Of a stretch of DNA of 64,000 nucleotides, positions 1 to 64,000 are shown in pieces. Position 1 is the first letter of the stretch. Every line of letters begins with the position of its first letter. The translations under genes and the position numbers were made by a program. Location of the stretch: positions 1-64,000 of IMG/VR virus record IMGVR_UViG_2595698888_000001; one strand, written 5' to 3'. This DNA is from a virus (lineage: Duplodnaviria > Heunggongvirae > Uroviricota > Caudoviricetes). The notes below the pieces were generated by a model. That model made no database searches and had not been told where the DNA came from. It saw only the letters and a program-made list of their open reading frames with translations.

Positions 1-129
1 TTGTGCACCAGCATTGTCTCTTATAAATGTATCACCTACATTCTGAGTACTAAAATCAATATCAAGTATTGTAGTACTAGGTGGTAATATATTTCCGTAT
101 TTTATCATCTTTACAAATGGTAACATATA
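1..129 (-). CDS. tail fibre/receptor-binding protein paralog, N-terminal part (3' end lies beyond window start)
   Basis: minus-strand ATG at 129; translated N-terminus MLPFVKMIKYGNILPPSTTILDIDFSTQNVGDT closely matches N-termini of the ORFs 301-1458 and 1804-2436. Confidence 0.45.
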
Positions 130-300
130 ATTTCCCTATAATGGATATAAAGTACTTAAACTATAATCCAAAGTCTATATATCAATATCTTTAATTAATA
201 TAAGGTATTTACCTCATAAATGCATAAATCACAACTGTTAAGTGCACTTAAAACTTAAACATTCCTAGTACTCATAGCACTCATAGTACTACTAAAATAA

Positions 301-1458
301 TTATATCGATAATGGTAATGTAATTGGTTTGAACCTATAACTGTTAGAACCTATACCCGGTGTATGTGTTCCAATAGCCCCCGCTACGTATATCATATTA
401 TCTGTACCTAATATGTATGAATTCGACGAATTTATAAACCATCCATCATTGTATATCGTCTCATCGTGACTGAATTCCGGCAATAATACCTTATCATGTA
501 ATGTCGGTACGTTGTACGAGCTTGTGCTACCTGTACCAATCTTCCCTTGTGTATTATCACCCCAATACTTAAATTCTCCAGTACTGTTATAATAAGCCAC
601 TGCACTGTTATATGCAGAATATATATAATCTGGATTCCCAATAGATGTAACTAATGTCGGTACTGTTACCGTTCCCGCCGTACTACCATTACCATTTTGT
701 CCAGAATTATTAGTGCCCGCTACGTATATCCCATCAATCTTCTTCGTGAAGTAATTATTCGTTCCAACATAAAAATCTAGTACTTCTGTGTTCAAATTTA
801 TAAATGTGCTTCTCGTTACATTCGGATTTAATTGGAATACAGTACTGTTTCCCGATCCAGCTAATGTTCCATCTGTTCGTAAAATGTAAAATGTTCCAGT
901 AGTGTTAAACCTCGCTTTCTGTATAACTGAACCTATATCAGTCCTCAACGCAAATGTACCAAAATTCGTATTACCTAATCCTAATCTTCCATCACCGTTT
1001 GCACCACCAGTATACATAGAACCGTCTTTCATCACTATATTAATATTCTCATACGTAAGCTGTAAGTACTTAATATTATCATAAGTAACTGCACCAAATA
1101 TATTCGTCCTGTCAGTGAATACCATCACACTACTTGCATTTATTCCTAATGCCGTCGCAATCCCTGAACTAAACCATTTGTTATCGTTCGTTATATATAA
1201 CAGTACTCCACCAGGCGACGATATAGAATCACACCAAAAATTCTTTACATTCGTAGCAATCAATGTCCACTGCGTTAATGCAGTACTGCTACCAGTACCA
1301 AACATACCAGAATTGTTAGAACCTATCGCCCATAAATTTCCAGTACTAGTAAGAAATATTGTATTCGATTGATTAAACTTACTCCCCTGTACCTTAATAA
1401 TATGTCCAGGTGCCGGTGCAATATTCCCGTATTGTATTATCCTGCTAAATGGTAACAT
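301..1458 (-). CDS. tail fibre-like protein (Gly/Ser/Asn/Thr-rich, 385 aa)
   Basis: long minus-strand ORF; G/N/S/T-rich repetitive beta-type composition typical of phage fibres; conserved N-terminus MLPFSRIIQYG shared with neighbours. Confidence 0.55.
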   Translation of the reverse strand: MLPFSRIIQYGNIAPAPGHIIKVQGSKFNQSNTIFLTSTGNLWAIGSNNSGMFGTGSSTALTQWTLIATNVKNFWCDSISSPGGVLLYITNDNKWFSSGIATALGINASSVMVFTDRTNIFGAVTYDNIKYLQLTYENINIVMKDGSMYTGGANGDGRLGLGNTNFGTFALRTDIGSVIQKARFNTTGTFYILRTDGTLAGSGNSTVFQLNPNVTRSTFINLNTEVLDFYVGTNNYFTKKIDGIYVAGTNNSGQNGNGSTAGTVTVPTLVTSIGNPDYIYSAYNSAVAYYNSTGEFKYWGDNTQGKIGTGSTSSYNVPTLHDKVLLPEFSHDETIYNDGWFINSSNSYILGTDNMIYVAGAIGTHTPGIGSNSYRFKPITLPLSI

Positions 1459-1504
1459 TGTATTCCCCTATATCTTTTTTTAATATCTAGTATTTACCCA
1501 CTAA

Positions 1505-1533
1505 AACAAAAAAAGCCCGACCTAAGTCGAACT
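1505..1533 (-). terminator. weak hairpin + T7 run on minus strand between fibre genes
   Basis: minus-strand reading: tcgacttaggtcgg followed by gcttttttt immediately after the TGA of the Met-less ORF. Confidence 0.35.
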
Positions 1534-1545
1534 AATGTCTAATCA

Positions 1546-1803
1546 TGTAATCTTCTTTACTGTTCGATTCAAATCCGTCGCTGATGAACCACCAAAAAAT
1601 TGATATATCACCGTATCAGTTTCATGCAACGCACAATGCTCAGAAGCATACCATATCGTACCTTTTATATTATCAGGTGCTCGCTTAAATTGTTCAAGTT
1701 CTTCATCCCATACAAATACACAGAACCTAATGCAATAACTAAATTAGCTCCACCATTGTATGATAACTGCTGACCATAATTACTCCATGTATTGGTGCTT
1801 ATA
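1546..1803 (-). pseudogene. Met-less ORF (about 85 codons) directly downstream of, and out of frame with, fibre gene 1804-2436; possible frameshifted C-terminal continuation
   Basis: translation RVSRLLGFNISTNTWSNYGQQLSYNGGANL...TVKKIT* has fibre-like composition, no ATG, ends just before terminator. Confidence 0.3.
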
Positions 1804-2436
1804 TTAAATCCTAATAATCTTGATACTCTTTAATAACCCATTCCAATATGCAGGAGTACCACCAGTATAAGAACCACCTATGCTAAAATTCGTACCAGCA
1901 CCAAATGGACTCAATGTATGCCTCTGCACTAAACCATTAACAGTAGTTGTTATTCCAGTACTATCTACCTTAAATGATACAATATCCCAACCAGTATTCA
2001 CTACCGTACCAAACTGTATAGTCCTGTAAGTACTTCCAGAATCCATAAACATCTGATACACCCCCGCTGATGGATTGTTACTCATATTCATCCCAGGTAT
2101 TCGTCCAACATTATAATCACCAGTGCAAAATATTTCTCCTACAGGAGCAGAGTTGTTATTAAGTACTAACTGAATCTCAAAACTATGTCCGGGTAATGTT
2201 AAGTACGCATTCATCGGACATATGTACTTAGTATTGTTAAAACGCATTACATTAGATCCTAGTACTTCATTATACTCAACCACCCCAGATGTAGTTCCTG
2301 ATTGTAACGAAAATATACTATGTCCAGTACGGTCTATAATAGAAGTATCTCCAACTGATTGCGTACTAAAATCAATATCAAGTACTACTTCCTTTCCTAT
2401 ATCTCCGTACCGGAATATCCTTGCAAATGGTAACAT
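1804..2436 (-). CDS. tail fibre-like protein paralog (210 aa as called)
   Basis: N-terminus MLPFARIFRYGDIGKEVVLDIDFSTQSVGDT shared with other two fibre ORFs; G/T/S-rich. Confidence 0.5.
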   Translation of the reverse strand: MLPFARIFRYGDIGKEVVLDIDFSTQSVGDTSIIDRTGHSIFSLQSGTTSGVVEYNEVLGSNVMRFNNTKYICPMNAYLTLPGHSFEIQLVLNNNSAPVGEIFCTGDYNVGRIPGMNMSNNPSAGVYQMFMDSGSTYRTIQFGTVVNTGWDIVSFKVDSTGITTTVNGLVQRHTLSPFGAGTNFSIGGSYTGGTPAYWNGLLKSIKIIRI

Positions 2437-3526
2437 ATCTAACCCTCTTATTAAAATTATAATATAGTATTTACTTAGGAGTACTACAATAACCAGTACT
2501 CCAGTACTATAGAAGAACTTATCAACTTCTCAAATATCCCCTCAATATACCCTTAGAACGCTATAGGAAACACTCAGAGAGCATATGTTTGATTCCTGTA
2601 GATAACGCTTTGCGATATCGAAAGGATTCAAACAGCCTAAAATAACGTTTACGATATGCGTCACTCTATATTATAATACTTTAAAATTATATATTATCAC
2701 TATCTTTCTAGTACTATTCAACGTATAAGATAAAAGAATATCAGTACTAATCAGTACTGACAACTATTGTTCAGTACTGTTAACCCCTTCCACTATATCT
2801 GTTCCTGAAGTCGAATGCAAACCGCACAAAAAGTACAGTAACCTTTTTTCAAAAATGATAAGATGAGGTGAGGGAAAATCTGGAAGGTACGTGAAATCAA
2901 ATACCGATCCTAAAAATTTTGGAGTACCTTCGAAAGTTTTTCTGAGATCTCAAAAGTACTCAAACGTAAAAACCAATCAGCAAAATTTCATTTGATACTT
3001 TATTTTTATTGATGATCATTACAGTACTGAACAACGATACAGTACACAGGTGGTAGGTATTATATCAGTACTTGTATATGTCAGAAAATGTAAAGAGCTT
3101 TTAAAATTATAGAATCAGCTTGACGAGAGCGGGTGGATTTAGTATTATGGATTTACACGGTGAGGGGAGGCAATTGAGCCTGGTTCTTACAAGTACTGAC
3201 ATTACTTTTGATGATGTTGGTCATGATACAATTTACCGTATCATTTTCGATCCTCTTTATTGCTTAGGAAATATTGAGTACTAAGTATATTGTAATAATT
3301 GAGTACTTTGTATAGTACTATGTAGTATGCATTTATATTTGACGGTGTACGCCAATATGAATGGATAATGCTAGTACTATACAGTTTTAATTGAGAAAAG
3401 GTACAGATACAGTAACAGTACTGTTACCCTGAATTTTGGGTGTACTATCCCTATCTGCTATCGTTAGATGGATAGACTTCTGGCAGTGTAGATGGATAGA
3501 TGTTTATACGTCTGGACTGCTATCCT

Positions 3527-3590
3527 TCTGGATGGCTAAACGGCTAGATGGCTACCCATCTGGATGGATAGACGTTTAGACGGCTAAATG
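3527..3590. repeat. four tandem 16-bp iteron-like direct repeats (CTRGAYGGMTA core); further copies at 3467 and 3491 and inverted ctatcc copies at 3447/3520
   Basis: ctggatggctaaacgg / ctagatggctacccat / ctggatggatagacgt / ttagacggctaaatga in exact 16-bp register. Confidence 0.6.
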
Positions 3591-3788
3591 ATTTTTTCTG
3601 TCAAAATTCCATTAGCTCCCCTTCCGCGACTGGATGGAACCAGGCAGAATCGAAAGTCGTCTTTTCGTGTTGACAGGGATATAATACCACACTGAAAAAC
3701 AATTGCAAGGGATTTTTTGCAGAAAAATAAATTTGACAAGTGATTCAGGATTATAGTACTATATAAGCAAGCCAGAGAAATGGCGTCG

Positions 3789-3857
3789 CCCACAGGGTGC
3801 GGAGATCTGCCTATTGATATTTAAATGAATTTTGGATACAATTCCGCACCCTGTGGG
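3789..3857. repeat. long inverted repeat (cccacagggtgcgga ... tccgcaccctgtggg) with about 40-nt AT-rich loop; member of 26-bp element family
   Basis: perfect 15-bp arms; same element recurs at 6618-6686 and 22899-22969 and as single copies elsewhere. Confidence 0.6.
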
Positions 3858-4246
3858 TCAAGGAGTTCCGCCTCCATGTAAGATATTATGCCAGTACTGC
3901 GATCATAATGCAAGTACTTTTTGTGATTTTCTTTAAAAAAGTTTCCCCTTCTATATACGTATAAAGGAAGCGTTTAGAGCGTGTCAGATCCTGGGGCTTA
4001 CAGTTTTGTACTTTATACTTTATAAAGCCGTGTAAAGCGTCCTATGCGTTCTATGTTTGCGTATGTGTATATAGAGAAGAAAAAGGCTGTTAGAAAGAAT
4101 TTTATAAAAACTTGTATAAAGTACTTGCAAGGTTTTTTCGGTGTGATAGTATTAACCACGTCGAACAGGACAACGCTCTTTAAAAACTTGCTGGTGAATA
4201 CTTAAACATGCCTCCAGGTACTTTGAAAAAAGAATCTGAGAGAATG

Positions 4247-4282
4247 AAAAAAGTACTTGACGGCAAGATTAGAAAGTGTAGA
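4247..4282 (+). promoter_or_regulatory. sigma70-like promoter (AAGTACTTGACG - spacer - TAGAAT) preceding an ORF-free GC-rich segment
   Basis: -35/-10 hexamers with 16-17 bp spacer and AGTACT immediately 5' of -35 as in other promoters of this window. Confidence 0.4.
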
Positions 4283-4491
4283 ATGTTCAATATCGAAAGG
4301 CGGCAAGGTTCGCCGGATGGTAGGAAACGGTGGCGGGGCGATTCAGTACTGCTACAGTGATAAGCGAAAAGAGCTATCACAGCGTTATAAAGGTTAACAT
4401 AACTGTTAACGTCCTATCTGCCGCCCGACGATGCTTTCTGTACTGTAAAAGGTACGAAAGAAAAAAGATTCAGAAAGTTATCAAAAAGTAC

Positions 4492-4520
4492 TTGACTGCC
4501 TGAATCGCACGATGTAAGAT
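4492..4520 (+). promoter_or_regulatory. promoter TTGACT-17-TAAGAT for gene 4583-5257
   Basis: aaaaagtacTTGACTgcctgaatcgcacgatgTAAGATg; RBS aaggtatataatcATG follows. Confidence 0.5.
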
Positions 4521-4582
4521 GTTAAGCAAGCCAGATGGCTAACCCAAAATTCAAAATTTAACTTTTAAGAAGGTATATAATC

Positions 4583-5257
4583 ATGACTACTACTAACACC
4601 ACTAAAGCCGCAAAAGTTACTCTGAACTCTATCGTGTTCGCTGCCGCCCCGGTTCTGCGTGAACTGAAAGAAGGTGAGTCTTACACCAAAACCGAAATGA
4701 AGCAGTTTGAAAAAGAACTGGCCGAACATGTTCGCACTACGTCGCTGGATCTGGCACGTTACATCGTGAACAAAACCGAAAACACCGACCTGATTTCCAA
4801 ACTGCTGGCGGCGACGGTGGAAGCGATTCCTTCTGTGGTTGATGAAGTGCTGAAAGCGAAACAGGAAGAAGAAGCCCGCAAAGCGGAAGAAAAACGCAAA
4901 GCGGAAGAAGAACGTCAGGCCCAGCTCCAGGCCGCCGCTGAAGAACTGGAGAAGAAAAAACAGGATATGCTTAAAGTTCTGACTGATAACGGCGTGGATC
5001 TGGAAGTCGCCAAAGCGATGGTAGCCGCTGGTGCGAAAAACCTGGCTCCGGCTCATGCGGTGAAAAACTCTTACGAACGTGTATCCTGCACTATTGAAGG
5101 CAATCAGTACGATGTTCCGGTGCGTGGCAACATGTCTCAGGCACTGAAAGACCTGGCAGCGAAATACGGTTTCGCCGATGACCGCGAAGGCTTTATCGAA
5201 AAATTCCGCGATGAACCTGCAACGGCGAACGCTGAAGAAAACACCGCCGAAGCGTAA
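4583..5257 (+). CDS. hypothetical Lys/Glu-rich coiled-coil protein with anomalous (about 50% GC, E. coli-like) codon usage
   Basis: 224-aa ORF; central KAEEKRKAEEERQAQLQAAAEELEKKKQ; ctg/cgt/ccg/gaa codon bias unlike rest of window; not recognised as a known family. Confidence 0.65.
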   Translation: MTTTNTTKAAKVTLNSIVFAAAPVLRELKEGESYTKTEMKQFEKELAEHVRTTSLDLARYIVNKTENTDLISKLLAATVEAIPSVVDEVLKAKQEEEARKAEEKRKAEEERQAQLQAAAEELEKKKQDMLKVLTDNGVDLEVAKAMVAAGAKNLAPAHAVKNSYERVSCTIEGNQYDVPVRGNMSQALKDLAAKYGFADDREGFIEKFRDEPATANAEENTAEA

Positions 5258-5277
5258 TACCAAAAGTAATACGGCAA

Positions 5278-5298
5278 GGGGGCTAGAAAGCCCCCTAA
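5278..5298 (+). terminator. stem-loop gggggctagaaagccccc after 4583 gene (weak T tract)
   Basis: 6-bp GC stem directly after stop codon. Confidence 0.35.
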
Positions 5299-5404
5299 GC
5301 CTTTCTAACAGTACTGTAATACATTTCCTCAAAAGTACTGTTAGAAACGCTTAGAATCAATCCTACAGCGTTTTACGATACATTTTTAATTGAGAGTAAA
5401 CGCT

Positions 5405-5674
5405 ATGGAACTAAAACCACTTTCTGAACTCCGCGATAAAAAAACCATTGTCGCCAGGACAATGATCCACACTTCCCCACGTCAAAAGGTTTTATCTGGC
5501 TATCTGGTTTTTGTGCTGGATGGTAAACTAATACAACGCCGGATCTATGATATGGCTTATAATAGTACTTTTAATAGTGCTATGTATATAGTTTACAAAG
5601 GCGTAAACTATGCCGTAGATCTTGCCTGTAAGACGATTAGCGGGGCTTTCAGTGTTCAAACGTTGAAAGTATAA
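5405..5674 (+). CDS. hypothetical protein (90 aa)
   Basis: ORF with RBS ttgagagtaaacgctATG; start moved to first ATG. Confidence 0.5.
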   Translation: MELKPLSELRDKKTIVARTMIHTSPRQKVLSGYLVFVLDGKLIQRRIYDMAYNSTFNSAMYIVYKGVNYAVDLACKTISGAFSVQTLKV

Positions 5675-5796
5675 GCCTACAATCAAAAGCCCTTAGAGAA
5701 CGTGCTAAGGGCTTTATATTTGATTTTAAAAAATCCTTGCAATAAACTTTCAAACGTGTAGAATTACTTATATCGAAAGAATGTGGAGTAAACAAG

Positions 5797-6189
5797 ATGG
5801 AAAGTAAAGCTAAGTTTGAACAATACAGATTAGTTTTGGATGTACTGATTCAAATGAAAGATTGTATTGACCGCGATGATACTTATACTACAGTACTGGA
5901 TAAGTCATTCAATCTTACCCGATCCCTGGGTATCTGCTGGCATGTATATGTTCACACTCCACCAGCGGAGATCACTGGTATCGGATCGGACTATCTTGAA
6001 CCTGCATTCATTGCGTTAGGGCTTGATCGTGAATATCCGGTTGAAAGCCAGGTTGATACTGATTCGCCGCGAATCCTGCACTTTTCACAGCGTAACCTGT
6101 ACGATCCTGATAACGAGTGCGGAAAGTTACGGATCAAGTTGGTTAATGATTTGATTCAGTACTTTGAAACAGAATTACAAAAGTCTTAA
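5797..6189 (+). CDS. hypothetical protein (130 aa)
   Basis: ORF with RBS ggagtaaacaagATG and upstream TTGCAA/TAGAAT promoter. Confidence 0.6.
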   Translation: MESKAKFEQYRLVLDVLIQMKDCIDRDDTYTTVLDKSFNLTRSLGICWHVYVHTPPAEITGIGSDYLEPAFIALGLDREYPVESQVDTDSPRILHFSQRNLYDPDNECGKLRIKLVNDLIQYFETELQKS

Positions 6190-6258
6190 AAAGTACTTGT
6201 ATATTAATTTAGAATCTGTATAATACGTAAGTATAGAGAAACAACAGAGATTAAGAAA

Positions 6259-6543
6259 ATGCAAATTACACTTAACGGATTTACTTTTGTTAAGAACGCA
6301 AATGGTACTGATAACATCCAATCAGTACTTAAAAACAAAGACAATAAAGCATTAGGCGGCATTGTCAAAGAAGGTAACAAGATGGCGAAGCTTGAACGTC
6401 TGAAACAATCGCCGGAAACGTTAGATTTCCTTTGTAAAGTACTGGAAGAAACAAATCAAGTTTATTCAGTACAGAAAGCGGCGAAACCACGTAATAAGTA
6501 CAAAGGTAAATTTAATCCCAACATTCATTCAGTTGGTGCATAA
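6259..6543 (+). CDS. hypothetical protein (94 aa)
   Basis: ORF; RBS agagattaagaaaATG; upstream ttgtat...tataat promoter. Confidence 0.55.
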   Translation: MQITLNGFTFVKNANGTDNIQSVLKNKDNKALGGIVKEGNKMAKLERLKQSPETLDFLCKVLEETNQVYSVQKAAKPRNKYKGKFNPNIHSVGA

Positions 6544-6554
6544 ATCTTTACAAA

Positions 6555-6595
6555 ACGGGGGTTGACATCAGCCCCCGAAAAATGCAATAATGTTT
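6555..6595 (+). promoter_or_regulatory. terminator-promoter hybrid: hairpin cgggggTTGACAtcagcccccg with -35 in loop, then tgcAATAAT
   Basis: near-identical copy at 23546-23580; followed by conserved leader caagccggaacaaaggcgtagccca. Confidence 0.5.
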
Positions 6596-6617
6596 ACAAG
6601 CCGGAACAAAGGCGTAG

Positions 6618-6686
6618 CCCATAGGATGCGGAGATCTATCTATTGTTTTTTATTTTAATTTTAGATAGATCTCCGCACCCTATGGG
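6618..6686. repeat. 25-bp inverted repeat cccataggatgcggagatctatcta ... tagatagatctccgcaccctatggg with 19-nt AT loop
   Basis: one mismatch between arms; element family member. Confidence 0.65.
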
Positions 6687-6883
6687 TTAGGACGTTTCGC
6701 CGTCTTGATAGTAATAATAGCAGTACTGAAAAGCCTTGTCAAGCAAAAAAATGGGGAACTTTCCTTGCTCCCCTGTAAATGTTTCAAAGGCATATATTAG
6801 ACTACTGCGAAGCGTTGTTAATCGCAGGTAGTACTATAACAGAACGTGGCAGAGATCGCAAATATATTTTGATGCTTAATATA

Positions 6884-6963
6884 CTTTTAAACGTGAAAAG
6901 TACTTGCAAAGAATGATTAAAAGAGTATACTTAACTTATCGAAACAAACGAGAGGATTTAAAA
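6884..6963 (+). repeat. promoter/5'UTR/RBS cassette copy 1 (atacttttaaacgtgaaaagtacTTGCAAagaat...TATACT...tatcgaaacaaacgagaggatttaaaaATG)
   Basis: near-identical cassettes at 9232-9318 and 14428-14512; RBS part also at 7271-7300. Confidence 0.6.
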
Positions 6964-7236
6964 ATGGCTAGTTACAGTGCGTCAATGATTGTTAAGGATT
7001 TAGCTGGAAAGCCGTGTTTAGCTTGCGGTTCCTTTGGTAACATTGCGATAGATGGTAGATTATCTATTTCCAGGGCGATAGAGATCGCGGAGGAAAGTTT
7101 TAAGAAAGAATCCAAATTTCAAAACAGCGAATACTTGGGATTTGTAATTGAGAAAACTTCTCGATTCGTTGAATATCGTAAACCGAGTATTATCGGTAAT
7201 AAAGAAGTAAAAACTTTTAAAGAACTTGAACGATAA
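6964..7236 (+). CDS. hypothetical protein (90 aa)
   Basis: ATG after conserved RBS gagaggatttaaaaATG; ORF-track start 6904 lies inside the promoter. Confidence 0.55.
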   Translation: MASYSASMIVKDLAGKPCLACGSFGNIAIDGRLSISRAIEIAEESFKKESKFQNSEYLGFVIEKTSRFVEYRKPSIIGNKEVKTFKELER

Positions 7237-7300
7237 TACTTGTAAAGTGGGTAATGGTTTAGTACTGTTACCCTATCGAAACGAACTTGAGGATTTAAAA

Positions 7301-7747
7301 ATGGGAACTCCAGCATGTATCGCAGTAATGAACGATAAGAAAGAAGTTACCTGGACTTATGTTAACTATGACGGGTATTTAAACGGCGTAGGCAGAATGT
7401 TGAACGAGTATTACAACGATCTGATAATGGCTAAAAAATTGATTTCGATGGGTGATATTTCAGTACTGAAAAAGACGATGGATTGCCCGGTCGGTCACTC
7501 ATTCGCTACACCTGCCCCGGATTGCACAGTATTCTATGAGCGTGATCGAGGTGAAGATAATGTAAAACCACGTCACGGCGATTATGCTATGTTCCTGCGT
7601 TGTAATAAGGGGACAATTAGTTATATCTACACGGATGGACAATGGCATATAGTACGAGAAACAAGTAAACGCGGGGCAATTTTAGACCGTCATAAATTGT
7701 TAGTACTTGGCGAAGTGTTATCCGGTTTATATGATTTTTCGCGTTAA
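7301..7747 (+). CDS. hypothetical protein (148 aa)
   Basis: ATG after duplicated RBS cgaaacgaacttgaggatttaaaaATG. Confidence 0.55.
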   Translation: MGTPACIAVMNDKKEVTWTYVNYDGYLNGVGRMLNEYYNDLIMAKKLISMGDISVLKKTMDCPVGHSFATPAPDCTVFYERDRGEDNVKPRHGDYAMFLRCNKGTISYIYTDGQWHIVRETSKRGAILDRHKLLVLGEVLSGLYDFSR

Positions 7748-7765
7748 TTAAATTGCATATAGTAC

Positions 7766-7793
7766 TTGCAAAATTCTGCGAGTACTATATAAT
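7766..7793 (+). promoter_or_regulatory. early promoter agtacTTGCAA-16-TATAAT
   Basis: tagtacTTGCAAaattctgcgagtacTATAAT. Confidence 0.55.
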
Positions 7794-7823
7794 TACTTAT
7801 ATCTTAAACGGGAGAACAAAGAA

Positions 7824-8279
7824 ATGAAAGCTAACGAATTTGAACAGAAAGTAAGAGAATCCTTTTTGAAGTACTTTCCAAACGGTCATATTCGTTTATC
7901 TAAACTTGCGTTAGGTGGCGGCTTACATATTGCTTGTGGCCTGATTGCAAACGTTAAAGAGATCACCGCCACTATTCGCGAAAATGATCCGTTAAACGTT
8001 TCTATCTTTATTCATGATAACTATGTTTTCAATGATTCAGAAACGGATCTTGATAATGTAGTACTTGAATTTGACAATTCGCATATATCGGTTATTCCTG
8101 ATAATCCGCATATGTACAGCCAATCGCACAAGATCGCCGCACGTAAAATTAACGCTGCACCAGAAAAAGCACTGCAAAACCTGGATAAGTATTTTAAACG
8201 TGTTAAAGATGTTGTATCCGAGCAAGCGGCATTAAATCGGATTATCAAACAAGATACAATTGATCCGAAATATCTGTAA
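7824..8279 (+). CDS. hypothetical protein (151 aa)
   Basis: ORF with RBS gggagaacaaagaaATG. Confidence 0.55.
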   Translation: MKANEFEQKVRESFLKYFPNGHIRLSKLALGGGLHIACGLIANVKEITATIRENDPLNVSIFIHDNYVFNDSETDLDNVVLEFDNSHISVIPDNPHMYSQSHKIAARKINAAPEKALQNLDKYFKRVKDVVSEQAALNRIIKQDTIDPKYL

Positions 8280-8297
8280 AGTTATTAATCAAAGTAC

Positions 8298-8326
8298 TTG
8301 CAAAATGAATGCGAGTACTTTATAAT
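8298..8326 (+). promoter_or_regulatory. early promoter TTGCAA-17-TATAAT
   Basis: aaagtacTTGCAAaatgaatgcgagtacttTATAAT. Confidence 0.55.
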
Positions 8327-8356
8327 TAACTTATATTAAGTAAGAGAGAAAACAAA

Positions 8357-8779
8357 ATGAAATTAGATGTAAGAGGTTATTCTGAAGGTGGCTACTGTTT
8401 CCTGTACGATGGTAAGCCGGTTTCCATTCATGAAGCAATGGTCGCGAACGGCGGGAAGTTTTCAAAGCGTACTACTAACGCCTTGAACCGTAGAAATCTG
8501 CCTAGTGTTGAATGGCTAAAAGTGTTTGAAAAAGATGTAGCCACGTTACATACTGGCTTAGATGCTCCTGGTGCCCGTAAAGTACTGAGGGATCATTATA
8601 ACATCGATGTACTTAAACGTGACTATTATCATTTGTCAAGTTCAGAAGTATACGATCTTAAAACTGTATACAAAATGTGCAAATATAAAGTAACAGTTAA
8701 AGAACCTGCACACTCTGAGATGTACTACTTTTTCCAGTACTTGTCAAGGAAAGATGTGCATCCACTCGAAAAGAATTAA
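8357..8779 (+). CDS. hypothetical protein (140 aa)
   Basis: ORF with RBS agagagaaaacaaaATG. Confidence 0.55.
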   Translation: MKLDVRGYSEGGYCFLYDGKPVSIHEAMVANGGKFSKRTTNALNRRNLPSVEWLKVFEKDVATLHTGLDAPGARKVLRDHYNIDVLKRDYYHLSSSEVYDLKTVYKMCKYKVTVKEPAHSEMYYFFQYLSRKDVHPLEKN

Positions 8780-8786
8780 TTAAAGA

Positions 8787-8821
8787 AAGGGGTTGACTTC
8801 GGTTAGCCCCTTCTGTATACT
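8787..8821 (+). promoter_or_regulatory. terminator-promoter hybrid: aaaggggTTGACTtcggttagcccctt hairpin, -10 TATACT 17 bp downstream
   Basis: stem ggggtt/agcccc enclosing -35; followed by conserved leader gtattcattggcagataaagccgcaagcccatagggtgcata. Confidence 0.55.
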
Positions 8822-9196
8822 GTATTCATTGGCAGATAAAGCCGCAAGCCCATAGGGTGCATAATTGTATCTATAATATTAAGAATAAAAAAAAGATAAA
8901 ATAATCCTTGCAATCAAACGATGAATAGATTAATATGTAGTTCTCGACACGCAATAACGCGATAACCTAAAAGAAGGAAAGCAGATATTCTATCAGGCTC
9001 ATATCCTGATAGCAGTACTAATAACCTGAGACACATAGCACACCGATAAGTCTATGTTAGGATGCATTAGCGAAAGCACATCACTGGATGAATGCATAGT
9101 ACTGGTAGAATATGCGGTATTATCTTTATAAGAGAATATATGAGATAAACTTAATGCGGCCTTAATGGGCGTGGCGTGTATCAAAAGCCACCGTTA

Positions 9197-9229
9197 AACG
9201 CTCCCTTAATGGGGGCGTTTTTCGTTTTG
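9197..9229 (+). terminator. rho-independent terminator closing the 8.8-9.2 kb ORF-free transcript
   Basis: aacgctcccttaatgggggcgtt + tttcgtttt. Confidence 0.5.
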
Positions 9230-9231
9230 GA

Positions 9232-9318
9232 TAATATACTTTTAAACGAGAAAAGTACTTGCAAAGAATGATAAAAGTAGTATACTTATCTATATCGAAA
9301 ACGAAAGAGGATTTAAAA
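9232..9318 (+). repeat. promoter/5'UTR/RBS cassette copy 2 (TTGCAA 9259-9264, TATACT 9281-9286)
   Basis: atacttttaaacgagaaaagtacttgcaaagaatgataaaagtagtatacttatctatatcgaaaacgaaagaggatttaaaaATG. Confidence 0.6.
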
Positions 9319-9675
9319 ATGGTAGATATGTTCTGGAGTAGTTCGTGCGGCAGAATTGAACTTGAGTTCAAAGATCCTGAGCAGGTATTCACTATGTTTC
9401 ATAGTGGCGATTGTGAGGATTCTGTTAAGGCACAGATTCCGTACTTCCTTCCTCAATTGCAGAACATTGATCGTTCGCGTATTATTTCAGTACTAAATGA
9501 ATATTCTGGTGATTGGACAATTGGGGAGTTATTGGAACTTACACAGGAAGATCTTTACATTAAACTGTTATGGATCGCTGCTGGTGATAAACACGACGAA
9601 ATCAATATGGATGAATTGTGTGAATGGCAGAATGATTTTTTGGCAGAACGTGAACGCGAAAAACACGGCGAATGA
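9319..9675 (+). CDS. hypothetical protein (118 aa)
   Basis: ATG after cassette RBS. Confidence 0.55.
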   Translation: MVDMFWSSSCGRIELEFKDPEQVFTMFHSGDCEDSVKAQIPYFLPQLQNIDRSRIISVLNEYSGDWTIGELLELTQEDLYIKLLWIAAGDKHDEINMDELCEWQNDFLAEREREKHGE

Positions 9676-9688
9676 TCATTAAAAGTAC

Positions 9689-9716
9689 TTGCAATAACAT
9701 GCGAGTACTTTATAAT
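9689..9716 (+). promoter_or_regulatory. early promoter TTGCAA-16-TATAAT
   Basis: aaaagtacTTGCAAtaacatgcgagtacttTATAAT. Confidence 0.55.
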
Positions 9717-9748
9717 GATTGTACTTATTAAGTGAGAGGAAAAACAAA

Positions 9749-10129
9749 ATGAATCCAGTTTATGACGTTCACGCTGATATTGTAACCACGATGGAAAAAG
9801 TTTTTGCTGGTGGTTATGATGCACTCGCTTTTCGTAAAGAGCATGACAGATTACAAAAGCGAATTGATAACCTCAAATTGGTTAGGGATCGTTATGCTAC
9901 CAACACACTACTTACCAGTATGATTGGTAATGTAATGATGAAAAAACTGTGCCTGGCATATGAATTTGAAAAAACTCTGTATTGTACTGCCAATAACGTT
10001 CCGGGTCGTCCCAATACTGATTTTCTTCATTCATTGAATTTGTCAAGTGCTGAATGGGATGCTTTACCACAATATCACGTGTGGATTGCATCGGGTAAAA
10101 TTTACAGTACTGTGCATAAATCCAAATAA
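9749..10129 (+). CDS. hypothetical protein (126 aa)
   Basis: RBS gtgagaggaaaaacaaaATG. Confidence 0.55.
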   Translation: MNPVYDVHADIVTTMEKVFAGGYDALAFRKEHDRLQKRIDNLKLVRDRYATNTLLTSMIGNVMMKKLCLAYEFEKTLYCTANNVPGRPNTDFLHSLNLSSAEWDALPQYHVWIASGKIYSTVHKSK

Positions 10130-10135
10130 ACAAAT

Positions 10136-10161
10136 AGGGGAACTATATGTTCCCCTTTTTA
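10136..10161 (+). terminator. rho-independent terminator
   Basis: aggggaactatatgttcccct + ttttt. Confidence 0.6.
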
Positions 10162-10175
10162 AGTGAGATATTCAT

Positions 10176-10430
10176 ATGAATATTTTTTACCAAACTAACA
10201 GGTTATGTGTTGTATTTGATTGTGATTCTGATAAAATACAATGCGTAATATACAGGAAAGGAACGGCAGTATATGATAACTGGAAAGTACTACAATCATA
10301 TACAATGCGGCGTAAAGGTTTTAAACGCCTGGATAATCGAACACAGAAAGCGGCCTTGCGACAAATGATCAAGGCAATGCGGAACCGTCAAACAATGGCG
10401 TTAAACGTTGTACTTAACAGTAAGGAATGA
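10176..10430 (+). CDS. hypothetical protein (84 aa)
   Basis: ORF following terminator. Confidence 0.45.
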   Translation: MNIFYQTNRLCVVFDCDSDKIQCVIYRKGTAVYDNWKVLQSYTMRRKGFKRLDNRTQKAALRQMIKAMRNRQTMALNVVLNSKE

Positions 10431-10434
10431 TACA

Positions 10435-10644
10435 ATGGAACCAGAATTTAAGCCAGAACAGAAAGTAATTTTTCGCAGTACTGACAGCGGGCCAGAATAT
10501 CAAAAGCCATATGACGCTGTAGTTAATCGCTTACTTACAAGTGATGAATACGATATTCAGGACGTTGGATATATGTATGAGATCCAATTCTCTGATGGTT
10601 CTACAAAACATGCTTTTGAAGATGAATTGTCGGTACAGCAATAA
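10435..10644 (+). CDS. hypothetical protein (69 aa)
   Basis: RBS taaggaatgatacaATG. Confidence 0.5.
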   Translation: MEPEFKPEQKVIFRSTDSGPEYQKPYDAVVNRLLTSDEYDIQDVGYMYEIQFSDGSTKHAFEDELSVQQ

Positions 10645-10650
10645 TTAAAA

Positions 10651-10685
10651 AAGGGGTTGACATATGTTAGCCCCGTCTGTATACT
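10651..10685 (+). promoter_or_regulatory. terminator-promoter hybrid aaggggTTGACAtatgttagcccc + TATACT
   Basis: same architecture and leader (gtattcattg...agcccacagggtgcgg) as 8787-8870. Confidence 0.55.
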
Positions 10686-10793
10686 GTATTCATTGAAACA
10701 AATTAGCCCACAGGGTGCGGAGGTGTATCTATTAAAAAAGTACTGTACATGTATCCAGTACCTATCAAATATAAATTCAAACGAAAAAAGTAC

Positions 10794-10821
10794 TTGCAAT
10801 GGATGATAAAAGGAGTATAAT
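10794..10821 (+). promoter_or_regulatory. early promoter TTGCAA-16-TATAAT with A-rich UP element ataaattcaaacgaaaaaag
   Basis: aaaagtacTTGCAAtggatgataaaaggagTATAAT. Confidence 0.5.
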
Positions 10822-10933
10822 TGTTTACATGGAAGGGCAAGAGGTGAAAGGTAATGAGTCGCAGTACTGAAATAGCTCTGTTTATCTTTGTACTAGTAGC
10901 ACTATCTATTAATTTTAATTGAGAGGATTCAAA

Positions 10934-11167
10934 ATGTCTTTATATGATGTAACTGTAAACAGTACTGGTATTGGTCGTTCTGGTACTACTAAGATGCTGG
11001 CTGTTGCTTTCTTTCCTCATATGAATGAAGCAAGACAAGGTATCAATGAGTGGGTATCAGAGAACTTTGTTGCTCCGGTAACTGTGAGTGTTGAATTAAA
11101 ATCTCACTCAAATATTATCTATCCATCAGAAGTTCAGGGATATGAGCGTATTGTAATTATTGAATAA
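10934..11167 (+). CDS. hypothetical protein (77 aa)
   Basis: RBS ttgagaggattcaaaATG. Confidence 0.55.
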   Translation: MSLYDVTVNSTGIGRSGTTKMLAVAFFPHMNEARQGINEWVSENFVAPVTVSVELKSHSNIIYPSEVQGYERIVIIE

Positions 11168-11182
11168 TTCATTAAAAGTACT

Positions 11183-11211
11183 TTGACAAAATGGTTAGAG
11201 TACTTTATAAT
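11183..11211 (+). promoter_or_regulatory. early promoter TTGACA-17-TATAAT (45-bp exact duplicate at 11573-11617)
   Basis: aaaagtactTTGACAaaatggttagagtacttTATAATgtagttat. Confidence 0.6.
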
Positions 11212-11324
11212 GTAGTTATATTAAAGGCCAGCTTTCTGACAATATCAGTACTGAGCATGATCTAGAAGATCATGAAGGCACAGAATATAAAGGCTAGTGG
11301 TCTATGGATCAGGAGAACTCATAA

Positions 11325-11558
11325 ATGTTTTATATTGCAGAAGTAAAACGTAATGGCGTAGTTGTTGAAAAATCGTTAGTATGTACCAGTAATGAAATTG
11401 CTGGATATTCTTATGCTGAAGATCGTTTTAATACAGTACAAGATAATACTCCAGGTGAATACAACATTACTTTTGATTTTTATCAGCTTGATAATCGTTC
11501 TATTGTTCCGGTTATACAAATGCCGGAAGATATTAAATTTATTGTCCAATTAGATTAA
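11325..11558 (+). CDS. hypothetical protein (77 aa)
   Basis: ORF with RBS aggagaactcataaATG. Confidence 0.55.
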   Translation: MFYIAEVKRNGVVVEKSLVCTSNEIAGYSYAEDRFNTVQDNTPGEYNITFDFYQLDNRSIVPVIQMPEDIKFIVQLD

Positions 11559-11572
11559 CAACATTAAAAGTA

Positions 11573-11617
11573 CTTTGACAAAATGGTTAGAGTACTTTAT
11601 AATGTAGTTATTGAGTA
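11573..11617 (+). repeat. duplicate of promoter block at 11177-11221
   Basis: identical 45-bp string. Confidence 0.6.
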
Positions 11618-11629
11618 GGAGGAAACAAA

Positions 11630-11740
11630 ATGCAATTTGTTTTCGGTGCAATTAGCGGTATACTGATTTATCTGAATTGGGATGTTATCAGTCCCTGGAT
11701 TGAATCAGTACTGAAATTTACATTAACCTTTTTTAATTGA
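11630..11740 (+). CDS. small hydrophobic protein (36 aa)
   Basis: strong RBS taggaggaaacaaaATG; MQFVFGAISGILIYLNWDVISPWIESVLKFTLTFFN. Confidence 0.4.
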   Translation: MQFVFGAISGILIYLNWDVISPWIESVLKFTLTFFN

Positions 11741-11752
11741 GAGAAACAAAAA

Positions 11753-11956
11753 ATGGCACAGAAAGATCGTCGTTATGCAATCAATGCGGAGTTCACTGGT
11801 CACATTTCCGGTAAGAAACGTTTTGTACTGCGTTTTGAAGGTACTCGCGTATCTGATCACGGTTCCCGCTATGAGGCGGAACAGGAGATCGCGAAGTACA
11901 AGAAAGCGGGTACTATCCCTAATGTAAATGGAACACGTGTTGCAGTGGAGGCATAA
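11753..11956 (+). CDS. hypothetical protein (67 aa)
   Basis: RBS ttgagagaaacaaaaaATG. Confidence 0.55.
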   Translation: MAQKDRRYAINAEFTGHISGKKRFVLRFEGTRVSDHGSRYEAEQEIAKYKKAGTIPNVNGTRVAVEA

Positions 11957-12132
11957 TGCGGGAGTTTGCATTGTATGACAAGGTACATTTAGAACGGGAA
12001 TATCCGTTAAGTACTAAGAAAGTACTTGATACGTTGCCGGTTCTTACTGATTTAGAGGTTGAAATTATTATTAACCTCAAGGTATCAGAAAGTATTGAGA
12101 TTAATAATACTGTTATCATCCGTACAATGTAA
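11956..12132 (+). CDS. hypothetical protein (58 aa), start overlaps preceding stop (taATG)
   Basis: MREFALYDKVHLEREYPLSTKKVLDTLPVLTDLEVEIIINLKVSESIEINNTVIIRTM. Confidence 0.35.
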   Translation: MREFALYDKVHLEREYPLSTKKVLDTLPVLTDLEVEIIINLKVSESIEINNTVIIRTM

Positions 12133-12150
12133 AAACATTATCAAAAGTAC

Positions 12151-12179
12151 TTGCAAATAGAAAGCGGGTACTTTATAAT
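12151..12179 (+). promoter_or_regulatory. early promoter TTGCAA-17-TATAAT (near-duplicate at 12431-12459)
   Basis: aaaagtacTTGCAAatagaaagcgggtacttTATAAT. Confidence 0.55.
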
Positions 12180-12208
12180 GTACTTATATTAAGCGAGAGA
12201 ATAAAGAA

Positions 12209-12412
12209 ATGAAAAGACTTCAAATTGACGTATCGGAACAAGCATTCAATCAACTGAAAGAATTGAAGGGTAAATGTGAAAGTGCTAGTTACGCAGATGT
12301 TACCCAAAAAGCATATAAAGTACTCGACTTCTTTATGAATGCAAAAGCTGATGGCAAATCTATAATTGTCGTAGATAAAGATGGTAAAGAAACGATAGTA
12401 GAAATGCTTTAA
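12209..12412 (+). CDS. hypothetical protein (67 aa)
   Basis: RBS agcgagagaataaagaaATG. Confidence 0.55.
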   Translation: MKRLQIDVSEQAFNQLKELKGKCESASYADVTQKAYKVLDFFMNAKADGKSIIVVDKDGKETIVEML

Positions 12413-12490
12413 CTATATTATCAAAAGTACTTGCAATTAGAAAGCGAGTACTTTATAATGTAGTTATTGAATCAAACAGAGGTTAACGAA

Positions 12491-12793
12491 ATGAAAACTC
12501 CACATCATAAAGCGTATGAATACGATTATTACTTTGTTGGTACTGATGGTATTCCTTATGTAGCAAAAAACTATCTCGCTGTAGTTCCTGGCGTTAATGT
12601 TGAAATGCTGATTAAACGCTGGAACCTTGCGGCTGGTCATGGTCGGAAGTATGTTCTTAAAGGTGAAGTGGATCTCAAAACAGCATTATACACTCCAGGT
12701 ACTACTGGTGCGATGATTGCCACCGATTGGAAGTTACTCGATCATATGCAATTTCACGGCGTCGAATATGAAGTAAAACGCATCGCCGCATAA
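12491..12793 (+). CDS. hypothetical protein (100 aa)
   Basis: RBS cagaggttaacgaaATG; earlier ATG lies inside promoter. Confidence 0.5.
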   Translation: MKTPHHKAYEYDYYFVGTDGIPYVAKNYLAVVPGVNVEMLIKRWNLAAGHGRKYVLKGEVDLKTALYTPGTTGAMIATDWKLLDHMQFHGVEYEVKRIAA

Positions 12794-12866
12794 TCAAAAA
12801 GTACTCTAGTACTGGTGTAATAGCCAGTACTGTTTTTTTATGTACAGTACTATATCTCATAGACAG

Positions 12867-12884
12867 ATCTCTGCACCCTATGGG
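12867..12884. repeat. single arm of the 26-bp element (reverse orientation: ctctgcaccctatgggct)
   Basis: matches right arm of IR elements. Confidence 0.5.
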
Positions 12885-12974
12885 CTTGAGCATTGTTCTT
12901 GCTATGTGTTAATAATATACCAGTACTTATATAATGTCAATGAAATAATTATACTTTCAAACGTGAATTTCCCC

Positions 12975-13002
12975 TTGCATTTATGGTTGAGTACTGTATA
13001 AT
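12975..13002 (+). promoter_or_regulatory. promoter TTGCAT-16-TATAAT (degenerate cassette copy)
   Basis: atactttcaaacgtgaatttcccctTGCATttatggttgagtactgTATAAT. Confidence 0.5.
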
Positions 13003-13029
13003 ACTTGTATTGAATCGGGAGCATGAACA

Positions 13030-13275
13030 ATGAACAAAGATTTAGTACTATACAGTATTGCAATATCCCTTGCAACTGTTGTCGTATCTTTCGGAATTGA
13101 TGAAGCGAGATCTGGTATATTTTGGCAAGCTACTGTTATTGCAGAAGGGCTTGACAATTCGTTATATACATTTGTATCATATGGCCTGAATCCTGTTTTT
13201 TATATGTTGTTATGGATTGGGTTAGGTTCAATAATAGCATTTATTTTTCATTTATTTGTTGACACAGACAAATAA
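13030..13275 (+). CDS. small membrane protein (81 aa)
   Basis: two hydrophobic spans. Confidence 0.5.
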   Translation: MNKDLVLYSIAISLATVVVSFGIDEARSGIFWQATVIAEGLDNSLYTFVSYGLNPVFYMLLWIGLGSIIAFIFHLFVDTDK

Positions 13276-13312
13276 AGCAGGTATAGTATTCTTATTGAAA
13301 CGGAGAGATACT

Positions 13313-13513
13313 ATGAAAGTTCAACCGATTTCTGCGATGTATAAGAATACAAATGATACCCGTCGTGAGGGTAAACCTGTAACGAAAGAAAGTGTACTTG
13401 AGCAAATTAAGTTATTCAAAGAACTGAATGGGGAAGATAGCAGTACTGTAGTTAATTTGAGTACTGATAAACTTCCTGAATTTTTGTACAATAAAGATGG
13501 TAAAATCAAATGA
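13313..13513 (+). CDS. hypothetical protein (66 aa)
   Basis: RBS aacggagagatactATG. Confidence 0.5.
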   Translation: MKVQPISAMYKNTNDTRREGKPVTKESVLEQIKLFKELNGEDSSTVVNLSTDKLPEFLYNKDGKIK

Positions 13514-13522
13514 GGGTTTATA

Positions 13523-14380
13523 ATGGGTAAGTATATTAGTTTGGGTTTTGTTGGTGTTCTGGTACTGTTTTTGCTGATTACTGGTTTGAGTTCGTTCTAT
13601 ACCATTGACCAGCAAGATCGCGGTGTCATTCTGACCAACGGCAAAATCACAGGGATCGCAAATCCGGGTATGAACTGGAAAAAACCATTTATCGATAGCG
13701 TGGTTGAAATTCCGGTAACTGGTCAAAACAAAAGTTATCAGGGCTTGCAAGCGTATTCCCGCGATCAGCAAGTAGCAAACATGAACGTATCCGTATCGTT
13801 TTCCGTACCGGAAGGTAAAGTCGGCGAACTGTATAGTACTTTCGGTACTATTGAAAACCTAACTGCTCGCGTTATGGATCGCCAGATTCCACAAGCGATG
13901 GAAAACGTATTTGGGCAATACAATGCGATCTCTGCGGTCCAAGACCGTGTTAAGCTGGTGGCTGATCTAAACACCGCCGTTAAAAAAGCGTTGGAAGCTT
14001 ATCCGGTATATGTTGAAAGTGTCCAACTCGAAAACGTATCATTCAGCGACGCATATGATAAATCGATTGAAGCACGTATGCAAGCCGAAGTAGCAGTACT
14101 GAAACGCCAGCAAGATCTTGCATCCGAAAAAGTATCTGCACAGATTCAGGTAACACAGGCACAAGCGAAAGCTGATAGCCAACTTGCCGAAGCGAAAGCA
14201 GCAGCAGAAGCAACACGCCTTCAGGGTGAAGCAGATGCAGCAGCGATCAAAGCAAAATCTGATGCACTTAACAGCAATCCGCAACTGGTTCAGCTTGCCG
14301 CTGTTGACAAATGGAATGGCGTACTGCCTACTCAAATGGTTCCTGGTTCGACCGTTCCATTCGTGAATCTTAATAAGTAA
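13523..14380 (+). CDS. SPFH/band-7 (prohibitin/HflC-like) membrane protein
   Basis: N-terminal TM helix, then QQDRGVILTNGKI...NMNVSVSFSV core and long Ala/Gln/Glu coiled coil typical of SPFH family. Confidence 0.65.
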   Translation: MGKYISLGFVGVLVLFLLITGLSSFYTIDQQDRGVILTNGKITGIANPGMNWKKPFIDSVVEIPVTGQNKSYQGLQAYSRDQQVANMNVSVSFSVPEGKVGELYSTFGTIENLTARVMDRQIPQAMENVFGQYNAISAVQDRVKLVADLNTAVKKALEAYPVYVESVQLENVSFSDAYDKSIEARMQAEVAVLKRQQDLASEKVSAQIQVTQAQAKADSQLAEAKAAAEATRLQGEADAAAIKAKSDALNSNPQLVQLAAVDKWNGVLPTQMVPGSTVPFVNLNK

Positions 14381-14389
14381 GTACTACAA

Positions 14390-14417
14390 AAGCCTAGCAA
14401 TGTCTAGGCTTTTTTAT
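14390..14417 (+). terminator. rho-independent terminator
   Basis: aagcctagcaatgtctaggctt + tttttat. Confidence 0.6.
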
Positions 14418-14427
14418 ATTTCAAAAA

Positions 14428-14512
14428 ATATACTTTCAAACGTGAAAAGTACTTGCAAAGAATCGTACAGAGTAGTATTATCTTTATATCGACAACGAAC
14501 AAGGAAAATCAA
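14428..14512 (+). repeat. promoter/5'UTR/RBS cassette copy 3 (TTGCAA 14454-14459)
   Basis: atactttcaaacgtgaaaagtacttgcaaagaatcg...tatcgacaacgaacaaggaaaatcaaATG. Confidence 0.55.
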
Positions 14513-14707
14513 ATGGAACAACATTTCGTACATATCCCTAGCCCTCTGATGTTTTCGAGAGACGCTAGATTGTCTCGCATTAAGTACTTGAAAAAGGCAA
14601 AGGCAAGTACTGATAAAGAAGGCCGTAAATGGAACTTCACTATGGCGAAGATGATGAAACGCCATGAGAAACAATGGATGGAAACTTATCAGCAGGAATA
14701 CATGTAA
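14513..14707 (+). CDS. hypothetical protein (64 aa)
   Basis: ATG after cassette RBS. Confidence 0.5.
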   Translation: MEQHFVHIPSPLMFSRDARLSRIKYLKKAKASTDKEGRKWNFTMAKMMKRHEKQWMETYQQEYM

Positions 14708-14724
14708 ACATTATCAAAAGTACT

Positions 14725-14753
14725 TTGACAAATATGTTAGAGTACTTTATAAT
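14725..14753 (+). promoter_or_regulatory. early promoter TTGACA-17-TATAAT
   Basis: aaaagtactTTGACAaatatgttagagtacttTATAAT (same family as 11183). Confidence 0.55.
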
Positions 14754-14784
14754 GATTATATCAAAAAACGAACTGGTGATTATT

Positions 14785-15021
14785 ATGGTTATCGAACATA
14801 ATGCATATATTCCAAAAGCAGTACGCCAAGCTTTTGATATGGTGAAGCGTGTGTATCCCAACGTTACACAAGTCGAATATGATGATAACGGTAATTGGCT
14901 TTACTCTGACGGCAAAAGCTTTTTTCCTTCATTCAATAATATTAATATTGATGTTGGAGTACTTGAACACGCCGCTGATGCCGCCTATAATGTAGGCATT
15001 CCAGTTACGTTTAAAATTTAA
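14785..15021 (+). CDS. hypothetical protein (78 aa)
   Basis: first ATG downstream of promoter -10; upstream part of ORF-track call overlaps promoter. Confidence 0.45.
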   Translation: MVIEHNAYIPKAVRQAFDMVKRVYPNVTQVEYDDNGNWLYSDGKSFFPSFNNINIDVGVLEHAADAAYNVGIPVTFKI

Positions 15022-15033
15022 AAAGGTAATTGT

Positions 15034-15321
15034 ATGCCGTCAATGTTCAGAAATTCAAAGAAGGTACAGACTGCATTAAAAGTAATGGATATTGTTAAAA
15101 CAAAAAACAATACCAACAATGCACCAACTTCTAAAACAAAGAAAGTAAAATCTACTAAGCAAAGTACTGTAGTTACTCTTTCTGTTATGATACAATTCCT
15201 GAAAGATAACGATGGCGATTTAGATTTGCTTTACAAAACATATGTTGGCGATCTTGAATATCGCAAACAGATGGCTGATGAAGCATATATGTTGTTCAAA
15301 AAGAATTTGAATAGCATTTAA
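15034..15321 (+). CDS. hypothetical Lys-rich protein (95 aa)
   Basis: ORF. Confidence 0.5.
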   Translation: MPSMFRNSKKVQTALKVMDIVKTKNNTNNAPTSKTKKVKSTKQSTVVTLSVMIQFLKDNDGDLDLLYKTYVGDLEYRKQMADEAYMLFKKNLNSI

Positions 15322-15328
15322 AAAGTAC

Positions 15329-15358
15329 TTGCATTATCAATCACAGTACTATATAATA
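15329..15358 (+). promoter_or_regulatory. early promoter TTGCAT-18-TATAAT
   Basis: aaaagtacTTGCATtatcaatcacagtactaTATAAT. Confidence 0.5.
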
Positions 15359-15383
15359 ATTATATTCAACTGAGGAAATAATC

Positions 15384-15575
15384 ATGAGTAGACGATTTAG
15401 TTATGCAGCGAAAGCTGATGGTGGTTATCAAGTACTGTTTGAAGGTACTGTAATTGATAATGCAAGTACTGTCAAAGAAGCACGTAATAAAATTGCAAAG
15501 ATAAAACGTGATGCAAAGCACAGTAATTTAGTTAATAAGTTTTTTAGTTACAGCAAAGATTTTAAACAAAAATAA
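15384..15575 (+). CDS. hypothetical protein (63 aa)
   Basis: RBS tgaggaaataatcATG. Confidence 0.5.
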   Translation: MSRRFSYAAKADGGYQVLFEGTVIDNASTVKEARNKIAKIKRDAKHSNLVNKFFSYSKDFKQK

Positions 15576-15576
15576 C

Positions 15577-15605
15577 TTGCATTAAACCTGAATAGAAAGT
15601 ATAAT
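15577..15605 (+). promoter_or_regulatory. promoter TTGCAT-17-TATAAT
   Basis: aacTTGCATtaaacctgaatagaaagTATAAT. Confidence 0.45.
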
Positions 15606-15636
15606 CTTTATATCAACCAAACAGAAGGGATATACC

Positions 15637-16002
15637 ATGAAAGCAGTTTACTTTGCAACCAGAACTCTCGCTCGCAACGCTGTTGAAGAACTGAACGGTA
15701 AGTTCAAAGATTTTGGTACTGACGCCCCGAAAGGTGAACGCTGGGCAGTGCTGGTGGAAGAAACTGTACAGAACAATCAACTGTCTGTACAGGAAGAAAT
15801 TAACACTGCTCCCACAACTCCGGTACAGCAGATCACTGAAAGTCTTATTGACTATTCAGAAGCAATCACAGTACTGGATCGTCCGGGTTCCATTATTGGG
15901 GAACAAACTTTACGTACCCCAAATAACAAGCCTGTACGTACTTTGTGGCGTCGTAACAAAACGGCAATGCGTTTGGCTGCTCATATGGAAGCAACCGCTT
16001 AA
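15637..16002 (+). CDS. hypothetical protein (121 aa)
   Basis: RBS gaagggatataccATG. Confidence 0.55.
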   Translation: MKAVYFATRTLARNAVEELNGKFKDFGTDAPKGERWAVLVEETVQNNQLSVQEEINTAPTTPVQQITESLIDYSEAITVLDRPGSIIGEQTLRTPNNKPVRTLWRRNKTAMRLAAHMEATA

Positions 16003-16010
16003 AACTCGGT

Positions 16011-16036
16011 TGGGGCATTATATGATGCCCCTTTTT
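16011..16036 (+). terminator. rho-independent terminator
   Basis: ggggcattatatgatgcccc + tttttt. Confidence 0.6.
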
Positions 16037-16050
16037 TAAGGTTAATCCAT

Positions 16051-16293
16051 ATGAAAAAGTTAACAATTGATAATACACAATTGCGTGTGCATTTCAAAGC
16101 AAGTACTAAAATACTTGATAGAGCATTACGTGTTGTGAAAGATTTCAATAGTGGGCAAATAAGACCGCGAAGATTAGGTTGTGGATTGTTTGAAGTTCTG
16201 GATGTTTCGCGTAACGAAAGAATCGTTATTAAAGATCGCAAACTTAATCTAATGACGCATGAACAATATAACAAGTTCGTTGAACGCCGTTGA
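16051..16293 (+). CDS. hypothetical protein (80 aa)
   Basis: ORF. Confidence 0.5.
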   Translation: MKKLTIDNTQLRVHFKASTKILDRALRVVKDFNSGQIRPRRLGCGLFEVLDVSRNERIVIKDRKLNLMTHEQYNKFVERR

Positions 16294-16347
16294 CAGAATC
16301 CCCTAAATATGAATATAATAAATTTATAGTCATTAGGGGATTTTATT

Positions 16348-16869
16348 ATGCCTGGAACATTTAGAAGTAAAAACGGGGCAACACTATCTGGACACTCAGA
16401 TAAATGGAGTAATGCTAACCGTAGTCCTAACAGTCATGATGCAGGACAAGGATCAAAAGGTAAACGCAATCAAGGAACCGGTATTCAAGGGAAACTAAAC
16501 ACTATGCCATCACAAGGCGTAGATACTTCCAAAATGAAGCCGGAACAAAAGTTAAAGTACTTTCAATCTTTAGGGTTAATGCCTGGCGTGGCTCCTGAAC
16601 CAGAACCAGAAGTTAAGCCAGAACCTGCACCAGACCAACGCAACAAAGTACAAGCTCTTACTCAAGACCTACAGAAAGTATTCGCGAACAATCCAAACTA
16701 TCTACACAGTATTGTACAGCAATTAAAAGAAGTGCCACCAGCACAATTTAAAAAAGCGGTATTCGCTGCTTACAGAGCTATGCAAGAAAGTACATCACAA
16801 CAAAATGTAGATCCTAAAGAAGTACTAACTCATATACAAGATGCAATTAATCAAAGTATATACGATTAA
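16348..16869 (+). CDS. hypothetical protein with Gly/Ser-rich N-terminus and Pro/Glu linker (173 aa)
   Basis: ORF preceded by 10-bp-stem hairpin aatcccctaa...ttaggggatt. Confidence 0.55.
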   Translation: MPGTFRSKNGATLSGHSDKWSNANRSPNSHDAGQGSKGKRNQGTGIQGKLNTMPSQGVDTSKMKPEQKLKYFQSLGLMPGVAPEPEPEVKPEPAPDQRNKVQALTQDLQKVFANNPNYLHSIVQQLKEVPPAQFKKAVFAAYRAMQESTSQQNVDPKEVLTHIQDAINQSIYD

Positions 16870-16933
16870 TATTTGACAGAACAATTTTCGTCTGATAGTA
16901 TTAAGTTATCAAACACAAACAGGGTACTATCAA

Positions 16934-17278
16934 ATGAAAAGGATTATGTTAGTAGGATTGATGTTCGCATGTGTCAGTACTGTACAGGCTGAAATGCTTA
17001 CCTGTACTAGCTCGACACTTTCTTTCCGTAACAACGATGGAAGTTACTCGGAAAAGGCAGGTACTAAACTTACCGATATTTCCATTGAAGTACAGGAACA
17101 ATCGATCACTATGTACGCTGGTGGATTAGACCGCCTGGAATTCTGGAAAGATTATAATGAGTACCGCAATGATAGCGGGAAGATCGTTCGTAATGGTAGT
17201 ACTTTCTCTATGTATACTACTATTCCAACCGATACAAACAACATGCAGCCAATCAAAGTTGATTATATCTGCAAATGA
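16934..17278 (+). CDS. secreted protein with signal peptide (114 aa)
   Basis: MKRIMLVGLMFACVSTVQA signal-peptide-like N-terminus. Confidence 0.55.
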   Translation: MKRIMLVGLMFACVSTVQAEMLTCTSSTLSFRNNDGSYSEKAGTKLTDISIEVQEQSITMYAGGLDRLEFWKDYNEYRNDSGKIVRNGSTFSMYTTIPTDTNNMQPIKVDYICK

Positions 17279-17287
17279 TTCAAATAA

Positions 17288-17321
17288 AAGGTTGACTACG
17301 GTCGGCCTTTTTTGTTATACT
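17288..17321 (+). promoter_or_regulatory. terminator-promoter hybrid aaaggTTGACTacggtcggccttttttgt + TATACT
   Basis: hairpin with T-run; -35 inside; conserved leader tctttcattggcagataagccgttagcccattgggtgcata follows. Confidence 0.55.
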
Positions 17322-17609
17322 TCTTTCATTGGCAGATAAGCCGTTAGCCCATTGGGTGCATAGTTGTATCCTTTTTAAGTACTTTCTACTTTGAAAATAT
17401 TATACAAAAACTTGTAATTTCTTCTTGCAGATTAATCTGAATTTGGTATTATATACACATCGAGACGGGGCAACGTCTTAGATAAACTAAGCGAGCGAGA
17501 AAGAAAATGCGGCGTAAATGAATTTATAAAAGGAGTTGACAGCGGTTGACTCCTTTAGTATAATCATCCCATTCAAACAAATGTAGTACTTTCTAAAAGG
17601 CATAATATC

Positions 17610-17837
17610 ATGAGAAACATCGTCGAAGTACTGTTTAACGCATCAAGAGAAGTTTCCGAAGAAGAACGCCAGGCTTCCGAAGTCATTAGCGATCTTTGCC
17701 AAAAGCATGAGCTTGTCTTACCTGAACAACTTATGGCTATGAATTACTTTTCAGGTATTGACTTCAATCTGATTGTATCAAAGGTTAGTACTCTTAACAC
17801 GCCGTTGATACCCGAAGCAATGTTTTATACACATTAA
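17610..17837 (+). CDS. hypothetical protein (75 aa)
   Basis: ORF. Confidence 0.5.
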   Translation: MRNIVEVLFNASREVSEEERQASEVISDLCQKHELVLPEQLMAMNYFSGIDFNLIVSKVSTLNTPLIPEAMFYTH

Positions 17838-17846
17838 TAAGTAATA

Positions 17847-17882
17847 AAAGGCTTGACACGTTCGAGCCTTTTTTGTTATACT
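17847..17882 (+). promoter_or_regulatory. terminator-promoter hybrid aaggcTTGACAcgttcgagccttttttgt + TATACT (near-duplicate of 17288 module incl. 45-nt leader)
   Basis: identical leader tacttctttcattggcagataagccgttagcccattgggtgcata. Confidence 0.55.
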
Positions 17883-17975
17883 TCTTTCATTGGCAGATAA
17901 GCCGTTAGCCCATTGGGTGCATAATAGTACTAGTACTATAAGAAAATAAAAATATAAATTCAAACGAAAAAAAAC

Positions 17976-18004
17976 TTGCATTCAAATAACAGTACTGGCA
18001 TAAT
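17976..18004 (+). promoter_or_regulatory. promoter TTGCAT-17-CATAAT with UP element ataaattcaaacgaaaaaaaa
   Basis: sequence. Confidence 0.45.
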
Positions 18005-18055
18005 ACTTACATGGATTAGGGAATGGCCTTAATCATTTTAAGCGAGAATACTATC

Positions 18056-18631
18056 ATGAAATTCGAAGAACTGAACGAAGAACAAAAAGCTAGAGCAATT
18101 GAAAAACATCGCGATATCAACGTTGACTATGACGAATGGTATGATTTTGTAAAAGAAGAACATCATTCTAAACTGGAAGAAGTTGGTTTTTCTGGTGTAG
18201 AGTCTGCATATTCTGGATTCTGGTCACAAGGTGACGGTGCAAGTTTTACTGCTGATAGCCTGGATATTGAGAAGTTTTTACGTGCAACTAAACGCTGGAC
18301 TTATTATCGTCCGTTGCATGAAATGATCCGTATTAATGAAATATGGGCTAAAGTAGTTCGTACTACTCACCGCTACTGTCACGAAAACACAACTCAAGCA
18401 GAGTTACACGGTGAACATTACCTTAATTTAACATCGCGTCAAGAATCTTTGTATGAAGAACTTGAAAAGGAAATTGATGAATATATCACACGTGCAGGTC
18501 AAGAGTACTATCGCGATCTGAATACTGCATATGATGATTTAACTTCTGACGAACAAGTTAAACTATCAATCATTGCAAATGATATGGACTTTGAAGAAGA
18601 CCCACGTGAATCAGGCATAACTTATCTTTGA
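18056..18631 (+). CDS. hypothetical acidic protein (191 aa)
   Basis: RBS gcgagaatactatcATG. Confidence 0.55.
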   Translation: MKFEELNEEQKARAIEKHRDINVDYDEWYDFVKEEHHSKLEEVGFSGVESAYSGFWSQGDGASFTADSLDIEKFLRATKRWTYYRPLHEMIRINEIWAKVVRTTHRYCHENTTQAELHGEHYLNLTSRQESLYEELEKEIDEYITRAGQEYYRDLNTAYDDLTSDEQVKLSIIANDMDFEEDPRESGITYL

Positions 18632-18639
18632 CAAGTACT

Positions 18640-18678
18640 CAAAGGGGATTGACTAGTTCAATCCCTTTGTTGTATAAT
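18640..18678 (+). promoter_or_regulatory. terminator-promoter hybrid aaaggggaTTGACTagttcaatcccttt + TATAAT
   Basis: sequence. Confidence 0.5.
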
Positions 18679-18879
18679 AACAATACGGAGACAATAGAAT
18701 GGTTGAGTATACAACTATCAATCCGGTATATGAAGAAGGGAAAGCAATGAACAAAATTGCTTTATGTTTTATACTTTTTATAGTACTTTTATTATGAGAC
18801 TACTTAAACAGCATAGCGAAGTATCTTTGTATAGTAGTATGGGATTGTTTTTAGTATCAAAAGGCCGGACAAAAATAAC

Positions 18880-18908
18880 TTGCAAAAGTGGTGTAACTGC
18901 ATTATACT
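18880..18908 (+). promoter_or_regulatory. promoter TTGCAA-17-TATACT
   Basis: aaataacTTGCAAaagtggtgtaactgcatTATACTtctttcatc. Confidence 0.5.
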
Positions 18909-18945
18909 TCTTTCATCAACTAACCAATATTAAGTGAGTACTGAA

Positions 18946-19278
18946 ATGAGAAAACCTAACGTAGAAATTCTTTGTGATTCACATCACGGAATTTATATTC
19001 CGTCTATCATGATTCAACGTCTGGTAGATAATGGCTGGCGTAACATTCCTGATGATGCAGTTGAAATTCTCAAAGATCCTAATCATGAATGTTATTGGGA
19101 AACGTGGCAAGAAGTACTGGACAATGCTGAATGGCATGATGCAAGTACTAGCCAGGTTTTCAAACTGCATCATGACGGCGATCTGTTTGCAGTATGCCCT
19201 GAAAGTTGTACGCCACAAGAGTATCATCATATCTATGGTGAATATCCTGAATGGTACAACCAGGAAGAAGAAGTATGA
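18946..19278 (+). CDS. hypothetical His/Cys/Trp-rich protein (110 aa)
   Basis: RBS taagtgagtactgaaATG. Confidence 0.55.
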   Translation: MRKPNVEILCDSHHGIYIPSIMIQRLVDNGWRNIPDDAVEILKDPNHECYWETWQEVLDNAEWHDASTSQVFKLHHDGDLFAVCPESCTPQEYHHIYGEYPEWYNQEEEV

Positions 19279-19361
19279 TCCAGTATTGGTGGCTTGAGCC
19301 AGTACTCTATCTGATTGTAGCACTCACCGCATTATATGTAGTTGTTACAATCTTTGGTTAA
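19275..19361 (+). CDS. tiny hydrophobic peptide (28 aa), ATGA overlap with previous gene
   Basis: MIQYWWLEPVLYLIVALTALYVVVTIFG. Confidence 0.3.
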   Translation: MIQYWWLEPVLYLIVALTALYVVVTIFG

Positions 19362-19374
19362 ATTCAAAAAGTAC

Positions 19375-19403
19375 TTGACTCCGGTCAGGTACTTTGCTAT
19401 TAT
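19375..19403 (+). promoter_or_regulatory. promoter TTGACT-17-TATTAT
   Basis: aaaagtacTTGACTccggtcaggtactttgcTATTAT. Confidence 0.45.
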
Positions 19404-19565
19404 GTATACATAGCAAGAACAATGCTTTAGCCCATAGGGTGCAGCAGTGTAGCTATAGTATAAGGATGTAACTGAAACAAATATAAAGTTAAATGAAAAA
19501 TCCCCTTGCTTTCTTTCTTTCGTGTGGTATACTTTAATTATTGAAACAGAGCGGAGTAGAAAGAA

Positions 19566-19808
19566 ATGGAAAAGTCTGGAATTGAATTTAAAGTCCGTAA
19601 GTGGTCTGAACATGGTGCTCGCCGCCCATTCGACGTGGTAGCACTGGATCACGACAACAACAAACAGCACTACCAGCCAGGCTGCACTTTCAGTACTGAA
19701 GATGGGGCAAAGCGTCATCAGGCAATACTGGAAAAACGTATTAAAGATGTACCAAACAGTATTAAGTTTATTCGTGACTGCTGGCCTGTAGACGGCGGTA
19801 TTGAATAA
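19566..19808 (+). CDS. hypothetical protein (80 aa)
   Basis: RBS agcggagtagaaagaaATG. Confidence 0.55.
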   Translation: MEKSGIEFKVRKWSEHGARRPFDVVALDHDNNKQHYQPGCTFSTEDGAKRHQAILEKRIKDVPNSIKFIRDCWPVDGGIE

Positions 19809-19841
19809 AGATTTAAATAAAGATTCAAATGAAAAAAGTAC

Positions 19842-19870
19842 TAGACAAAAACGATTTAGTACTTTATAAT
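19842..19870 (+). promoter_or_regulatory. promoter TAGACA-17-TATAAT
   Basis: aaaaagtacTAGACAaaaacgatttagtacttTATAAT. Confidence 0.5.
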
Positions 19871-19899
19871 TTAAAAACTAAATGAGTGGAGACACGAAA

Positions 19900-20787
19900 A
19901 TGTTAAAATTATACAAAGGTATTAACGGCCTGGCACTGAAATCAAATCGCCCTCTTAACAGAGCGGAACTTCTGGAAGTAGTCCCTTCTATCTTTGCAAT
20001 TGAAGGGCATTCTTCACGTAGCTCCCGTTTCGCACCAGTTGCAACGATTGATGTACTGGATCGCCTGGCACAAGAAAACTACTTTCCGATGTTTGCTATT
20101 CAGTCGCAAACACGCGATGCATCAAAACGCGATTATACTAAACATATGATCCGTTTGCGTCAGCCGGGTAAGCAGGAAGGTGAAGCAAACGAAATCATCC
20201 TGGTAAACGCCAATGATGGCACAAGTGCATATCAGTTGATGGCAGGTCAATTCCGTTTTGTATGTTCTAACGGTTTAGTTATGGGTGATATGTCTCATAA
20301 CACGAAGATCTACCACAAAGGCACTGACATTATGGACGATGTTATTGAAGGTGTTTACACGGTGGTTAAAGACTTTGATGAAATCGAACGCTACAAAAAG
20401 GAAATGAAGCAGATTCAACTTAGTACTGAACAACGCGATTCCTTTGCAATCGCCGCCTATATCATGAAAGAAGGTTTACCGGAAAACGGCGATTGGGCGA
20501 ACGCAGTATATCAGCCACGAGCATTACTTTCTACGAAAGACCTGAACACGCTGGATCGTTATGATAACAGTCTGTACAGTACTTTTAACACTGTACAGCA
20601 ACATATGATGGCTGGTGGGCAACGTGGCTATAATCCACATACTGGCCGCCGTCGCTCAAGTCGTGAAGTAACGAACATCGACAAAAACATTGATCTGAAT
20701 AGTACGTTGTGGCGTACTGCGATGAAAATGGTAGACCAATATAGTCTACTGAAAAACGCAGAACCTGAAGAATTAATTCAGTTCTAA
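19900..20787 (+). CDS. DUF932 family protein (YfjQ-like phage/ICE protein)
   Basis: motifs HSSRSSRFAPVATIDVLDRL, YTKHMIRLR, EIILVNANDGTSAYQLMAGQFRFVCSNGLV, HKGTDIMDDVIEG match the recalled YfjQ/DUF932 consensus. Confidence 0.7.
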   Translation: MLKLYKGINGLALKSNRPLNRAELLEVVPSIFAIEGHSSRSSRFAPVATIDVLDRLAQENYFPMFAIQSQTRDASKRDYTKHMIRLRQPGKQEGEANEIILVNANDGTSAYQLMAGQFRFVCSNGLVMGDMSHNTKIYHKGTDIMDDVIEGVYTVVKDFDEIERYKKEMKQIQLSTEQRDSFAIAAYIMKEGLPENGDWANAVYQPRALLSTKDLNTLDRYDNSLYSTFNTVQQHMMAGGQRGYNPHTGRRRSSREVTNIDKNIDLNSTLWRTAMKMVDQYSLLKNAEPEELIQF

Positions 20788-20795
20788 GTCAAATT

Positions 20796-20830
20796 GGGGG
20801 TTGACAACGATTAGCCCCCTAAGCTATACT
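20796..20830 (+). promoter_or_regulatory. terminator-promoter hybrid gggggTTGACAacgattagccccct + TATACT
   Basis: sequence. Confidence 0.5.
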
Positions 20831-20863
20831 TGCATTTGACAACGTAAACGGAGTAACGGAACC

Positions 20864-21202
20864 ATGAGCATGAATTTTTTCATCATGACCAGTACAACGC
20901 AAGACGGTCACACCGAGTACGGCAAAACTGAATACGTTATCGTAGGTCAGGATAAAGCGGGCCGCCGTTTCCGCCTTGATACTTCTGTATTATACAATGA
21001 CGATAAAACAGACCGTGAATGCCGCGATATTCAAAATCGTCGTATTATGCGTATGCTGCAAAGTATCGCGTATGGTCAGAAGATCGATATGCAATTCTGG
21101 AAAGAAATCGAACCTGCATACGAATCTGAGGCGTTTTATAAGTTAGATACTAAGCAACGCATGAAGATCGAACAGGAACATGTCGATATGTATGGCGTTT
21201 AA
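20864..21202 (+). CDS. hypothetical protein (112 aa), paralog of 21787-22134
   Basis: shares KTEYxIV...G.R.RL and W.EI.P.Y.S motifs with downstream ORF. Confidence 0.55.
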   Translation: MSMNFFIMTSTTQDGHTEYGKTEYVIVGQDKAGRRFRLDTSVLYNDDKTDRECRDIQNRRIMRMLQSIAYGQKIDMQFWKEIEPAYESEAFYKLDTKQRMKIEQEHVDMYGV

Positions 21203-21229
21203 CTTATAGTACTGCGTAACGTAATACAA

Positions 21230-21258
21230 GGGCAACCATTCAACGGTTGCCCTTTTTT
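21230..21258 (+). terminator. rho-independent terminator
   Basis: gggcaaccattcaacggttgccc + ttttttaa. Confidence 0.6.
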
Positions 21259-21465
21259 AATTCATTTTTTTTTAAATTAACACTTGACAAATCAAATTTA
21301 ATAATAATTTGTACAAACCTATACACGAGTACTGTACAATTTTTTTATATTTTTCAGATAATTATGTGATGCAAGTTTTGTAAATGATGCTAAGGAACGA
21401 TTGACAGGCATAGGATAATTCCGATACAATAGCCCTAAGTTAACAAGCGAAGCGAGTATAATAAT

Positions 21466-21687
21466 ATGAGTAGTTCAGTTAATAGCAGTGAATTGGAAGC
21501 ATTGAAAATCCGTTGGTATCAATTAGCCATTGAAGGCAAGCCAGTGATCGGCGAAGATGAAAAGTTGTTCAACTCCCTCCCCCGCTACGTTCAAGAGGAA
21601 CTAAAGAAGGCATATCTTTTCGGCGTGAACGATGAATGCGAAACCTGGATGATCCCACAACAAGTAACGGCAAAAGTCAAAAACTAA
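21466..21687 (+). CDS. hypothetical protein (73 aa), paralog of 22592-22768
   Basis: ELEALKIRWYQLAIEG...KLFNSLPRYVQEELKKAY vs LAELRTKWYNLGKEG...VLFNSLDPWQKRELHNAY. Confidence 0.55.
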   Translation: MSSSVNSSELEALKIRWYQLAIEGKPVIGEDEKLFNSLPRYVQEELKKAYLFGVNDECETWMIPQQVTAKVKN

Positions 21688-21720
21688 TCCAGTACTATCA
21701 CGCATATAAACATACTCCAG

Positions 21721-21754
21721 GGGGTTGACTTTGGTCAGCCCTTTTTGCTATACT
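21721..21754 (+). promoter_or_regulatory. terminator-promoter hybrid ggggTTGACTttggtcagccctttttgc + TATACT
   Basis: sequence. Confidence 0.5.
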
Positions 21755-21786
21755 TCTATTACACCAAAGCAAGAGAGTACAAAACC

Positions 21787-22134
21787 ATGTTAGACGTTTA
21801 TATCAGAAGTGATTTAGTATCAGATGGCGTTGATGAATGCGGTACTCCAAAAGAAAAGACAGAGTACTACATCGTAGCAGAATCTGAAACAGGTCAGCGT
21901 ATCAGATTGGAAAATGCTTCTATCGTGAACCGCGATTTTTCCGATGAACAATGTGTCGCGTACTTAGAACCAACAGTTAATAAAATCAAAAATCATTTGG
22001 CTGGTGGCGGTAAACTTAATCCAGATCTATGGTACGAAATCGATCCATGCTACGGGTCACAACGTTACATGGATTTAGATAGTTCTGGCTTCTTCTACCA
22101 CCGCGAGAAACGAGAAGATACCTATCGCAATTAA
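21787..22134 (+). CDS. hypothetical protein (115 aa), paralog of 20864-21202
   Basis: RBS aagcaagagagtacaaaaccATG. Confidence 0.5.
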   Translation: MLDVYIRSDLVSDGVDECGTPKEKTEYYIVAESETGQRIRLENASIVNRDFSDEQCVAYLEPTVNKIKNHLAGGGKLNPDLWYEIDPCYGSQRYMDLDSSGFFYHREKREDTYRN

Positions 22135-22151
22135 GTAAACACCAATTCAAG

Positions 22152-22320
22152 AAAATTTCGAGTACTTGTCAAATCAAATACAAGTATTCGAAAATTTAGT
22201 TTAGTGTCGAGTACTTGTATAAATTTTCGCGTATGCACCAGCGTATACATATATGCACATATAATGCGTAATATGTACTTGCATACGCCTACACATACAT
22301 GTATACTATCATTGTCAACT
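22152..22320. repeat. complex repeat region: inverted repeat aaatttcgagtacttgt/acaagtattcgaaaattt plus alternating purine-pyrimidine gcgtatgcac/catatatgcacatata/catacatgtatac tracts
   Basis: seen directly; no ORF. Confidence 0.4.
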
Positions 22321-22336
22321 ACAGAGGATCTATATC

Positions 22337-22531
22337 ATGAATGCACAAATTAGACTCTTAGCGAATCAAGTACTGAACAAACGTTACTTGGGCATTGAAG
22401 AAGCAATGGAGCGTATCATCGGCAAATACACTGAACAAAACGCTGATGTACACGCCGCCGTATTCAATGAGATTCAAGATATTCTGAATCCTCATGGTAC
22501 TGGTGAAGATGAAGTTTATTGCGAAAGTTAA
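22337..22531 (+). CDS. hypothetical protein (64 aa)
   Basis: RBS acagaggatctatatcATG. Confidence 0.5.
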   Translation: MNAQIRLLANQVLNKRYLGIEEAMERIIGKYTEQNADVHAAVFNEIQDILNPHGTGEDEVYCES

Positions 22532-22591
22532 TTTGACAACGCGATGTAAGTACTGATATACTTACTACACATTAATCGAGAGGGTAACAAC

Positions 22592-22768
22592 ATGGTACAG
22601 GTAGACTTAGCAGAACTCAGAACTAAATGGTACAACCTGGGGAAAGAAGGTACTGAAATCTCAGGTGATGATGCAGTACTGTTTAACTCCCTCGATCCGT
22701 GGCAAAAGCGGGAACTCCACAATGCCTACGTTGAAGGAACTACGGAAGCCCTTGCAACCGTAGCATAA
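22592..22768 (+). CDS. hypothetical protein (58 aa), paralog of 21466-21687
   Basis: RBS atcgagagggtaacaacATG; not in ORF track (<60 aa). Confidence 0.5.
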   Translation: MVQVDLAELRTKWYNLGKEGTEISGDDAVLFNSLDPWQKRELHNAYVEGTTEALATVA

Positions 22769-22898
22769 CCCTAACAGGCTATCGTATCATAAAAGTGTTG
22801 GCAAAGTCCAGCACTTTTTTTCGTTTTTAAGCAAATAAATTCCTTGACCTTCCCTGCGATATTTGAGAGAATACCCACAAGCCAGAACAAAGGCGTAG

Positions 22899-22969
22899 CC
22901 CACAGGGTGCATAGGCACGTCCAAAATTCAGTACTCAAATTTTAGATAGATCTCCACACCCTGTGGGTC
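22899..22969. repeat. degenerate copy of the long inverted-repeat element (cccacagggtgcatag ... tagatagatctccacaccctgtggg)
   Basis: right arm near-identical to 6662-6686. Confidence 0.55.
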
Positions 22970-23167
22970 AGACCGTTACACCGGTTTATGTACTTATTAT
23001 ACATCAACCACGGATCAATGCAATACCCTGGAGAAAATAAAATTATAAATTCAAACATAATATTCGCTTGAATTCTTTGTTCAGTTTGATAATATACCTA
23101 GACCAAAACAAACAACGGCAAGACTATACCGCCTAAATCGTCAGGCCGGATTATACCCAAAACCCTG

Positions 23168-23533
23168 ATGGAGTATCAAAAAATGAGATTAAGTGAGCTT
23201 CGCGGTATCCTGACAGTACTGGAATATCAGGCACATCAAAAGGGAAACATTGATCCGCTGGTGGAGTTATTCAGCGTTGAATTAGATGGCGATGTTTTCC
23301 TTACTGTAGATATTAATGCTATCCAGGCAGATCCAGCAGGTCAGTTAACCCCAGGTGGATCTATTCACCTGCCATTAAAAGAAATTACTACTCGTGGATT
23401 CGTGGTAGTGTATGGTGATAAAGGCCGTGAGGATTGTATTGTGATTCAGGCCACAAATAAGAAAGAAGCTGAAAGATTGTTCTTGAAACATTTCAGTACT
23501 TATGAACTGAAAACAATCAACGAAGAAATCTAA
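23168..23533 (+). CDS. hypothetical protein (121 aa)
   Basis: ORF. Confidence 0.55.
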   Translation: MEYQKMRLSELRGILTVLEYQAHQKGNIDPLVELFSVELDGDVFLTVDINAIQADPAGQLTPGGSIHLPLKEITTRGFVVVYGDKGREDCIVIQATNKKEAERLFLKHFSTYELKTINEEI

Positions 23534-23545
23534 ATCTTTACAAAT

Positions 23546-23580
23546 CGGGGGTTGACATTAGCCCCCGAAAAATGCAATAA
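23546..23580 (+). promoter_or_regulatory. terminator-promoter hybrid cgggggTTGACAttagcccccg + tgcAATAAT (duplicate of 6555-6595)
   Basis: followed by gacccatagggtgcggaa element. Confidence 0.5.
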
Positions 23581-23772
23581 TATGATCAAGCCAGAAAATT
23601 GGCGTGACCCATAGGGTGCGGAATTGTACCCATAGCTTTTGTAATATAAATTCAAATGAAAAAAGTCCTTGCAAAGCTCATTCGTGTGTATTACTATTAC
23701 CTCATCGAAACAAGAAACGGCAAGACGAATCAGCCGAGAACGTCATGCCCCACTACGCCCAAAGGATTTATC

Positions 23773-24042
23773 ATGAAAGTACAAACATTAATTAAAAAGC
23801 TTTTTGGTGAAAACGCTATCCAGGACTATATGGATACTTTGGACGAAGAAGAACAATATTCAGTTCTTGAATACTATTCAATCCAGCGTAATGAAGATGA
23901 TTCTGAACCAGACTACTTTGTTAAACTATTTGTAGATGGTCTGTACACTATCAAAGATATCAATGGTAATGTGCTTATTCATACATATGAAACACCAGCA
24001 TTAAAAAATAAATTAAAAGTACTTGCACAATCTTCTAACTAA
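23773..24042 (+). CDS. hypothetical protein (89 aa)
   Basis: RBS ccaaaggatttatcATG; upstream ATG lies in promoter. Confidence 0.5.
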   Translation: MKVQTLIKKLFGENAIQDYMDTLDEEEQYSVLEYYSIQRNEDDSEPDYFVKLFVDGLYTIKDINGNVLIHTYETPALKNKLKVLAQSSN

Positions 24043-24112
24043 TAGTATCTTATCTGTGTCGGACGGGAACAGGGTTACATAGTGTAACCCGCTCGCTCCA
24101 GGGAGATTTACA

Positions 24113-24406
24113 ATGGCTACTTCTACTCCTTTCGTTAATGTTTCTGTTAACCGTTTTGGCTTCAATATCCTGGACGTTAAAATGAATCTCGTCGGTACTG
24201 AAGAACCAAGACGCCTGGCAATCATGATGGTACTGATGGCTTGCGGTATCACTGACCCACAAGACCAGGCAGATAACATGCAATGGTTAGAAGATAACTA
24301 TACTCAGTCTGTGACTAATCATGAGACTGTTAAACCGGGTCACACGTCCTTCTACCTGAACGATGATCTCGTGTCCTTCACTTATGAAGTGCAGCACGAC
24401 ATGTAA
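24113..24406 (+). CDS. hypothetical protein (97 aa)
   Basis: RBS ccagggagatttacaATG. Confidence 0.5.
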   Translation: MATSTPFVNVSVNRFGFNILDVKMNLVGTEEPRRLAIMMVLMACGITDPQDQADNMQWLEDNYTQSVTNHETVKPGHTSFYLNDDLVSFTYEVQHDM

Positions 24407-24487
24407 TAATATAAAGTACAATAGTACTTGACAAATACGAAAGGCCGCTGTCATAATGATGGCGGCTTACTTTATGGGATTAACTTT

Positions 24488-24688
24488 ATGTTTAATGTGA
24501 TTGGATGTTTAGGCGTCAGTGTTGGACAGGCTGACAGTATTGATATGGCTACGCTGTTAGTACTGCGACAGATAGCAATAGGAGCTAAGAAGGTACGCAC
24601 CATGCGTAACGCTCTCTCACGCCTTACCACAGGGCAGGAATACCACGTGGAATACGGTGGCTCAGGCTGTACCATACGCCGCTTATAA
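24488..24688 (+). CDS. dubious small ORF in locally GC-rich segment
   Basis: ORF only; weak initiation signals. Confidence 0.25.
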   Translation: MFNVIGCLGVSVGQADSIDMATLLVLRQIAIGAKKVRTMRNALSRLTTGQEYHVEYGGSGCTIRRL

Positions 24689-24916
24689 GTGCTTACAGAA
24701 AGGATTTAAGTACTTTTATCTAAGGTCAAAAAATACCTCACGCAGAAAAAAACTAAGCGAGTTTTAATCTGCGTAGGTAATCCATTGACATTTACCAAAT
24801 GAAATAGTTTACCCTGTGATTATATATCGTCAGGGTAAAGGTGCGGTAATGCTTAGCCGAACATAATTCCGGTATTACCTTATACATATAGAACATTCGG
24901 GGAAATTTGGAGAACT

Positions 24917-25498
24917 ATGGACATACAAAAATACGAAGTACTGAAAAAGATATACTTGAATACTTGGGAGCATATTGTTCCCATGATGCCAGTACAGCGT
25001 GATATAGCAAGACGCAAACTTGATGAAAGATACTCTGCTGATTACAGTACTTGGAGAGATGGAGAAGGATATAATCACTTTTTCCGTCTATACGATATAG
25101 ACTACGGTGAATTCAATTCTGGTTTAGTATTTGAGATGAGTTACAATACTAGTACTAAGTACTTCAGTACTTTCAGTACCAACAGTATTCGCATTGCTCA
25201 CTGGAAACCTGATCATCCACGATTCTATGCACTGTACGATCCAGAGAATGCTAACGATGGTTATATTCATACTTTCATTCAATTTCCTTGTGATACTGAT
25301 TACTTCTTTCAACGTATGCTTGTACAGGAAACATTGGAGTACGAGGATTACGAACTGTGGGATACAGAGGTACAGGTAATGCGTGAAGTACTGAAAGATC
25401 ATCCAGCACTAAGTGTAGGTATGATGTGTAATGACCCTGATTTACATCCTGACGTAGTAGTGTACTTCGCACAACAATTTTTTCAAAGAGAGTACTGA
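24917..25498 (+). CDS. tandem paralog family member 1 (motif DTDYFFQRMLVQETLEY)
   Basis: RBS gaaatttggagaactATG; shares C-terminal-third motif with seven downstream ORFs. Confidence 0.6.
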   Translation: MDIQKYEVLKKIYLNTWEHIVPMMPVQRDIARRKLDERYSADYSTWRDGEGYNHFFRLYDIDYGEFNSGLVFEMSYNTSTKYFSTFSTNSIRIAHWKPDHPRFYALYDPENANDGYIHTFIQFPCDTDYFFQRMLVQETLEYEDYELWDTEVQVMREVLKDHPALSVGMMCNDPDLHPDVVVYFAQQFFQREY

Positions 25499-26122
25499 AT
25501 GATAGAAGAACTACAATTTCAAACCACGATAATCAAAGAATTATGTACTATGTACAAAACAATACTACCATTGTTACAGAAGCAAGAGGAAGCTGGATAC
25601 ACTGGTTCACGAAGGTACTTTAATAGTTTTCACAGTACTGTATTCAATGCACAACTTGAATGTACTGTGACGTTGAATCCTACAGCAGCAAGCATTACTT
25701 ACATTAGTCCTAAATTATACAAAAGTGTATCTCAAACTTTTTGTACTGTTTATAACAAGAGAATGAATGAACGTATTACGAGTATGTACAATTCATTTTC
25801 ATTACTACGAATGTATGGTTCTGTGGATGATTCTATGCTATTAGTTAAGGATGATCATGACAGTATAATCAAGTTAGCTGATTCGTATGACGATGATATA
25901 CTTGAAGCTATGGCATTTCAATTACTGACAAAGTATGATCCAGTGCGGGTACAAGCTATCTTACTTGATCAGGTTTTGTACTGTGATATAAAGGATTTCA
26001 AAAGGATAGTTGTACAGATGGTTCCATTTAGTGGTTTAGGCACTGATAAAGAGAATGAATTAATAAAGGCGTTTAACCATACAGTACTAGGATTGCAGCA
26101 TGAAATTGAAAATCTTTCTTGA
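25499..26122 (+). CDS. tandem paralog family member 2 (motif DDDILEAMAFQLLTKYD)
   Basis: abuts previous stop; motif. Confidence 0.6.
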   Translation: MIEELQFQTTIIKELCTMYKTILPLLQKQEEAGYTGSRRYFNSFHSTVFNAQLECTVTLNPTAASITYISPKLYKSVSQTFCTVYNKRMNERITSMYNSFSLLRMYGSVDDSMLLVKDDHDSIIKLADSYDDDILEAMAFQLLTKYDPVRVQAILLDQVLYCDIKDFKRIVVQMVPFSGLGTDKENELIKAFNHTVLGLQHEIENLS

Positions 26123-26672
26123 GTTATATAAGATATTCGAAGAAATTTACCGAAACGTGAAGAATAATTCTCATATTCGTTTTCACCGTCTTGGACGGTT
26201 AAGTACTGGCAGGGAGTTTGTTATAAGTGCTGATCGAGTATATGTTTACATGGAATTGCAGGATGGTAATTCTATGTTAGATTTTATCAAGATTACTGAC
26301 AGTGATGGTACTCAGATACACAGTACTTTAAGGGATGACAGACTCTTTCGTTATCCTACTAAGTACGCAACAACATTAAGGCATGGTATCTACCGTGAGA
26401 GTTCTGGAGTGTTATTCAAAGCACCTAACACGTTTCCTTTCCTTAATAATGTACCGATGGATGAAGATGTTTTAGAGCCTCTTATGTTCCAGTTAAGTAC
26501 AAAGTACACTATCAATGAAGTTAATGCTATGGTACTGGCTAATGCATTTGAGGAAATTCACAAGGGTCGTTATCATCAGCCTGGTATTAGCATTGATTTC
26601 AATTCATTTGATATGTTAACGGATGAAGAACTTTTAGAATTAACTTCACTAATACCACTGATGGTAAGTTAA
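26100..26672 (+). CDS. tandem paralog family member 3 (motif DEDVLEPLMFQLSTKYT)
   Basis: overlapping start; motif. Confidence 0.55.
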   Translation: MKLKIFLELYKIFEEIYRNVKNNSHIRFHRLGRLSTGREFVISADRVYVYMELQDGNSMLDFIKITDSDGTQIHSTLRDDRLFRYPTKYATTLRHGIYRESSGVLFKAPNTFPFLNNVPMDEDVLEPLMFQLSTKYTINEVNAMVLANAFEEIHKGRYHQPGISIDFNSFDMLTDEELLELTSLIPLMVS

Positions 26673-26673
26673 C

Positions 26674-36887: not shown

Positions 36888-37445
36888 ATGAAAAAGACTT
36901 GTATCATGGTGTACGGAAGATTTAATCCAGTACATATCGGCCACGCCAATATATTTGGTACTGGATTGACAATGAGTTATAGTATTCCGAATTCAGAATT
37001 AAAAATATTTGTCAGTACTACGCAAGATAAAGGTAATAATCCATTACCTTACGAAATAAAAGTGCAAATGATAAAAGATTATTTTCCTGCGTTTCGTCAG
37101 TATATTCAGGCGGAGCAAGGCGAAACATTATTCACTACTCTTGAAATATTGAATGCTGAGTATGATAATTTAATTCTTTTATGTGGTTCAGACCGTTTTG
37201 TACATTTTGAGTCAGTACTGAAAAAATACAACGGTACATTATATTCATTTGATAATATTGATGTTATCAACATGGGTGAGCGTGGTACAAGTCCATACAG
37301 CAGCACTGTAATGCGTGACGCAGTTAAAAGAAATGATATTGAAACCTTCAGTTATTGTCTTCCTGGTAATGACATTAAACTCAATATGGAGTATTTTGAT
37401 ATTATATCTACATATATGGGAGTAAAAAATGTTATTCAAAGTTAA
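36888..37445 (+). CDS. NadM-like nucleotidyltransferase (NMN adenylyltransferase family)
   Basis: N-terminal YGRFNPVHIGH (H/T-x-G-H motif of cytidylyltransferase-like NMNATs) and C-terminal SPYSSTxxR (ISxT-like). Confidence 0.55.
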   Translation: MKKTCIMVYGRFNPVHIGHANIFGTGLTMSYSIPNSELKIFVSTTQDKGNNPLPYEIKVQMIKDYFPAFRQYIQAEQGETLFTTLEILNAEYDNLILLCGSDRFVHFESVLKKYNGTLYSFDNIDVINMGERGTSPYSSTVMRDAVKRNDIETFSYCLPGNDIKLNMEYFDIISTYMGVKNVIQS

Positions 37446-37710
37446 CACTATGTTTTGGGATCAGAATGAAGGTACTGGTTATCGTCATGTGTCAGTAGAA
37501 TATAATGACCGTGTTCTGCTCTCTGTAACGGCTCACAACGTGTCGGGGGCGTGGCAAGCACAGGTCATCCCAATGGGCTTTTCATTCAATCTGGATGAGA
37601 TACAGGCGTTCTCAGACATGTTCTCTGTACTGCCAGGACTGATGAAATTTTTGTGCAAAGAGAGCATGACTGTTGAAGAAATTCAAGAATATCTCTTGAC
37701 AATTCAATAA
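37429..37710 (+). CDS. hypothetical protein (93 aa)
   Basis: ORF overlapping previous. Confidence 0.45.
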   Translation: MLFKVNTMFWDQNEGTGYRHVSVEYNDRVLLSVTAHNVSGAWQAQVIPMGFSFNLDEIQAFSDMFSVLPGLMKFLCKESMTVEEIQEYLLTIQ

Positions 37711-37754
37711 AGCCTCGATAGCATCAAATTTTCAACCAAGAAGGAAATAATAAT

Positions 37755-38330
37755 ATGTCGAGTTTTTTGACTAATACCTTCGCGAAGTACTTACGCTTAG
37801 GTGTTATTCCCCGTCCAGTCCGTGGTAACTGGAAAGGTGGGGAATTTATGTACAGTTTTTATCATGACGATGTTCAATACACTATTGATGATGATGGTGA
37901 TTATGAATATTACGCTAATGTAGATTATATTCTCGAATGCCTAGAGGCACGTGATATTATCATTCAGCGTAATCATGATATTGTTCGTGCAGTTTATGAG
38001 TACTTAGTAAATGAACTTGATACTGACATTTGGGTACGTGTTGGTTCAGGAATGCAATTGAACTGTACTTTCGGTGATAGTCATGGTGAATTTGCACATC
38101 TAATGATGGATTTTGTTGATCCTGAACAGTTCGATGATGCAGTTGAAAAACTTCGTGCACTAATAACAGAGGAAACTGGATTGGAACCAGATTTTGAACC
38201 AGTAACTAACTTTGTTCTTATGGTTGTAGATAAAGAAAATATTGAGTTATTTGATAAATTCGAACATCCAAAAATCGATGTACTTAATCTTGACGATATG
38301 GATGATGATATTGATGAAGAAGACGAATAA
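37755..38330 (+). CDS. hypothetical acidic protein (191 aa)
   Basis: ORF; Asp/Glu-rich C-terminus. Confidence 0.55.
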   Translation: MSSFLTNTFAKYLRLGVIPRPVRGNWKGGEFMYSFYHDDVQYTIDDDGDYEYYANVDYILECLEARDIIIQRNHDIVRAVYEYLVNELDTDIWVRVGSGMQLNCTFGDSHGEFAHLMMDFVDPEQFDDAVEKLRALITEETGLEPDFEPVTNFVLMVVDKENIELFDKFEHPKIDVLNLDDMDDDIDEEDE

Positions 38331-38463
38331 TGATGAGCAGCACCTAGAAAGTGCTGCCAATATGATTAATAAGATCGAAGAAATACTTGCACGTATCAAC
38401 GAAAAGCTTGATTTAATGTTGAAAATTATAGAGGAACAAGATGATGAAAAGCCGAAAGAATGA
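38314..38463 (+). CDS. small coiled-coil ORF (49 aa)
   Basis: overlapping ORF, first internal ATG. Confidence 0.25.
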   Translation: MKKTNNDEQHLESAANMINKIEEILARINEKLDLMLKIIEEQDDEKPKE

Positions 38464-38593
38464 AGACCGAGATTATCTGAAACAATTTCAGTCCAACGAA
38501 CAACTCAGTAAAGCACTTCAATTTTTAAGTACTGAAGCATCTAAACTTAAAAAATTAATTCAAGATATTGTTGAACGAGCTAAAGGCAAATAA
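38441..38593 (+). CDS. small ORF (50 aa)
   Basis: RBS gaggaacaagATG; stop overlaps next start (taATG). Confidence 0.35.
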   Translation: MMKSRKNEDRDYLKQFQSNEQLSKALQFLSTEASKLKKLIQDIVERAKGK

Positions 38594-39237
38594 TGGAAAA
38601 AACAGAATACAGTAAACTACGTACTAAAGTACTAGGAATTATTGAAGGGCTAACTCTACTTGACCCGAAATACTTTAATGTTCGTCGTGTCATTACGTAT
38701 GCAGAACAAATTCACAGCAATCAACGGCGTGATGGTAATCCTGAGTTTTCTCACCAACTGGAAATGCTTAGTCTAGCATTAGGACTACACAATTCACTGT
38801 TAGACCCATATTCTGTTTATATGGCAATTGTGACCCATGACCTTATTGAAGATTACCCTGAGTATCAGCAAGAACTTGCTCAGATGTTTCCTGATAGTGT
38901 TAAGTACAGTCGTACTTTATCTAAATTTGTTGACAGTGATTCAAGTGAAGGTAAAACTTACTACGATTACTTTGAACAAATTGCTCATTGTGCAGTATGT
39001 TCAGTTGTTAAGCTAATTGACCGTATTCACAATTTAAGTACTGCTGTTGGTGTATTCAGTATTGCTAAACTTGCTGAGTACTGCGATGAAGTAGAGAAAT
39101 ACTTCCTTGATATGATGCGTACTGCTAAAAACCAATTCAATCAACGTGAAGTTTATGAAGTACTTAAATTTATGCTTCAGACTGAAGTACGTACAATTCG
39201 TGCGTTTCTTACTATTCTAGAATCAAAAGGTTCTTAG
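38593..39237 (+). CDS. HD-domain (p)ppGpp hydrolase-like protein (SpoT/Mesh1-type small alarmone hydrolase)
   Basis: YAEQIHSNQRRDGNPEFSHQLEM...AIVTHDLIED matches RelA/SpoT HD motif H..Q.R.SGEPY..H...V.....AALLHDV.ED. Confidence 0.6.
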   Translation: MEKTEYSKLRTKVLGIIEGLTLLDPKYFNVRRVITYAEQIHSNQRRDGNPEFSHQLEMLSLALGLHNSLLDPYSVYMAIVTHDLIEDYPEYQQELAQMFPDSVKYSRTLSKFVDSDSSEGKTYYDYFEQIAHCAVCSVVKLIDRIHNLSTAVGVFSIAKLAEYCDEVEKYFLDMMRTAKNQFNQREVYEVLKFMLQTEVRTIRAFLTILESKGS

Positions 39238-39238
39238 T

Positions 39239-39457
39239 ATGAATGATTTGAAAAGTTTAAAAAAGATAATGGTATGTGTTGAAGTACTGACATTACTGTT
39301 ACTATGGGTATGTGCATTCTATTTGAATGCAACTACCCAATCATTGGGAATCACAGTACTGACTAGTATCGCAATGAGTATTGGCTCGTTTGGGACGGGT
39401 TTTATATTGTATGAAATTATAAAGGAATGGAAAGCAATTGAATCTAGTAAAACATAA
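39239..39457 (+). CDS. small membrane protein (72 aa)
   Basis: two TM helices. Confidence 0.5.
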   Translation: MNDLKSLKKIMVCVEVLTLLLLWVCAFYLNATTQSLGITVLTSIAMSIGSFGTGFILYEIIKEWKAIESSKT

Positions 39458-40535
39458 AAATATTCTCCTACGTAGTCTAGGGGAAGACGCAGTAAAATTA
39501 TTAAAAACCACAAATGCTATTATTGCTGGTGGAGCTATTACTTCTATTTTCACTGGTGCAGAAATTAATGACTATGACATTTATTTTCGTTCCAAGAAGG
39601 ATATAGTCACTTTTATTCGCAATACTTTTAACGAAGAAGGCGAAGAAGGTGAGCCATTCATTTTATCAGAAGAAGACTTTCTTGATGTTGGTTCTTTTGA
39701 ATTTGTATGTCTAAATCAAACATCACGTAGTATTACATATTCTCATAATGGATTGAATCTACAATTAATCCACTTTGACTATTTTGAAACTGCACATGAT
39801 ATTTTCGAAAGCTACGATTTCCATATTAATATGGCAGCTTATGATTTCAAAATAGATGATTTCGTATTGCACGATTATTTTATAACTGCTGTTGCTGCAC
39901 GTCGCCTTACCTTTAATGCGGGAACCCGTTACCCTATTATGAGTTCACTACGTGTTTCCAAGTACTTAGAACGTGGATATAATATCTCTAAAAAAGAGAT
40001 GTTTAAAATTGGTATTGCTACTGCTAATCTGAACATTGATTCATGGGATGCGTTAGAAGATCAGCTAAGTGGATTCTATGGAATTGATGTAAGTAATATG
40101 TTCGACCGTTCTAAACCTTTTAGTATTGAGCTTGCAATCGAAATGATTGATGAAGTACAGGATATGATCACACCACAACGTCCTAACTCACCAACTATTG
40201 ATCAACTTCTTTTCAACATTGTAGGTAATCCATTCAAAGAACAACGTTTATTCTTTAAACGCATAACTCTTGATAAAGATGGAACGTACTATAATTTTAT
40301 TGACCGTGATGAACGCTATACATTGAATGAATCCACGGCAGTTAAGAATTCATTATTTGACACTGATCATGAAGAACTACTATCTAAGCCAAGTTACTTT
40401 TGGGGTTATGGTTCGAACACTTCAGTACTAGGCATCTTCCTTCTCGAAGAAGAAGGCCATAAGATGACTATGGGTTATTCTGGATTAGAATTGACAGGTA
40501 ATGTCAAGCTAATTGCAGTAAGAGAAAATAATTAA
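39438..40535 (+). CDS. hypothetical protein (365 aa)
   Basis: long ORF. Confidence 0.6.
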   Translation: MNLVKHKNILLRSLGEDAVKLLKTTNAIIAGGAITSIFTGAEINDYDIYFRSKKDIVTFIRNTFNEEGEEGEPFILSEEDFLDVGSFEFVCLNQTSRSITYSHNGLNLQLIHFDYFETAHDIFESYDFHINMAAYDFKIDDFVLHDYFITAVAARRLTFNAGTRYPIMSSLRVSKYLERGYNISKKEMFKIGIATANLNIDSWDALEDQLSGFYGIDVSNMFDRSKPFSIELAIEMIDEVQDMITPQRPNSPTIDQLLFNIVGNPFKEQRLFFKRITLDKDGTYYNFIDRDERYTLNESTAVKNSLFDTDHEELLSKPSYFWGYGSNTSVLGIFLLEEEGHKMTMGYSGLELTGNVKLIAVRENN

Positions 40536-40576
40536 GGGAGAAGTAAAGCAGATTTATTCACAAGGAGTGTGGAGCG

Positions 40577-41308
40577 ATGGTAGATCGTATTAAATTTGCA
40601 ACTGAAATGGCTAACGAACTCAACATGTCAAACTTTCAAACATTAACCTCCGTTATGGCAGAATACGCGACTGCTGGGGCTGTTGATGGTGTTCAGTGTG
40701 GACAAGCCAATATGTTAGCTGATGTATTCAGTGCTGTAAACAGTACTCAGTACTCAGTAAAAACATATAAGGATGATTTCGTTGCCTTATATATGAACGG
40801 TAAAGTTCAGGAAGAAAGACGTTATACCGACCCTATAATAGAACGTAGGATTAGTGGTGTAACAAATCCAAATGGCGATCCAGTACAAGTACTGCGTGAA
40901 GTCATTGAGGATATAAAAGATAATGAGTTTAAGAGTTTACAACATTATGGTGTCAGCAATACAGAAACAGTATTAGTTGGATATTCGGAAGATGAAACTC
41001 ATTATTATTTTAGACTAACTGAAATGCCTTATGTTTATGAAGAACCTGCTATAGTAGAAGTGAAGTACTTTACTGAACGTAGCAAGAATTATAACAGACA
41101 TGATGGGAACCGTACATCTATTGTTGGTTACAATGATGAGGGTATACAAATTTACGAATGGGTACACCCAAACAATTCAACCTACACCAGATGTTTGAAA
41201 AAGCGTTATTGTTTAGAAAATGCTGATTCATTCTATTTCAAAATTGAGAAACAATCATATTCACGTCCTGATGATTCAGTACTAATGGGTATGGTACAAC
41301 TGTTCTAA
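40577..41308 (+). CDS. hypothetical protein (243 aa)
   Basis: RBS aaggagtgtggagcgATG. Confidence 0.6.
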   Translation: MVDRIKFATEMANELNMSNFQTLTSVMAEYATAGAVDGVQCGQANMLADVFSAVNSTQYSVKTYKDDFVALYMNGKVQEERRYTDPIIERRISGVTNPNGDPVQVLREVIEDIKDNEFKSLQHYGVSNTETVLVGYSEDETHYYFRLTEMPYVYEEPAIVEVKYFTERSKNYNRHDGNRTSIVGYNDEGIQIYEWVHPNNSTYTRCLKKRYCLENADSFYFKIEKQSYSRPDDSVLMGMVQLF

Positions 41309-41313
41309 TTATT

Positions 41314-41338
41314 TGCCCCGAAATTCGGGGCATTATTT
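41314..41338 (+). terminator. terminator-like hairpin
   Basis: gccccgaaattcggggc + attatttt. Confidence 0.45.
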
Positions 41339-41350
41339 TAAAGGATTTTT

Positions 41351-41644
41351 ATGGCTATTAATGCACGTGGTATTAGTTCTATGAAAGTAATTGTAGAGGC
41401 CAACTACATTGAAGATGGAACTACTGTTACAAAAGTAAAAGGCACTAAAGAATATACACTACGCCGAAGCATTAAGATTTATGGTGAAAATCACCGAGAA
41501 ATTAAATGTGATGAAGATTGTGTATTCCTAGTAGATAGTACTGGAAATATTAACATGATTTCACAAGATACTGAATTAGTAGCTCATGTTCATCCAGAAG
41601 ATTTAATGTATGATATACAAGATTCTTTGGAAGAAAACAAATGA
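41351..41644 (+). CDS. hypothetical protein (97 aa), paralog of next ORF
   Basis: VIVEANYIEDGTTVTK vs VLIEAYKIADGTIVYK. Confidence 0.55.
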   Translation: MAINARGISSMKVIVEANYIEDGTTVTKVKGTKEYTLRRSIKIYGENHREIKCDEDCVFLVDSTGNINMISQDTELVAHVHPEDLMYDIQDSLEENK

Positions 41645-41937
41645 TAAATTTGAATAACAATGACTACATCAACGTACTTATAGAAGCATATAAGATTGCT
41701 GATGGTACAATAGTCTATAAACCAATGGGTGATGTAGCTTATATTCTATGCACAGAAGAACCTACTTTTAGTTCCATAATTTATACTGATACGCGAAGAT
41801 ATGGAACGTCTAAAGGCATGGTTTATCTCAGACACAATAATGACAAGTACTATGCTTATCCGGCGAATAAAACTTTGAGAGTCCGTATTGATAAGTACGA
41901 TTTGCAACGAATAATTGACGAAAGTAGTGAATATTAA
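41641..41937 (+). CDS. hypothetical protein (98 aa), paralog of previous ORF
   Basis: ATGA overlap. Confidence 0.55.
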   Translation: MINLNNNDYINVLIEAYKIADGTIVYKPMGDVAYILCTEEPTFSSIIYTDTRRYGTSKGMVYLRHNNDKYYAYPANKTLRVRIDKYDLQRIIDESSEY

Positions 41938-42000
41938 GTTGACAAAATATAAATGTGATGCTATATTTCACCTCTGTCCAATTACAAGAGAATTAAAAAC

Positions 42001-43152
42001 ATGTCTAAAACAAAAAAGATTTTTGATGACCTGATGAATCTTACTTCTGTGAATGATGCGTTCATGTGGAAAGATTTTGAAAGTACTGCTGGTGGTATTT
42101 TTCGTATTTTCTCTTATCGCCTGGCAAGTTATTCCGACTTCTTAGCACCGAGTGCATTGGAATGTCGCGGTACTATGTTTCAGGTAAGCGAAACTGGTGA
42201 ATTCATTGGTATGGCTTCACGTACACCGATGAAGTTTTTTAATGCATATGAAAATCCATTCACTATGTATGATAAAAGTACTTTAAGTTCTGAAATTGCA
42301 GTTGTGATGGATAAACTTGATGGTTCCATTATTAGTACTTTTATGGATGTTGATTATGAAGTACGCACTAAATCACATGCATCACTGAATTCAGATCATG
42401 CGAAAAATAGTACTGCAATGTTGCATAATGATCGTGATTTGTACAATGAAGTTCATTACGCAGAAAGCATGGGTTATACGGTGAATATGGAATACACTTC
42501 ACCTGAATATCGTATTGTTCTTCCGTACCAGGAAGATAATTTAACAGTACTGAATTTGCGTCATCGCATGACTGGTGAACTTTTAATTGGTCACCGTCTG
42601 AAGGGCTTTAGTCCGTTGCTTTACAGCCGTTCTGTATTTGCTAAGTACGGCGAAATTGATCCAACGTTTCCTATGAAAGAAACTTTGTATGATAGTATTG
42701 AAGCAACTCGTTCAATGCAGGATATTGAAGGTTTTGTTTTAATCCTAAAAGATGGACGTATGTGTAAGATTAAAACTGACTGGTATTGTGCACTGCACTT
42801 TACTAAAGACAGCATTAATGTTGATTCTCGCTTATATGAGGCAATCATTACTGGTGCGTCAGACGATCTTAAACAAATGTTTAGTACTGATCTGTACTCC
42901 ATCAAGAAGATTGAAAAAATGGAACAGCTTGTTTTTTCATGCTATAATAAGCTTGTACATGATAGTGAGTCGTTTTACGAAGCGAACAAACATCTTGACC
43001 GTAAAGAATATGCTTTAAAAGTTCAATCAGACGTACCTAACGAACTTGGTAAGCCTGGTATTGCGTTCAGTCTTTATAACTCTAAGCCCGTAGATTATAA
43101 AGCGATGATGTTAAAATACATGAAGGACGTTCTTGTAAACTTCGAAGTTTAA
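42001..43152 (+). CDS. rnlA: RNA ligase 1 (T4 gp63/Rnl1 family)
   Basis: IFSYRLASYSDFLAPSALECRGTMF, KLDGS adenylation lysine motif, ...HFKIKSDWY match T4 RnlA. Confidence 0.85.
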   Translation: MSKTKKIFDDLMNLTSVNDAFMWKDFESTAGGIFRIFSYRLASYSDFLAPSALECRGTMFQVSETGEFIGMASRTPMKFFNAYENPFTMYDKSTLSSEIAVVMDKLDGSIISTFMDVDYEVRTKSHASLNSDHAKNSTAMLHNDRDLYNEVHYAESMGYTVNMEYTSPEYRIVLPYQEDNLTVLNLRHRMTGELLIGHRLKGFSPLLYSRSVFAKYGEIDPTFPMKETLYDSIEATRSMQDIEGFVLILKDGRMCKIKTDWYCALHFTKDSINVDSRLYEAIITGASDDLKQMFSTDLYSIKKIEKMEQLVFSCYNKLVHDSESFYEANKHLDRKEYALKVQSDVPNELGKPGIAFSLYNSKPVDYKAMMLKYMKDVLVNFEV

Positions 43153-43178
43153 AGAATGTAATAGCCTAACAAGGAGTA

Positions 43179-43418
43179 GTGATGGCTAAACCGAAGTATA
43201 AATCGAAAAAGGGCGAAGTACGAACTCCTGAAGAACATAGAAAGATACTACAAGAAATTGACGCTTTGCAGAGTGAACGCTCAAGGAAAGGGGTTCAGAA
43301 ATCAGTAAAGCGTCTCAAAAACACTTTTGGTGTCAGCAGTACTATGTACAAGAAGGAACGTAAGCCCAAAAACAAAAAACCAAAAATTTATGATTTAGGA
43401 CGATACGCACGTGAGTAA
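43179..43418 (+). CDS. hypothetical basic protein (79 aa)
   Basis: RBS caaggagtagtgATG. Confidence 0.5.
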   Translation: MMAKPKYKSKKGEVRTPEEHRKILQEIDALQSERSRKGVQKSVKRLKNTFGVSSTMYKKERKPKNKKPKIYDLGRYARE

Positions 43419-43635
43419 TTTAGTTACAATAACGACCGTTAAAGTACTATATAAAAATCATGAATTTTCCCTAATCCCTAAAGGAGTTGTACCATTCAAT
43501 AAACTAATTGAAATGGTAAGATATGTAAAAGAAATTGGCGACATTGCTTTTATCGTTGATGGTGATATGTACTTCGACGAAGGTGCATTCTTTAATCTAA
43601 CGATGAAGTACTGTAATGAGTACGTTATAATCTAA
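43411..43635 (+). CDS. hypothetical protein (74 aa)
   Basis: ORF. Confidence 0.5.
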   Translation: MSNLVTITTVKVLYKNHEFSLIPKGVVPFNKLIEMVRYVKEIGDIAFIVDGDMYFDEGAFFNLTMKYCNEYVII

Positions 43636-43647
43636 TCGGAGAATCCC

Positions 43648-43872
43648 ATGAAAGTAGAAATGCAACACAGCATAGTGCAAGATATGACAGTAATTAAATT
43701 TATTTCTTTAAAAGATTACTTCCGAGCACTTGACTTTTTGGATTCGAGTGGGTTAGAATGGACGCCACTAAAATATAGTTCTAAAAATGATACTGCAAGT
43801 ATTCGTTTATCAGAGAACGTTTTGAAAATTTTTAGCAATAAATTTGGGATAGGAAAATCATGCCAGTATTGA
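43648..43872 (+). CDS. hypothetical protein (74 aa)
   Basis: RBS atcggagaatcccATG. Confidence 0.5.
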   Translation: MKVEMQHSIVQDMTVIKFISLKDYFRALDFLDSSGLEWTPLKYSSKNDTASIRLSENVLKIFSNKFGIGKSCQY

Positions 43873-44783
43873 CATTAACAGTAGGATTGCCAGGGTGTGG
43901 TAAAACCACATGGGCGAATGAACAAGTAAAGAAAGCACGGTCGAAGACTGTTATTGTAAACTTGGATGATATTCGCCAGACTATGGCAGGTTCACACAGC
44001 AACTATAAATTCCGCAAAGATAACGAACAGTACGTGCAAAACGCACAGTACAGTGCAGCAACACATGCGGCAGCGAACAACTGGAACATCATCGTTGGTG
44101 ATACCAACTTGAATCCAAGCGTTCGTAATAAATGGAAAGAGTTTGCAAAAACTCATGGTTATACTTACAAAGAACAAAACTTCTTTGAAGAATTCAAGAA
44201 AGATAAAACTTTCGTACATGATTTCTTTGCAGTAAAAGAGTACGTTAAGCTTTGTAAAGAACGTAACCTTCTTCGTGAAAAATCTGTACCAGAAGAAGTT
44301 ATTGATGGTATGGCTGAAAAGTACTTGTACAATTTCGATGTAGTTGGTAATTCAAATTCTGATTTACCAGAAGCTATCATTGTTGATATTGATGGTACTT
44401 TGGCTCACATGAATGGTAAACGTGGTCCATATGAAGAAAATAAAGTTCTTGTTGATGATCCAGATCCTGAAGTTATTTTGTCAGTACTGGCTGAAAAGAA
44501 CTATTTAAATCGTACTGTGATCATCATGAGTGGTCGTCATGAAACATGTCAAGAAGATACTGAAGCATGGTTACAGAAGTACGGTGTACCATACGATCAT
44601 ATCTTCATGCGTGGTGCAGATGATAACCGTTCTGATGACATTGTAAAGTACGAACTTTATATGAACCATGTACTTGGTAATTATAAAGTAGTTAAAGTAT
44701 TCGACGACCGCCAGAAAGTAGTTGAAATGTGGCGTAAACTTTTAAAACTTAAAGTTTATGCAGTTGCGGAAGGAAACTTCTGA
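43860..44783 (+). CDS. pseT: polynucleotide 5'-kinase/3'-phosphatase (T4 PseT family)
   Basis: Walker A GLPGCGKTTWA, DxDGT phosphatase motif IIVDIDGTLAHMNGKRGPY, DDRQKVVEMWR. Confidence 0.85.
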   Translation: MPVLTLTVGLPGCGKTTWANEQVKKARSKTVIVNLDDIRQTMAGSHSNYKFRKDNEQYVQNAQYSAATHAAANNWNIIVGDTNLNPSVRNKWKEFAKTHGYTYKEQNFFEEFKKDKTFVHDFFAVKEYVKLCKERNLLREKSVPEEVIDGMAEKYLYNFDVVGNSNSDLPEAIIVDIDGTLAHMNGKRGPYEENKVLVDDPDPEVILSVLAEKNYLNRTVIIMSGRHETCQEDTEAWLQKYGVPYDHIFMRGADDNRSDDIVKYELYMNHVLGNYKVVKVFDDRQKVVEMWRKLLKLKVYAVAEGNF

Positions 44784-44788
44784 TAATA

Positions 44789-44815
44789 AGGGATACTTCG
44801 GTATCCCTTCTTTTT
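44789..44815 (+). terminator. rho-independent terminator
   Basis: agggatacttcggtatccct + tcttttt. Confidence 0.6.
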
Positions 44816-44839
44816 AATTAAGAAAAAAAGGAGTCAATT

Positions 44840-45049
44840 ATGGCTATTAGTGTTGTTTATACAATTAAGAAAAAAGGTACATCTGAAGTGCGTGATATTA
44901 TCACCCATACTGATGAGTACTGGTTCAATTCAGGTTCATATTATGTGAATGGTGGTATTCGTACTGAACTTGAAAAAACTTATCCAGAAAGTGAGTTTGA
45001 TATTGAAGTTCAAGTATTAACACATTCTGGATCTCAATCTAATGAATAA
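44840..45049 (+). CDS. hypothetical protein (69 aa)
   Basis: RBS aaaggagtcaattATG. Confidence 0.55.
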   Translation: MAISVVYTIKKKGTSEVRDIITHTDEYWFNSGSYYVNGGIRTELEKTYPESEFDIEVQVLTHSGSQSNE

Positions 45050-45245
45050 GAATGTTTACTTATTTTATTACACTTCATATGAAATTGTCGATCATGATGA
45101 AGACGGTGCAGTATATGAAGATGTTCGATATAATTTAAGTGCATTCGTTGATTTAAAAAAAGGATTAGAGTACTACAAATCTAAGTACCCTTCTAAATCT
45201 ATACAATATGAATCCATAATAGTTATGGATTTTAACGAGGAATAA
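45042..45245 (+). CDS. hypothetical protein (67 aa)
   Basis: ORF. Confidence 0.5.
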   Translation: MNKNVYLFYYTSYEIVDHDEDGAVYEDVRYNLSAFVDLKKGLEYYKSKYPSKSIQYESIIVMDFNEE

Positions 45246-45248
45246 ATT

Positions 45249-45416
45249 ATGGAAATCATTTTTACTGTACTTTGGTTGTTCGCGTTCATTTGGACTTTAA
45301 CAACTGCTCGCGATAATAATCGCTCAATGTTTATTTGGGGTGTAGTTGCACTTGTATTCTCCCCACTACTAGCACTAGTTTGTCTATGGTTGTTAGGTAA
45401 GAATTATGGAAACTAA
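45249..45416 (+). CDS. small membrane protein (55 aa)
   Basis: MEIIFTVLWLFAFIWTLTTARDNNRSMFIWGVVALVFSPLLALVCLWLLG; RBS cgaggaataaattATG. Confidence 0.4.
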   Translation: MEIIFTVLWLFAFIWTLTTARDNNRSMFIWGVVALVFSPLLALVCLWLLGKNYGN

Positions 45417-45687
45417 TAAAGAAAAATACGCATTACCTGAAGGTTCAGAAGAAGTACAATTCGATTACATTGCAAATATGATGGATGAAATCGAAGAAAG
45501 TACGTTCAATGAGTTAGTGTTTAAAATAGATACTAACTACAAAAATGAATGGATGGTTGAAATATATGAACATGCAGACGAAGATGAAACCGATGACTGT
45601 TCATTTGATGATTTAGAAATGGTTGACTGGTATACAGGAAAATCATTGAAAGATGTATTTGATTTTCTTATGGAGCGGTATGTATGA
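45406..45687 (+). CDS. hypothetical acidic protein (93 aa)
   Basis: ORF. Confidence 0.5.
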   Translation: METNKEKYALPEGSEEVQFDYIANMMDEIEESTFNELVFKIDTNYKNEWMVEIYEHADEDETDDCSFDDLEMVDWYTGKSLKDVFDFLMERYV

Positions 45688-46022
45688 GTGAACGTGAATT
45701 TGGAAAACATCAACGCGATCTGGAAGTAACTGGTATTTGTACTGATCCTGATTTTATGTTTGAACTTCGCACGATGTATAATATGGTAGTAGAGTTTGAC
45801 CGCGAATACTGGAGCGATGATCCAGACGCAGATCCAAATGACCTATTTGAGAATTTTACACCACTTACTCTTGAAGTACTACAAAATATCGAAAACGGTA
45901 TTAAAGTTGATGGTGAAATGGTTTCTGGTGAGATTGATTTCATTATCGATGTTCTTGAAGGTGGTGACCAAAATGATTCATTTGGTTCTGAAGGCTGGCG
46001 TCATCAGTTAGGGTGGGATTAA
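45684..46022 (+). CDS. hypothetical acidic protein (112 aa)
   Basis: ATGA overlap. Confidence 0.5.
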   Translation: MSEREFGKHQRDLEVTGICTDPDFMFELRTMYNMVVEFDREYWSDDPDADPNDLFENFTPLTLEVLQNIENGIKVDGEMVSGEIDFIIDVLEGGDQNDSFGSEGWRHQLGWD

Positions 46023-46023
46023 T

Positions 46024-46251
46024 ATGTTAGAAGTACTTGCATATATTTCTCTTGTTTATTGTATTGGGGCAGTTATCACATTCTGTGGATTCGCATTATG
46101 GCACGGTGGTGTATCAGATACTTTTGGTATCGGTCTGGCGATCACCGCAGCATTAGCATTTTTCTGGCCTGTGTCAATACCAGTTATGATAAAAGAAGAA
46201 TGGGAAGAACGAAAGAAAAAAGGGAAGAAAAATGGAAAGAACAGGAATTGA
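46024..46251 (+). CDS. small membrane protein (75 aa)
   Basis: two TM helices then KKKGKKNGKNRN. Confidence 0.5.
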   Translation: MLEVLAYISLVYCIGAVITFCGFALWHGGVSDTFGIGLAITAALAFFWPVSIPVMIKEEWEERKKKGKKNGKNRN

Positions 46252-46480
46252 GTTCACCTTACTAGACTCATGGGAAGGTTGGGATGAACATGGCGTAGCC
46301 GATTTATATTTTTATGATGTTAAACTAAAACCTGAAGTATTCGGCGAAGATTTCATGAAACAATACGAAGGTAAACGTATGGATTTAGGTATGTACCTTT
46401 CTATTTCTGTTATCGAAGTTTATGTTGAAGGTATCGAAGAACCAGTATTAATTAAAGATGTTAAATTGAGTATTCTATGA
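46232..46480 (+). CDS. hypothetical protein (82 aa)
   Basis: ORF. Confidence 0.5.
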   Translation: MERTGIEFTLLDSWEGWDEHGVADLYFYDVKLKPEVFGEDFMKQYEGKRMDLGMYLSISVIEVYVEGIEEPVLIKDVKLSIL

Positions 46481-46833
46481 CAGATAAAGTTTACGTAGCA
46501 TTTGATGGTACAGAATTTAGCACCAAAAAAGCATTGTTGGAGTATCATGAGATACTTAAACTTGGTGATGAAAAATTTGCTGAAAAACGTAAGCAGTACT
46601 TAGTACTAAAAGAAGCACAAGTGAAAGCACTTGGTGACGTTTTGCAATTTCGTCAAGATTGTGAACATGAATATGTAAAAATTAAAGCGTGTTCAGATAC
46701 TGGAAACTATGATCGTTCACAGGATTCTTATTGGTACGAGATTGAATGTAAGTGCTGTGAAGAAAGATGGAATGAAGATCAGAGTACAAGTAAGTACAAA
46801 ACATACGATAGAAATACAGAGTGGATTAGATAA
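46477..46833 (+). CDS. hypothetical Cys-rich protein (118 aa)
   Basis: C..HEY...C...ECKCCEE cluster, putative Zn-binding. Confidence 0.5.
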   Translation: MTDKVYVAFDGTEFSTKKALLEYHEILKLGDEKFAEKRKQYLVLKEAQVKALGDVLQFRQDCEHEYVKIKACSDTGNYDRSQDSYWYEIECKCCEERWNEDQSTSKYKTYDRNTEWIR

Positions 46834-47078
46834 TGATTGTAGCAATTTATATTCAAAGTGAATCTTGTGACAAATATCTTGAATTATTTGTTAATGAAAG
46901 TGTTCACGAAATCAAAGAAAAATTATATGAAAACATGGAAATGTATGAGCCTGTTTGCGAATATGATGTAGTCTTTGATGAAAGTACTACTGATAAAGAA
47001 AAACTTTCTGTCCATGAAATGTTGTCTGATTGGTATGACGATTCTTGGAATAGTGACGACGAAGAAGAAGATTATTAA
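46833..47078 (+). CDS. hypothetical acidic protein (81 aa)
   Basis: ORF. Confidence 0.5.
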   Translation: MIVAIYIQSESCDKYLELFVNESVHEIKEKLYENMEMYEPVCEYDVVFDESTTDKEKLSVHEMLSDWYDDSWNSDDEEEDY

Positions 47079-47084
47079 GTTCGT

Positions 47085-47107
47085 GGGGAACAGTAGTTCC
47101 CTATTTT
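47085..47107 (+). terminator. terminator-like hairpin
   Basis: gggaacagtagttccc + tatttt. Confidence 0.4.
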
Positions 47108-47122
47108 AATTGAGGAAAACAC

Positions 47123-47764
47123 ATGACTACTATTGAAGCAATTGAAGCACGTATTGAAGAATTAGCAAGCAAACGTGCGGCGAACCAAGCACTAATGCAG
47201 CCCATGTTCAAAGAAAACAGTGCACTTACTGACGAGATTCAAGAACTGCAAGCTCAAGTACTAAAACTAAAAAGCGAAGCGATTGAAACTGAAGAAGATA
47301 TGATTAAGTTCTATATCGTGAACGATGGTTGTTCTAATGGTATGGATCATTATCATGCACGTAATCGTTTCTTTGAATCTATCGGGCTTCGAACTTGCGG
47401 TTATTTTCCAGCAACTAATCAATGTGGATTTGAACTGATGTTATATAAGGACGGTTCTAATCTTGAACAAACATTGAGCGGGATTGAAAAAGTACTACCA
47501 TATATCATCCCAATTGATGGGGAAGAATATGACCGTAATAAAGTAATTACCATGTCCATTTTTGAACGAACCTGCTCAGAGTACGGTTGCTATTCATTGG
47601 TATATGATGTTGAAAGTATTGAATGGATATTGTCAAAGATTGCATGGCATCGTCGTAGTGAACTTAAAGTGTTTAAAACTTTACGTGAAGCACTTGAATA
47701 CATTAGTGCTAATCATTATTACGGATATGATGACGAAGAACAATCTGATGAAGAAGAATATTAA
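47123..47764 (+). CDS. hypothetical protein with N-terminal coiled coil (213 aa)
   Basis: RBS ttgaggaaaacacATG. Confidence 0.55.
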   Translation: MTTIEAIEARIEELASKRAANQALMQPMFKENSALTDEIQELQAQVLKLKSEAIETEEDMIKFYIVNDGCSNGMDHYHARNRFFESIGLRTCGYFPATNQCGFELMLYKDGSNLEQTLSGIEKVLPYIIPIDGEEYDRNKVITMSIFERTCSEYGCYSLVYDVESIEWILSKIAWHRRSELKVFKTLREALEYISANHYYGYDDEEQSDEEEY

Positions 47765-48543
47765 TGACACATGTAAAGATAATTAATGTTCCCGATGATA
47801 AAGATTTATATATCATCGGAGATATTCATGGAAACTATAATTTCTATGAAGCAACCTTACGAGAATTAGGAATCACTGATGACGATGTAATAATCAGCGT
47901 GGGTGATTTGGTTGATCGCGGCACAAATAATGCAAAAATGTTGCATGAATTTTTAACTAAAGAAAATCGATACATGGTACTTGGTAATCATGAATCGATG
48001 ATGATTCAGGCACAATCAAGTCGTGAATGGAATTTGAATTGGCTTCATAATGGCGGTACTACTACGCTTGAAGAAATTGGACAAGCAGGTATTTCACATT
48101 TTTGTGAAATGCTTTCAGATATTCCACATCTTATTGAAGTGAATCATCGTGGATATAAATTGGGTATTGCTCATGCAGGAATCCCACATTATCCAAGTGT
48201 TAGCGATTGGGATACAATCAAAGAATGGGCTGAAACAAATGCAGAGTACCGACACCAGTTAATTTGGGATCGTGATGCTATTCAGTACGCAATGTTTGAT
48301 TATGATGTTCCTGAAGCAGAGAAACTAGAACGTATTATTAATGGTGTTGATTATGTTATTCATGGTCATACTGGAGTTCCTAATAAATTCCAGTTCGGAA
48401 ATCGTGTTTGGATTGATACTCAATTCAGAGCTAATAAATTCACTCTAGCATATATGGACACGGAAACACATTTCATGAAATTTAAATCAGTACTTCCCGA
48501 TCTGTGGGGTGCAGATCAAGGATATACAATAGAGGAACTATAA
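47764..48543 (+). CDS. Ser/Thr protein phosphatase (lambda PPase/calcineurin-like metallophosphoesterase)
   Basis: GDIHGN, GDLVDRG, GNHE motifs in order. Confidence 0.75.
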   Translation: MTHVKIINVPDDKDLYIIGDIHGNYNFYEATLRELGITDDDVIISVGDLVDRGTNNAKMLHEFLTKENRYMVLGNHESMMIQAQSSREWNLNWLHNGGTTTLEEIGQAGISHFCEMLSDIPHLIEVNHRGYKLGIAHAGIPHYPSVSDWDTIKEWAETNAEYRHQLIWDRDAIQYAMFDYDVPEAEKLERIINGVDYVIHGHTGVPNKFQFGNRVWIDTQFRANKFTLAYMDTETHFMKFKSVLPDLWGADQGYTIEEL

Positions 48544-48848
48544 TGAAAGAATTAAAAGTACGATCAAAGTTGCAAGAAGAACCATATTTCCAACCATTTA
48601 TTATCACCAATCCTGAAATTATAGAAGAAGTCGATTTTACTATGAACACAGTACTAATCGCATTCGATAATGATACATACCATTCAGAAACGTTAATTTT
48701 AGGTAAACCAATTATCCATATCGATGGAACAACGACTACCATCATTGATTATTACTACACAATCAAAGATGATAAATTTAACCGCCGTACCACATTGTCA
48801 ACATTAATTGCTGGCGGCGTTACTGTTTTTGTAAAGGAAGCTTATTAA
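48543..48848 (+). CDS. hypothetical protein (101 aa)
   Basis: RBS agaggaactataATG. Confidence 0.5.
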   Translation: MKELKVRSKLQEEPYFQPFIITNPEIIEEVDFTMNTVLIAFDNDTYHSETLILGKPIIHIDGTTTTIIDYYYTIKDDKFNRRTTLSTLIAGGVTVFVKEAY

Positions 48849-49306
48849 TGCGTTTATATAGTATTACAAACATGTACATGGCTGGTGTTCATGCTGGTAT
48901 TCAAACACAACACAGTACTGGTGAGATGTTTCTAAAATATCCACACACTACACCACAACATAGTACTATTATGACATATCTTCAGTTCCATAAAACAACG
49001 ATTGTTGTAAATGGTGGAATGCACGATAATCTAATGTCAATTTTGGCGTTGATGGAAAAATGGGAAGCAGAAGAAGAATATGAAGTACTTCCATTTGCAC
49101 CATTCTTCGAGCCAGGCGTAAATAACGCACTAACAAGTATCAGTATAATTATGCCACAAGATGCGGTTGATTATATGGATGCAATTCGCAAAACTGCACC
49201 AGATTCTGAAGAATATAGTAAATTAAAACTCGCCATGTATAATTCATATGGTCGTTATGGCATTCCAGTTTTGGAAACATTAGCATTCTTACCACTAGCA
49301 AAATAA
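48848..49306 (+). CDS. hypothetical protein (152 aa)
   Basis: ORF. Confidence 0.55.
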   Translation: MRLYSITNMYMAGVHAGIQTQHSTGEMFLKYPHTTPQHSTIMTYLQFHKTTIVVNGGMHDNLMSILALMEKWEAEEEYEVLPFAPFFEPGVNNALTSISIIMPQDAVDYMDAIRKTAPDSEEYSKLKLAMYNSYGRYGIPVLETLAFLPLAK

Positions 49307-49316
49307 GAGAAAAACA

Positions 49317-50537
49317 ATGGTAGCTATTCCAGAGAAATTTTATGTAACACGTGTATATCGGTCAGCAGAAGAAGTACTAGGATGGATGGTGGTTGCTGAT
49401 AAAGAGCACACGAAAGCATTCAAAGATGCAAAAGTCAAAGCTGATGCTTGGGCTACTCCATACCGCCGTTATGGTCAAACCACTGAAGACCCAGGAATGG
49501 AACCAATTTATGTTGATAATAAACCACGTAAGGGTTTCCGAATGGTTACTAATGTTAGCCGTTACAGTACTTCTAACGTTGTTTGGCGTATCATGCATCC
49601 AGAAGGTTTCGAGTTTGAAATCACTTCAGACAATCTATGTGATCTTCTGGAAACTAATACGATTGTAGAAGGTGAATTTCAGGATGAACTTTTCTTCACT
49701 CACAATAAAAAATTAGTCAATGAAAAAACAAAATTATTTGCTGACCTAATCGCACGTGAAGAAAAGAAAAAAGAACAGAAAGAAAAAGCCAAAGAAATGT
49801 TCATCGGCACTCGCCTGGTTTATGAACATTATAAAGGAAATAGAACTTTCATTTATTGTGGCAAAGCACATGCTATTACTGTGAATAACAACAAGCCATT
49901 CCAGTTAAGTGCAAAAAGTTCTTTGCGTTTTGTTGTTCAGGAAGTAAGTACTGGTAATTATCATATGCTTAGTTCAATTTCTGACGATTATAAAATTGTT
50001 GAACAATATGAAAATGACAATATCGATATGTCAGATGTTGTTCAAAAGTTTAATGAGCAAATAAAAGATTCAACAAAGAAAAAGTCGCAGTACTATGACC
50101 CTAGCTATATTCCTAATGCTGTTGTGCCTATTTTTGCTTCGGTTAAACCATACAAACGTGAACAACTGAAGATTGAATATAATCCAGTAGACCCAAAAGA
50201 AATCCAATATATTGGTGGGGATAAGATTTATCTTCATAATAATTCTATGATTTTCGGATTCGCATGGAATAGTCATTATAATTGGGAAGAAACTTCAGAC
50301 CAATCATATTACGGCACACATCATACTATGACGCATTTACGCACTTATCCAATTGGTGGAGTAGATGATAAGGGTTATCCAGCACTTGATATTGATATTA
50401 CCAATCATCGTCAGATTGGGTCTTATCGTAGTGATAATATTTTTGCACCAATCCGCCGTGATTATCAGGGAATTAGGCTAGACACTGTACCAATGCCAGA
50501 AGAAGTTCTTATGGGTCATTATGTAATCGGGGAATAA
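49317..50537 (+). CDS. hypothetical protein (406 aa)
   Basis: long ORF. Confidence 0.6.
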   Translation: MVAIPEKFYVTRVYRSAEEVLGWMVVADKEHTKAFKDAKVKADAWATPYRRYGQTTEDPGMEPIYVDNKPRKGFRMVTNVSRYSTSNVVWRIMHPEGFEFEITSDNLCDLLETNTIVEGEFQDELFFTHNKKLVNEKTKLFADLIAREEKKKEQKEKAKEMFIGTRLVYEHYKGNRTFIYCGKAHAITVNNNKPFQLSAKSSLRFVVQEVSTGNYHMLSSISDDYKIVEQYENDNIDMSDVVQKFNEQIKDSTKKKSQYYDPSYIPNAVVPIFASVKPYKREQLKIEYNPVDPKEIQYIGGDKIYLHNNSMIFGFAWNSHYNWEETSDQSYYGTHHTMTHLRTYPIGGVDDKGYPALDIDITNHRQIGSYRSDNIFAPIRRDYQGIRLDTVPMPEEVLMGHYVIGE

Positions 50538-50562
50538 TATTCCCCTTGTTAAAGGATATAAC

Positions 50563-51978
50563 ATGTCTGTTTTAGATATTATTTTAAAAATTAAAGAAAC
50601 TGCTAGTACTAACGCAAAGAAAGATATTCTGTCAGAAAACATTAATAATGATGATTTGAAACGTGCAATTAAATTAGCACTTGAACCATCTATTGTTAGC
50701 GGTATTAAAAAGATTCCAGAACCAATTAGTACTGACAAAAAACTAACTCTTTCAGAAGCACTTGACGCACTTGACGCACTATACACTCGTTCAGTTACAG
50801 GTAATGCCGCTCGGCAATTCCTTGGTGAATTACTTGGTTCTGTAAGTGAAGATGATGCTGATGTTGTTCGTCGCGTCGTACTGAAAAATCTTGACTGTGG
50901 TATTCAAGAGAAAAATGCAAATGACGTATTCGGTAAGAACTTTATTAAAGATGAACCTTACATGCGTTGTTCTCTAGTGACTGAAAAAACCATTCCAAAT
51001 ATTACATCTTTCAAAACTCATGGTTATGCAGTTGCTGAAATTAAAATGGATGGTCAGTATTTAAACAGTGCTGTTGTCAATAATACATTGCTTTGTACGT
51101 CACGAAATGGTAAAATCTATGACTTCTTGGGTCATAAAGATGATGACATGATTTTCCTTGCACAAAATGTGCAGCGTCTAGATGACCGATTTGAAAATGG
51201 TGTTGTTTTCAATGGTGAATGTTTAGTACTGGATACTGATGGTAATATTCTACCTCGTGAAACAGGTAATGGTATTATTCAGAAAGCTGGTAAAGACAGC
51301 ATCACCAATTCAGAAGCAATGCGTGTAGTATTTGTTCTATGGGATGTATTGCCATATGATGCATATATGGATGGTATTTGGGAAGTAGAACGTAAAGAAC
51401 GTCGCGAACTTCTTGAAAACGCAATCAGTGCGTTGGATTCTGAATATGTACGATTAGTTGAATATCGTAAAGTACAAGATATTGGTGAAGCCTTTGATTA
51501 TAATACTGAAGCTATTGAACGTGGTGAGGAAGGTGTTATTCTTAAATGTGAAAGTGCTATCTGGAAATCACATACATCACCAAAACAATTAAAACTAAAA
51601 TTAAAAATGCAGTTCGATCTTCGCGTTATTGGTTATCGTCCAGGTGAAGGTAAACGTGCTGGTTTGATTGGTGCATTAATTCTACAATCCGAAGACGGGA
51701 TTATCGAAGTAGGATGCGGAACTGGTATCAAAGAAAAAGACCATGAATGGACATTCACAACCATGATGGAGCGTTGGGATGAAATTGATGGTGGTATTGC
51801 TACTGTAGAAAGTACTGCATTAACTCGTGATAAACGTACTGGAAAAATGAGTATATTCTTACCAGTATTTGTTGAATTCCGTTTTGATAAAGATACGGCT
51901 GATACATATGAACGTATTCTTGAAATAAAAGAATCAGCAGTGCATGTACTTCGTGAGAAATTGGCTCGTCTAGAATGA
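50563..51978 (+). CDS. ATP-dependent DNA ligase (T4 gp30 family)
   Basis: VAEIKMDGQ adenylation motif I, EGVILK motif, overall architecture and length like T4 ligase. Confidence 0.85.
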   Translation: MSVLDIILKIKETASTNAKKDILSENINNDDLKRAIKLALEPSIVSGIKKIPEPISTDKKLTLSEALDALDALYTRSVTGNAARQFLGELLGSVSEDDADVVRRVVLKNLDCGIQEKNANDVFGKNFIKDEPYMRCSLVTEKTIPNITSFKTHGYAVAEIKMDGQYLNSAVVNNTLLCTSRNGKIYDFLGHKDDDMIFLAQNVQRLDDRFENGVVFNGECLVLDTDGNILPRETGNGIIQKAGKDSITNSEAMRVVFVLWDVLPYDAYMDGIWEVERKERRELLENAISALDSEYVRLVEYRKVQDIGEAFDYNTEAIERGEEGVILKCESAIWKSHTSPKQLKLKLKMQFDLRVIGYRPGEGKRAGLIGALILQSEDGIIEVGCGTGIKEKDHEWTFTTMMERWDEIDGGIATVESTALTRDKRTGKMSIFLPVFVEFRFDKDTADTYERILEIKESAVHVLREKLARLE

Positions 51979-52397
51979 TTATCTATACAAACTTTGGTAC
52001 AAATGAAGAAGTTGTGTTTATTGTTCCTCCTATTGTGGAGGAATATAATAGTTCTTCAGTCTTTGACCGTTTTAATGAGCGTATGTCAAATGGAATGTCC
52101 CGCTATTTTTCAAGCACATTCGTCTTACACTGTAATGAAATTACGGTGTATGATTGTTGTACAGAACAGTACCTTGAATTAAAAAACAGAAGAAGACCAC
52201 TTGACACAGGATGGCAACGTGGTACAATAGCAGCACGGTTGAAAAACAACTTTAAACTTGGAACTTTTCATAATGGAGAAGAATTTTCCCCATTTGGACA
52301 TAGAACTGATTTTCGTACAATAACGGTCTATCCAGAAAGTACTGAAAATCTGGAAGAATATTTAAGGAATTTAGATGAAATTTATCACTTTTTCTGA
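51975..52397 (+). CDS. hypothetical protein (140 aa)
   Basis: ATGA overlap. Confidence 0.5.
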   Translation: MIIYTNFGTNEEVVFIVPPIVEEYNSSSVFDRFNERMSNGMSRYFSSTFVLHCNEITVYDCCTEQYLELKNRRRPLDTGWQRGTIAARLKNNFKLGTFHNGEEFSPFGHRTDFRTITVYPESTENLEEYLRNLDEIYHFF

Positions 52398-53166
52398 TAC
52401 GCATGATTCGGTTGATTTTATTAATAATGTTACTGGAAATAAAGATGCTATTCTTTTACTTCCTGGTGATATTGGTGAAGTTCGCCGTTTTAATAAGTAC
52501 AGAAATATGATTGAAATACTTTCTTCTAAATTCAAAGAAGTGCTTTTGGTTCCTGGTAATCATGAGTACTATCGTTCAAATATAACAAAAACGCATCGAG
52601 TACTTAAAGAACTCGACGAAGAAATTTCTAATTTTCATTTCCTTCAGAATGACTTTCGTATATTTGATGATGTATTAATATTGGGCGGTACTTTGTGGAC
52701 AGATTATGATAACGGTAATCCTCTTACTAAGCTACATGCTCGGTTGGGAATGAACGATTATAAATGCATCAGGCATGGCGATCCATCAACGTACTGGCAT
52801 CATCGGATTACACCTGAAGAAATTGAATTTTTTCATTACGAAACAAAAACTTTTTTGCAGAAATGCCTTGACAAACAGCGTGAAGTATGTCAAAATACAA
52901 AAACGGTGATAATGACGCACCACGCTCCAAGTTTTAACAGTGTAGATCCGCTCTACCGTGATGATAATTTGAATGGTTGCTACTGTTCAAATATGGATTA
53001 TTTTGTCGATAGTTTAGGTGCAGACGTTTGGGTACATGGTCATATTCATGCATCACATGATTACATGATAGGCGATACTCGCGTGATATGTAATCCACGT
53101 GGATATACCTTTGGTGTACAACATGAAAACAGTGCATTTAATAGTACTATGACATTTGAGGTGTAA
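52375..53166 (+). CDS. calcineurin-like metallophosphoesterase
   Basis: FSDTHD, LPGDIGE, VPGNHEY, ...HGHIH motifs. Confidence 0.7.
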   Translation: MKFITFSDTHDSVDFINNVTGNKDAILLLPGDIGEVRRFNKYRNMIEILSSKFKEVLLVPGNHEYYRSNITKTHRVLKELDEEISNFHFLQNDFRIFDDVLILGGTLWTDYDNGNPLTKLHARLGMNDYKCIRHGDPSTYWHHRITPEEIEFFHYETKTFLQKCLDKQREVCQNTKTVIMTHHAPSFNSVDPLYRDDNLNGCYCSNMDYFVDSLGADVWVHGHIHASHDYMIGDTRVICNPRGYTFGVQHENSAFNSTMTFEV

Positions 53167-53167
53167 T

Positions 53168-53608
53168 ATGGCAGGGAATGATGCACTAACAAGACTTATG
53201 TCTATGGTTGCTAACAATACGAAAGTGACCATAAATGATCAAACCATGTCTTTCAGTGAGATGGTTATCAAGAAAACATCCGATGGGGGAACTGTTGTAA
53301 TGGTCGATGGTTTGCCTGTCGTGGGTGATGAAATTGAGATCAATATAGAAGTAAATGGTGATGTTGAATCTATCATATTAGGTTCAGGTACTGTTACTTG
53401 TATTAATGTAAACAACGGCGTTAAAACCGTCTCTGGTGATGTTATGTGTGAAGATGTTCATGGAAACATATCAACAACATCAGGCGACGTTAAATGTAAA
53501 GATGTTGCGGGGAACGTATCAACTGTTTCTGGTGATGTTAATGGTAACACAATTGGTGGTAACGTAAGTACCATTTCTGGTAATATTTCACATAAGGGTA
53601 AAGCTTAA
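53168..53608 (+). CDS. beta-helix repeat protein (bactofilin-like V/SGDV repeats)
   Basis: repeats TVSGDVMCEDVHGNISTTSGDVKCKDVAGNVSTVSGDVNGNTIGGNVSTISGNI. Confidence 0.45.
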   Translation: MAGNDALTRLMSMVANNTKVTINDQTMSFSEMVIKKTSDGGTVVMVDGLPVVGDEIEINIEVNGDVESIILGSGTVTCINVNNGVKTVSGDVMCEDVHGNISTTSGDVKCKDVAGNVSTVSGDVNGNTIGGNVSTISGNISHKGKA

Positions 53609-53609
53609 T

Positions 53610-54302
53610 ATGTTCAATAATTCAATTCTCGACACAACTGATACTACTCCATCCAACTACAGCATTCCTATTGTTCTGGAACGTTCTGCTGATGGTGAAC
53701 GTTCTTACGATCTAGCATCTCGCATGATGGCAGAACGCATCATTATGATTGATTCTGATTTCAATGCACAGATGGCACACATTATCAAAATGCAACTTAT
53801 GTATCTTGATTCACGTGATAAAAAACCAATTACCATGTATGTAAGCTCCCCAGGTGGTTCTGTACACGATGGTCTAGGTATTAAAGATGTAGCTAAGAAC
53901 TGCCGCTCACCAATTAAAACTATCGTAATGGGTTATGCTGCAAGTATGGGTTGCTACACTCAATCCGTAATGGGTACACCTGGTATGCGTTTGATGGGTG
54001 CAGATTCCTTTATTATGGCACACCAAGTATCCTCTGGTACTAAAGGTCTAATTACTGATCAGAAAATTGCATTACAACATTCTGAACGTTTGAATGAACT
54101 TCTAACTAAACAGATTGCTGAAGCAGTTGGTGTTTCTCACGAAGACTTCCTAAAAGATGTTGATCGTGATTTGTGGCTAAATGCTGAAGAAGCACTTAAC
54201 TACGGTACTAAAGGTTTTGTAGATGGTATTCTTGTTGGCGAACGTAACGAGAAAGGTCAATACAAAGTAAAACGTCGCGATGGTTCTTTTGATTGGGTAT
54301 AA
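53610..54302 (+). CDS. ClpP-family serine protease
   Basis: IPIVLERSADGERSYDLASRMMAERII...YVSSPGGSV...MGYAASMG matches ClpP fold and Ser-His region. Confidence 0.75.
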   Translation: MFNNSILDTTDTTPSNYSIPIVLERSADGERSYDLASRMMAERIIMIDSDFNAQMAHIIKMQLMYLDSRDKKPITMYVSSPGGSVHDGLGIKDVAKNCRSPIKTIVMGYAASMGCYTQSVMGTPGMRLMGADSFIMAHQVSSGTKGLITDQKIALQHSERLNELLTKQIAEAVGVSHEDFLKDVDRDLWLNAEEALNYGTKGFVDGILVGERNEKGQYKVKRRDGSFDWV

Positions 54303-54318
54303 TTTAAAAATTTAACTT

Positions 54319-54606
54319 ATGAATAAGATTCTAGTACGGGGGAACGAGGTTCCCCAAAACTCTGAAGAAATTAGTACTTCAGAATTCATGAATGTAGCAC
54401 TAGCTCAAATTGCTAGTACTGCATTATCAGTACAAAGTTCTGATGAAGCGGAACCAGTACTAACCGCAATGTCCGATATTTTGGAGTTGATGTGCGAGTA
54501 TTTAAAAGCTAAAAATATCGCACCAGATTCATTATTTGAACATGTAGAAGAATTACGAAATACACAAGGAGCTTTCAACAAGAAAGTTGCAGTACTAAAG
54601 GACTGA
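54319..54606 (+). CDS. hypothetical protein (95 aa)
   Basis: ORF. Confidence 0.5.
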   Translation: MNKILVRGNEVPQNSEEISTSEFMNVALAQIASTALSVQSSDEAEPVLTAMSDILELMCEYLKAKNIAPDSLFEHVEELRNTQGAFNKKVAVLKD

Positions 54607-54610
54607 TTTA

Positions 54611-55069
54611 ATGGCTGGAAACAACAATCAATACAATCTTGGCTACGCTTTTTTCCAAGATAAAAATAACGAAGTTCTTTCGAATGATCAACTAAAGCAG
54701 ATGCACCCACTTTTCCGTGTTGGTTATCGTGCTGCTCAAGAAGATTACATGAAGAAGAACAATCGTAATTTCCCAACGGTACTAGCAGATATTCCTAAAC
54801 GGAATGAAGTGTTTGTACCTGACTGGAATGATATTCTTGCAGCAACTCGTCGCCCACGTTTTGATAAGCTTCATAATGTACCAGAGCTTGCTCCAGTACT
54901 GAATGAGATTATTAAATCCGTTGAGAATAAAAAGAATCAAATTAAACGTTATTCTGATGTAGTGCGTTTGGTTAATGAAGCTTTTGACGTAGTGCTTCAA
55001 TATGGATACGAAAGTGGTATTCTAGATGAACACGATCTAAGCAAATACAACTATTCTCCAAAGAAATAA
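54611..55069 (+). CDS. hypothetical protein (152 aa)
   Basis: ORF. Confidence 0.55.
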   Translation: MAGNNNQYNLGYAFFQDKNNEVLSNDQLKQMHPLFRVGYRAAQEDYMKKNNRNFPTVLADIPKRNEVFVPDWNDILAATRRPRFDKLHNVPELAPVLNEIIKSVENKKNQIKRYSDVVRLVNEAFDVVLQYGYESGILDEHDLSKYNYSPKK

Positions 55070-55074
55070 AATTC

Positions 55075-55103
55075 AGGCCACTTAATTGTGGCCTTTTCTT
55101 TTA
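55075..55103 (+). terminator. rho-independent terminator
   Basis: aggccacttaattgtggcct + tttctttt. Confidence 0.55.
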
Positions 55104-55113
55104 AGGAACACTT

Positions 55114-55677
55114 ATGAAATTAAAGGCTTATACACCAGAAGAAACTGATGAACTTCTGTACAAATTTATCGTGATTGCAACGTATGTTAAGGACATTAAC
55201 GAACGTGCTTACCAGATCATGAGTGGTCGTTATGCTGAATACCTTGAAAACTTTTCGTGGTCAATATTCAAATGGACTCCCGTAGAGTTTGAAGAATTTA
55301 CTAACAAACTAAGCTGCTGGGATAAACCGCACTTTCAACGCAGTTATATAGATCCACGCTTTGATACGAATGATCTTTTCAAAAATAATTTATTTAACGA
55401 AGAAATGCAAATCTTTCGTGGTTCATCCTGGACAAAATATTATGATGATTTTATGGTTAAAAAAGGTTGCAAGAAGCTTTCTGAAGAAGAATTCAATATT
55501 TTGTATGAATCTGCTGATTGTGTGAATTCTTTTGTCATCGATTATGATTTACGTAAAAAATACACTGCACTAATAAAATACGCACACAAGCCGTTTGAAT
55601 TTGATGAATCAGATATTCCGTGGTTAGAACGCATTGATAACCTATATAAAAAGGCGATAGCATGGAATTCAAATTAA
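55114..55677 (+). CDS. hypothetical protein (187 aa), member of 3-gene tandem family
   Basis: C-terminal KYAHKPFEFDESDI shared with 56179 ORF. Confidence 0.55.
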   Translation: MKLKAYTPEETDELLYKFIVIATYVKDINERAYQIMSGRYAEYLENFSWSIFKWTPVEFEEFTNKLSCWDKPHFQRSYIDPRFDTNDLFKNNLFNEEMQIFRGSSWTKYYDDFMVKKGCKKLSEEEFNILYESADCVNSFVIDYDLRKKYTALIKYAHKPFEFDESDIPWLERIDNLYKKAIAWNSN

Positions 55678-56189
55678 CAGAAAGACAATCTTACGAAATC
55701 CTAAAACATTTAGGTAACTATCGTTCTATTATTGAGAAGGTTAATGCTGAAGCTTATGATATTTTAGAACGATATTATGAGCGTTATATATCTTCGCCAA
55801 AAAATTATTGGTTTAAACCAATGAGTAAGCGAAAGTTCCTTGACAAAATATGCAAAGGTTCTAGTAACATTAATACTCGAACTGATTTCGGCTGGAGAAA
55901 AGAAATTTACTCTTATAATTTTGCTGAAATTAATATTGAGTATCTACGCAAATTTGGTATTGCAGTTGAACCAATTGCTAATATGATTATTGATGAAGCA
56001 TTAGCATGTCCATCTATTAGTTCAAGTTGTGTTGAAGATGTAGATAATATGTATAATCTTTTGATGACATACAGTACTCCACCATTTATTGCAGATACTG
56101 AACTGTTAAATATGTTTCATGAAGTAAAAGAATGCAATGAAAAACGAATTCAATTACTGGAAAATATCGGAATAAAATATGAACTTTGA
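55662..56189 (+). CDS. hypothetical protein (175 aa), probable family member
   Basis: similar size/architecture. Confidence 0.5.
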   Translation: MEFKLTERQSYEILKHLGNYRSIIEKVNAEAYDILERYYERYISSPKNYWFKPMSKRKFLDKICKGSSNINTRTDFGWRKEIYSYNFAEINIEYLRKFGIAVEPIANMIIDEALACPSISSSCVEDVDNMYNLLMTYSTPPFIADTELLNMFHEVKECNEKRIQLLENIGIKYEL

Positions 56190-56673
56190 AACTTTGAGTG
56201 TTGAACAAACAAAAGTGTGGATTGAGAACATTCAAAAAACAATTGCTCTTGCAACTGCACTTGAAGATTACATGGATAAGCGTATGACTCAAATGGATGA
56301 AGAATACGCAGCAACATATCATAATGGCTGGCGAAAGTTCTTTTATGATAAAGATTACTGGATTAGTTCTTCTGGTTATGCCTATGCTATGGGTGGAATG
56401 CGTAAGGCTCGTCATGTTACCAGTTTGACCTATGCAGAAGTACTGTTACGGTACTTTGTGCATACGTATAATAAAGGTGAAAAAACTGAGTATGATGAGA
56501 CGTATGAACGTTGGTCTAAATATGCTAAGAAACCATTTGAAGTTCATGAAAGTGATATTATGTTTTATCAAAAGATGAAACGTTTTCATCATGAAGCACA
56601 AGAACTAGCAAAAAAATTAGGGATGGAATATGAAGCATTCAACTTGGATGAAGATTGCAAAGATCGTAGCTGA
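56179..56673 (+). CDS. hypothetical protein (164 aa), family member
   Basis: KYAKKPFEVHESDI motif. Confidence 0.55.
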   Translation: MNFETLSVEQTKVWIENIQKTIALATALEDYMDKRMTQMDEEYAATYHNGWRKFFYDKDYWISSSGYAYAMGGMRKARHVTSLTYAEVLLRYFVHTYNKGEKTEYDETYERWSKYAKKPFEVHESDIMFYQKMKRFHHEAQELAKKLGMEYEAFNLDEDCKDRS

Positions 56674-57103
56674 TGAAAGTAAATGTGTATCACAACATGT
56701 GGGTGCGGTGATTGTAAAAAATGATCGCATTGTAAGTACTGGATATAATGGTACACCATCAAAACAAGAAAACTGTTGTGATGCAAATGCACATTTAGTA
56801 CACAATGGTGAATTTCAAAATTGGGTATCAGATGATGCAAAACATGAGCATCATACCTGGAGCCAGTTACATGAATTACATGCTGAACACAATGCTCTTT
56901 TATTTGCAAATCCCCTTGACAGGGAAGGAGCAACATTGTATTGTACACTACAGCCATGTTTCGTGTGTTCACTACTAATTGCTGGATCTGGTATTAAGCG
57001 TGTGATCTATGAAACTGAATATCACCGTACACCAACAGAAGCACTTGATGTTTTGAAAAATGCTGGTATAATTGTACAAAGATTATCAGATGTTGAGGAA
57101 TAA
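56630..57103 (+). CDS. cd: dCMP deaminase
   Basis: HAEHNAL and PCxxC zinc-binding motifs of CMP/dCMP deaminase. Confidence 0.8.
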   Translation: MKHSTWMKIAKIVADESKCVSQHVGAVIVKNDRIVSTGYNGTPSKQENCCDANAHLVHNGEFQNWVSDDAKHEHHTWSQLHELHAEHNALLFANPLDREGATLYCTLQPCFVCSLLIAGSGIKRVIYETEYHRTPTEALDVLKNAGIIVQRLSDVEE

Positions 57104-57106
57104 AAA

Positions 57107-64000: not shown

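Follow-up and report, generated by a model that had tools for sequence, protein, structure and literature searches.

The genome of Cronobacter phage GAP32 carries, in non-coding DNA near the entering end of its giant chromosome, an array of short direct repeats, and the question that this locus raises is which protein such an array would bind and to what end. The window analysed here is the first 64,000 nucleotides of that genome, and the earlier note on it had read the repeats as an iteron-like array with a 16-bp unit, for which it offered three explanations, an origin bound by an initiator, a partition site or an array of operators for a repressor. The last of these was right in kind, whilst the origin and the partition site were not borne out, with no DnaA box, initiator gene or partition gene being found.

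The unit is 8 bp rather than 16 bp and the array is longer than had been thought, with 15 tandem units running head-to-tail in a single unbroken register of 120 bp from 3466 to 3585. The first eight, from 3466, read AGATGGAT AGACTTCT GGCAGTGT AGATGGAT AGATGTTT ATACGTCT GGACTGCT ATCCTTCT and the remaining seven, to 3585, read GGATGGCT AAACGGCT AGATGGCT ACCCATCT GGATGGAT AGACGTTT AGACGGCT. A decayed 16th unit, AAATGATT, follows at 3586..3593 and scores -2.0 bits in GAP32 on the box matrix introduced below; the matching unit is a better box in XbC2 (AAATGGTT), Kaldavass (AAACGGTT) and BF (AAACGCTT), where it is counted as the 16th. Tandem Repeats Finder returns periods of 8, 16 and 32 over 3508-3586, and six of the 12 matches to GAYGGMTA on both strands of the window fall within 3467-3586, all in one 8-bp register. 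The longer motif CTRGAYGGMTA had been said to recur four times at 16-bp spacing; the spacing holds for all four and the copies at 3528, 3544 and 3560 are exact, whereas the fourth, at 3576 (TTAGACGGCTA), has one mismatch. Further copies claimed at 3467 and 3491 are indeed there as GATGGATAG, which is also found at 3563. To the left lies a TATC-rich flank, CTATCCCTATCTGCTATCGTT (3445..3465), which is conserved in CBB and BF and does not consist of boxes (in-register scores of -9.8 to -29 bits); it contains the first of two inverted ctatcc copies that had been described, at 3445-3450 and not at 3447, the second being at 3520-3525 as given.

The units match the operator box of the host repressor MetJ. 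In the published MetJ-box matrix the consensus AGACGTCT scores 12.58 bits, the cut-off for one box is 3.145 bits, and an operator is defined as at least two adjacent boxes in exact 8-bp register with a summed score of at least that of the consensus, 12.58 (PMC3228920). In GAP32, 13 of the 15 boxes reach the single-box cut-off, a quarter of the consensus score, and the 15 boxes, all adjacent, add up to 92.5 bits (6.2 bits per box on average) against the threshold of 12.58. No other array in the window exceeds 12.8 bits and the maximum in 200 first-order Markov sequences of 64 kb was 21.4 bits (mean 14.7, sd 1.8), so that the repeats are real and far beyond chance. Mean box scores in the other seven registers of the array range from -4 to -24, and for GAP32 alone the base preferences correlate with the published matrix at a Pearson r of 0.89 in the array register and of 0.10 or less in the other seven. 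The array consensus, AGACGGCT, scores 9.48 of the 12.58 bits, a value reached by only 0.018% of 8-mers, and the same scan applied to 7 kb of E. coli DNA gave as its top two sites the metJ/metB operator (4 boxes, 31.2 bits) and the metF operator (4 boxes, 24.9 bits). Furthermore, the column frequencies of 126 boxes taken from Rak2-like phages agree with the published preferences, second choices included (A>G at position 1, G>A/T at 2, A>C at 3, C>T at 4 and T at 8). Position 6 is G in 47% of these boxes as against ~10% of host boxes, and the specificity of the binder could therefore differ slightly from that of MetJ.

MetJ operators are defined by their layout, a tandem run in exact 8-bp register (PMC4239095, PMC3228920), and the phage array resembles those of E. 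coli and Salmonella in its unit length, its head-to-tail register, its TA junctions, its base preferences position by position and its mean score per box (6.2-7.8 bits in the scored operators). It is unlike them in having 15 boxes (9-28 in other phages) where each scored operator has 4, in the frequent G at position 6 and in its place, inside the terminal repeat of a virulent phage chromosome. MetJ operators lie at the promoters of methionine-related genes, host metboxes being on average ~75 bases from the start codon; no met gene is near the phage array, and no sigma-70 promoter overlaps the arrays of GAP32, PGT2, PR1 or AhSzq-1. Since it has no overlapping promoter and three to four times more boxes than the scored E. 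coli operators, the array probably does not act as a classical operator. The weak boxes GGCAGTGT, ATCCTTCT and ACCCATCT are kept at the same positions in relatives, which hints at a constraint beyond that of being any metbox; substitutions in orthologous boxes showed no significant link with metbox information content (Spearman -0.28, p = 0.5; few changes). From this match we think it likely that the array binds MetJ.

The array is not peculiar to GAP32. Its register is conserved in eight relatives and it occurs in three genera of Rak2-like jumbo phages with 12-19 boxes and with indels that are multiples of 8 (+8 in pEa12, -24 in Yen9-04 and about +40 in vB_Ec-M-J). The earlier note had proposed that the repeats be compared with their flanks in close relatives, and the outcome favours function, because in BF and in the Erwinia and Yersinia phages only the array and ~300 bp to its right align, out of a 2.8-kb query, and the gene flanking the array no longer aligns at the DNA level. 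Arrays of 9-28 boxes are also found in unrelated phages with terminal repeats, namely the T7-like PGT2 and phiKT and the T5-like Pontus, VPT02, AhSzq-1 and PR1, the T5-like carriers being phages of Vibrio, Aeromonas and Providencia whose arrays lie within ~150 bp of perfect DnaA boxes. The presence of the same array in unrelated phages suggests that phages recruit or soak up host MetJ. GAP32 and PGT2 have the same terminal signature, AGACGTTTAGACGGCTAAA, and their last boxes follow in the same order, with 83.6% identity over 67 bp, which suggests a cassette that moves horizontally. A blastn search of 5,426 E. coli genomes and 72,556 plasmids gave no long array of similar kind. T5 itself and Klebsiella phage KP13-7 lack the array, which must therefore be dispensable; at the homologous spot KP13-7 has instead a cluster of Fur-box-like sites (12 hits against 0.69 expected), which may be taken as supporting a place for host-repressor sites in general. 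The recorded hosts of the carriers are Enterobacterales, Vibrio and Aeromonas with one exception, and in the literature MetJ is present in every genome examined from the orders to which these belong, Cronobacter sakazakii being among the species studied. The exception is XbC2, recorded as a phage of Xanthomonas, and the Xanthomonadales are reported to be without MetJ, an observation that runs against MetJ as the binder.

Wherever the termini are known the array lies within the terminal repeat. In GAP32 the putative left boundary of a long direct terminal repeat is at 2796..2816 (plus strand), where ...CCCCTTCCACTA is followed by TATCTGTTCCTGAAGTCGAAT; it is placed by homology, as the CBB, XbC2, BF and pEa12 records all start at the homologous base (that of XbC2 being determined by PhageTerm), and the right-hand repeat copy of CBB, whose repeat was deduced from read depth, has the same sequence upstream of its start. 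In GAP32 the array lies ~670 bp within this boundary; its distance from the left end is likewise ~670 bp for Mimasvirus and Eneladusvirus, and for Asteriusvirus it is ~800 bp. The PGT2 array is inside a 260-bp repeat, 38-109 bp from the DNA end, and that of PR1 is in an untranslated region at 9.6 kb of a 10.5-kb repeat. The heptamer ATCTGTT at the GAP32 boundary resembles the pause signal of T7 RNA polymerase; it is not conserved in CBB or BF and the likeness is therefore treated as coincidence. That the asymmetric boxes might all point the same way with respect to the DNA end was likewise considered and dropped, because PR1 has boxes of both polarities.

As to what the array does, the most likely function would be that of a high-capacity sink for MetJ-SAM, possibly with that of a roadblock as well. 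Going by the known behaviour of metboxes, MetJ dimers carrying SAM in the host cell would bind one to each 8-bp box and touch their neighbours, and this cooperative binding would lay a continuous MetJ filament along the 120-bp array. As phage genomes multiply the boxes would come to outnumber the repressor and MetJ would be drawn off the host met operators, and this would in turn raise the supply of methionine and SAM, and a secondary local effect may be a SAM-dependent roadblock ~90 nt downstream of a conserved leftward promoter. Interference of phages with the MetJ-SAM axis, through the degradation of SAM, is already on record (PMC7877911). We see an even chance that the array both binds MetJ and acts independently of a promoter, and the specific role of a sink is put forward tentatively, as possible rather than probable. 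Were binding granted, a sink would have close to an even chance of being the main role, a roadblock or insulator acting in cis would be rather unlikely to be so, and an architectural role at the DNA end somewhat more unlikely again. A single infecting genome would bring only 15-30 boxes, which may be too few for a sink early in infection. In T5 the host DNA is degraded early, and the derepression of host genes would be pointless for the array-bearing T5-like phages if they lose host DNA as T5 does.

The elements to the right of the array have to be described before a local role can be weighed. Alignments reveal a highly conserved block immediately right of the array, at 3603..3671 (minus strand), with a hairpin inside it, the pairing of which is kept by compensatory changes (CTGG/CCAG, CTAG/CTAG, GGGG/CCCC); RNAalifold reports 5 pairs with both sides changed and a consensus energy of -15.3 kcal/mol for the minus strand, which uses G-U pairs, as against -11.2 for the other strand. 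The minus strand also has a Shine-Dalgarno-like GGAAGGGGAG and an ATG (3612-3610) that starts a short ORF of variable sequence, ~3 to 14 codons long, and the block is probably the leader of a leftward transcript, a strand that we infer. A consensus scan predicts a sigma-70-type promoter directed leftward towards the array at 3681..3708 (minus strand; TTGCAA, 16 nt, TATTAT, with TG before the -10), and since the predicted start site is near 3674 the array begins ~90 nt downstream of it. The promoters read from the sequences of relatives at this position are TTGCAT-16/17-TAATAT in XbC2 and BF and TTGACA-17-GATAAT in Asteriusvirus. The same scan gives a rightward sigma-70-type promoter at 3733..3762 (plus strand; TTGACA, 18 nt, TACTAT), conserved in CBB, XbC2, Kaldavass, BF, Yen9-04 and KP13-7, which is the first promoter downstream of the array to read into the early genes. 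Just beyond it is a 16-bp inverted repeat, GCCCACAGGGTGCGGA ... TCCGCACCCTGTGGGT (3788..3860, plus strand), the loop of which holds a Fur-box-like 19-mer in KP13-7, BF and Yen9-04 and none in GAP32.

A coding reading of the array was rejected, the ORFs at 3436-3579 (plus strand) and 3584-3793 (minus strand) being short and the minus-strand ORF from 3612 varying in length and sequence among relatives. A structured RNA was also rejected as its role, as the only Rfam matches were three of microRNA type that are due to chance (19-21 bits against gathering scores of 50-98), and conservation tracks a DNA palindrome in strict 8-bp register, which is no feature of an RNA. A CsrA-sponge RNA fared no better, with only about six GGA motifs on the plus strand and none in the invariant last boxes AGACGTTT AGACGGCT.

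With a promoter pointing at it, the array could act chiefly where it lies, binding MetJ-SAM as a SAM-dependent roadblock or insulator for transcription across the non-coding leader, mainly from the leftward promoter (3708-3681). In the right-hand repeat copy or in concatemers that transcript would run towards the virion genes GAP32_002 and GAP32_001, both of them minus-strand genes located left of the non-coding block. The place of the leftward promoter is kept in three genera despite different sequence, the covarying hairpin lies between it and the array, and the Fur-like box just past the rightward early promoter of KP13-7, BF and Yen9-04 is in a position typical of cis control. It would nevertheless seem unlikely that this is the explanation, given that two to five boxes suffice for MetJ repression in the host and that the 15 to 28 of the phage arrays are an excess over the 4 of each scored E. 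coli operator. The arrays of PGT2, PR1 and AhSzq-1 moreover have no nearby promoter-like site beyond chance, and that of PGT2 has nothing to its left.

Somewhat less likely again is an architectural role, in which the terminal repeat would be coated by a filament of host protein that would aid DNA entry (as a ratchet, an anchor or a pause), end protection or the processing of concatemer junctions. The constant association with the terminal repeat could be so explained, and a parallel is T5, in which DnaA boxes have been proposed in the literature, on in-silico grounds, as the injection-stop signal. That region resembles the GAP32 locus in being a non-coding, highly conserved cluster of host-protein boxes within a long terminal repeat, better conserved than its neighbouring genes. 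The PR1 array is at the place homologous to the stop signal, the arrays of the Vibrio, Aeromonas and Providencia T5-like phages stand beside DnaA boxes in that region, and the fact that KP13-7 has sites for another host protein where the array would be would fit the use of any suitable host DNA-binding protein. Against this, the distance from the end varies between families from 38 bp to 9.6 kb, T5 itself has no metbox array, the T5 DnaA-box model is itself an in-silico proposal, and GAP32 has an untranslated leader in its terminal repeat but no DnaA boxes, with its array ~0.7 kb from the left end and not at the far end of the repeat. We know of no mechanism by which proteins bound to DNA that is already inside the cell could stop its entry, nor, to our knowledge, is two-step DNA transfer known for Rak2-like phages.

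The candidate binder named in the earlier note was a phage protein, and one with a similar 8-bp tandem mode of binding (a ribbon-helix-helix protein like a plasmid centromere-binding protein, or a small terminase subunit) would make the element a phage operator, partition site or packaging site. The systematic departure at position 6 in all three phage families would fit such a binder; a mobile cassette, of the kind suggested by the signature and the last-box order common to GAP32 and PGT2, could bring its own, and PGT2 and 121Q share a 75%-identical early gene (DUF7249) near their arrays. That gene is absent from the GAP32 window, however, and the other PGT2 proteins of unknown function have no match there or in the T5-like loci compared. 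No MetJ homologue is encoded in 50,697 phage records, GAP32 included, Pfam gives neither a ribbon-helix-helix match nor any other DNA-binding match for the first ten genes of GAP32, and the host range of the carriers follows the taxonomic range of MetJ. The packaging and replication enzymes of T7-like, T5-like and Rak2-like phages, terminases included, are unrelated, which also speaks against a phage binder, and such a binder we regard as quite doubtful. A terminase recognition site of the pac or cos type would be expected at or near the packaging cut and to be specific to one terminase lineage; the array is 670 bp inside the putative left end in GAP32, and the same array occurs in all three groups. 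Known arrays of this kind on plasmids, the heptad arrays of the omega protein and the ParG and ParR centromeres, lie next to their own partition or regulator genes; they are like the phage array in being long tandem runs of short (7-11 bp) repeats bound cooperatively by dimers of the MetJ fold and unlike it in their unit sequence, and no partition or regulator gene was found beside the GAP32 array. In T7 the genome paper reportedly describes short-repeat arrays, SRL and SRR, beside the terminal repeat, with a CCTAAAG-like unit at irregular spacings of ~12 bp, for which we know of no binding protein; these too are degenerate short repeats that lie in or next to a terminal repeat, in a fixed-end phage and ahead of its early promoters, but their unit is no metbox. 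Amongst other host regulators TrpR also binds in 8-bp tandem, requiring ACTAGT/GNACT, and it was rejected because the array has (T/G)CTAGA and no ACTAGT. No convincing LexA, PurR, TrpR, CRP, FNR, NrdR, ArgR or TyrR sites, and no Fur boxes, were seen in 2437-4582.

The iteron-type replication origin of the earlier note is very improbable. Direct repeats in non-coding DNA with A+T-rich sequence close by (29% G+C at 3201-3400, in a block that is A+T-rich as a whole) and a cumulative GC skew minimum in the same 2-kb block are what might be expected of one, but there is no DnaA box in 2400-4700, neither TTATCCACA nor the relaxed TTWTNCACA, and the array cannot be the A+T-rich unwinding element because at 42-44% G+C it is the most G+C-rich part of the block. 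The skew changes sign not at the array but at ~2750-2900, which coincides with the putative chromosome end (~2800) and a switch of gene orientation. Neither an initiator nor a partition gene is present among the first ten genes, and in the first 9 kb no partition ATPase or centromere-binding protein gene is annotated or found by Pfam. These negative results, and the finding that no promoter overlaps the array, leave both an origin and a partition site unsupported, and an origin is further at odds with an 8-bp unit that matches a known host operator and with the occurrence of the same array in phages whose replication systems are unrelated.

Returning to the MetJ-SAM sink, it has parallels in decoy and titration sites, such as, for DnaA, the datA locus of E. 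coli and, for Fur, the titration assay that relies on multicopy boxes. The array is like these in having many good sites that are not tied to a promoter and an effect that would grow with copy number, and unlike datA and Fur titration in that it would ride on a replicating virulent phage and be aimed at a host metabolic repressor. Transcription-factor decoy sites in general are the subject of a published account (PMC8599769), and in the literature searched no phage-borne DNA decoy for a host metabolic repressor is described. A wider and more speculative proposal, which we think unlikely to hold in full, is that the terminal repeats of virulent phages from three or more unrelated families hold DNA decoys directed at nutrient repressors of the host, which the phages pass on horizontally, with long MetJ-box arrays in some and Fur boxes instead in the Klebsiella Rak2-like phages, and that replicating phage DNA would strip the repressor from the host chromosome and so switch on methionine/SAM or iron acquisition to the benefit of the phage.

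For annotation the lesson is to compare any "iteron-like" repeats of a phage leader with the motifs of host transcription factors before they are called origins, and for phage therapy candidates the match suggests that the methionine and SAM status of the host could affect infection. The metabolic rewiring known from phages is carried out by enzymes such as SAM lyases and by auxiliary metabolic genes. If the reading proposed here is true, plain conserved DNA that captures a metabolite-sensing repressor of the host would reach the same end in another way and at very little cost, with non-coding DNA reprogramming host metabolism by itself and neither a protein nor an RNA of the phage taking part, and it would explain a puzzling class of non-coding repeat arrays that are conserved within the terminal repeats of phages of the jumbo, T5-like and T7-like kinds.

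The repeats at the left of the Cronobacter phage GAP32 genome form a very long, well-conserved MetJ-type operator array, which has no tie to a promoter and also occurs in the terminal repeats of unrelated phages. The earlier note had described them as a 16 bp iteron-like repeat, and its four copies are present at 3528, 3544, 3560 and 3576 (the last with one mismatch), as are dispersed copies of GATGGATAG at 3467, 3491 and 3563 and the "ctatcc" copies at 3445 and 3520. Whilst the repeats are real, the unit is not 16 bp; a single continuous 8 bp register runs from 3466 to 3585 and comprises 15 units, which in order are AGATGGAT AGACTTCT GGCAGTGT AGATGGAT AGATGTTT ATACGTCT GGACTGCT ATCCTTCT GGATGGCT AAACGGCT AGATGGCT ACCCATCT GGATGGAT AGACGTTT AGACGGCT. 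Tandem Repeats Finder returned periods of 8, 16 and 32, and 6 of the 12 matches to GAYGGMTA in the window fall inside the array, all in the same phase. This layout is that of the operators of MetJ, the host methionine repressor, which consist of tandem 8 bp metboxes with the consensus AGACGTCT, one box being bound per MetJ dimer and at least two adjacent boxes being needed for function (PMC4239095, PMC3228920).

When scored with the weight matrix given in Table 3 of PMC3228920, in which the consensus is worth 12.58 bits and the cut-off per box is 3.145 bits, the array reaches 92.5 bits in total, 13 of its 15 boxes attaining the cut-off and the remaining seven registers having means of -4 to -24 bits. 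The second-best array in the 64 kb window scores 12.8 bits, and the highest array score in 200 random 64 kb sequences was 21.4. In a positive control of 7 kb of E. coli K-12 the top two sites were the operators of metJ/metB (31.2 bits) and metF (24.9 bits), each of 4 boxes and with bits per box similar to the phage array's. The consensus sequence of the array, AGACGGCT, is worth 9.48 bits, a value attained by only 0.018% of 8-mers, and a matrix of base frequencies built from the 15 boxes gives a correlation of r = 0.89 with the published one in the 3466 register and of no more than 0.10 in every other.

Between 2400 and 5200 the window is 100% identical to the same positions of Cronobacter phage vB_CsaM_GAP32 (358,663 bp), a Rak2-like jumbo myovirus of the genus Mimasvirus, and window coordinates are therefore those of the GAP32 record. 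The array lies within a 2.1 kb tract that has no credible gene, bordered on the left by GAP32_002 (minus strand, ending at 2436) and on the right by GAP32_005 (plus strand, starting at 4583). The records of the relatives CBB, XbC2, BF and pEa12 all begin, by alignment, at a base homologous to GAP32 2796. Passages from the descriptions of these genomes give the first 22,456 bp of CBB as its terminal repeat, deduced from read depth, and the start of XbC2 as assigned by PhageTerm; a passage on E. coli phage fEgEco12, where the array is at ~784-914, gives its ends as confirmed by PhageTerm and restriction digests. The second repeat copy of CBB is preceded by the same upstream sequence as GAP32 2796. 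It is probable that 2796 is the left boundary of a ~20 kb direct terminal repeat not displayed in the GAP32 record; homology to the ends of its relatives most likely puts the array ~670 bp in from that repeat's left end. The GC skew changes sign at ~2750-2900, at this boundary and a switch in gene orientation and not at the array, and no DnaA boxes were found around the array even with a relaxed pattern.

In more distant relatives, namely the Serratia BF, Erwinia pEa_SNUABM and Yersinia fHe-Yen9 phages, DNA alignment of a 2.8 kb query is confined to the array and ~300 bp on its right, with no such alignment of the gene adjoining the array, and in the E. coli 121Q/PBECO4 group the alignment consists of the array and ~40 bp to its right. 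The arrays of the relatives hold 12 to 19 boxes: CBB has 15 (91.6 bits), XbC2, Kaldavass and BF have 16 (110.0, 106.6 and 103.4 bits), pEa12 has 17 (109.9 bits), vB_Ec-M-J and 121Q have 19 (123.6 and 116.2 bits) and Yen9-04 has 12 (72.9 bits). In a multiple alignment the boxes hold their register, every length difference being a multiple of 8 (+8 in pEa12 relative to BF, -24 in Yen9-04 and ~+40 in vB_Ec-M-J). The final boxes, AGACGTTT AGACGGCT followed by AAA, are near-invariant, the exception being vB_Ec-M-J where GGACGGCT replaces AGACGGCT. In 126 pooled boxes the column frequencies match the half-box preferences of the published matrix down to the second choices, and substitutions between orthologous boxes are of tolerated types (A/G at position 1, C/A at position 7, T/G at position 6), though too few for significance.

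A blastn search with the 141 bp array also identified it in T7-like podoviruses of the genus Ermolevavirus (PGT2 and phiKT), in the 42.6 kb Klebsiella phage KPV811, in T5-like siphoviruses of Vibrio (Pontus and many Thalassavirus phages, VPT02, pVp-1 and JSF10/12), Aeromonas (AhSzq-1 and AhSzw-1) and Providencia (PR1 and PSTCR5), and in a further Vibrio phage, vB_VorS-PVo5. By the matrix PGT2, phiKT and PR1 have 9 boxes each, VPT02 has 10, Pontus 17 and AhSzq-1 28, all 28 above the cut-off (221 bits). The PGT2 array (38-109) is within a 260 bp terminal repeat, and that of PR1 is at 9.62 kb of a 10.46 kb left repeat. PGT2 and GAP32 share the order of the last boxes (83.6% identity across 67 bp), and a 79 aa early protein (Pfam DUF7249) is common to PGT2 (2123-2362 of sequence L037, 2.0 kb from the array) and the Rak2-like 121Q (2845-3081, 1.3 kb from the array) at 75% identity, its gene being absent from the GAP32 window; these shared features make an exchange of left-end modules between phage families plausible. 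Repeats of TATC/ATCT, such as CTATCTATCTATCTATCC, run just outside the PGT2 terminal repeat (260-350 of sequence L012) and resemble the TATC-rich left flank of the GAP32 array (3445-3465).

The recorded hosts of array carriers belong to the Enterobacterales, Vibrionales and Aeromonadales, where MetJ is found in every examined genome. The lone exception is XbC2, isolated on Xanthomonas vesicatoria, the Xanthomonadales being without MetJ; its genome has 37.5% G+C against ~65% in that host, and its closest relative among the matches found is an Erwinia phage. Nothing similar was detected at blastn sensitivity in 5,426 complete E. coli genomes or 72,556 plasmid records, and none of the phage records searched encodes a MetJ homologue.

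From the established biology of MetJ it would be expected that dimers loaded with S-adenosylmethionine (SAM) coat the array cooperatively, and the array would then act as a sink for the repressor. We tentatively favour this role because 15-28 boxes far exceed what repression needs, because their number varies freely by whole units, which suits capacity over precise architecture, and because no promoter beyond chance level was found near the arrays of PGT2, PR1 and AhSzq-1. Furthermore, repressors are titrated by multicopy operator DNA, which is the principle of the Fur titration assay. That phages already manipulate the MetJ-SAM axis enzymatically, with SAM lyases that turn on the met pathway (PMC7877911), also argues for a sink. 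Its weak points are that one incoming genome brings few boxes and that T5 breaks down host DNA early in infection.

A main alternative, though less likely, is that the array is instead a SAM-dependent roadblock to a leftward transcript. A promoter scan found no sigma-70-type promoter overlapping the GAP32 array; a leftward promoter is predicted to its right (minus strand, 3708-3681, TTGCAA-16-TATTAT with TG upstream), constant in position and differing in sequence in three genera. Its transcript would pass a hairpin, a Shine-Dalgarno-like sequence with a short ORF, and then the array. The hairpin and the Shine-Dalgarno-like sequence lie directly right of the array in a block (3603-3671) whose conservation exceeds the array's own and which may be the leader RNA of this promoter: pairing in the hairpin is preserved by compensatory changes (CTGG/CCAG, CTAG/CTAG, GGGG/CCCC) across three genera, the minus strand gives a slightly better consensus fold, and that strand has a conserved GGAAGGGGAG and ATG opening an ORF of ~3-14 codons of variable sequence. 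No Rfam family was found in the region. Further right a conserved rightward promoter is predicted (plus strand, 3733-3762), and just past it is a 16 bp inverted repeat (3788-3860, GCCCACAGGGTGCGGA / TCCGCACCCTGTGGGT, arms ~40 bp apart), conserved out to Klebsiella phage KP13-7 and E. coli phage EJP2, which may serve in RNA processing or in protein binding.

The other main alternative, slightly less likely again, is an architectural element at the DNA end, akin to the stop signal that DnaA boxes are proposed to form in T5. The PR1 array is in an untranslated region that is the counterpart of the T5 injection-stop region, and perfect DnaA boxes lie within ~150 bp of the array in Pontus, VPT02, AhSzq-1 and PR1; the array is absent from the first 13 kb of T5. 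A second motif, GGTGCAAAT(T/C)C, is present in many copies beside the array and DnaA boxes of the T5-like phages of Vibrio (Pontus, reverse strand, 2640-3100; VPT02, 3480-3700). Somewhat less probable again is a phage-encoded binder, to which the sole clear departure of the 126 boxes from the MetJ preferences (G at position 6, 47% against ~10%) would point; in the first ten genes of GAP32 neither a DNA-binding nor a partition domain was found.

Left of the GAP32 array a conserved promoter (TTGACG-17-TATTAT, 3120-3148) precedes a hairpin, GCTTAG...CTAAG (3262-3290), with AGTACT in its loop and a compensatory change in BF and pEa12 (GTTCAG...CTGAAC); the annotated GAP32_003 (3147-3284), which shows poor DNA alignment to relatives, is possibly no gene. 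The palindrome AGTACT occurs 290 times in the window against ~21 expected from base composition and 62 for the runner-up palindromic hexamer. It is densest at 2000-4000, is enriched in both non-coding (7.0 per kb) and coding (3.7 per kb) sequence, often appears as CAGTACTG, has no strong preference in its flanks, and abounds likewise in the leaders of CBB, XbC2, BF, vB_Ec-M-J and KP13-7.

Full-text searches pairing MetJ or metbox with phage terms did not turn up any publication describing metbox arrays in phage genomes, and the passages on the CBB, fEgEco12, Sharanji and XbC2 genomes do not mention the array. The MetJ operator is a known type of element; the size, carrier and context of this candidate array appear to be new.

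Finally, KP13-7, an Alcyoneusvirus of the Rak2 group proper, retains the landmarks on the flanks and lacks the metbox array, having at the homologous place a cluster of Fur-box-like 19-mers (1716-1830) that match the consensus at up to 16 of 19 positions. The conserved inverted repeat has a second cluster in its loop (2061-2085) and a third follows 1.4 kb downstream (3502-3526), and matches of at least 14/19 number 12 against 0.69 expected, with a maximum of 5 in 200 shuffles. The same loop has a single Fur-like box in BF (1034), pEa12 (1042) and Yen9-04 (344) and none occurs in GAP32, CBB or XbC2; the GAP32 surroundings likewise gave no convincing site for Fur or eight further host regulators. 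Since a Fur-like cluster replaces the metbox array in KP13-7, the leader of these phages seems to accumulate sites for nutrient-sensing host repressors, and which repressor is addressed seems to be exchangeable.

Follow-up and report, generated by a model that had tools for sequence, protein, structure and literature searches.

Organization of the Module Family in Phage GAP32

The window analyzed here, a stretch of 64,000 nucleotides, corresponds to bases 1–64000 of Cronobacter phage vB_CsaM_GAP32 (GAP32), a jumbo phage with a genome of 358,663 bp. It contains a family of 13 autonomous transcription modules, each combining a promoter with a structured RNA start, and not a mobile inverted repeat. 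The first-pass annotation had proposed a dispersed 26-bp element; the dispersal is real (13 copies vs. 0 expected) and its positions were correct within a few bases, but the conserved length is 12 nt, not 26, the truly conserved part being the 12-mer CCCAYAGGGTGC (the core), with the next 13 nt variable. Searches with the 26-mer, allowing up to three mismatches, returned 6 matches (0.00 expected) and a 16-mer search returned 13 (0.07 expected), while a regular expression for the core and a covariance model agree on exactly 13 copies each, nine on the + strand and four on the − strand. As had been claimed, all copies are intergenic (13/13, GenBank annotation of GAP32). The − strand units have model scores as good as those of the + strand units and keep every feature. 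The units are listed below, with P1 denoting the 5′-terminal hairpin of the module.

Unit 1, 3733–3816, + strand: + half of convergent pair 1; promoter TTGACA-18-TACTAT at 3733–3762; module 3767–3816, P1 GCCA/UGGC, core 3789–3800
Unit 2, 3830–3913, − strand: − half of pair 1; promoter TTGCAT-17-CATAAT at 3913–3885, TGg before the −10; module 3879–3830, P1 GGAG/CUCC, core 3857–3846
Unit 3, 6562–6645, + strand: + half of pair 2; promoter with −35 within hairpin GGGGGTTGACATCAGCCCCC (6562–6591); module 6596–6645, P1 GCC/GGC, core variant CCCATAGGATGC at 6618–6629
Unit 4, 6659–6742, − strand: − half of pair 2; promoter TTGACA-17-TATTAT at 6742–6714; module 6708–6659, P1 GACG/CGUC, core 6686–6675
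Unit 5, 8793–8876, + strand: single; hairpin-embedded promoter 8793–8821; module 8826–8876, P1 UGGC/GCCG, core 8849–8860
Unit 6, 10657–10734, + strand: single; promoter 10657–10685; module 10690–10734, short leader AUUGAAACAAAUUAG with a weak A-U hairpin only, core 10707–10718
Unit 7, 12857–12940, − strand: lone − strand unit; promoter TTGACA-17-TATTAT at 12940–12912; module 12907–12857, P1 AGCA/UGCU, core 12884–12873
Unit 8, 17292–17375, + strand: single; terminator/promoter hairpin 17286–17321; module 17326–17375, core 17348–17359, GGGUGC...GUAUCC hairpin followed by UUUUU
Unit 9, 17853–17936, + strand: single; module 17887–17936, core 17909–17920
Unit 10, 19375–19458, + strand: single; promoter inside the AAAGTACTTGAC...GGTACTTT hairpin 19368–19403; module 19408–19458, P1 AGCA/UGCU, core 19431–19442
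Unit 11, 22844–22926, + strand: + half of pair 3; promoter TTGACC-17-GAGAAT at 22844–22872; module 22877–22926, core 22899–22910
Unit 12, 22940–23023, − strand: − half of pair 3; promoter 23023–22996; module 22989–22940, P1 ACCG/CGGU, core CCCACAGGGTGT at 22967–22956
Unit 13, 23552–23635, + strand: single; hairpin-embedded promoter 23552–23581; module 23586–23635, core 23608–23619

The module copies span positions 3767–23635 exclusively, a block of ~20 kb, and the other 294 kb of the GAP32 genome yielded no covariance-model match at E ≤ 1. This block corresponds to the direct terminal repeat of related phages; in the sister phage CBB the repeat measures 22,456 bp and is collinear with GAP32 from ~2.8 to 24.8 kb. 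The modules are restricted to the immediate-early terminal-repeat block. Early transcription of the terminal repeat has also been described for the related jumbo phage PA5oct, where two abundant non-coding RNAs are encoded in it (PMC7318152). The module region of GAP32 is dense in terminator-like sites (33 vs. 12.5 expected), and nearly every gene in it has its own promoter.

Promoters and Orientation

All 13 copies have their own strong sigma70-type promoter upstream on the same strand, with the −10 ending 4–6 nt before the module, in agreement with the earlier proposal that they closely follow promoters and would be copied into RNA. Similarly, when the copies from relatives are included (88 overall), 73 of 88 pass a strict promoter test that is passed by 3.7% of random positions, and the distance from the end of the −10 to a conserved A is 7 nt in 54 cases. 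Measured from the predicted start, the element occupies ~+14 to +34 in 13/13 window copies and in 73/88 overall by the strict criteria. Both the start sites and the 3′ ends of the modules are predicted from sequence.

A composite terminator/promoter hairpin forms the beginning of seven of the nine + strand units, and a good second promoter precedes the next gene in five of the nine, with a weaker one in three more. Of the 54 single units, 21 are oriented against the gene array, as is one member of each pair, and these copies therefore face no annotated gene; unit 7, for example, points towards the terminator of gene 022 and away from any annotated gene. The − strand arms, each with its own − strand promoter, are not passive mirror images, a point that the first-pass annotation had missed together with the covarying 5′ hairpin, the confinement to the early terminal repeat and the conservation across several genera. 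A consistent terminator was not found 3′ of the modules, a terminator-like site occurring within ~230 nt in 14 of 88 copies, and for this reason a discrete small RNA is a candidate product only.

RNA Structure and Conservation of the Module

The predicted transcript starts at a conserved CA, and within ~2 nt of it lies P1, a hairpin of 3–5 bp with a purine/A-rich loop of 4–9 nt (mostly 6–8), in which the sequence is free and the pairing is kept. A linker of 3–4 nt leads to an invariant mini-hairpin, R-CCC-AYA-GGG-U plus GC, followed by a 13-nt tail in which a YRYCY stretch can form an alternative helix, P2, with GGGUG. A string caagccRGAAMAAAGGCGTAGCC, previously described as preceding the element in general, does lie upstream of four of the 13 copies (3770, 6599, 22880, 23589) but not of the remaining nine, most of which have an equivalent small hairpin of different sequence, the copy at 10690 being a weak A-U version.

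The pairing in P1 is supported by two-sided changes at 4/4 pairs (153 cells; GC, CG, AU, and UA types), and P1 positions are paired in 92% of cases vs. 31–49% when slid. Of 66 distinct units, 44 have a hairpin of 4 bp or more, compared with 12.5 ± 2.9 and never more than 22 in 1000 shuffles, a test that was not fitted to the covariance model, and RNAalifold independently predicts both P1 and the CCC/GGG hairpin. The CCC/GGG stem is kept despite changes in loop length between 3 and 4 nt (UAUA, UUUA, UCAA, UAGA) and through one CCU/AGG double change. Of the 66 units, 57 are compatible with P2 when wobble pairs are allowed, and none is with the register shifted. A convincing P1 is missing in a few copies.

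The relatives that carry the module infect Pectobacterium, Erwinia, Serratia, E. coli, and Yersinia. An invariant core is shared by GAP32, CBB, Erwinia phage Hallingskeid, E. coli phages UB and EJP2, Serratia phage BF, Yersinia phage fHe-Yen9-04, and several ~350-kb contigs from uncultivated phages; the genera concerned share only ~25–30% genome identity. Between GAP32 and CBB, module conservation (0.92) is only slightly better than that of the flanks (0.83–0.88). Rfam contains no match for the module and we found no published description of it in the literature; the family is apparently undescribed so far.

Convergent Pairs

Three long inverted-repeat pairs had been reported; three pairs do exist, but long arms are found in pair 2 alone (6597–6642/6662–6707; 46 nt at 80%, of which 26 nt are nearly perfect). 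The arms of the pair at 3789 share 15 nt and those of the pair at 22899 just 11 of 12 core bases, so that pair arms are no more alike than any two copies. Each pair consists of two modules firing head-on from start sites ~109 bp apart, and each transcript therefore also carries the complement of the other core. The expectation of long RNA hairpins holds for the three pairs, which would fold at −37 to −57 kcal/mol (z scores −4 to −10). The predicted fold stability of single modules is unexceptional (z scores −0.2 to −2). Among the 88 copies from GAP32 and relatives there are 17 pairs, leaving 54 single units against 34 paired ones; the pair offset is 63 nt in 11 of the 17 and is kept across genera.

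Interpretation and Alternative Explanations

Our preferred reading, to which we give about an even chance, is that the module acts at the RNA level as the structured 5′ end of immediate-early transcripts made by the host polymerase, probably providing a short non-coding RNA or a docking site. From the anatomy established above we infer a mechanism in which the host polymerase would make module RNA within the first few minutes after infection, P1, at the very 5′ end, would protect the transcript against 5′-end-dependent decay, and the invariant mini-hairpin would serve as docking site for a putative trans-acting factor of phage or host origin. The product is probably the RNA itself, because many units face no gene and gene-facing ones usually precede the gene's own promoter; this RNA would be short, non-coding, early and multi-copy, and would serve as a tag or decoy and not as a leader for gene expression. 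The earlier suggestions of a small RNA, a processing site or a site bound by a protein still point in the right general direction. A Pfam search of 20 proteins from the region at curated cut-offs returned Band_7 and DUF932 alone, and no candidate module-binding protein was found.

Alternatively, the module may control elongation in cis, much like lambda nut, HK022 put or ops/RfaH: P1 and the 12-mer, as RNA or as a non-template DNA hairpin, would pause host RNA polymerase near the promoter, allowing factor loading or direct modification of the polymerase and altered handling of the many terminators of the region. The fixed position at ~+14 to +34, the order of hairpin and 12-mer, which resembles boxB/boxA-type sites, and the terminator density all agree with such a role, and a non-template hairpin beside a Y-G pause motif could arise from CCC-AYA-GGG and the TG that follows it. 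We nevertheless consider it unlikely. Read-through is unneeded where almost all genes have promoters of their own and a second promoter usually follows the module, many modules are directed away from genes, matches to boxA, lambda boxB and ops are absent beside every unit, and the A at loop position 6 that a −10-like pause element requires is not conserved (ACC, AUU or ACG loops in 14 of 88 copies).

Quite improbable, in our view, is a site for RNA processing or insulation, at which RNase III would cut the pair duplexes (12–27 bp per pair transcript, with small hairpins on either side) and neighboring gene modules would be insulated by head-on transcription; complementary transcripts could also anneal, and single copies would be half-sites or stabilizing hairpins. 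T7 and SP82 have conserved RNase III hairpins in their early regions, and the stable pair folds and recurrent 63-nt offset fit this explanation. However, the 54 single copies have the full set of conserved features, the promoter of every arm is left unexplained, and arm complementarity past the 12-nt core is not conserved, which argues that the long duplex is not the selected feature.

The core is invariant and thus offers no covariation, so that it is equally readable as DNA, and the 12-mer with its palindrome CCC-N3-GGG could be an operator at which a phage or host protein blocks or tunes the immediate-early promoters, P1 being an unrelated stabilizer. An invariant primary sequence between variable flanks, a location just past the start, which would be typical of a roadblock operator, and the restriction to one temporal promoter class are in keeping with this, but a palindromic operator does not need a constant orientation to the promoter. 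Moreover, the variation of the loop with the stem kept, including the CCU/AGG double change, is easier to reconcile with pairing than with a rigid duplex site, and tail changes all keep G-U or G-C pairing with GGGUG, a strand-specific property; we regard the operator as very unlikely.

Equally remote is a by-product of promoter-cassette recombination or a selfish miniature inverted-repeat element (MITE), the latter proposed in the first-pass annotation. Copies would then spread by recombination, as with the promoter-early stem-loops of T4-type phages, or by transposition, and what is transcribed would be functionless in itself. Composite hairpins at most + strand starts, the 97% identity of units 8 and 9 over 64 nt around gene 034, and a 620-bp segment (gene 045 plus unit 13) present in GAP32, absent from CBB and bounded by repeated promoter sequence all speak for it. 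However, across genera this distant a neutral passenger would keep neither an unchanged 12-mer nor a covarying hairpin, transposase-type terminal repeats are lacking, direct inspection of the arm ends revealed no target-site duplications, every arm forms a promoter-plus-RNA unit in its own right, single units outnumber paired ones, and random insertion would not yield the constant promoter orientation and distance.

Comparison With Known Systems

The lambda nut (boxA plus boxB) and HK022 put sites are promoter-proximal nascent-RNA elements that likewise combine small hairpins with a conserved stretch, and their RNAs act on the polymerase that made them. The GAP32 module has no sequence match to boxA or boxB, its loops are mostly 6–8 nt and not a GNRA-like pentaloop, and its layout of one promoter per gene with backward-facing copies gives antitermination no need. 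In contrast to lambda, GAP32 is a lytic jumbo phage for which we know of no N-like protein. The RNase III hairpins of T7 and SP82/SPO1 are also conserved, intergenic and early, the SPO1/SP82 early region is a terminal repeat as well, and the duplex is long enough for RNase III in two of the three GAP32 pairs; the T7/SP82 sites, however, lie inside polycistronic mRNAs without promoters of their own, whereas most GAP32-type copies are single and without a long duplex. Bacterial MITEs such as Correia and ERIC/IRU share short intergenic inverted repeats, some with promoters, and RNA hairpins, but in GAP32 duplications of the target are missing, the arms are independent with unrelated outer parts, promoter spacing is strict and single arms are the majority. 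Stabilizer hairpins of the ompA 5′ UTR type similarly place a small hairpin within ~2 nt of the predicted 5′ end, but stabilizers do not need conserved sequence, and the invariant 12-mer and gene-less copies of GAP32 are left unexplained.

The PA5oct RNAs are likewise non-coding and derive from the early-transcribed terminal repeat, but they are two in number and 236–451 nt long, are likened here by description and not by sequence, and are presented with no conserved motif noted in the accessible part of the report (PMC7318152). The promoter-early stem-loops (PeSLs) of T4-type phages (Arbiol 2010, PMC2839356; Comeau 2014, PMC4122927) are also repeated intergenic cassettes that join a stem-loop or terminator to a sigma70-type early promoter, cluster in plastic early regions rich in small unknown genes, and occur at the edges of insertions/deletions that distinguish close relatives. 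Most + strand GAP32 units have the same composite as their upstream half, with the −35 even inside the hairpin. A PeSL, as described (PMC4122927), ends in the Shine-Dalgarno and start codon of the next gene without a conserved transcribed element, whereas convergent pairs are common in GAP32, some copies are directed away from genes, and the module is defined by its conserved structured RNA start.

Copies and conserved core of the element

The window corresponds to bases 1-64000 of Cronobacter phage vB_CsaM_GAP32 (NC_019401, 358,663 bp, genus Mimasvirus), to which its bases 3000-9000 are 100% identical at matching coordinates. The first-pass annotation described a dispersed 26-bp element in it. 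Copies of this element lie far above chance in the window (six matches to the 26-mer at ≤3 mismatches against 0.00 expected, and 13 matches to a 16-mer against 0.07 expected), but only a 12-mer, CCCAYAGGGTGC, is conserved, the next 13 nt being variable. A regular expression for this 12-nt core and a covariance model concur on 13 copies, and all of these (13/13) are placed between genes in the GenBank annotation, as had been claimed.

Core copies in the window, from the regular expression and the covariance model
3789, plus strand, core start (pair 1)
6618, plus strand, core start (pair 2)
8849, plus strand, core start
10707, plus strand, core start
17348, plus strand, core start
17909, plus strand, core start
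19431, plus strand, core start
22899, plus strand, core start (pair 3)
23608, plus strand, core start
3846-3857, minus strand, core (pair 1)
6675-6686, minus strand, core (pair 2)
12873-12884, minus strand, core
22956-22967, minus strand, core (pair 3)

Three long inverted-repeat pairs had also been reported; all three exist, but long arms are found in one only. Pair 1 has perfect arms of 15 nt, pair 2 arms of 46 nt (80%) and pair 3 arms of 11/12 nt, so that the two arms of one pair resemble each other no more than any two copies do. A "conserved string" upstream of the element is present at just four copies and does not hold as a general feature.

Promoter coupling and convergent pairs

Each of the 13 copies has its own sigma70-type promoter before it, in its own orientation, which bears out the earlier observation that copies lie just downstream of a promoter and extends to the minus-strand arms of the pairs and to the lone minus-strand copy. 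In 13/13 window units, a unit being one promoter with its structured RNA start, 4-6 nt separate the end of the -10 hexamer from the module. With a promoter on every arm, the "inverted-repeat pairs" are thus sets of two convergent promoter-plus-element units. Among 88 copies drawn from 15 sources (GAP32 and its relatives), 73 satisfy strict promoter criteria, whereas the rate at random positions is 3.7%; the spacing from the end of the -10 to a conserved A is 7 nt in 54 of these 73. The 15 copies that fail comprise, by eye, units with a TTGCAA/TTGCAT-type -35 and a TG-extended -10, as well as hairpin-less units in which the model start is offset. Backward-facing and convergent copies are common: the 88 copies include 17 convergent pairs, 11 of which, in several genera, share a 63-nt offset.

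The palindrome AGTACT is also abundant, with 290 occurrences in the window (21 expected) and 1011 in the genome (121 expected). It is densest at 1-25000, is the top hexamer at 3-25 kb, adjoins the -35 (AAAGTACTTGCAA) and -10 (CAGTACTGgcATAAT) boxes of early promoters, and forms hairpins where its copies occur in twos.

RNA structure of the module

Promoter geometry places the predicted transcript start at a conserved CA, 1-2 nt 5' of a hairpin (P1) that precedes the core. P1 stems take at least 13 different sequences across copies, for example GCCA/UGGC, UGGC/GCCG, AGCA/UGCU, GACG/CGUC, GGAG/CUCC, ACCG/CGGU, UGAG/CUCA and AGUC/GACU. A covariance model (R1) was built from an ungapped 16-sequence seed, and its 88 hits constitute alignment A3. 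The covariation check proposed for the hairpin gave both-sided changes at all four P1 pairs (153 cells), and pairing stands at 92%, against 31-49% with the partner columns slid. Because A3 was fitted to the model, P1 was tested a second time on units found by the core alone: a hairpin of ≥4 bp occupies the right place in 44 of 66 distinct units, against 12.5 ± 2.9 of 66 in shuffles (maximum 22 in 1000). The loops are mostly 6-8 nt (GAGAAA, GCGAAA, AGAUAA, AGAACAA; range 4-9). A tertiary pairing of a P1 loop (AGAUA) with the tail (UAUCU) was rejected, being confined, by eye, to one subfamily.

RNAalifold, unaided, returns P1 together with a mini-hairpin in the core, R-CCC-AYA-GGG-U. Little covariation is possible in the CCC/GGG stem because it is invariant; it is kept where the loop differs in length (UAUA, from the Yersinia phage; UUUA; UCAA; UAGA), a single CCU/AGG double change was seen, and the closing pair is G-U in some copies and A-U in others. 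A candidate alternative helix (P2), mutually exclusive with the mini-hairpin, would pair GGGUG of the core with a YRYCY stretch of the tail. All five P2 pairs are possible in 57/66 units and in none with the register shifted, and two of its pairs are unpaired in 0/87 sequences; its backing consists of one-sided changes only, with wobble compatibility kept. As for fold stability, the pairs are very stable (-37 to -57 kcal/mol), but the single units are unremarkable (z -0.2 to -2).

A second conserved leader, AUCGAAACAA...CGGCAAGACGAAnCAGCCGAnAACGUC, lies upstream of genes 045 and 046 (23100-23182 and 23700-23772) and at 21040-21110 of Pectobacterium phage CBB (locus L002). It contains two interleaved 4-bp helices, CGGC/GCCG and GACG/CGUC, and may form a pseudoknot.

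Distribution among Rak2-like jumbo phages

The units are confined to the early terminal-repeat block. All 13 GAP32 units lie within 3.8-23.6 kb, and across the rest of the genome, searched as six pieces, the covariance model gave 0 matches at E≤1 and the core regular expression gave no match with a promoter. CBB, the closest relative of GAP32 over bases 3000-9000 (88% identity), has a direct terminal repeat of 22,456 bp, backed by read depth and pulsed-field gels; the genes of this repeat run collinear with the stretch of GAP32 at ~2.8-24.8 kb, and CBB has 12 units, all within 986-20,930. Terminal repeats in relatives measure ~20-21 kb (PMC13070987), and in phage PA5oct early transcription of the terminal repeat is described, with two abundant non-coding RNAs within it (PMC7318152).

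The motif search in related phages that had been proposed recovered units in Erwinia phage Hallingskeid and E. coli phages UB and EJP2. Yersinia phage fHe-Yen9-04 has nine units in its first 12.2 kb, and more were found in a contig of 357,154 bp, in IMG/VR contigs of 345,809 and 348,532 bp and in others of ~350 kb; chance 15-mer matches in unrelated contigs reach 18-20 bits only. The 12-mer is invariant across these genera. Host origin or mimicry was rejected, as a search of 5,426 complete E. coli genomes gave no match to the element.

Two further features of the region deserve mention. A degenerate tandem array at 3440-3586 (period 16/32; GATGGATAGA three times and CTGGATGGCTA) lies within a ~1-kb gene-poor, AGTACT-rich stretch, whose sole gene is the 45-aa GAP32_003 and which sits at the predicted left edge of the terminal repeat; the array might serve packaging, end recognition or an origin-type function. 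On the plus strand, the Chi sequence of E. coli, GCTGGTGG, is strongly over-represented (14 genomic copies where 1.4 are expected). Of these copies, 7 fall inside the terminal-repeat block, and in E. coli and Erwinia relatives Chi lies directly 3' of several units. Chi could shield the incoming DNA end from RecBCD or promote repeat-repeat recombination.

Chi (GCTGGTGG) in the window
9806, plus strand
13954, plus strand
15750, plus strand
17117, plus strand
20611, plus strand
22000, plus strand
23257, plus strand
39525, plus strand
42088, plus strand

Gene context and cassette shuffling

Seven of the nine plus-strand units begin with a composite terminator/promoter hairpin that holds the -35 box (for example GGGGTTGAC...AGCCCC and AAAAGGTTGAC...GGCCTTTT); this promoter-overlapping stem-loop is absent at the pair arms at 3767 and 22877 and at the minus-strand units. 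Hairpins of this kind, with -35 TTGAC inside a G+C stem-loop and the T-run/-10 next to it, have a compact design like that of the promoter-early stem-loops (PeSLs) of T4-type phages, and also occur without the RNA unit.

Composite terminator/promoter hairpins in the window
6557-6591
8789-8821
10653-10685
17286-17321
17532-17564
17846-17882
19368-19403
20797-20830
21721-21754
23547-23581

From unit to next gene the distance is 100-450 nt, usually with a second promoter between, which is good in 5/9 plus-strand units and weaker in three more. The four minus-strand units have no annotated gene ahead and are directed at the terminator of the previous gene. No consistent terminator lies 3' of the units: a terminator-like site follows only 14/88, and a discrete small RNA with its own terminator was rejected on this count. 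At 8826-9220, the promoter of the fifth unit (core at 8849) is followed by ~370 nt without an annotated gene, up to a strong terminator at 9196-9220; CBB has extra small genes at the matching position.

A 620-bp block of GAP32 (23082-23701), comprising gene 045 and one unit, is absent in CBB and has its boundaries in repeated promoter sequence; eleven other units occupy orthologous sites in the two phages, and gene 034 is flanked by two units that are 97% identical. Given the indel block and the near-identical units, the cassettes appear to share PeSL-type modular shuffling (PMC4122927).

Possible functions of the module

The reading that we favor, at about even confidence, is an RNA module with a protective P1 and a docking mini-hairpin, and with a short RNA as probable product. 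The module would act as RNA at the extreme 5' end of immediate-early transcripts, P1 serving as a protective 5' hairpin and the invariant mini-hairpin as docking site for a putative factor. As there is no gene for many of the copies to serve, the product is probably the short RNA itself. More tentatively, and in our judgment with a distinctly lower chance of being right, the units may represent an unrecognised multigene family of trans-acting immediate-early small RNAs in Rak2-like jumbo phages. There would be 9-13 such genes per terminal repeat, hence double per packaged genome, each driven by a strong host-type promoter of its own, and every RNA would present the invariant CCC-AYA-GGG-UGC mini-hairpin; these RNAs might sequester a host RNA-binding or defence protein, as decoy or sponge, or, alternatively, might bind host RNA polymerase itself, like put RNA.

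Elongation control of the nut, put or ops type is unlikely, as no boxA, boxB or ops match lies beside any unit. RNase III processing or insulation appears slightly less probable again, since the long duplex is not conserved. An RNase III substrate needs ~20 bp or more of mostly continuous RNA duplex; pairs 1 and 2 would offer enough (16+ and 27 bp), pair 3 is marginal (12 bp), and the seven single units have no such duplex. We give little weight to a DNA operator and equally little to a passive recombination cassette or MITE. Against the mobile-element reading of the first-pass annotation, there is no target-site duplication, the bases flanking the pair arms being different (CGTC/CAAG, CGTA/TAGG, CGTA/CAGA), and the inverted repeats are internal (the cores), not terminal; a passive PeSL-type cassette is disfavored in that PeSLs have no transcribed element.

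Several narrower candidates were rejected. Over the 64 kb, no Rfam 15 family reached its gathering threshold, which argues against a known RNA family; at E≤5 the only matches were generic microRNA precursors at the long hairpins, with scores of 21-36 bits where the thresholds are 60-107. An N4-style DNA-hairpin promoter for a virion RNA polymerase does not suit an element tied to sigma70 promoters; the giant virion protein GAP32_230 (3341 aa) has no Pfam or PDB sequence match. A sigma70-dependent pause at the -10-like TAGGGT would require an A at loop position 6, which is not conserved. Judged against the consensus sequences, a CsrA site or a CRISPR-repeat mimic seems unlikely: the core lacks GGA, and stem and loop sizes are unlike those of type I-E/I-F repeats. 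A partner protein encoded nearby was also rejected, Pfam on 20 proteins of the region yielding only Band_7 and DUF932 above curated cut-offs. Elsewhere in the genome, GAP32_176 (105937-107451 of GAP32; 41937-43451 of the sequence piece L094), annotated as an RNA-binding protein (DUF2828), lies near RNA ligase, CCA-adding enzyme, Thg1 and other RNA-repair genes and is a possible candidate partner for phage RNAs.

Significance for early infection

Jumbo phages of the Rak2/GAP32 group depend on host RNA polymerase, and their ~20-kb terminal repeats are packed with early genes of unknown function; to our knowledge, almost nothing is known of how the first phase of infection is controlled in this group. 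That 12 nt stay unchanged in phages infecting Cronobacter, Pectobacterium, Erwinia, Serratia, Yersinia and E. coli strongly suggests a specific molecular partner, to which the fusion of the core to a promoter and a covarying hairpin likewise points. A short RNA bait and the covariance model offer a handle for finding this partner, and the units can serve as markers of immediate-early promoters in new genomes and as aids to placing terminal repeats in assemblies that collapsed them, including that of GAP32. Should the RNAs work in trans, host take-over would include an RNA-based mechanism as well.

Comparison with known systems

Unlike lambda nut sites, the units adjoin no boxA consensus (CGCTCTTA / GCTCTTTAACAA), and while boxB is a hairpin with a GNRA-like pentaloop bound by N, most P1 loops have 6-8 nt; nothing like lambda boxB matches at the units with ≤3 mismatches, and no N-like protein came to light, Pfam on 20 proteins of the region being uninformative. 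With the ops consensus of the RfaH system (GGCGGTAGnnTG, non-template) the core shares only TAG-GTG, and no ops match at ≤2 mismatches coincides with any unit. In 5'-terminal stabilisers the hairpin lies within ~2-4 nt of the 5' end, compared with 1-2 nt from the predicted start to P1 here. The literature searched in full text, including that on GAP32/CBB promoters and Rak2-like transcriptomes, holds no description of the motif.

The units resemble PeSLs in that a sigma70-like early promoter lies in the cassette (13/13 window units). PeSLs, however, end in the Shine-Dalgarno sequence and start codon of the gene that follows, which the GAP32 units do not, and have no conserved transcribed element, which the GAP32 units have. 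Repeated promoter/terminator regulatory cassettes in phage early regions are already known; in GAP32 they are extended by a conserved structured RNA start.
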